A stretch of DNA of 29,429 nt, from NCBI GenBank assembly GCA_035544375.1, contig DATKFK010001020.1, positions 1-29,429 of the forward strand, given 5' to 3'. A program made the position numbers and the translations under genes. The stretch comes from Thermoanaerobaculia bacterium. Its GTDB lineage: Bacteria > Acidobacteriota > Thermoanaerobaculia > Multivoradales > UBA5704. The notes beneath the pieces are model-generated. The model saw only the letters and a program-made list of their open reading frames with translations. It did no database searches and was not told where the DNA came from. This document shows, in pieces, positions 1 through 29,429 of the stretch; the first letter of the stretch is position 1; every line of letters starts with the position of its first letter.

Positions 1-72
1 CGACAGTGCATTGGCCGGCGGCCGCGCGAGCCGCAGCTCCCGCACCGCACCACGCTCGACGATGTCGATCAT
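1..72 (-). CDS. Partial (runs off window start): N-terminus of a probable enoyl-CoA hydratase/isomerase (crotonase) family protein
   Basis: Not in the ORF track. The minus strand reads ATG at 72 then MIDIVERGAVRELRLARPPANALS to the edge, matching the crotonase N-terminal pattern (V..L.L.RP..NAL). A purine-rich SD-like stretch (GGGGGAACGAGG) precedes the ATG. Only 24 codons are visible. Confidence 0.6.
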   Translation of the reverse strand, partial: MIDIVERGAVRELRLARPPANALS

Positions 73-163
73 CCTCGTTCCCCCTTTCTCCCCCAGGATA
101 GAATACTCGCCATCACGCCACGGTCCGGCGGCGCTCTGTCCAGGCCGCCGCGGGGAGGCCAGC

Positions 164-595
164 TTGGACGAAGACAAGCGCCGAGAGCTCCAGGCCCTGC
201 TGGGGACGATCGACAGCCGGCGAGAGCTCGACCGCTTCGGCGAGCGGGAGCGCCGGATCGAGAGCAACCGCCAGGTCTACCGCTTCGAGGAGCTGATGCG
301 TGCGGTGGTGGTGCCGACGCTGCGCATCTGCATGCTCGACCTCGACCGCAAGGGCCATTTCACCCGCCTGCGCGAGCTGTCGCCGCGCCGCGCGCGCCTG
401 GACCTGCAGATCCAGCTCGGCGCGCCGAAGCGCGGCGCCCTCGAGCTCGCCCTCATCGACGAGCAGCCCGACCGGCTGCGGGTGGACTACATCTGGGGCT
501 GGAAGCGCGAGCAGGAGGTCTTCCCGGTGAACCAGGTCGGCGATGCCTTCGTGACCGACCGCGTCCTGCACCTGGTGCGCGGCCTGGTGGCCTGA
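164..595 (+). CDS. Hypothetical protein (~143 aa)
   Basis: Part of ORF 11..595. Start chosen at TTG 164 because GGGGAGG lies at 152-158 and a TAGAAT -10-like hexamer at 99-104. GC3-rich codon usage. No family recognised. Confidence 0.6.
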   Translation: MDEDKRRELQALLGTIDSRRELDRFGERERRIESNRQVYRFEELMRAVVVPTLRICMLDLDRKGHFTRLRELSPRRARLDLQIQLGAPKRGALELALIDEQPDRLRVDYIWGWKREQEVFPVNQVGDAFVTDRVLHLVRGLVA

Positions 596-650
596 GACCC
601 GCCGCACCGGCATTCGACGCCCGCTCTTGGCGCGGCCTTCTCTCGTCTTG

Positions 651-739
651 CGATATTAAGTTGACGTCATTTCCACTGGCCCTACGATATAAAGATTGGT
701 ATAAGTCTCATTCGTCCCGCGATATAAAGTTGACGTTTT
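651..739 (+). promoter_or_regulatory. Three direct repeats CGATAT(T/A)AAG (651, 685, 720), candidate activator-binding/enhancer array upstream of pilin copy 1
   Basis: Repeats spaced 34-35 bp. Repeats 1 and 3 extend to CGATATWAAGTTGACGT (17 bp, 1 mismatch). Repeat 3 contains AAAGTTGACGTTTT (726-739), also present upstream of pilin copy 2. Confidence 0.6.
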
Positions 740-833
740 TTTGCTGAAAAAGAGCCGTTTTTCGGCGCTGCGAGCAACGGCTGCCTCGCGGCAAACCCCT
801 GTGCGGACTGTGTTCGGCGCTGCATCCAGGGCC

Positions 834-848
834 TGGCATCAACAATGC
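834..848 (+). promoter_or_regulatory. Sigma-54 (-24/-12) promoter of pilin copy 1
   Basis: TGGCATCAACAATGC has GG-N10-GC spacing and is close to the TGGCACG-N4-TTGC consensus. It lies 86 bp before the ATG and is mirrored upstream of copy 2. Confidence 0.75.
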
Positions 849-919
849 ACAAGCGAGGATGTAACTCTCCGGAAAGTGCCGTTAGAGCCACTGTCCCCTT
901 AGGGAGGAGGACTGAGAAA

Positions 920-1456
920 ATGCTCATGCGTCTTCGCAACCGCCAGCAGGGCTTCACCCTCATCGAGCTGCTGATCGTGGTCGCGATCATCGGCATCATC
1001 GCCGCGCTGTTGATTCCCAACTTCCTCGACGCGCTGCAGAAGTCGAAGCAGAAGCGCACCGAGGCCGACGTCCGCAACCTCGGCACCGCCATGTTCTCGT
1101 GGTTGACCGACCAGGCGGGCGCCGCCGCCGCCGGCGCCGCCGCCACCGGCGACGTCAACCTGGCCAACTTCCATTCCACCAACTCGACCGACCTGGGCAC
1201 CTGCCTGGTGTCGCAGTACATCCAGTCCATCCCGCTGCTCGACGGCTGGAAGCATCAATACTCCTATTACATGAACTACAGCAACCCGCTGGGCGGCGTC
1301 AACATCATGGCGATCCTCAGCTACGGCCGCGACGGCAAGGCCGACGCCGGCTCGCCCGACTACACGGTGACCGGTTTCGACCCGACCGACTACGACCGCG
1401 ACATCGTTTGGGCCGACGGCTACTTCGTCCGCTACGCGCAGAAGACCTCCGGCTAG
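920..1456 (+). CDS. Type IV pilin / GspG-like pseudopilin precursor, copy 1 (178 aa)
   Basis: Class III signal peptide MLMRLRNRQQG|FTLIELLIVVAIIGIIAALLIPNF with Glu5. C-terminal DGWxxxY and SYGxDG...DIV motifs are GspG-like. Strong SD GGGAGGAGG precedes ATG 920 (the ORF track start at 845 is too early). Confidence 0.9.
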   Translation: MLMRLRNRQQGFTLIELLIVVAIIGIIAALLIPNFLDALQKSKQKRTEADVRNLGTAMFSWLTDQAGAAAAGAAATGDVNLANFHSTNSTDLGTCLVSQYIQSIPLLDGWKHQYSYYMNYSNPLGGVNIMAILSYGRDGKADAGSPDYTVTGFDPTDYDRDIVWADGYFVRYAQKTSG

Positions 1457-1464
1457 CCGCCAGG

Positions 1465-1533
1465 CAGCCTCCTCGTTGCCGCCGTGACCAGGAGGCTGGC
1501 GCCCCGCCGCCGCCGCGCCCGAGGCGCGGCGGC
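1465..1533. terminator. Two GC-rich hairpins between convergent pilin copy 1 and ADH genes (possible bidirectional terminator)
   Basis: CAGCCTCCT(1465-1473)/AGGAGGCTG(1490-1498) and GCCGCCGCGCC(1509-1519)/GGCGCGGCGGC(1523-1533). No U-tract. Confidence 0.45.
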
Positions 1534-1540
1534 GCGCGCC

Positions 1541-2626
1541 TCATTCTCCGGGTTTGAGCAGCACCTTGATGGCCGCGTCCTGACGGCGCCCGAACAGCTC
1601 GTAGCCGCGCGGCCCGTCGCGCAGCGGCAGCACATGGCTGATGATCTCGGTCAGCGGCAGCCGCTCCGCCAGCACCCGCGGCAACAACCGTTCCATCATC
1701 GCCCGCGCGCTGCAGCGGCCAAACCGCAGGGTCAGGTTCTTGGCGTAGGCGGCGTGAACGGGCAGCGCGAAGACGTCGGCGGTGTGATAGCCGGCGACCG
1801 ACACCACGCCGCCGGGCCGCACCGCCTGCAGCGCCAGGTCGAGCGCCGCCGCGGTGCCCACCGCTTCGAGCGCCGCGTCGGCGCCGCGTCCCTCGGTCAG
1901 CTCGGCGAGCACCCGCGACAAGGCGCCCGCCCCGCCATCGCGCCCCAGGTTCACCACCGTCGCACCCAGCGCCGCCGCCTTGTCCAGCCGGTAGTCGATG
2001 CTGTCGACGGCCACCACGGCGCCGGCTCCCAACCACCGCGCCGCGACCACCGAGAGCAGCCCGATCGGGCCGCAGCCGATCACCGCCACCGTGTCTCCCG
2101 CCGCGAAGGCGGCGCCCTCGGCGCAGGCGACCGCGGTCGAGAAGACGTCCCCCAGGAAGAGCACGTCCTCGTCGGCCACCGCCGTGCCGTCGGGCCTCGC
2201 CGCCGGGACCCGCAGCAACGTCGATGCGGCGAGCGGCACGCGCACCAGCTCGGCCTGCGCCCCTTCGAGACCCTCGCCGCGGTCGTCGACGAAGCCGAAG
2301 CACTGCGAGCGCACGCACCGCGCGGTCAAGCCGCGCCGGCAGAAGAAGCACTCGCCGCAGCTCACCGTGAACGGCGCCAGCACGCGATCGCCGGCGGCCA
2401 GCCCGGGGACCTCGCCCGCCAGCGCCTCGACCACGCCGACGAGCTCATGCCCGAGGATGGTGCCCGGCCGCACGCCGCGGTCCCGTCCCTCGACGACGTG
2501 CAGGTCCGAGCCACAGATCGCCGCGGTCGTCACCCGCACCAGCGCGTCTCCCGGCTGCTCCAGCCGCGGCTCCGGCCGCTCGGCGAGCTCCACGCTGCCG
2601 ATACCACGCAGGACGATCGCCCTCAT
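1541..2626 (-). CDS. Zn-dependent alcohol dehydrogenase, medium-chain dehydrogenase/reductase family (glutathione-independent formaldehyde dehydrogenase-like)
   Basis: ICGSDLH, GHE, structural Zn CGECFFCRRGLTARC, GDVFST, Rossmann GCGPIG. Start set at MRAIVL (ATG 2626). Confidence 0.9.
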   Translation of the reverse strand: MRAIVLRGIGSVELAERPEPRLEQPGDALVRVTTAAICGSDLHVVEGRDRGVRPGTILGHELVGVVEALAGEVPGLAAGDRVLAPFTVSCGECFFCRRGLTARCVRSQCFGFVDDRGEGLEGAQAELVRVPLAASTLLRVPAARPDGTAVADEDVLFLGDVFSTAVACAEGAAFAAGDTVAVIGCGPIGLLSVVAARWLGAGAVVAVDSIDYRLDKAAALGATVVNLGRDGGAGALSRVLAELTEGRGADAALEAVGTAAALDLALQAVRPGGVVSVAGYHTADVFALPVHAAYAKNLTLRFGRCSARAMMERLLPRVLAERLPLTEIISHVLPLRDGPRGYELFGRRQDAAIKVLLKPGE

Positions 2627-2696
2627 CGCGAGCCGATCGTATCTCGCGGGCGGATGTCCTGGCCGCGATCCATCGCACTTCGAGGTATTTCCGCCG

Positions 2697-2734
2697 AAAG
2701 TTGACGTTTTGTGCCAAAAACGGGTGTCAAATTT
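2697..2734 (+). promoter_or_regulatory. Candidate activator-binding site upstream of pilin copy 2
   Basis: AAAGTTGACGTTTT (2697-2710) is identical to 726-739. It forms an imperfect inverted repeat AAAGTTGAC-N20-GTCAAATTT and lies 108 bp upstream of the -24 element, as in copy 1. Confidence 0.6.
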
Positions 2735-2804
2735 CGACAGCCCGGGCCGCATCCAGGCCCGCATCACCGACGATAGAGGCTGCGTTTTCCGCTCCCCCGG
2801 GGCC

Positions 2805-2819
2805 TGGCACCAAGCATGC
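2805..2819 (+). promoter_or_regulatory. Sigma-54 (-24/-12) promoter of pilin copy 2
   Basis: TGGCACCAAGCATGC with GG-N10-GC spacing. The 22-bp block GGGCCTGGCAYCAASMATGCAC is shared with copy 1 (3 mismatches) while the surrounding DNA is not alignable. Confidence 0.75.
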
Positions 2820-2894
2820 ACTGACCGGAGCCAGCTTTTCGGACGCAAGCAGATAGAGAAGAATCAATACCCTTTGAGGAGGAGGACCGTAGAT

Positions 2895-3431
2895 ATGCTG
2901 AGTCGCCTTCGTAACCGCCAGAAGGGCTTCACCCTGATCGAGCTGCTGATCGTGGTCGCGATCATCGGCATCATCGCCGCGCTGTTGATTCCCAACTTCC
3001 TCGACGCACTGCAGAAGTCGAAGCAGAAGCGCACCGAGGCCGACGTCCGCAACCTCGGCACGGCCATGTTCTCCTGGCTGACCGACCAGGCGGGTGCCGC
3101 CGCCGCCGGCGCCGCCGCCACCGGCGACGTCAACCTGGCCAACTTCCAGTCGACCAATTCCACCGACCTGGGCACCTGCCTGGTATCGCAGTACATCCAG
3201 TCCATCCCGCTGCTCGACGGCTGGAAGCACCAGTACTCGTACTACATGAACTACAGCAACCCGCTGGGCGGCGTCAACATCATGGCGATCCTCAGCTACG
3301 GCCGCGACGGCAAGGCCGACGCCGGCTCGCCCGACTACACCGTGACCGGCTTCGACCCGACCGACTACGACCGCGACATCGTCTGGGCCGACGGCTACTT
3401 CGTGCGCTACGCGCAGAAGACCTCGGGCTAA
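2895..3431 (+). CDS. Type IV pilin / GspG-like pseudopilin precursor, copy 2 (178 aa)
   Basis: MLSRLRNRQKG|FTLIELLIVVAIIG. Three amino-acid differences from copy 1. SD GAGGAGGAGG precedes ATG 2895 (this is the real 3' part of ORF 1998..3431). Confidence 0.9.
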   Translation: MLSRLRNRQKGFTLIELLIVVAIIGIIAALLIPNFLDALQKSKQKRTEADVRNLGTAMFSWLTDQAGAAAAGAAATGDVNLANFQSTNSTDLGTCLVSQYIQSIPLLDGWKHQYSYYMNYSNPLGGVNIMAILSYGRDGKADAGSPDYTVTGFDPTDYDRDIVWADGYFVRYAQKTSG

Positions 3432-3478
3432 GCGCCGCTCCACCGCTCTTTCCTGCTGGTCCACAGTGGTCCCCATCC

Positions 3479-3510
3479 GGGTGTCGCAGTCGCGGCACCC
3501 TTTTTTATTT
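3479..3510 (+). terminator. Intrinsic (Rho-independent) terminator after pilin copy 2
   Basis: GGGTGTCGC-AGTC-GCGGCACCC 9-bp stem (one G-U) followed by TTTTTTATTT. Confidence 0.85.
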
Positions 3511-3613
3511 GGCGGCCGGTTTCATTCAGCGGCGGGCCTCGTGGCCAGCCATGGCGCCCGGCGCCCGGCATAGAATGACGGCGGCCAGAAAAGCGGAGGG
3601 ACCGCAACCGCAC

Positions 3614-4822
3614 GTGCAACCCGAGCCTTCGGACAGCCTCGAGCCGCGGCTCTCGGAGCTGCGCCGCCTGATCGCCGGCGAGGTCGTGCCGCTCGAACCG
3701 GAAATGCTCCGCGGCGGCTTCCAGGCCGTCGAGCCGCGCCTGCTCGCGTTGCGCGCCCGTATCCGCGCCCTGGGGCTCTTCGCGCCGCACCTGCCGCGCG
3801 CCTGGGGCGGCGCCGGGCTCAGCCTGCCCGAGCTGGCCAGGGTCGGCGAGATCCTCGGCTGGAGCCCGCTCGGCCACTACCTCTGCAACTGCCAGGCTCC
3901 GGACGCCGGCAACATGGAGCTGCTGCTGCGGCACGGCACCGGCGAACAGCGCGAGCGTTGGCTGGGGCCGCTGGCGCGCGGCGAGCTGCGCAGCTGCTTC
4001 GGCATGACCGAACCCGAGCTGCCGGGCTCGAACCCTGTCTGGATGGCGACCACGGCCCGCCGCGACTGCGGCGACTACGTCATCGACGGACACAAGTGGT
4101 TCACCTCCGGCGCCGACGGCGCCGCCTTCTGCATCGTGATGGCCGTCACCGACGCCGCCGCCGCGCCGCACGCCCGCGCCAGCATGCTGGTGGTGCCTGC
4201 CGGCACGCCGGGGTACGAGCTGGTGCGCAACCTGCCGGTGATGGGCGAGGCCGGCGGCGGCTGGGCCAGCCATGGCGAGGTGCGGCTGCGCGGCGTCCGC
4301 GTGCCTCTGGGCCACCGCATCGGCGCCGAAGGCGGCGGCTTCGCGCTCGCCCAGGAGCGGCTGGGGCCCGGCCGCATCCACCATTGCATGCGCTGGATCG
4401 GCATCTGCGAGCGGGCCTTCGACCTGATGTGCCGGCGGGCGGTGACGCGCGAGCTGTCCCCGGGCGAGACCCTCGCCTCTCGCCAGCTGGTGCAGGCCTG
4501 GGTGGCCGAGAGCCGCGCCGACATCGACGCTTCCCGCCTGCTGGTGCTGCGCACCGCGGAGCGCATCGAGCGCGAGGGCGCCGCGGCGGCGCGCGACGAC
4601 GTCTCGCTGATCAAGTTCCACGTCGCCGGCGTGATGCAGCGCGTTCTCGACCACGCGCTGCAGACGCACGGCGCCGCCGGCCTGCTCGACGGCACGCCGC
4701 TCGCCTTCTGGTGGCGCCACGAGCGCGGTGCGCGCATCTACGACGGCCCCGACGAGGTGCACAAGACCGCCGTCGCGCGGCGCATCCTCGCCGCCTATGC
4801 CCGCGGGGGGCCCGGCGCTTGA
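3614..4822 (+). CDS. Acyl-CoA dehydrogenase (ACAD10/ACAD11 C-terminal-like group)
   Basis: NCQAPDAGNMELL, SCFGMTEP..GSNP, IDGHKWFTSGA, QERLGPGRIHHCMR, RIYDGPDEVH. Start uncertain: GTG 3614 after GGAGGG, or ATG 3575. Confidence 0.9.
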   Translation: MQPEPSDSLEPRLSELRRLIAGEVVPLEPEMLRGGFQAVEPRLLALRARIRALGLFAPHLPRAWGGAGLSLPELARVGEILGWSPLGHYLCNCQAPDAGNMELLLRHGTGEQRERWLGPLARGELRSCFGMTEPELPGSNPVWMATTARRDCGDYVIDGHKWFTSGADGAAFCIVMAVTDAAAAPHARASMLVVPAGTPGYELVRNLPVMGEAGGGWASHGEVRLRGVRVPLGHRIGAEGGGFALAQERLGPGRIHHCMRWIGICERAFDLMCRRAVTRELSPGETLASRQLVQAWVAESRADIDASRLLVLRTAERIEREGAAAARDDVSLIKFHVAGVMQRVLDHALQTHGAAGLLDGTPLAFWWRHERGARIYDGPDEVHKTAVARRILAAYARGGPGA

Positions 4823-6003
4823 GCGGGCCTCCGGCTGCCTCGCCGGTCTCCTTCGCGGCGCCCGACCGGCCGCGCCCGGTGCGCCCGGGCGAGGAGCTGC
4901 CGGTCGGGCCGCTGGCCGCCTGGCTGCGCGACCACCTCCCCGGATCGGCCGCGCCCCCGGCGTCCCCCGCTTCCCCGGCTGCCCCGGCGTCCCCATCGGC
5001 GGCGCTGACCGTCGAGCAGTATCCCGGCGGGCATACCAACCTCACCTACCTGCTGCGCTGGGACGGCCGCGAGCTGGTGCTGCGCCGGCCGCCGCTCGGG
5101 GCCAGCGTCAAGACCGCGCACGACATGGGCCGCGAGCACCGCGTGCTGTCGCGCCTCGCCGGGCGCTACCCCAAGGCGCCGCGGGCGCTCGCCGCCTGCG
5201 ACGACCCGGCTATCATCGGCGCGCCGTTCTTCCTCATGGAACGGATCGACGGCGTTATCCTTCGCGGGCTCCGCGGGCTGCCGGCCGGCGGCCCGGTGCC
5301 GCCTCCCGAGCGCCTGCGCGCCGTCAGCGAGGCGACGGTCGAAGCGCTCGCCGAGCTGCATGCGATCGACGTCGCGGCAGCCGGGCTCGCGGACCTCGGC
5401 CGGCCCGCCGGCTACGCCGCCCGCCAGGTGAGCGGCTGGACCGAGCGCTGGCAGCGCGCCGCGACCGATCCGGCGCCGGACGTCGATCGCGCCGCGGCCT
5501 GGCTCGCCGATCACCTGCCGCGGCGGCCGCCGGCCGAGGAGGAAGCGGCGGCGACGCTGATCCACAACGACTTCAAGCTCGACAACCTGGTGCTCACCGC
5601 CGATCTCGGCGCCGTCGTCGCCGTCCTCGACTGGGAGATGGCGACGGTCGGCGACCCGCTGATGGACCTCGGCACCAGCCTCGGCTACTGGCTCGACCCC
5701 GGCGACGGCGAGGCGTTGCGGCTCCTGCCGGGCGGCCTCACCGCCCTGCCCGGCAACCTGTCGCGGATCGAGGTCGTCGAGCGTTACTGCGGCAGGACCG
5801 GCCGCGACGCCTCCGAGATCCTGTTCTACTACGTCTTCGGCCTGCTCAAGATCGCCGTCATCGCCCAGCAGATCTTCTACCGCTACCGCCGCGGCCTGAC
5901 CCGCGACGAGCGCTTCGCATCGCTTGGCGAAGGCGTCCGGCTGCTGGGCCGCACCGCCGCCCAGGCCATCGCCCGCCGGCGCATCGACCGTCTTTGGGAC
6001 TGA
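4819..6003 (+). CDS. Aminoglycoside phosphotransferase-like kinase (ACAD10/11 N-terminal-like family)
   Basis: GGHTNLTY, VLRRPP, HDMGREHRVL, HNDFKLDNLV, VLDWEMATVGDPLMDLG. TTG start overlaps the ACAD stop (TTGA), implying translational coupling. Confidence 0.88.
   Translation: MSGPPAASPVSFAAPDRPRPVRPGEELPVGPLAAWLRDHLPGSAAPPASPASPAAPASPSAALTVEQYPGGHTNLTYLLRWDGRELVLRRPPLGASVKTAHDMGREHRVLSRLAGRYPKAPRALAACDDPAIIGAPFFLMERIDGVILRGLRGLPAGGPVPPPERLRAVSEATVEALAELHAIDVAAAGLADLGRPAGYAARQVSGWTERWQRAATDPAPDVDRAAAWLADHLPRRPPAEEEAAATLIHNDFKLDNLVLTADLGAVVAVLDWEMATVGDPLMDLGTSLGYWLDPGDGEALRLLPGGLTALPGNLSRIEVVERYCGRTGRDASEILFYYVFGLLKIAVIAQQIFYRYRRGLTRDERFASLGEGVRLLGRTAAQAIARRRIDRLWD
4951..4995 (+). repeat. In-frame 9-bp minisatellite (x5) encoding APPASPASPAAPASP
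   Basis: gcgcccccg/gcgtccccc/gcttccccg/gctgccccg/gcgtcccca. Confidence 0.6.
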
Positions 6004-6016
6004 GGGGCGGGCAGTC

Positions 6017-7318
6017 TTGCCGCACGCTCCCGGCCCGCGCGCCTTCGCCTCGCGGCGAGTCCTCCGCCGCCTGCGCCGCCTGAGGCCCATGCTGCGGCCC
6101 GGCGTCGATCACCGCCTGCCGCCGGAGCTGACCGCCCGCCGCATCGGCCGCCTGGCGGCCGCCCTGCCCACCGGGGTGCGCGGCCCCGGGCTCGAGACGC
6201 TGCTGCGCCGCGTCGAGACGAAGCCCGTTCACCCCGGCAACCAGCTCGAGCTCTACCACACCGGCGAAGCCGCCTTCGCCGCCATGTTCCAGGCCGTCGC
6301 CGCCGCCCGCCAGGAGGTCCTGCTCGAGTCGTACATCTTCAAGGACGACGCGGTCGGCCGCGGCATGCTCGACGAGCTGGCGGCGGCGGCGCGCCGGGGA
6401 GTCGCGGTGCGGGTGCTGGCCGACGCGCTCGGTTCGCTCGCGACCCGCGCCGATTTCTGGCGCGACATGGCCCGGCGCGGCGTCGACGCCCACCTCTTCA
6501 ATCCCCTGTTCAAGCACCTGTGGTACCAGCCCTTCCGCGATCATCGCAAGCTGCTGGTCGTGGACCGCAACGTCGGTTTCACCGGCGGCATGAACATCGG
6601 CGTCGAGTATGGCTCGCCGAGCGCCCCCGGCGGGCCGTGGCGGGACACCCACGTGCGCGTGACCGGTCCCGCCGCCTGGACGATGGCCATCGTCTTCAAC
6701 GAGGGCTGGGAGTACGCCGGCGGCGAGCCGATCGACCTGCCGCCGCTCACCGTGGCGCCGGACCTTCCGGGCGCGCGGGTCCTGGTGCTGGATGCGCGGC
6801 CGCTGCGCGGCAACCGCGAGGCCGCGGCCTCGCTGGTGGCCATCGCCGCCGCCGCCCGCGAGCGCCTGTGGATCACCAACGCCTACTTCGCCCCCGGCCA
6901 CACCGCCGTCCGCACCCTGGCCGGCGCCGCCCGCCGCGGCGTCGATGTCCGCCTCCTCCTCCCCGGCCGCTCCGACGTGCCGATCGTCCGCCATGCCGGC
7001 CACGGCTACTTCGGCGATCTCCTGCGCCTCGGCGTCCGCATCTTCGAGTACGGCGCCGCCGTCCTCCACGCCAAGTCCCTGGTCGCCGACGGCTATCTCT
7101 CCGTCGTCGGGTCCACCAACCTCGACTTCCGTTCCTTCCTGTTCAACGCCGAGTGCAACCTGGTGGTCTTCGATGCCCCCTTCGCCGCCCGCCTCGAGGA
7201 GTCCTTCGCCGGCGACCTCGCCAATGCCGCCGAGATCACCCTCCCCGCCTGGCGCCGCCGCCCGCTGCTCCACCGCGCCGGCGACCGCCTGGCCCGGATG
7301 CTGTCGCCGATCCTGTAG
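6017..7318 (+). CDS. Cardiolipin synthase-like phospholipase D (ClsB-type, no N-terminal TM helices)
   Basis: Two HKD motifs (DHRKLLVVD, LHAKSLVAD), GGMNIG, WRDTH, ITNAYFAP, GSTNLDFRS. Start uncertain: TTG 6017 or ATG 6089. Confidence 0.88.
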   Translation: MPHAPGPRAFASRRVLRRLRRLRPMLRPGVDHRLPPELTARRIGRLAAALPTGVRGPGLETLLRRVETKPVHPGNQLELYHTGEAAFAAMFQAVAAARQEVLLESYIFKDDAVGRGMLDELAAAARRGVAVRVLADALGSLATRADFWRDMARRGVDAHLFNPLFKHLWYQPFRDHRKLLVVDRNVGFTGGMNIGVEYGSPSAPGGPWRDTHVRVTGPAAWTMAIVFNEGWEYAGGEPIDLPPLTVAPDLPGARVLVLDARPLRGNREAAASLVAIAAAARERLWITNAYFAPGHTAVRTLAGAARRGVDVRLLLPGRSDVPIVRHAGHGYFGDLLRLGVRIFEYGAAVLHAKSLVADGYLSVVGSTNLDFRSFLFNAECNLVVFDAPFAARLEESFAGDLANAAEITLPAWRRRPLLHRAGDRLARMLSPIL

Positions 7319-7396
7319 ATCAGCGGCGCCACCGTTCCGCCCGGCCCCAAGGGCTCCGCGGTGGCCCTTGCCGCGCTGCGTGGCGCTCCCTGCGGC

Positions 7397-8149
7397 TCAG
7401 TGCAGCAGCCGCAGGTACTCGCGGATGCGGCGGGCGTTGGTGCCCAGGTCGCTCATGCCCACGCGGGAGCACGAACGCACGTCGATCCGGCTGCCCGAGG
7501 CGTCGGGCCGGATGCGCACCACGACGTCGTCCTTGAAGCCGAGCCACCGGGTGGTCGCCGTGGCTTCGATGCGGCCGGCGGCCGGCTCCGCGGCCACGAT
7601 CGTCCAGCCCATGGCGCGCGCCGCGGCCAGCGCCTGCTCGAACGCCTGGGCCGGCGGGGCGGCGAGATAGCGTGGCGCGATGTCGGGATATCCCCTGGCC
7701 TGCGCGGCGGCGACCTCGGGGCCGCCGTAGGCCGCGGAGTTGGGAGCCCCTGCCCGGAGCGGCAGCACGGCGACGAACGCCGGCGGGTCCGCTGTGTCGG
7801 TCGTGATGTCGTGGATGAACGGCACGCTGCGCGCCCTCTGCATCGTCAGCCATGGTACCGAGAACACCGCCAGGCATACCAGCAGCGCCCCGGCGAGCGC
7901 TCCCGGTCCCATCGCCCAACCACCGTCGCGGCCGCCCTCGCCGCCGCCGAGCCGCGCCAGCACCAGCGCGATCGCCGAGAGCGCCGCGCCGAGCATCGCC
8001 AGCAGGGCGCACCAGCGCAGGGCGCCGATGGCGGCGCGCGGCGTCCACAGCCCCACCCGGGCGCCCACCGCCGATGCCACCAGCACCAGCGCCGACAGCG
8101 CCGCGACGGCCACGGCAGCTGCGGCAAGCCAGCGAAGTCGCGGTTCCAT
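7397..8149 (-). CDS. DUF1499-like membrane-anchored protein
   Basis: N-terminal TM helices, then PFIHDITTD..DPP, YPDIAP, FKDDVVVRI, IDVRSCSRVGMSDLGTNARRI, which I recognise as the DUF1499 pattern. Confidence 0.8.
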   Translation of the reverse strand: MEPRLRWLAAAAVAVAALSALVLVASAVGARVGLWTPRAAIGALRWCALLAMLGAALSAIALVLARLGGGEGGRDGGWAMGPGALAGALLVCLAVFSVPWLTMQRARSVPFIHDITTDTADPPAFVAVLPLRAGAPNSAAYGGPEVAAAQARGYPDIAPRYLAAPPAQAFEQALAAARAMGWTIVAAEPAAGRIEATATTRWLGFKDDVVVRIRPDASGSRIDVRSCSRVGMSDLGTNARRIREYLRLLH

Positions 8150-8266
8150 GATCCACCGCATTCTCCCACAGGCGGGAGCGCAGTTGCCGCCACGGCCCCC
8201 GATCTCCTAAACTCCGCCCGTTCCGCTTCCCGAACCACGACCCGACAGGAAGAAAAGGGGGACCTC

Positions 8267-8743
8267 ATGAGCCAAGCCGCGCGGACCTCGAAGACCCTGC
8301 TCTGCACCTCGGCGATCATCGCGGCCCTGTCCGCGGGCGCCGCCACCGGCATCGCCAACGCCGCCGATCACCCCAACCTGCAGCCCGGGAGCTGGGAGAC
8401 CTCGATGACCATGGAGATGGCGGGCATGCCGGCGGGCATGCCGGCGCGCCCGCCGATCACCACCACCCACTGCATCAAGGCGGACCAGGTCAAGGACAAC
8501 CAATCCCTCGCCGACAGCATGCAGACGAATTCCAAGAGCAAGTGCAAGGTCGCGGACGTCAAGTTCGAGAGTGACAAGCTCTCCTACAGCTTCACCTGCG
8601 ACAGCGGCGCCAGCGGCACCTCCGAGCTGGTCTTCGGCGGCACCACCTACGAGGGCACGACCAAGATCTCGGTCCCCGGCCACGGCAACGGGCCGATGAC
8701 GATGACCCAGCACTTCAAGTCCAAGCGGGTCGGCGACTGCTGA
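8267..8743 (+). CDS. Secreted DUF3617-like protein (158 aa)
   Basis: Signal peptide (..GIANA|ADH), LQPGSWET, THCI, KCKV, SFTC, and C-terminal KRVGDC, the DUF3617 pattern. SD-like AAGGGGG precedes ATG 8267. Confidence 0.8.
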   Translation: MSQAARTSKTLLCTSAIIAALSAGAATGIANAADHPNLQPGSWETSMTMEMAGMPAGMPARPPITTTHCIKADQVKDNQSLADSMQTNSKSKCKVADVKFESDKLSYSFTCDSGASGTSELVFGGTTYEGTTKISVPGHGNGPMTMTQHFKSKRVGDC

Positions 8744-8815
8744 GCGAACCCAGCCCTCCGGAGGGGCCGGCTCGACGCGGGCGCACGACTGGCGGGTCCG
8801 GGTGCTCGAAGAGCG

Positions 8816-11062
8816 ATGAAAGGCAGCCTGTCGCCGTCCCGCTCCATCGGGCTCGAGGCGAGCCGCTGGCGGTGGCTCGTCCTGGCCGCGACGGTTGCGT
8901 TCCAGGGCTGGCTCCTCCTGCCCGAGCTGGCACGCCCCGTCACTCCACTCAACGACGACGCTTTCCACATCGCCACGGCGCTCCACGTTCGCGAGGTCCT
9001 GCAGCGCCGCCCGGCCAGCGCACTTGATCCCTGGTTCTCGTACTGGTCGCTCGGTTACCCGCTCCTCCACGCCTACCAGCCGCTCGCCCCCCTGGTCACC
9101 GGGGCGCTCGGCTGCTTCGCCCCGGAGGCGCGCTTCATCGCGCTGTACCAGGCGCTGAAGCTGCTGCTCCTGCTCGCCTTTCCGCTCTGCGTCTACCTCG
9201 GCGCGCGCTGGTTGGAGCTCGACGACGCCGCGGCGCTCGGCGCCGCCCTGGTCGCGCCGCTGGTCGCGACCGACGGCCTGTTCGGCCTCGACTACGGCTC
9301 CTACCTGTGGCGCGGCACCGGCCTCTACACCCAGCTATGGGCCAGCTGCCTGCTGCCGCTGGCGATCGGACGCTCGTGGGCGGCGCTGCGCGGGCGCGCC
9401 GGCGCGCTCGCCGCCGCGGCGCTGCTCGCCCTCACCTTCCTTGGCCACGCCATCTACGGCTACATTGCCGTCCTGAGCCTCGCCCTCGCCGCCGGCCTGC
9501 TCCTGCGCTCGGTGGGCCCGCGGACGGTCCTCCGCCGCGCCGCGCCGGTCCTGGGTCTCGCCGGGGCGATGGTTGCCTTCTTCGTCGTGCCGATGCTGCT
9601 CGACGCGGCGGCCATCAATCGCTCGCGCTGGGAGCCCACGTGGAAGTGGGACTCGTTCGGGGCCCGGCAGGTGCTGGAGCGTCTCGGCGGCGGCGAGCTG
9701 TTCGACCACGGGCGCCTGCCGGTCCTGACCGCCCTCCTCGCCGCCGGCCTGGTCCTCGCCTTGCGCCGGGGAGCGGCCCGTGGCGAGCGTTTCGTCGGCT
9801 TTGGGTTCCTCGCCTGGCTGGCGCTCTACTTCGGCCGCCCCACCTGGGGCGCCTCCCTCTACGCTCTCGGCATCACGGCTGACGTTCCGCTGCATCGCCT
9901 GATCGGCGGCGTGCACCTTTTCGGCATCCTGCTTGCCGGGCTGGCGCTCGGGCGGGGGGCCGCCCGCCTGGCGGAGCGCCGGCGGGGAGCGTGGCGATGG
10001 GCCGTCCTGGCCGCGGCCCTGCTGCTGCTGGCGCCGGCGGCCGGCGAGCGCATCCGCTACGTCCACCAGGGCCTCGTCTGGCTGCGTGCCAGCGAAGCCG
10101 CCTTGACGGCCGCGGCCCCTGACGTGGCGGCGCTCCACCGGCGCCTCGCCGAGCTGCAGGAGGCGCAGCCCGGCCGTATCTACCCTGGCCTGGCGGCGCG
10201 CTGGGGCGGCAGGTTCAAGATCGGCGAGGTGCGGGTCTTCGACCTGCTGAGCCTTTGGCGGCTGGACGCGGTGGCCTATCTCTTCCATGCCATGTCGCTG
10301 CCCTCGGACGTCATGGTCGAGTTCGACGAGGACCGCCCGGCGGCCTACGACGCCCTGGACGTGCGCTACGTGGTCATGGACAGCCGCCGCACGCCGCCCC
10401 CATTCCTGCAACCCCTGGCCTCGTGCGGCCGCTTCCAGGTCTACGGCGGGCCTTCGTCGGGCAGGATCGGCCTCGGCGCCCTGGGGTTCGTCTTCGCCGG
10501 GCGGCGCGACGAGGTCTACGGGATCGCCTCCGCCTGGCTCGAGAGCGGGCTGCCGGCGGCACGGGTCTATGGCGAGATCGACCTCCGGCCGGGCGAGCGC
10601 CGCGGCCTGCCCGTCCTGCGGCGATGGGACCTGCTGCCCGAGGCCAGCCGGCTCGCCGCGGCGCCCCCGGGCGAGGTCCGCGACGTCCGGCGCGACGGCG
10701 ACGACTGGACGGCCGAGGTCGACCCCGGCGCCCCGGCGGTGGTCGTCCTCAAGGAGACGTTCCATCCCTCCTGGCGGGCCGAGGTGGACGGCAAGCCCAC
10801 GCCCACCCTGCAGGTGACGCCGGGCTTCGTCGCGGTGGCCGTCGGCGGCGGCCGCCACCACATCGCCTTCCGCTACCGCCCGAGCCGTCTCAAGCTGGGA
10901 CTTTTCCTGCTGGGCGTGGCGGCGCCGTTGCTCTGCCTGGCGGCGCCGCGCGCCTGGCGCCGGCCTCCGGACCCCGCCGGCAAGCGGCCTGATCCACGGC
11001 GAGCCGCCACGAAGAACCGGGCCGCCCCGGCCCCGCGCGAGCGGGACCGGAACGGCGAGTGA
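8816..11062 (+). CDS. GT-C-type multi-pass membrane glycosyltransferase (YfhO / PTPS-related membrane protein-like)
   Basis: About 12 hydrophobic helices. Acidic NDD motif in the loop after TM1, then DPWFSYWSLGYPLLHAYQPL. C-terminal ETFHPSWRAEVDG...GGGRHHIAFRYRP plus a final TM, typical of YfhO-like proteins. Confidence 0.75.
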   Translation: MKGSLSPSRSIGLEASRWRWLVLAATVAFQGWLLLPELARPVTPLNDDAFHIATALHVREVLQRRPASALDPWFSYWSLGYPLLHAYQPLAPLVTGALGCFAPEARFIALYQALKLLLLLAFPLCVYLGARWLELDDAAALGAALVAPLVATDGLFGLDYGSYLWRGTGLYTQLWASCLLPLAIGRSWAALRGRAGALAAAALLALTFLGHAIYGYIAVLSLALAAGLLLRSVGPRTVLRRAAPVLGLAGAMVAFFVVPMLLDAAAINRSRWEPTWKWDSFGARQVLERLGGGELFDHGRLPVLTALLAAGLVLALRRGAARGERFVGFGFLAWLALYFGRPTWGASLYALGITADVPLHRLIGGVHLFGILLAGLALGRGAARLAERRRGAWRWAVLAAALLLLAPAAGERIRYVHQGLVWLRASEAALTAAAPDVAALHRRLAELQEAQPGRIYPGLAARWGGRFKIGEVRVFDLLSLWRLDAVAYLFHAMSLPSDVMVEFDEDRPAAYDALDVRYVVMDSRRTPPPFLQPLASCGRFQVYGGPSSGRIGLGALGFVFAGRRDEVYGIASAWLESGLPAARVYGEIDLRPGERRGLPVLRRWDLLPEASRLAAAPPGEVRDVRRDGDDWTAEVDPGAPAVVVLKETFHPSWRAEVDGKPTPTLQVTPGFVAVAVGGGRHHIAFRYRPSRLKLGLFLLGVAAPLLCLAAPRAWRRPPDPAGKRPDPRRAATKNRAAPAPRERDRNGE

Positions 11063-11074
11063 GCTGTCGACAGG

Positions 11075-12487
11075 TCAGTTGTTGGTGACGATGCAAGCGA
11101 CGCCGACGTTCTTGTCGCCGTGGGCCGTGCAGCTGCCGGCGGCGACGGTCGCGCTGAGCGGCGACGTTCGATCCGCGCCGCCGGTGTAGCCGCAGACGCA
11201 GACGCTCGTCGCCAGGACCCGGCCGTCGCTCAAGGTGGCGTTGCCCCCGTTGTTCGTCGTGCCGGTCAAGCCGAAGGTGGCCTGCGCGATGAGCGACCAT
11301 TCGCAGCCCGTTCCGCACGTGCTCCCGGTGACGCCCTGGGTGGTGCTCGGCGCGCCTGGCGTGTTGCCCAGGTTCGAGGCGACCAGGCTGATGAAGCCCG
11401 ACCCCTGGTGTTGCACTCCGTCGTTCAGGTTGTAGGTGGTCCCACTCGACCATGTCTGCTGCCAGCTGACGAGACCCGACGGACCGCTCGGACCCGACGG
11501 ACCGGAGGGACCGGACGGACCCGAAGGACCGGAGGGGCCCAGCGGACCCGAGGGGCCGGAGGGGCCCGAAGGTCCGGAAGGGCCGGAAGGACCCGAGGGA
11601 CCGGAGGGGCCCGAGGGGCCGGAGGCTCCCAGCGCTGCCACCAGCGACCACTCGCAGCCGCTGCCGCAGCTGCTGCCGGCGACGCCCTCGGTGGTGGTCG
11701 GGTCGCCAGGCGTGTTGCCCATGTTCGAGGCAATCAGGCTGATGTAGCTCGAGCCCAGGTATTGCACGGCATCGTCGACGTTGTAGGAGGTCGAGCCCGA
11801 CCAGGTCTGCTGCCAGTTGATCCCCACCGGCCCCGTCGGCCCGCTCGGCCCCGACGGGCCGGAAGGACCGGAGGGACCGGAGCCACCCGACGTCCCCGGG
11901 TCACCCTGGGGGCCTGATGGGCCGGAGGGGCCGGAAGGACCCGAGGGTCCCGAGGGCCCGGAGGGGCCGGAGGGGCCGCTGGGACCCGTCGGCCCGACGC
12001 TGTAGTAGCCGGTGACGTCGATGATCGCGTGGACCGTTCCGGAGCCCTGCATTCCGATGACGATTTGCAGGTCGGTGTCCGTTGCCAGGGTGACGGGAGC
12101 GAGCGGCACGACCGCGCCGTTGGCGATCACCACCTCGGCGACGTCGTAGTTGATCGTCGAGGGGTCGTTCAGACCGGGCGTGACGTTGGCGGGATAGAGG
12201 CGCATGTCGCCCGCCCTGGACGGAAACACGATCGTCAAGTTGGCGACCATCGCCTCGGCGCCGTTGGGGATGCTGCAATTGCCCTGGATGCGGAAGAAGT
12301 GGGACGGTCCGGCCGATAGCGGATTGCCGTTGGTCTGCGGCCCCACGGTCCGCGTATCGAAGACCCGGCAAGGCTTGACGCTGGTAAAGACCAGATCGCC
12401 GGCGATGACCTGCGACGTCGCCGGCAAGCTGGCCGCCGCCAGGAGGCCGAGGAAAAGGACTGCGCTGCGCTTGGGCCTGAGGTGCAC
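11075..12487 (-). CDS. Secreted collagen-like surface protein: signal peptide, PCR-DTR domain, two (GPS)n tracts, two 62-aa Trp/Cys repeats, Cys-rich C-terminal domain
   Basis: GTG start after SD AAGGAGG, hydrophobic signal peptide, ~19 and ~18 Gly-X-Y triplets, and repeats of form WQQTWS..T.YN..D.VQ..GS..ISL.ASN.GNTPG...CG.GCEWSL. Confidence 0.85.
11471..11629 (-). repeat. Collagen-like tract 2 (GAS, 8xGPS, GPL, 7xGPS, GLV)
   Basis: 9-bp-period repeat with scrambled synonymous codons. Confidence 0.9.
11822..11995 (-). repeat. Collagen-like tract 1 (GPT, 8x[15 protein letters not shown], 4xGPS, GPT, GPV)
   Basis: 9-bp-period repeat with scrambled synonymous codons. Confidence 0.9.
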
Positions 12488-13193
12488 GACGTCCCTCCTT
12501 CGAGTTTAGCGGCGGGTGGGCGCCATCGGGTGAAGCCTCCTGGCCAGCCACCACTGAATCTCTGGCCGGGAAGCAGATAACGTGCGAAGGATGGAGCCAT
12601 CACCGTGCTACCTGCGATGATTCGGAAAAGCGTACTAAACAAACATTATTCCTGTTGCAGAGGCCGGCGCAAGCCTATTTGATCATTGATCTTAATGCCT
12701 GTTCGATAGAACTTTTTAAGTTTAGCGTTGTTTTCTCTCGGAATAACCGTGCCAGCGTAACTAAAATTAAAACTCCTTCACAAGCTTTTTAAGCCTGCTC
12801 GCTTTTTATATTCCCGCGGGTGGTGTATGGCGGGATTCGCATACCTCATCACCCTATCGCATTTTCCGCTGGCGGCGCCCTCTTGCGTCGGCGATGCCAT
12901 ATCCACACGCCTCATATCCTTACTGTTCAGGAATAAATTTTTCAGCCACAATCACATTTTTCCTACAGCACAGAAATTAGATCTTCCTCGCGGACTTGTC
13001 GGACCCAGCGACCTCCTCTCGCAGCCGCGCCCTGCAGACGGCCCTCTCTTCAGCCGGAGCCGTTCCCTCGTCGTAACTGGCAACAGCCACAACGACTACT
13101 CCGTTAACTTAAACTCTGGGTCCTGCGGGCGATCGATCTGCGTGCGGCGCTCATCGGCCGGCGACCGGCGCGTCCCCACACGCCGCGCGGTTG

Positions 13194-14195
13194 TCAGGAC
13201 TCTTCGACGGCGATCACCGCGGCACCCTGGAAGCTGCCGGCGCGCAAGGCCGCGAGAGCGGCGTTGGCCTCGGCGAGGGGGAAGACGGTGACCTCGCTGT
13301 GGATGGGCACCGTCGGGGCGAGTGCCAGGAACTCCTCGCCGTCGCGCCGGGTGAGGTTGGCCACCGAGCGCACCACCCGCTCGCCCCACAGGATGTCGTA
13401 GGGAAACGCCGGGATGTCGCTCATGTGGATGCCGGCGCAGACCACCGTGCCGCCTTTCGCCACCGCGCGCAGGGCGGCCGGCACCAGCTCGCCGGCGGGC
13501 GCGAAGATGAGCGCCGCGTCGAGGGGCTCGGGCGGCGCCTCGCCGGCGGCTCCCGCCCACTCGGCGCCGAGCCGGCGCGCGAACCGCTGCCCGGCCTCGT
13601 CGCCGGCGCGGGTGAAGGCGAACACCCGGCGCCCCTGGTGGCGCGCCACCTGGACGAGGATGTGGGCCGCGGCGCCGAAACCGTAGAAGCCCAGCCGCTC
13701 GGCCTCCCGCGGCGTCCCAGCCAGCCGCAGGGCGCGGAAGCCGATCAGCCCGGCGCAGAGCAGCGGCGCGGCTTCCAGGTCGGGATAGCCGGCGGGAATG
13801 GGAAAGCAGAAACGCTCGTCGGCGGCCGTCATCTCGGCGTAGCCGCCGTCCAGCTGGTAGCCGGTGAAGCGGGCGCGGTCGCACAGGTTCTCGCGTCCCG
13901 AAAGGCAGTAGCGGCAGGTGCCGTCCGTCCACCCCAGCCAGGGCACCCCGACCCGGTCGCCGATCCGGAAGCGGCTGGCGCCCTCGCCCAGGGCCGCGAC
14001 GGTGCCGACGATCTGGTGGCCGATGACCAGCGGCAGCTTGGGGTCCGGCAGCTCGCCGTCCACCACGTGCAGGTCGGTGCGGCAGACCCCGCAGGCATGC
14101 ACCCGCAGGAGCACCTGCCCCGGTCCCGCCGCCGGCGCCGCGATCTCGCGCGGCCGCAGCGGCTCCCCGACCCGTTCGAGCACCATCGCGCGCAC
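13194..14195 (-). CDS. Zn-dependent alcohol dehydrogenase (AdhP/cinnamyl-ADH-like MDR family)
   Basis: CGVCRTDLH, GHQIVG, CRYCLSGRENLC, PLLCAGLIG, GFYGFGAAA. Confidence 0.92.
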   Translation of the reverse strand: MRAMVLERVGEPLRPREIAAPAAGPGQVLLRVHACGVCRTDLHVVDGELPDPKLPLVIGHQIVGTVAALGEGASRFRIGDRVGVPWLGWTDGTCRYCLSGRENLCDRARFTGYQLDGGYAEMTAADERFCFPIPAGYPDLEAAPLLCAGLIGFRALRLAGTPREAERLGFYGFGAAAHILVQVARHQGRRVFAFTRAGDEAGQRFARRLGAEWAGAAGEAPPEPLDAALIFAPAGELVPAALRAVAKGGTVVCAGIHMSDIPAFPYDILWGERVVRSVANLTRRDGEEFLALAPTVPIHSEVTVFPLAEANAALAALRAGSFQGAAVIAVEES

Positions 14196-14303
14196 CCTGC
14201 AACTCTATCCCCACACCCGCCCCGGGGCAGGGCCGACGGGCCGTGAGATAGGATGGAAACAGTCAATGACGCAAGCCAGCGACTCTCGGCACCGGCCCGC
14301 GGC

Positions 14304-16613
14304 ATGAAGCTCTCGGTGGTCGTCGCCGCCTACGACGAGGCGGCGTGCATCGAGCCCCTCACCCGCCGCCTGGCGGCCGCCCTGGCGGCGATCCCGGACT
14401 GCTCCTGGGAGCTCATCTTCGTCGTCGAGGGCGAGGACGGCACCCGCGAGGTCCTGGAGCGGCTGGGCCGGCAGGCCGCTCCCCTGCGCATCCTCTATCG
14501 GCGCGAGCCTGCCGGCCTCGGCGCGGCGTTCCGGCGCGGCTTCGCCGCCGTGGCGGCAGACGCCGACTACGTGGTGACCCTGGACGCCGACCTCAACCAC
14601 CAGCCTGAGGAGATCCCGCGCCTGCTGGCCGCCGCCCGGGAGCTGGACTGCGACGTCCTGATCGGTTCCCGCTTCGTCGCCGGCGCCGAGATCACCGGCA
14701 CTCCGCCCTGGAAGCGCCTGCTCAGCGGCGCCGTGAACCGGCTCATGACCCTCTGGTACGGGCTGCGGGCGCACGACAAGACCTCGGGCTTCCGCGTCTA
14801 CCGTGCGCGGGTCCTGCGCGAGGTGGCGTACGAGAACGACCGCTTCGCCTTCCTCCCCGAGCTGTTGATCCGCGCCGGCGCCGCCGGCTTCCGCATCGCC
14901 GAGGCGCCGATCCATTTCCGCTATCGCCGCGAGGGGTGGTCCAAGATGGCATTCTGGCCGACCGTCGCGAGCTACCTGGCGCTCCTGTGGCGGCAAGGCG
15001 ATCGCTGGACCTGGAGCACGCTCCTGCTCGCCGCCGCCGGCGCGTCGCTGCGCGTCGGGATGACCTTCCCCGTCTACAGGTACCCGGGCGACGCCGACTG
15101 CCTGCTGACCGGCATCACCGCGCTTCGCCTGGCCGGCGGCCACCTGCCGGTCTTCTTCGCCAGCCAGCGCATCGGGGCGATCGCCAGCTACGTGGCCGCC
15201 CCGTTCGTGCTGGTCTTCGGCGCGTCGCGCACCGCGCTGGCGGCCAGCACGCTGCTGCTTGGCCTGCTGCTGCTCGCGGCGTGGTGCCTCTTCCTGCGCG
15301 AGCTCCTCGGCCGCCGGCTCGCCCTGGCCGCCCTGCCGTTTGCCGCCGTGCCGCCCGCGTTCGTCAGCCACTGGAGCGCCCTGCCGAACGGCTATCCGGA
15401 GACGTTGCTGCTCGGTGCGGCGACGCTCTGGCTGGCGGCGCGCCTGGCGCGCGGCGCCGGCGGCCGGCGCGATTTCCTCGGCTTCGGCCTCGCCGCCGGG
15501 TTGGGATGGTGGACCTCGTTGCTGACTCTCGGCTGCACGGTGCCGGCGGCGGCATGGCTGGCGTGGCGACGACCGCGCCTGCTGTCCAATGCCCGCTTCC
15601 TGGCCCTCGCCGCTCTCGGCTTCCTGCTCGGGGCCTCCCCCTGGATCGCCTACCATCTCCGCTACCGGCAGCGGCCGTTCGCAGGCAATTACGGCGTCGA
15701 GCCGGTGCATGGCATCGCCGCCATGCTCGGCGCCGGCCGGCGGCTGATCGTCGAGATGCTGCCCGAGCTGATCGCCGCCGCACCCAATCCATCTCCTGCC
15801 AGTCCCTTGCAGCCGCTGCTGCGCGTCCCCGCGCTGCTGATCGCCGCCGCGGCGATCGTCTTCTGCCTGTTCGTGGCGCCGCTTTCGCGGCGGCGCGCCG
15901 CCACCTCTCGCGCCGCTGCGCCCGCCGCCGAAAGCGCCGAGAGGTCGGCGTGGCCGCTCTGCGCCCTCGTGCTCCTCGTCACCCTCGGCATCAACCTGGT
16001 GTCCGCGGCCAGCGCGGAGCAAGGTCCCTTCCTGCCGGTGCGCTACCTGCTGCCGATGGCTCTCGTGGTGCCGGCGATGCTCGCGCTCTTCCTCCTGCCC
16101 ATCGGCCGGCGCTCGCCGGTCCTGGCTCTCATCCTCGCCGGCGTGGTGCTGGTCTTCGACGTGGCGGGCACCGCCCTGCCGTGGACCGAGTCGCGCCGGG
16201 GCTGGGAGAAGGAGGCGGACGACGACCAGCGGGCGCTCGCGGTCCTCGAGCGGGAAAAGGTGGAGGTGGTGGTGGGCTCGTACTGGTCCGTCTACTCATT
16301 CAACTTCCTGTCGGGCGAGACGATTCGCGGCATCCCGATCGAGTCGATGGACGACCTGCGCAAGGAGGCGGAACGGCTGCCGGTTGCAACCCCGGTGCGG
16401 CTGGCCCCACTGGGGCGCCCCCCCAAGGTGGTCGCCTGCTGGCTGGCCAGGGCCGGCGTGGCCGGCACCCCTCGGGTCATCGGCGGCGACTATGCGGCCC
16501 TGCTGCCGGCGCGGCAGATTGCAGGCAAGGCCGTCCAGGAGCTGCGCAACCGGCTCGCCGCGGCCTGGCCGGGCCAGCTCCCCTCCGCTGCCGACTGTCC
16601 CGGGCAGCGCTAG
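14304..16613 (+). CDS. Fusion of a DPM1-like GT2 (polyprenol-phosphate glycosyltransferase) and a GT-C-type membrane glycosyltransferase
   Basis: N-terminal ~235 aa: SVVVAAYDE, GLGAAFRRG, TLDADLNHQP (DxD), GSRF, DKTSGFRVY. Then ~11 TM helices with GDAD after TM1 and a C-terminal periplasmic domain. Start set at MKLSVVV (ATG 14304). Confidence 0.82.
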   Translation: MKLSVVVAAYDEAACIEPLTRRLAAALAAIPDCSWELIFVVEGEDGTREVLERLGRQAAPLRILYRREPAGLGAAFRRGFAAVAADADYVVTLDADLNHQPEEIPRLLAAARELDCDVLIGSRFVAGAEITGTPPWKRLLSGAVNRLMTLWYGLRAHDKTSGFRVYRARVLREVAYENDRFAFLPELLIRAGAAGFRIAEAPIHFRYRREGWSKMAFWPTVASYLALLWRQGDRWTWSTLLLAAAGASLRVGMTFPVYRYPGDADCLLTGITALRLAGGHLPVFFASQRIGAIASYVAAPFVLVFGASRTALAASTLLLGLLLLAAWCLFLRELLGRRLALAALPFAAVPPAFVSHWSALPNGYPETLLLGAATLWLAARLARGAGGRRDFLGFGLAAGLGWWTSLLTLGCTVPAAAWLAWRRPRLLSNARFLALAALGFLLGASPWIAYHLRYRQRPFAGNYGVEPVHGIAAMLGAGRRLIVEMLPELIAAAPNPSPASPLQPLLRVPALLIAAAAIVFCLFVAPLSRRRAATSRAAAPAAESAERSAWPLCALVLLVTLGINLVSAASAEQGPFLPVRYLLPMALVVPAMLALFLLPIGRRSPVLALILAGVVLVFDVAGTALPWTESRRGWEKEADDDQRALAVLEREKVEVVVGSYWSVYSFNFLSGETIRGIPIESMDDLRKEAERLPVATPVRLAPLGRPPKVVACWLARAGVAGTPRVIGGDYAALLPARQIAGKAVQELRNRLAAAWPGQLPSAADCPGQR

Positions 16614-16770
16614 TGGCCCGCTAGCGTCGCCAAGGGCTCCGGCCGGGCGGGCCGGCCGCGCGGGCCTTGGCGGCGCCTTGCTTTACTGGCATAAAAATCT
16701 CCTTCCCGGCTCGATCGGAGCCCCATACATGGCCCAATGTCATATGCGCGGCGCGCTTCTTTTTACCGGG

Positions 16771-16800
16771 TTGACACCTTTTTTTCCGCGGTGGTATGAA
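16771..16800 (+). promoter_or_regulatory. Candidate sigma-70-type promoter for the NlpC/P60 gene
   Basis: Perfect TTGACA (16771-16776), 18-bp spacer, and extended -10-like TGnTATGAA, inside an AT-rich patch. Confidence 0.45.
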
Positions 16801-16967
16801 GGGCACCCTGTCAGCGTCCTGTTCGCCTGCGAATGGGCCGAGCCGCTTGTCGAGCGGCTCCTCCTGAAGGCTCCGCCTTGGCTCGACCTGCTTGGTCAGG
16901 TCGAGCCGGCCATCGAGCGGCTGGGTGCAAGCGCGCCTGCCGCCCCTTTGTTGGACCGGAGGCCCGG

Positions 16968-17825
16968 ATGGTTGGACGGCCGTCGAAAGCTTCGCTGCTT
17001 CTGCTGGCCGCCGCGGCCGCTGCCGCCGTCGGCGCCTCCCGGCCGGCCGCCGCCCAACCCCAGCGCCTTCTCTTCGACCTCCCCACCCCCGCCGCCGCCA
17101 CCCTGGCCCCCAGCATCTCGACCGCACCGGCCAACCCCGGCGCCTCGATCACCCCGAGCGCCCCGGCCGACCTTGCCGATGCCGAGATCCTCGACCCCAC
17201 CGAGGCCGCCGCCGAGCCGCTGCCCCCGGTCGCCGCGCCCTTGCAGGCGCCCCTCCCGCCGGTGGCGCGCCAGCAGCCGCTCGACTCCGGCGAGCTCGGC
17301 ATCGAGTATCAGCTCTCCGTGCATGACGCCGAATCCTTCCTCGACCGCCTCGCGGCGCGCTGGAAGCGGCTGGTCGAGCAGGCCATGACCTACCTCGGAA
17401 CGCCCTATCGCCGGGGCGGCACCTCGCGGCGCGGCCTGGACTGCTCCGGCCTGGTGGGAGCGGTCTATGGCGAGCAGGGTCTGGAGTTGCCGCGCACCGC
17501 GGCGGAGCAGTTCCGCGAGGGTGCGCCGGTCCTCGAAAGCGACCTGCGGCCTGGCGACCTGGTGTTCTTCCGCGACACCTCCAAGCGCGGCATCTCCCAC
17601 GTCGGCATCTACATCGGCGACGGGCGCTTCCTCCATGCCGCCGGCCGCCGCCACGGCGTGATCGTCAGCGAGCTCTCGCGCCCTTACTACCAGCTCCGCT
17701 TCGCCGGCGCGCGCCGGCCGGCGCCCGATCCCGCCGCCGCCGATCGCCAGGGCAGCCAGCAGGCCGCGAGCGGCGCCGCCCCGGTGGCGACGGCCGCGGC
17801 GACGCTCGCCGCCGCACCCCGCTAG
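16968..17825 (+). CDS. Secreted NlpC/P60 (peptidase C40) cell-wall hydrolase
   Basis: Signal peptide, Pro/Ala-rich linker, YLGTPYRRGG, GLDCSGLV (catalytic Cys), GDLVFF, HVGIY, FLHA. SD GGAGG precedes ATG 16968. Confidence 0.9.
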   Translation: MVGRPSKASLLLLAAAAAAAVGASRPAAAQPQRLLFDLPTPAAATLAPSISTAPANPGASITPSAPADLADAEILDPTEAAAEPLPPVAAPLQAPLPPVARQQPLDSGELGIEYQLSVHDAESFLDRLAARWKRLVEQAMTYLGTPYRRGGTSRRGLDCSGLVGAVYGEQGLELPRTAAEQFREGAPVLESDLRPGDLVFFRDTSKRGISHVGIYIGDGRFLHAAGRRHGVIVSELSRPYYQLRFAGARRPAPDPAAADRQGSQQAASGAAPVATAAATLAAAPR

Positions 17826-17873
17826 ACGCCCGCGCTCTATCAGCCCAGCCGTTGGCAGCCTGCGGCCGCGGGA

Positions 17874-19238
17874 CTACTTCTCCACCCCTCCCGTCTTCCA
17901 GATCTGGCCGCCTTTCATCACGAAGCTGACGCGCTCCGTCACCCTGATGTCGGCCAGGGGGTCGCCGGGGACCGCGACGAGGTCCGCCTGCTTGCCCGCC
18001 TCGAGGGTGCCGATCTGGCCCGGGAGGCCGAGCAGGTCGGCCGCGGCGTCCATCGCGCTGCGCAGGGCGGCCGCCGGCGCCATGCCATGATCGACCAGCA
18101 GCTTGAACTCCTTGGCATTGAGCCCGTGCGGGCTGACCGCCGAGTCCGTGCCGAAGGCGATCTTGACCCCCATCCTGAGAGCGTTGCGGAACATCGCCGA
18201 GCGCTGCGCCACGGCCGCCGCGGCCTTGGCGGCGATCTCGGGCGGATAGTGGCGGGGCACCACCCGGCCGCTCGCGTACTCGCCTGCCAGCAGCGTCGGC
18301 ACCAGCCAGGTGCCGCGCTCTTTCATCATGCGCAACCCCTCCTCGTCGAGGAACGATCCATGCTCGATCGAGTCGATGCCGGCGCGGATCGCCTCCTTCG
18401 CGCCGGTGACGCCGTGGGCGTGCGCCGCGGCCCGCTTGTGCAGGCGGTGGGCCTCGTCGACCAGCGCGTCCATCTCGGCCTGGGTGACCTGCGGCGTATC
18501 GACCTCGTCGGACAGCGACAGCACGCCGCCGGTGGCGCCGACCTTGATCACGTCGGCGCCGTACTTGACGGCGAACCGCACCGCGTCGCGGAACTGGTCG
18601 GGACCGCTGGCGATGCCGCGCTCGAAGCCGGGCTCTTCGCCGAGCTGCCGGTAGGCGAAGCCCGCGCCGTCGGCATGCCCGCCCCGCGCCCCCAGCATGT
18701 GCACCGAGACCAGCATCCGTGGCCCCGGGATGACGCCGTCGCGGATGGCGTTGCGCAACCCGACGTCGATGAAGTCGCTGCTGCCGAGGTCGCGCACGGT
18801 GGTGAAACCAGCCATCAGCGTGTGCCGGGCGTTGGCCGTGGCGCGGATCGCCGACTCCGCGACGTCGCGGCGCAGGCGGGTGATGGCGTCGCGGTTGTAG
18901 TCGTCGGAAGCCTCGAACGACAGGTGCACGTGGCAGTCGATCAGGCCCGGCATCAGGGTGACGTCGCCCAGGTCGATCGTCTGTGCGCCGGCCGGGACCG
19001 CCACCCCGGCGCCGGCCGCCTGGATCTTGCCGCCGGCCACCACCACCACGCCGTCGCGCACCCAGTGGTCCGAGCGGCCATCGAACAGCCGCGCCGCCTT
19101 GAGCGCCAGCACGGGAGGCGAAGCCTCGCCGGCGCTCCCCTTGCCCTGCCCCTCGGCGCGCGACAGCGGCGGCAGCGCGACGCCGCACGCGAACAGGACG
19201 ACCGCAAGACGCAGGGCATGGCTCCCTCGGTGGCTCAT
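17874..19238 (-). CDS. Secreted metal-dependent amidohydrolase (prolidase-like subgroup)
   Basis: Signal peptide, PGLIDCHVHL (HxH), IKVGATGG, AAHAHG, IEHG, FGTD. SD AAGGAGGAG precedes ATG 19238. Confidence 0.9.
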   Translation of the reverse strand: MSHRGSHALRLAVVLFACGVALPPLSRAEGQGKGSAGEASPPVLALKAARLFDGRSDHWVRDGVVVVAGGKIQAAGAGVAVPAGAQTIDLGDVTLMPGLIDCHVHLSFEASDDYNRDAITRLRRDVAESAIRATANARHTLMAGFTTVRDLGSSDFIDVGLRNAIRDGVIPGPRMLVSVHMLGARGGHADGAGFAYRQLGEEPGFERGIASGPDQFRDAVRFAVKYGADVIKVGATGGVLSLSDEVDTPQVTQAEMDALVDEAHRLHKRAAAHAHGVTGAKEAIRAGIDSIEHGSFLDEEGLRMMKERGTWLVPTLLAGEYASGRVVPRHYPPEIAAKAAAAVAQRSAMFRNALRMGVKIAFGTDSAVSPHGLNAKEFKLLVDHGMAPAAALRSAMDAAADLLGLPGQIGTLEAGKQADLVAVPGDPLADIRVTERVSFVMKGGQIWKTGGVEK

Positions 19239-19415
19239 CAGGCTCCTCCTTCGTGGCAAGGCAGGTCAGGCGCGATCCTATCCGCCTCCGCCCCGCCAAT
19301 CCAGGGGCCTGCCGGCGGGGTCGTGGGGACTGCCCCACCACCCTGGCGGGGGAGGCGAGCCGGCGCGCTGGCAGGCCGGCGAGCGGGCGGGGCGCCGGGC
19401 GGATAGACTCCCCCC

Positions 19416-19901
19416 ATGCGCGTCGGCGTCCTCGCGGATACCCATGGCATGCTGCGCCCGGCCGTTCTCGACCGGCTCGCGGGCTGCGACCTCCTGCTGC
19501 ACGCCGGCGATGTCGGAGATGTGGGCGACGTGGGCGAGGCCGCCACCGGCGAGGAGCCGATCCTCGTCCGCCTGGCTCGCCTGGCGCCGGTGCAAGCCGT
19601 GCGCGGCAACTGCGACGGCGGCGAGCTGGCGGCGGCCCTGCCGGCGGCGCTGGCCGGCGAGCTCGCCGGGCTGCCCTACCGCATGACCCATCGCCGCGAG
19701 GACGTCGCCCCGGCCTGGGTCCGCGACTCGCGGCTGATCGTCTTCGGCCACTCCCACCGGCCGGAGCTCGAATGGCACGGCGGGTGCCTGCTGCTCAACC
19801 CGGGGAGCTGCGGCGCCAGGCGGTTTCGCCTGCCGCTGACCGTGGCGGTGGTGAGAGTGGAGGGCGACCGCCTGATCCCCGAGATCCTGGCGGTGGAGTA
19901 A
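19416..19901 (+). CDS. Metallophosphoesterase, YfcE/MJ0936 family
   Basis: LADTHG, LHAGDV, VRGNCD, MTH, FGHSH, LLNPGS motifs. Confidence 0.9.
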   Translation: MRVGVLADTHGMLRPAVLDRLAGCDLLLHAGDVGDVGDVGEAATGEEPILVRLARLAPVQAVRGNCDGGELAAALPAALAGELAGLPYRMTHRREDVAPAWVRDSRLIVFGHSHRPELEWHGGCLLLNPGSCGARRFRLPLTVAVVRVEGDRLIPEILAVE

Positions 19902-19915
19902 AGGTCTCCGTCCTT

Positions 19916-22024
<2,109 letters not shown>

Positions 22025-22141
22025 CGGCAAGCTCCTGTTGGCGAAACCCGCGGGGCCTTCCGCGCCCGCGGCCGGTGACACCCACGTGACATTCTACTCC
22101 GGCGTCACGCCGGCGGCGCCGGCGCCCCCCGTTGACTCCGG

Positions 22142-24283
22142 CTACCGCGGCGTCGCTGGCGGAGCGCCCGGAGCGCCCGGGCCGCTCGGGCCGGCGGCCG
22201 GCCCGCCGACCGCGACCCGCCGCCGCTGGCTGGCGCTGCCGGTGGCCTGGTCGAACCAGGCGACGCCGTCCTGCACCAGCGTGATCTCGAGGTCGTAGGG
22301 GCCGGGCCGGGCCGGCGTCAGCACGCGCACGACCATCGGCATCGCCTCGCCGACAGCGACATCTCCCGGCAGCAGCGACCGCTCGCCGTACTCGACGGCG
22401 GCGCGGCCGCTCGGGTCGAACCAGCGGTAGGCGGCGGTGACCCGCAGGCTGCCGGCGGCGAGCGGCATGCCGGCCGCCGACCACGCCGCATCGCTGCGGT
22501 TGGTGAAGCGGACCGGGATGCGCAGCCACTCCCCCACCCCGGCCCGCGCCGGCACCGGCCCCAGCGCCACCTCCGCCCGGGCGGCGCGGAGCGGCACCGG
22601 GGCGGCCTCGCCCGCGGGCAGGAGCCGTTCGCCGCCGCGCCCGTAGAGGATGAGATAAGGGCCGATGCGCTTCTCCTGGCAGGTGGCTCCGGCGCTTTCC
22701 AGGCGGTTGCGAAAATCGGCCAGCCGCCGCCGCGCCTGCTCGCTCTCGATCGCCCTCATTCTGTCGAAGTCGACCTCGAAGATGTACGCCACACGGCTCA
22801 GCCGCCCGACGGACCGGGTATAGGGCGGGTAGCGGTCCCAATCGTCCAGCGGCGCCACGATGAGGCGCTCGCCGGCCAGCATCGTCGCCTTGTAGGCGAC
22901 CCAGTACCAGCCATAGGCGCCCCGGATGCCCTGGCCCTCGAGATAGGCGGCAACCTCGGCCAGCGGCACCCGCAGCCGTACCAGCCGCAGGTGCTCGTCG
23001 AGGAGACCGCCGCCGCGATACCAGGCGGCGATCTGGCACGCCGGCAGCGCCACCAGCAGCAGCGCCAGGGCCGCCGCCGCGGGCCGCGAGCGCCTGGCCA
23101 CCCCGACCAGCGCGGCGCCGGCGAAGACGGACAGGCTGGTGAGCCACGGCAGCAGGTAGTGGAACGACAGGACCGATCGCGCATTGGGGCTGGCGATGAA
23201 GAGCAGGGCCGTGACCGGCACGAGCAGCACCAGCAGCCCCTCGGCACCGGCGAGGGATCGGCGGCGCAGCGCCGACCGGACGCCCCACAGCCAGGCGGCG
23301 GCGTAGGCGGCGAGCAGCAGCGCCCCGGCGACCTCGGCGCCCGGCCACGAGGGGCCGACCTCCCAGGCCAGCACCCGCCGGTGCCCGCCGGCGTGGACGC
23401 CGAACAACGCCGGCACGCACTCGCCGGCCAGGAGGCGCAGGTTGGCGGCCATGACCTCGAGGCTTGCCAGCCGGTAGAGGGGGACCTTGGAGCCGTGCGC
23501 GCCGTGCAGCAGCGGCACGGCGATCGGGATCGCCCCCACGGCCAGTCCCGCGCCAACGAACGCCAGGGTGCGCAGCGGCCGGCGATTCGTCACGGCGGTC
23601 GCGGCAGCCGGGGCGGCCGCGGCAGTCACGGCGGCCCCGACAGTCGGGGCGGTCGCGGCAGTCGCGGCGTTGGCGGCGGCGGTCGCGCCGCGCCAGGCCC
23701 AGAGCGCGCCCAGCGCCCAGGCGGCGAGGGCGGCCACGTAGACGACGTAAAGCTCATGGATGTAGAGGCCGAACCCGATCATGAAACCCAGGGCGGCCGC
23801 ACGCCATGGGGACGGATCGCGCCGCCAGGTGTGCAGCCGGCACACGGTCAGCGTGCCCCAGGCGACCACCAGCACGATGCCGCCCACGGCGAGGGTGCTC
23901 CAGCTCACCAGCTGGGGAGAGAACGCGGCCAGCAGCAGGGCGGCGGCGATGCCTTCGTTCGCGCCGTAGAGCAGCCAGCCGAGACGGCAGGCGGCGAGCT
24001 GGAGCGCCACCAGGCCGGCAACCGCCGCCAGCTTGAAGGCGAGCGGCGTGAACCCCAGGACCGCCGCGAAGGGGAGCGCCAGGAGCCCCTCCACGATCCC
24101 GTAATAGGTGACGTCCCACGGATGGAGGGCGAGCTCCCGCCCGGCCACGAGGTGGCGGATGAACAGCGCGTTGACGGCTTCGTCGGAGTTCAGCAGCGCG
24201 GCGGCGTTGTACAGCGCCGGAATACGCAAAACCACGCCAGCCACGACGGCCCCGAGCAGGGCCAGCAGCTGGCGTGGCTTCAC
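22142..24283 (-). CDS. GT-C-type (ArnT/PMT-like) membrane glycosyltransferase with a C-terminal Ig-like domain
   Basis: NSDE motif after TM1, many TM helices, YGWYWVAY, and a C-terminal beta domain (VRFTNRSDAAW...YRW...PGPYDLEITLVQDGVAWF). Confidence 0.75.
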   Translation of the reverse strand: MKPRQLLALLGAVVAGVVLRIPALYNAAALLNSDEAVNALFIRHLVAGRELALHPWDVTYYGIVEGLLALPFAAVLGFTPLAFKLAAVAGLVALQLAACRLGWLLYGANEGIAAALLLAAFSPQLVSWSTLAVGGIVLVVAWGTLTVCRLHTWRRDPSPWRAAALGFMIGFGLYIHELYVVYVAALAAWALGALWAWRGATAAANAATAATAPTVGAAVTAAAAPAAATAVTNRRPLRTLAFVGAGLAVGAIPIAVPLLHGAHGSKVPLYRLASLEVMAANLRLLAGECVPALFGVHAGGHRRVLAWEVGPSWPGAEVAGALLLAAYAAAWLWGVRSALRRRSLAGAEGLLVLLVPVTALLFIASPNARSVLSFHYLLPWLTSLSVFAGAALVGVARRSRPAAAALALLLVALPACQIAAWYRGGGLLDEHLRLVRLRVPLAEVAAYLEGQGIRGAYGWYWVAYKATMLAGERLIVAPLDDWDRYPPYTRSVGRLSRVAYIFEVDFDRMRAIESEQARRRLADFRNRLESAGATCQEKRIGPYLILYGRGGERLLPAGEAAPVPLRAARAEVALGPVPARAGVGEWLRIPVRFTNRSDAAWSAAGMPLAAGSLRVTAAYRWFDPSGRAAVEYGERSLLPGDVAVGEAMPMVVRVLTPARPGPYDLEITLVQDGVAWFDQATGSASQRRRVAVGGPAAGPSGPGAPGAPPATPR
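23589..23678. repeat. In-frame 18-bp tandem repeat (4-5 units) encoding an Ala/Thr-rich loop
   Basis: gtcacggcggtcgcggca / gccggggcggccgcggca / gtcacggcggccccgaca / gtcggggcggtcgcggca / gtcgcggcgttggcggcg. Confidence 0.7.
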
Positions 24284-24296
24284 CGGCCCCTGGCTA

Positions 24297-24773
24297 CTAC
24301 TGGAAGTAGCCGGTCACGTCGACGATCGCGTGGACGGTCCCCGGACCCTGCATGCCGATGACGATCTGCAGGTCCTTGTCCGTGGACAGGGAAACCGGCG
24401 CCAGCGGCACGATCGCCCCGTTGGCGAGCGCCACTTCCCCGGCGTCGTAGTTGATCGTCGAGGGATCGGTCGCATGCGGGGTGACGTTCGCGGGATAGAG
24501 CCGCATGTCGCCCTGCCGTGACGGCGAGACGATCGTCAGGTTGAGAGTCACCGCCTGGGCGCCGTTGGGAATGCCGCAATAGCCCTGGATCCTGAAGAAG
24601 ACGGAAGGGCCGCCGTTCAAAGGGCTGCCGTTGGTCTGTGGTCCCGTGGTCCGGGTGTCGAAGACCCGGCACGGAGTCACGGCAAAGTACTGAAAGGGCC
24701 CGCCGGCCCACGCGGGAACCGAAGCGCACACGGCGAGCAACAAAGCGATCCACGCAGCTTTTCTAGCCCTCAT
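24297..24773 (-). CDS. Small secreted protein (158 aa) consisting of a signal peptide and one PCR-DTR domain
   Basis: Signal peptide (..VPAWA|GG), then TPCRVFDTR...GYCGIP...DVTGYFQ. SD AAAAGGAG; tandem TAG TAG stop. Confidence 0.85.
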   Translation of the reverse strand: MRARKAAWIALLLAVCASVPAWAGGPFQYFAVTPCRVFDTRTTGPQTNGSPLNGGPSVFFRIQGYCGIPNGAQAVTLNLTIVSPSRQGDMRLYPANVTPHATDPSTINYDAGEVALANGAIVPLAPVSLSTDKDLQIVIGMQGPGTVHAIVDVTGYFQ

Positions 24774-24798
24774 AGCGGGACTCCTTTTGGGTAGGCGT

Positions 24799-24828
24799 AC
24801 TCTATACGAGACTGGATGCTGGGGTCAA
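24799..24828 (-). promoter_or_regulatory. Candidate sigma-70-type promoter for the standalone PCR-DTR gene
   Basis: Minus strand TTGACC-N18-TAGAGT, ending ~25 bp before the ATG. Confidence 0.4.
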
Positions 24829-24927
24829 ATCCGTGGCTCGCCGTCGCGCCGTTGACAGCGATCCATCCTTGCCTGGTGGCGACATGCCAATTGTGTACCA
24901 GCTTGGGAGCCAGGGCAATGACGGAAC

Positions 24928-27612
24928 TCACTTCGGCGCTGTGACCCCAGCCACATCATCCGGGAGCTGCCTTGCCGGGATCATCGTCAACGGTGTGTGC
25001 CGGTTCTCGGCCGTGATGCTGATCGCGCCGCTTGCCGCCCGGTTGAACCACAGGAGATTGTCGACCGAGACCTGCGCCACGGGGTCGACCTGCCAGATGA
25101 CGGCGGAGAGACCGAAGTCGCCCCTCTCCAGGTCGAGCCTGGCGACGTCCAGCGGGGCCGGCCGGCCGTCGATCTCGGCATGGGACCTGCCGTCGGCGAG
25201 ATCGATCTCCAGGTTCCCCTCCTGCGCGCGCTTGCCGGGAGGGAAGCGGAGCGTCCAGACGCCCAGGGGGTGGTTGTTGGTGACGTTGGCGACGTGCACC
25301 CCAAGATGGAAGCGGCGATGGCCTTCCTCCCGCGGCAGCCACAGGTAGGCCCGGTAACGGATTCGCGGCGGCACCACCTCCTGCTCGACATAGGCGGCTC
25401 CCGTCGCGAGCGGCTCGACCTCCAGGCAGGAGCGGGTCGCGGCGGGCTGCGAGCCCATGACCTCGAGGCCCGCCACCAGGACGTCCTCGGGGCCCACGTT
25501 GCGGAGCCCTATGTCCTGGGGCTGCCGGCGGCACCCCAGGTCGAAGTCGAGCGCCCAGCCGCCGGCGCCGGCGAGGGTCACCGGCGTCCCACCGTCGAGC
25601 TCGAGCCGCGCCGGTCTGTCGCCGGCGCCGAAGGCGAAGATCCGCAAGCGGCGCGGCGCGCCGGCGCCCAGCTCGGCCTCGTTCGGCCTTCCCGCGAGGC
25701 TCCCCGCGAGCGATCGCCGCTCCGGTGCCAGCTCGACCTCCAGGCGCTCGCCCCGCCGCAGCAACGGCGCCTCCCACCGCATCGCGGCCAGGGTGGCGTC
25801 GCGCCGCTGCCTCAGCGCGAATCGCGGCGTCTCCCAGATGGCGGTGTATTGCGCGGGGTCGTACCAGGGCGCGGTCGACGTGCCCTGCCGCTGGCGATCC
25901 AGCTGCCGCTCGACGAAAGCCCACCGAAAGAAGGGCGTGGGCCTGGGCAGCAGCTCCCGCGGCGACGCGGTCCGCAGGCGGTCGTTCCACAGGTACCCGA
26001 TCCAGGTCCGCAGCAGCGGCGGCGACAGCTCGACGTCCAGCAGGACCCACGACCCGGCGGGCACCGCCGCGGACGCCCGCGCCACCGCGATCAGCTCCCG
26101 CGTCAGGATCGTGTGACGGACCGCGTAGCTCGCGCTCCATAAGCTATTCATCAAATTTAGGACGACGACTGCGAGCCCCGTGAGCACGCTCGCCGCGCGC
26201 AGCGCCGGGCGCCGCCGCCCCGCCGCGGCGAGACCCGCGGCCACCAGCACCATGGCTTCCATGGGCAATACCGAGACCGCCTTGAAGTAACCGTAGGGAT
26301 AGCCGTCCGGCGGGTTGGCCCAGAAGCGCTGATGGGCAGCCAGTGCCGCGCCCGCCAGCAGCAGCGCCGCCGCGGCGACCCTTGGGCGGGGAGCGAGCCG
26401 CCGCCATCCGTAGGCGGCGAAGGCCGCCACCACCAGCGCCAGCAGGCTCGTCGTCCCCCGGGGCAGCGGCCACGGGTGCACCCGCGTCGCCTCCGCCTCG
26501 TGACTGACCAGGCCGGCGATCTCGTAAAGAGAAGGAAACACCAGGATGTCGCCGGACCCCAGGAACTGCGCTCCCTGCGGCTTCAGCAGCTGGGACACCA
26601 TGGCCAGCTCGCGGGACGAGCGGTAGAGGGCGACACCGTTGAGCAGCACCGCGCACGCGGCCGCCGTCAGCCACCAGGCGGCATGCCGCGGCAGGTCTCG
26701 CCCCCGGTGCGCCGGCAGCCAGGCGACGAACCAGTAGAGGCCGACGGTCGCCAGGGCATAGACGGCATAGACCGGGTAGACCGACGCCAGGGTGGCGAGC
26801 AGCGCCCCGAAGACCGCGGCGCTGCGCCAGCCAGGCTGCCGGAAGCCCTCGACCGCGAAGACGAACAGCGCCGGGAACAGGCTCAGACCCATCATCTGCG
26901 AGAGGAAGTTGTCGAACACCGCCCACAGCACCAGGTTGTTGATCCCGACGAGACCGGCCCCCAGCAGCGCGACGCGCGGCGATAGCCGCAGCGCCAGGCG
27001 GGCCCACACGAAGACCGCGCCCGGCGCCAGGCCGAAGAAGAGGGCCAGCGACAGGGTCAGCAGCTCGAAGCTGCGATGCCCGGTGAGCAGGCCGAGCAGG
27101 CCGAGCAGGTAGACGTCGCCTGCCCGCAGCTTCATGTGCGACCGCACCAGGCCCAGCATCGGCGCGCCGGCCACGGCGTCCGGGGCCCGCAGCGGCGCAT
27201 GCTGCAGGTACTCGGAGCGCGCCGCGTAGGAGACCGCGTCGGAGGTCAGGCCCACCGAGGTCAGGTAACCGAGCGCCAGCAAGGGCAGGGCCGCCAGCAG
27301 GAAGGCCAGCGCGCAGACGGCGAGCGCCAGCATCAGCTCGCGCCGCGGCCGCAGCCGCCGGCGAAGCAGGGCGCCGGCCCAGCCGGCCGCCGCCAGCCCG
27401 ACCGGCAGCCAGGCGATGCGGGCCAGCGGCAGCCCGGCGGCGCCGAGCGCATGGCAGATCCCGGACACCAGCGCCAGCCCCAGCAAGGGCGCGAGGAGCG
27501 TCAGGTAGGGCCGCGCCCGCCACGGCAGCAGCGGCCGCCAGAGCAGCCCGCAGCCGCCCAGCACCGCGCTCGCCACCGTGACGACGACGACGATGTCGAG
27601 GACGAAGCTCAT
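24928..27612 (-). CDS. Large multi-pass membrane protein, probable GT-C-type glycosyltransferase, with a large C-terminal soluble beta-rich domain (894 aa)
   Basis: About 14 TM segments. SDAVSY loop motif, DNFLSQ, YGYFK. Lies 11 bp downstream of a DPM1-like GT2. Start at MSFVLD (ATG 27612), the real 3' part of ORF 24928..28326. Confidence 0.7.
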   Translation of the reverse strand: MSFVLDIVVVVTVASAVLGGCGLLWRPLLPWRARPYLTLLAPLLGLALVSGICHALGAAGLPLARIAWLPVGLAAAGWAGALLRRRLRPRRELMLALAVCALAFLLAALPLLALGYLTSVGLTSDAVSYAARSEYLQHAPLRAPDAVAGAPMLGLVRSHMKLRAGDVYLLGLLGLLTGHRSFELLTLSLALFFGLAPGAVFVWARLALRLSPRVALLGAGLVGINNLVLWAVFDNFLSQMMGLSLFPALFVFAVEGFRQPGWRSAAVFGALLATLASVYPVYAVYALATVGLYWFVAWLPAHRGRDLPRHAAWWLTAAACAVLLNGVALYRSSRELAMVSQLLKPQGAQFLGSGDILVFPSLYEIAGLVSHEAEATRVHPWPLPRGTTSLLALVVAAFAAYGWRRLAPRPRVAAAALLLAGAALAAHQRFWANPPDGYPYGYFKAVSVLPMEAMVLVAAGLAAAGRRRPALRAASVLTGLAVVVLNLMNSLWSASYAVRHTILTRELIAVARASAAVPAGSWVLLDVELSPPLLRTWIGYLWNDRLRTASPRELLPRPTPFFRWAFVERQLDRQRQGTSTAPWYDPAQYTAIWETPRFALRQRRDATLAAMRWEAPLLRRGERLEVELAPERRSLAGSLAGRPNEAELGAGAPRRLRIFAFGAGDRPARLELDGGTPVTLAGAGGWALDFDLGCRRQPQDIGLRNVGPEDVLVAGLEVMGSQPAATRSCLEVEPLATGAAYVEQEVVPPRIRYRAYLWLPREEGHRRFHLGVHVANVTNNHPLGVWTLRFPPGKRAQEGNLEIDLADGRSHAEIDGRPAPLDVARLDLERGDFGLSAVIWQVDPVAQVSVDNLLWFNRAASGAISITAENRHTPLTMIPARQLPDDVAGVTAPK

Positions 27613-27623
27613 GTCCGCGCCGC

Positions 27624-28391
27624 TCACGCGCCGGGCCGGCGCAGCCTCTGGACGAGCAGCGCGAAGGTCACCTTGAGGACGTACTGGAACGCCTCGAGCC
27701 GGCCGATCGACGAGCGCCCTCCCTGCCGGACGCGGAAGGCAGCCGGCACCTCCGCGATCCGGAAGCCGCCGCGGGCGAGCATCAGGATCGATTCCGGCTC
27801 CGGATAGTCCTCGGGGTACGCGCTCGCCAGGAACCGCACCGCCCGCTGGTTGAAGGCGCGGAACCCCGAGGTCGGATCGGTCACCGCCTGGCCCGAGAGC
27901 GCCCTGACCAGGAAGGAGAGCCAGGCGATCCCGGCGCGGCGGGCGAGCGCCGGCCGCGCGCCGGCAGGGCCGCCCGCGCCGGCCGCGCCGCCCGCGCCAG
28001 CGCCTCCGGCGACTCCGGCGCCAGGTGCCGGCGGCAGCAGGAAGCGCGAGCCGATGACGAGGTCGGCCGTGCCGGCGCGCAACTCGTCGAGCAGCCGCGC
28101 CGCGTCGGCCGGATCGTGCTGGCCGTCGCCGTCCAGCCGCACCGCGTAGAGGAAGCCGCGGTCCAGGGCATGGAGGAAGCCGGTCTGCTCGGCGGCGGCG
28201 ACGCCCGAGTTGTAGGGCAGGTCCACCACCCGCGCGCCGGCCGCCCGCCCGACCTCGCCGGTGCGGTCCTCCGAGCCGTCGTTGACCACCAGCACCTCGA
28301 GCTCGGGGCAGGAAGCCGCCAGGCACCGCAGCACGCCAGGCAAGCTCGCCTCTTCGTTGTAGGCGAGGATGATGGCGAGCGTGTCCCGCAC
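27624..28391 (-). CDS. DPM1-like GT2 (polyprenol-phosphate glycosyltransferase)
   Basis: AYNEE, VNDGSED, NSGV, RLDGDGQHDP (DxD), IGSRF, DPTSGFRA, YPE. Confidence 0.9.
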   Translation of the reverse strand: MRDTLAIILAYNEEASLPGVLRCLAASCPELEVLVVNDGSEDRTGEVGRAAGARVVDLPYNSGVAAAEQTGFLHALDRGFLYAVRLDGDGQHDPADAARLLDELRAGTADLVIGSRFLLPPAPGAGVAGGAGAGGAAGAGGPAGARPALARRAGIAWLSFLVRALSGQAVTDPTSGFRAFNQRAVRFLASAYPEDYPEPESILMLARGGFRIAEVPAAFRVRQGGRSSIGRLEAFQYVLKVTFALLVQRLRRPGA

Positions 28392-28445
28392 GGCGCTACG
28401 GCGGTGGTCGGGGCTCGGCGTCCCGCTGGCCCGCCCCCGCCGACC

Positions 28446-29429
28446 TCAGTTGAAATAACCGTTGACGTCGATGATCAACTGCACCGTGCCGCTGCCGCTG
28501 AACGACGGCACGACGGCGAGACCGCCGGTGCCGTCGGTGGCGAGCGGGAGCACGGCGTTGTTGGCGCGGGTCCGGCCGGCGTCGAAGTTGATGGTGCTGG
28601 TCAGCGGCAGGTTGCTGCAAGTTCCGGGTCCGAAGCGCAGGCTACCGAGCGCCGACGGGCCGGTCACCGTGATGTTGACCGACACCGCGTGCGCCGCCAG
28701 CGGCACGCCGCAGATCCCGCCGACCGGGAAGACCCGCTCCACGCCGCCGCTCAGGGCGGGACCGCCCTGCGGTCCGTTGGGGTTGCGGGTGTCGGCGACC
28801 CGGCAGGGAGTGACGGTGTAGAAGTGGAGGTTCGACGCCGCCACCGTGCACGAACCCGAGCACCCCGGGGTGCCAGGCGCCACGCCGGTGCGCTGCGTGC
28901 CCTGGTGAAACAGCCCCCAGGGGGGCGTGCTCGAGCCGCTGTACGGGTTCCAGACGTTGATCAGCGTGTTGTTCGCGGTGCCGGAGTCGGCTGCTGAAAC
29001 GGCGACGACCTCGATCTTGGCCCCCGACGCCGACGGGTCTTCCAGGTCCCCCACCGCAACCCCGGAAAGCGTGCTCGGGGTGTAGAAGGCGTAGACCCCT
29101 GCCGGGTGGGTGCCGTCGTCGGTCAGCAGCGCGCCGGTGCGCGAGAACACGGCGACGCTGCCGTTGGTCGGCACCAGGACGTCGAGCCCGTCGCCCAAGG
29201 CGTCGGCGATGATCGGCGGCCCGGCGCTCAACGTGGCGCCGAAGAAGTCCTTGGGCGTCGCCACCCACAGCTGCGTGCCGTCACCCTTGAAGGCGTAGAC
29301 GTGGAAGGTGCTGCTCGACTCGGTGTTGTCGGCGGTCACCACCACGTCGAGCTTGCCGTCGCCGGTGAGGTCGCCCAGGGCCGGGCCGTTGAAGGCGCCG
29401 CTCTGCCCGACGATGGACACCGGCCAGCC
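28446..29429 (-). CDS. Partial (runs off window end): FG-GAP/VCBS-repeat beta-propeller protein with a C-terminal PCR-DTR domain
   Basis: Frame stays open to 29429 (GWP-VSIVG). PALGDLTGDGKLDVVV, IIADALGDGLDV, VAVGDLED repeats, PWGLFH closure motif, then TPCRVADTR...GICGVP...IIDVNGYFN. Confidence 0.85.
   Translation of the reverse strand, partial: GWPVSIVGQSGAFNGPALGDLTGDGKLDVVVTADNTESSSTFHVYAFKGDGTQLWVATPKDFFGATLSAGPPIIADALGDGLDVLVPTNGSVAVFSRTGALLTDDGTHPAGVYAFYTPSTLSGVAVGDLEDPSASGAKIEVVAVSAADSGTANNTLINVWNPYSGSSTPPWGLFHQGTQRTGVAPGTPGCSGSCTVAASNLHFYTVTPCRVADTRNPNGPQGGPALSGGVERVFPVGGICGVPLAAHAVSVNITVTGPSALGSLRFGPGTCSNLPLTSTINFDAGRTRANNAVLPLATDGTGGLAVVPSFSGSGTVQLIIDVNGYFN

Follow-up and report, generated by a model that had tools for sequence, protein, structure and literature searches.

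Protein O-mannosylation depends on GT39 protein mannosyltransferases (PMTs) and a polyprenyl-phosphate-mannose synthase, as in actinobacterial Pmt/Ppm1 and eukaryotic PMT/DPM1, and the GT-C enzyme TfpW, encoded after pilA, glycosylates pilin. In the Bacillus exosporium nap (PDB 3twi, 9h38, 8d02, 7r5i), the collagen-like glycoprotein BclA bears a C1q/TNF-like trimerising jelly-roll and is anchored via ExsFA/BxpB. Its GPT repeats are O-glycosylated, and the enzymes known to glycosylate BclA are soluble nucleotide-sugar transferases rather than GT-Cs outside the membrane. Multi-component transmembrane glycosylation combines a GT2 of the GtrB/CsbB type and a flippase (GtrA/GtcA) with a GT-C, for example YfhO or GtlB (PMC8035078, PMC5836110), a three-component logic reviewed in PMC8035078. 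In Streptococcus mutans, the GT2 PgfS and the YfhO-like PgfM2 of the Pgf machinery (PgfS, PgfM1, PgfE, PgfM2) modify Cnm, a surface adhesin with repeated Ser/Thr (PMC5856776), and streptococcal GtrB and PgtC2 glycosylate Ser/Thr-rich regions (PMC12041528).

The window analysed here (29,429 nucleotides) comes from a soil acidobacterium of the class Thermoanaerobaculia. Its gene map, based on open reading frames, the third-codon-position GC profile and Pfam (Table 1), bears out the first-pass annotation in its inventory of three secreted proteins sharing a domain, four GT-Cs and two DPM1-like GT2 domains, and in every gap: the YfhO-like and collagen-like genes converge at 12 bp, the domain-only gene lies 13 bp upstream of J, and the gaps from the FG-GAP gene to the GT2 and from the GT2 to L are 54 and 11 bp. 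The reported absence of Wzx, Wzy and Wza families also holds across all window genes. The 20-kb stretch is not contiguous: housekeeping genes separate its parts, and about one-third of it is syntenic housekeeping sequence outside any system, interleaved with the locus and in the same order in relatives. Just past the window end lie genes for SAM methyltransferases and for a small DUF2304 membrane protein.

Table 1. Genes of the locus, with window coordinates and the basis of each assignment
Feature	Coordinates	Strand	Basis
YfhO-like GT-C, 748 aa	8816..11062	+	Pfam PF09586
Collagen/CBM_5_12 secreted protein, 470 aa	11075..12487	-	Translation, Pfam, domain alignment
GT2+PMT_2 fusion, 786 aa	14253..16613	+	Pfam
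J, PMT_2/GT39-like GT-C membrane protein, 713 aa	22142..24283	-	Atlas, motif
Domain-only secreted protein, 158 aa	24297..24773	-	Translation
L, GT-C-fold membrane protein, 894 aa	24928..27612	-	AlphaFold2 + Foldseek
Soluble DPM1/PpgS-like GT2, 255 aa	27624..28391	-	Pfam PF00535, NCBIfam PpgS
FG-GAP protein, C-terminal 327 aa	28446..29429	-	Translation, Pfam FG-GAP_3
Intervening ADH, NlpC/P60, amidohydrolase, metallophosphoesterase and aconitase-family genes	13194-14195 and 16833-22081		

GT-C and GT2 enzymes of the locus

All four membrane proteins are GT-Cs, as had been proposed, on the evidence of Pfam for the YfhO-like protein and the fusion, Atlas neighbours for J, and AlphaFold2 with Foldseek for L. 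The polytopic YfhO-like protein matches PF09586 at 29.2 bits (cut-off 28.5) and carries an acidic NDD motif after TM1 in a transmembrane and motif scan; nearly all of its 68 homologues match PF09586, and PF10131 or PF20176 are also seen. The fusion joins an N-terminal DPM1-like GT2 of the polyprenyl-phosphate sugar synthase type (best solved match DPMS 5mlz, 5.8e-23) to a C-terminal PMT_2-type GT-C (PMT_2 at 24–29 bits; the genome search gave PF13231 at 29 bits). J by itself lies below every Pfam PMT and PMT_2 threshold; in the Atlas, its neighbours by feature and by structure belong to PMT_2/GT39 clusters, and an SDE motif follows TM1 in its first periplasmic loop. A soil RNA library adds weak evidence in the form of short exact J contigs. 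The AlphaFold2 model of L (pLDDT 85.5) retrieved GT-Cs as its top 22 Foldseek PDB matches (best E 1.2e-6), including AftA, STT3, AftD, PglB, ArnT, EmbB, DPY19 and Pmt1/2. The L family is restricted to Thermoanaerobaculia, has no Pfam model and has a beta-rich, periplasmic C-terminal half; both J and L possess large periplasmic domains. The soluble GT2 (PF00535, 2.1e-20; NCBIfam PpgS, 2.2e-21) finds Pyrococcus DPMS 5mlz and ArnC as its best solved matches, and both GT2 domains are closest to polyprenyl-phosphate sugar synthases (DPMS 5mlz, ArnC, PpgS and dolichyl-P-hexose NCBIfam models).

Like multi-component systems, the window places a DPM1/GtrB-like GT2 beside GT-Cs, one of them of the YfhO family, with an acidic motif in the first outer loop of the GT-C. 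The predicted sequence of events is also shared: the GT2 domains would charge polyprenyl phosphate with sugar at the cytoplasmic face, and the lipid-linked sugars, once flipped, would be used by the four GT-Cs on the periplasmic face. Unlike those systems, the genome (90% complete) has no match to a GtrA-type flippase and the locus instead contains the DUF2304 protein, which may help in lipid-sugar handling; the four GT-Cs belong to four families, one being fused to its GT2. Acceptors known for multi-component systems are teichoic acids, O-antigen and wall polysaccharides in other phyla, whereas the conserved neighbours here are secreted proteins.

The pairing of a GT2 with a YfhO-like GT-C recalls Pgf, and the window GT2 and YfhO-like protein have weak NCBIfam PgfS and PgfM2 matches. 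These score 16–39 bits against equivalog cut-offs of 500–1500, and we rejected orthology. Our host is presumably diderm, unlike that of Pgf, and the candidate substrate is a (GPS)n collagen-like fibre with a jelly-roll head rather than an LPXTG adhesin. PMT systems are matched by the PMT_2-like J and fusion, the DE motif in loop 1 of J and the DPM1-like donor synthase, and the pilA-tfpW arrangement by a GT-C gene placed immediately after a substrate-like one. The sub-threshold scores of J differ from PMT and TfpW, as does the domain-only protein, which has no Ser/Thr-rich disordered segment that could serve as acceptor.

The shared jelly-roll domain

The three window copies of the domain align over ~135 residues, the other two being 71% and 41% identical to that of the collagen-like protein. 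Of the aligned columns, 46 are invariant, both Cys among them, and HMM E-values range from 1e-44 to 5e-73. Each of the three proteins carries a Sec-type signal peptide. The collagen-like protein continues from its signal peptide into an N-terminal jelly-roll (aa 25-165, nt 11993-12415), (GPS)n collagen, CBM5/12, (GPS)n, CBM5/12 and a Cys-containing C-terminal region (Pfam Collagen 4.5e-15, CBM_5_12 1.5e-8). The domain-only protein consists of a signal peptide and one jelly-roll. In the FG-GAP beta-propeller protein, which has 665 aa and a signal peptide at full length in the longer contig that a nearly identical strain provides (L036), the domain occupies the extreme C-terminus (nt 28449-28847). 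The first-pass annotation could not name the domain, and we likewise found no matching Pfam or NCBIfam model, for the domain-only protein not even at E 10.

By modelling, the shared domain is a jelly-roll that probably forms trimers. The AlphaFold2 model of the domain-only protein has this fold (pLDDT 89), and its homotrimer prediction scored 0.88 against 0.42 for the best control. In the calibration, 21 of 30 proteins whose solved structure is a pair of one chain attained that mark, as did 0 of 23 solved single chains; unlike the calibration, this job contained three copies. The predicted trimer interface contains 10 of 16 invariant residues, and the invariant polar residues R36, N78, T80, N118 and D152 are located at predicted protomer interfaces. 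Structural neighbours include CBM36, CBM35, CBM6, CBM22, trimeric fibre tips and the C-terminal domain of BclA (Z 6–8.6, a level rated as common by the tool, for which the limit is a Z of about 8). As in BclA, a G-P-(S/T) triplet stalk is joined to a jelly-roll predicted to trimerise, with glycosyltransferase genes nearby; alignment of the model with the C-terminal domain of BclA gives Z 5.7–6.4 and that with BxpB/ExsFA is weak, at background-level scores. In contrast to BclA, the window jelly-roll is N-terminal and without sequence similarity, and the glycosyltransferases are GT-Cs rather than soluble enzymes.

The domain is not confined to a small local family. It belongs to a very large one (33,468 representatives, with 3, 6 or 9 copies in 139 of the 150 best) and behaves as a promiscuous module that is C-terminal in most proteins. 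In this genome it is found in about 25 proteins, with few exceptions at the very C-terminus, and relatives have up to 76 copies per genome; some 20 unrelated exoproteins here end in it (BNR, PQQ, RCC1, SBBP and FG-GAP propellers, a reprolysin-like protease, GH44). The domain-only protein has 194 homologues in Acidobacteriota/Thermoanaerobaculia metagenomes. Such lineage-specific expansion at the ends of dozens of exoproteins resembles, as a functional analogy only, the T9SS C-terminal domain, SLH and PEP-CTERM. The jelly-roll differs from these tags in matching none of their Pfam or NCBIfam models, in its larger size (~130 aa) and predicted trimerisation, and in occurring also N-terminally, alone or as 3, 6 or 9 tandem copies; a sorting enzyme dedicated to it was not identified.

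This distribution is in keeping with a glycan-docking role, the chief alternative to the reading favoured below, which we regard as possible though rather doubtful: the jelly-roll would be a trimeric lectin-like anchor that binds a non-protein envelope glycan or glycolipid made or decorated by the GT-Cs, GT2s and methyltransferases. Dozens of tagged exoproteins would be kept on the cell surface, much as SLH domains on secondary cell-wall polymer, with the domain-only protein as free anchor. The CBM, fibre-tip and BclA resemblances point the same way, subject to their common-level scores, as do remote AlphaFold DB relatives fused to cell-wall enzymes (CHAP, Rv2525c-like/DUF1906) and the interfacial polar residues, which would lie where trimeric jelly-roll lectins place sugar sites.

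Gene pairings in other genomes

Coupling of the domain-bearing secreted genes to GT-C/GT2 genes, proposed from the window, recurs outside it for two pairs. A verified GT-C lies within 8 kb of the domain-only gene in 11 of 17 contexts (or 12, with an unverifiable case included), against ~1.3 expected from PMT_2 density in our Poisson-form estimate; the 11 span at least three GTDB families as well as metagenome contigs. In five near-complete genomes the pairing test gave a Fisher p of 5e-4, the genomes not being phylogenetically independent. In L027, L055 and L056 the gene immediately after the domain-only gene is a J orthologue, and in G255 a J orthologue is 3.7 kb away; fusion orthologues are near the domain-only gene in L027, L057, L058, G159, G207 and G223, and L027 also has an L orthologue. 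The other genomes with a J orthologue (2/2) or a fusion orthologue (6/6) are all domain-positive, compared with 42/150 overall. The second pair is the YfhO-like GT-C, which converges on a collagen-like gene with an N-terminal domain in 3/3 contexts (orthologues in L060 and L061) and moves with it as a unit into unrelated surroundings. In L060 the gene table gives no glycosyltransferase family among the neighbours, several of which have no Pfam match, and this isolated module reads more easily as enzyme and substrate than as part of a glycan-docking apparatus.

General GT-C enrichment around the domain, the refutation check set by the first-pass annotation itself, fails for the bulk copies: 14 lie within 10 kb of a PMT_2 match in five genomes, where 12.8 are expected. 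Most domain-bearing genes have no GT-C or GT2 nearby, and the other domain-bearing contigs of this genome have no PMT_2 or DPM1-like GT2 match. With these queries, five domain-rich near-complete genomes yielded J in one and L in none, and G139, among other domain-rich genomes, yielded no J, L or fusion orthologue. Both the scattered tagged genes and genomes such as G139 also argue against glycan docking.

The pairings might reflect no functional coupling, with abundant GT-C and domain genes gathering in variable envelope islands and adjacency being inherited synteny. Both gene classes have a high background (this genome has at least 28 PMT_2 matches), bulk copies are not enriched, housekeeping genes of conserved order run through the locus, and the positive contexts come from related, non-independent genomes. 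We nevertheless find this improbable: the pairings are kept in L027, L056, L058, G159 and G166 though their surroundings differ in content and order, the YfhO-like/collagen pair travels as a unit, and the only two domain copies in the 6.6 Mb of G166 lie 0.8 kb from a PMT_2-GT2 fusion of reverse domain order.

The 13-bp gap and the conserved order from domain-only gene to GT-C would also suit a periplasmic accessory of the adjacent GT-C that holds or presents the acceptor, the C-terminal copies being unrelated uses of the fold. Lectin-like domains of EmbC and AftD do so in cis. Such a role matches the proposal that some smaller GT-Cs depend on a partner protein to recognise their acceptor (PMC8035078). 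We think it unlikely, given that J and L have large periplasmic domains of their own and that G139, G259 and L029 have no nearby GT-C beside the domain-only gene. This gene adjoins a C-terminal-domain protein, often FG-GAP, just as regularly: FG-GAP proteins with the C-terminal domain neighbour it in G166, G176, L058 and the P0021 contig and lie within 8–10 kb of it in L027, L029 and L057, and in L056 an FG-GAP gene whose C-terminus is off the locus lies within 8 kb.

Proposed function

The reading we favour, tentatively and with somewhat less than even confidence, is that a multi-component transmembrane glycosylation locus O-glycosylates the neighbouring trimeric surface proteins, a reading supported by the enzyme identities, conserved pairings, published precedents and trimer prediction. 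The GT-Cs would act on their neighbours following export. For the YfhO-like enzyme the targets would be Ser/Thr residues in the collagen-like (GPS/GPT)n repeats, whereas the domain-only and FG-GAP proteins would be substrates of J and the fusion. The methyltransferases beyond the window end would modify the sugar, and the jelly-roll would trimerise the surface proteins and nucleate the collagen triple helix.

Several observations weaken this O-glycosylation reading. The loci contain three to five GT-Cs with methyltransferases and GDSL-like genes, and several different GT-Cs in one locus also suit stepwise assembly of a non-protein glycan, as glycan docking would have it. Adjacency is as compatible with a product-binding protein as with a substrate, and sequence alone would not tell a glycosylated protein from a glycan binder. 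Ser/Thr-rich segments are absent from the domain-only protein and from the linkers ahead of the C-terminal copies, most domain-bearing genes are far from GT-C/GT2 genes, no GtrA-type match was found, and with these queries J and L turned up in one and none, respectively, of the five domain-rich genomes. The first-pass annotation's surface-protein family with dedicated lipid-linked glycosylation is upheld in its two conserved pairs and known-type enzymology, and not in bulk enrichment or in the presence of J and L, for which most domain-rich genomes searched gave no orthologue. The locus is lineage-specific and genetically tied to secreted proteins with the jelly-roll domain, and represents a credible but unproven new system for surface-protein glycosylation or glycan docking.

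Gene content of the locus

Because the 73% G+C of the window gives rise to many open frames, genes were fixed by third-codon-position GC together with family searches, resulting in the gene map below. The gaps of 12, 13, 54, and 11 bp reported in the first-pass annotation are all exact on this map. On the minus strand, the genes for the FG-GAP protein, GT2, L, the domain-only protein, and J follow one another. A longer contig from a near-identical strain (L036) gives the FG-GAP protein in full, with 665 aa and a signal peptide. Past the right end of the window, and divergent from the FG-GAP gene, this contig encodes a DUF2304 protein with three membrane helices and two SAM methyltransferases, of which one bears a Trm112p-like zinc ribbon (L036:4689-7104). 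The methyltransferases are present in nearly all related loci (L027, L030, L055-L058).

Genes of the locus (forward-strand coordinates)
Feature	Coordinates	Strand	Family or remark
YfhO-like membrane protein	8816-11062	+	PF09586
Collagen/CBM5_12 protein	11075-12487	-	Pfam Collagen; N-terminal shared domain
Zinc alcohol dehydrogenase (ADH)	13194-14195	-	
GT2+PMT_2 fusion	14253-16613	+	
NlpC/P60	16833-17825	+	
Amidohydrolase	17874-19259	-	
Metallophosphoesterase	19416-19901	+	
Aconitase-family protein	19916-22081	-	
J, membrane protein	22142-24283	-	
Domain-only 158-aa protein	24297-24773	-	
L, membrane protein	24928-27612	-	
GT2	27624-28391	-	
FG-GAP protein	28446-29429, extends past window end	-	

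The order APH, PLD, DUF3617, ADH, NlpC/P60 is kept in relatives without inserted glycosyltransferase genes, and the intervening genes are read as backbone rather than as parts of the system. On the P0021 contig of a relative, NlpC/P60 is followed by FG-GAP, the domain-only gene, a J-like gene, metallophosphoesterase, and aconitase. The aconitase-family protein carries its Aconitase_C swivel domain N-terminal to the catalytic domains, and its gene adjoins J or PMT_2-like genes in several relatives, which is most likely backbone synteny. The gene at 845-1456 encodes a type IV pilin-like or T2SS pseudopilin protein (N_methyl and T2SSG); an N_methyl gene is also present on the related contig L055, where it precedes the acyl-CoA dehydrogenase and APH genes.

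The spacer of ~700 bp upstream of the collagen-like gene (12488-13193) is ~50% G+C. It could serve as a promoter or in regulation, or represent an insertion scar of the YfhO-like/collagen module. It contains no credible ORF and no Rfam match, and an Rfam scan of the whole window found no RNA family. An ORF in the AT-rich spacer (12827-13291, plus strand) was rejected as a gene, having no family match and a third-codon GC of ~0.55-0.65 vs. ≥0.9 in real genes. Short exact contigs from a small soil metatranscriptome, where DNA carry-over is possible and operon structure is unreadable, cover the YfhO-like gene, J, L, and housekeeping genes, a weak indication that the locus is transcribed.

A jelly-roll domain shared by the secreted proteins

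The first-pass annotation described a domain common to three secreted proteins that it could not name. Sequence comparison bears this out: the domain spans ~135 residues, with 71% and 41% identity and 46 invariant columns, and is modelled in neither Pfam nor NCBIfam. The collagen-like protein carries it at the N-terminus, the mature domain-only protein consists of it entirely, and in the FG-GAP protein it forms the extreme C-terminus. Searches of Pfam (E up to 10) and NCBIfam with the three window proteins, 18 paralogues, and 10 remote relatives returned nothing over the domain. The same proteins did not match the models of known C-terminal sorting tags (T9SS Por_Secre_tail, PEP-CTERM, and others). 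Proteins consisting of three domain copies only had no Pfam match. A profile search of 1.84 billion representatives recovered 33,468 family members at E ≤1e-3 (counted at 50% identity), and 7,521 at E ≤1e-30.

AlphaFold2 predicted a jelly-roll fold for the domain (pLDDT 89). Its best solved neighbour in the VIA structure comparison is the trimeric Bdellovibrio fibre tip Bd2133 (Z 8.6), and others include CBM36, CBM35, CBM6, the BclA head, Ena subunits, and viral coats, with all matches at a level that the tool calls common. Foldseek matches in the PDB and among Swiss-Prot models (halolysin C-terminal extension) have TM ≤0.41. Matches to C1q/TNF-like folds are at background level (BclA C-terminal domain, Z 5.7-6.4; TNFSF4 and pGP3, TM 0.29-0.35). 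All of these are generic jelly-roll matches and do not allow assignment of a function. In AlphaFold DB clusters, the same module occurs at 22-35% identity in multi-domain secreted proteins with CHAP, Rv2525c-like, S74, CotH, and PKD domains.

The prediction score, the invariant interface residues, and a copy-number rule all point to the domain forming trimers. Prediction of residues 24-158 as a homotrimer gave a score of 0.88 vs. 0.42 for the best control. In the calibration, 21 of 30 proteins with structures solved as pairs of one chain attained this mark, as did 0 of 23 solved as single chains; the present prediction differs from that calibration in its three copies. The predicted interface holds 10 of the 16 invariant residues. 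Among the best 150 of the 33,468 representatives (P0157-P0306), 120 contain three copies of the domain, 17 contain six, and 2 contain nine, with four or five copies in another 9 (tandem arrays are found, for example, at G176:C1:955066-956323 and 1565782-1567036, and at G039:C15:90324-91514). That tandem copies almost always come in multiples of three suggests single-chain pseudo-trimers, and a trimer would explain the position of the domain beside a collagen triple helix.

An N-x-T triplet (N78-x-T80 of the domain-only protein) is invariant in 38/38 aligned domains, and lies in a β-strand at the predicted trimer interface. With no oligosaccharyltransferase motif in the GT-Cs, it is tentatively read as structural or ligand-binding rather than as a sequon.

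The source genome, a 7-Mb metagenome bin whose 1,232 contigs include none longer than the window, encodes ~25 copies of the domain, nearly all ending within 2 residues of the stop codon of 250-1,100-aa ORFs. The partner domains are BNR, PQQ, RCC1, SBBP, and FG-GAP propellers, Phi_1, a reprolysin-like protease with TIG, and a GH44; in two cases, a phosphoesterase and a DUF1800/CHRD protein, the domain precedes other domains. Ser/Thr-rich linkers ahead of the C-terminal domain, as a signature of glycosylation, were not found. Across the phylum sample, the domain was detected in 43 of 151 genomes of the same class and in 0 of ~110 outside it, and five near-complete genomes contain 2, 17, 22, 37, and 76 copies (genome counts include one unpublished genome, G023, which underlies none of the specific claims).

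Glycosyltransferases of the locus

The first-pass annotation proposed four GT-C enzymes, of which L is upheld by its fold and the YfhO-like protein by a score above the family cut-off, while the PMT_2 score of the fusion straddles its cut-off and J is placed by its ESM Atlas neighbours only. The AlphaFold2 model of L (pLDDT 85.5, pTM 0.80) has the polytopic N-terminal GT-C core fold of STT3/PglB, ArnT, Emb/Aft, and PMT. The Foldseek comparison that the first-pass annotation had suggested, run on L against the PDB, returned exclusively GT-C enzymes at ranks 1-22 (E 1.2e-6 to 5.7e-3). L matches no sequence family, and is by its predicted structure a GT-C family invisible to sequence profiles. 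The YfhO-like protein scores 29.2 bits against PF09586 (gathering score 28.5), over the last 48 model positions only, and nearly all of its 68 homologues are annotated PF09586; the assignment is marginal for the protein itself and consistent over its homologues. The fusion scores 24.1 bits by hmmscan and 29 bits in the genome search against PF13231 (PMT_2; cut-off 26.1 bits). J has no Pfam match even at E 10, and its assignment comes from its ESM Atlas neighbours by features and shape, which are PMT_2/GT39 clusters (24-100% of neighbours carry PMT_2). As to the acidic DxD, DD, or DE motif expected in the first extracytoplasmic loop of GT-C enzymes, J has SDE after its first helix (residues 33-35) and the YfhO-like protein has NDD (residues 46-48); the first 200 residues of L contain no paired acidic motif, only the nearly invariant D125, E134, and D166.

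Both GT2 domains match PF00535 (7e-23 and 2e-20). In NCBIfam, they score best against dolichyl-P-hexose transferase, PpgS, and ArnC, in each case under the equivalog cut-off, and their best solved matches are DPMS (5mlz) and ArnC. They are closest to polyprenyl-phosphate sugar synthases (DPM1/GtrB/ArnC-type), in agreement with the earlier DPM1-like assignment. GT2 and PMT_2 are fused both ways, GT2 first in the window and PMT_2 first in G166, a related genome (L030:11467-14463), which suggests that a donor synthase was joined to its GT-C on separate occasions. The source genome contains at least 28 PMT_2 matches and its relatives contain 17-31, a large GT-C expansion; paralogues of J, L, and the YfhO-like protein were absent from the source genome at phmmer E ≤1e-3.

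None of the four GT-C proteins contains the oligosaccharyltransferase motifs WWD, W[WY]DxG, or WWDxG. The STT3/PglB fold matches and the invariant N-x-T prompted consideration of L as an oligosaccharyltransferase, which was rejected on the missing WWDxG and on the location of the N-x-T. No GtrA-family flippase (PF04138), the flippase of three-component Gtr-type systems, was found in the whole genome (90% complete), and the DUF2304 protein is the sole small membrane protein of the locus. As the first-pass annotation had noted, Wzx, Wzy, and Wza families are absent among the window genes scanned.

Conserved gene pairs and their possible roles

The coupling of secreted-protein genes to GT-C genes put forward in the first-pass annotation is borne out for two specific pairings, and fails for the bulk of domain copies. 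Across all copies in the five near-complete genomes, 14 lie within 10 kb of a PMT_2 match vs. 12.8 expected, and 30 vs. 24.4 expected within 20 kb, and general enrichment was rejected on both results, in a test using PF13231, which misses GT-Cs such as J and L. The other domain-bearing contigs of the source genome contain no PMT_2 or DPM1-like GT2 match, and the domain family at large is therefore not GT-C-linked. No clear GT-C link was seen around the genes of two remote proteins with three copies (P0240, P0234).

The first pairing involves the domain-only gene, which usually adjoins the gene for a protein with a C-terminal domain copy, often FG-GAP. A verified GT-C lies within 8 kb of it in 11 of 17 contexts, vs. 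~1.3 of 17 expected, as estimated from PMT_2 density with the Poisson form and densities of the enrichment test. The contexts come from related genomes, so the counts overstate independence; mere synteny is a lesser explanation of the adjacency. J orthologues are directly downstream of the domain-only gene in L027, L055, and L056; the one in G255 is separated from it by 3.7 kb. The G255 orthologue (G255:C10:71043-72629) contains two TGA codons in frame, which could reflect either a pseudogene or errors in the assembly. In G159, the domain-only gene is followed after 45 bp by a PMT_2-like gene. In G166, which has only two domain copies, the reverse-order fusion lies at a distance of 0.8 kb, and in L057, L058, G207, and G223 the distance to a fusion orthologue or PMT-like gene is 0.9-6 kb. 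On the P0021 contig, an unnamed 729-aa protein occupies the position of J; this possible twelfth case is not counted among the 11. Only GT2 or other glycosyltransferases are nearby in L029, G219, and G259, and the nearest PMT_2 match is ~14 kb away in G176 and G139. J and fusion orthologues are found solely in domain-positive genomes.

In the second pairing, the YfhO-like gene is convergent with a collagen-like gene bearing the N-terminal domain in 3/3 contexts (the window, L061, and L060). In L060, the collagen-like gene is present as a tandem pair of long paralogues (8347-10734 and 11071-13317); the gene table of this locus lists no glycosyltransferase family among the neighbours, several of which have no Pfam match. 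The window protein matches Collagen (PF01391, 4.5e-15) over two (GPS)n stretches, and its G-X-Y repeats flanked by a jelly-roll predicted to be homotrimeric are those of a bacterial collagen-like protein. CBM5/12-type modules (chitin or cellulose binding) lie between the collagen segments in the window and L060 proteins, which look like trimeric carbohydrate-binding fibres.

The locus holds the parts of a lipid-carrier-dependent periplasmic glycosylation route, conservedly adjacent to two kinds of jelly-roll proteins. We favour, tentatively, the reading that the GT-Cs O-glycosylate the neighbouring jelly-roll proteins; the clearest case would be the YfhO-like enzyme acting on (GPS/GPT)n repeats. 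BclA and pilA-tfpW are precedents for such O-glycosylation. Further analogues are the S. mutans pgf genes with Cnm (PMC5856776), and GtrB with PgtC2, which act on Ser/Thr-rich regions (PMC12041528). The domain-only protein could instead be an accessory subunit presenting acceptors, as proposed in general terms (PMC8035078), a lesser alternative. The main rival, which we consider somewhat less likely than the favoured reading, is that the GT-Cs build a glycan to which exoproteins dock through the trimeric jelly-roll as a lectin-like tag; this better fits the promiscuity, C-terminal position, and CBM-like fold of the domain. A further and still less likely proposal is that the jelly-roll is a new trimeric surface-display tag, with exoproteins mounted via their terminal tag copy on a docking layer of tag-only trimers or of the glycan from the adjacent GT-C pathway. 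Dozens of exoproteins would then co-trimerize with the docking layer or bind it: propeller proteins such as FG-GAP, a GH44, proteases, and chitin-binding fibres of the collagen-like type.

The enzymology of the locus is of a known kind; what is new is the unnamed domain family, predicted to form trimers, the GT-C family L that sequence profiles miss, the fusions of GT2 with GT-C in either order, and the two conserved protein-enzyme pairs in Acidobacteriota. This phylum is dominant in soil and mostly uncultured, and to our knowledge both its surface-protein glycosylation and its exoprotein retention are uncharacterized. Concrete pairs of enzyme and partner come out of the locus, one of J and the domain-only protein, the other of the YfhO-like GT-C and the collagen-like fibre, and the structural rule of trimers or tandem multiples of three should aid annotation of tens of thousands of secreted proteins. 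A display tag, if true, would give Acidobacteriota a parallel to SLH/secondary-wall-polymer or T9SS-CTD/A-LPS display that uses other components. Should the proteins prove to be glycosylated, O-glycosylation of proteins by GT-Cs, which is known in Actinobacteria, in streptococci, and on pilins, would extend to a new phylum and to collagen-like fibres.
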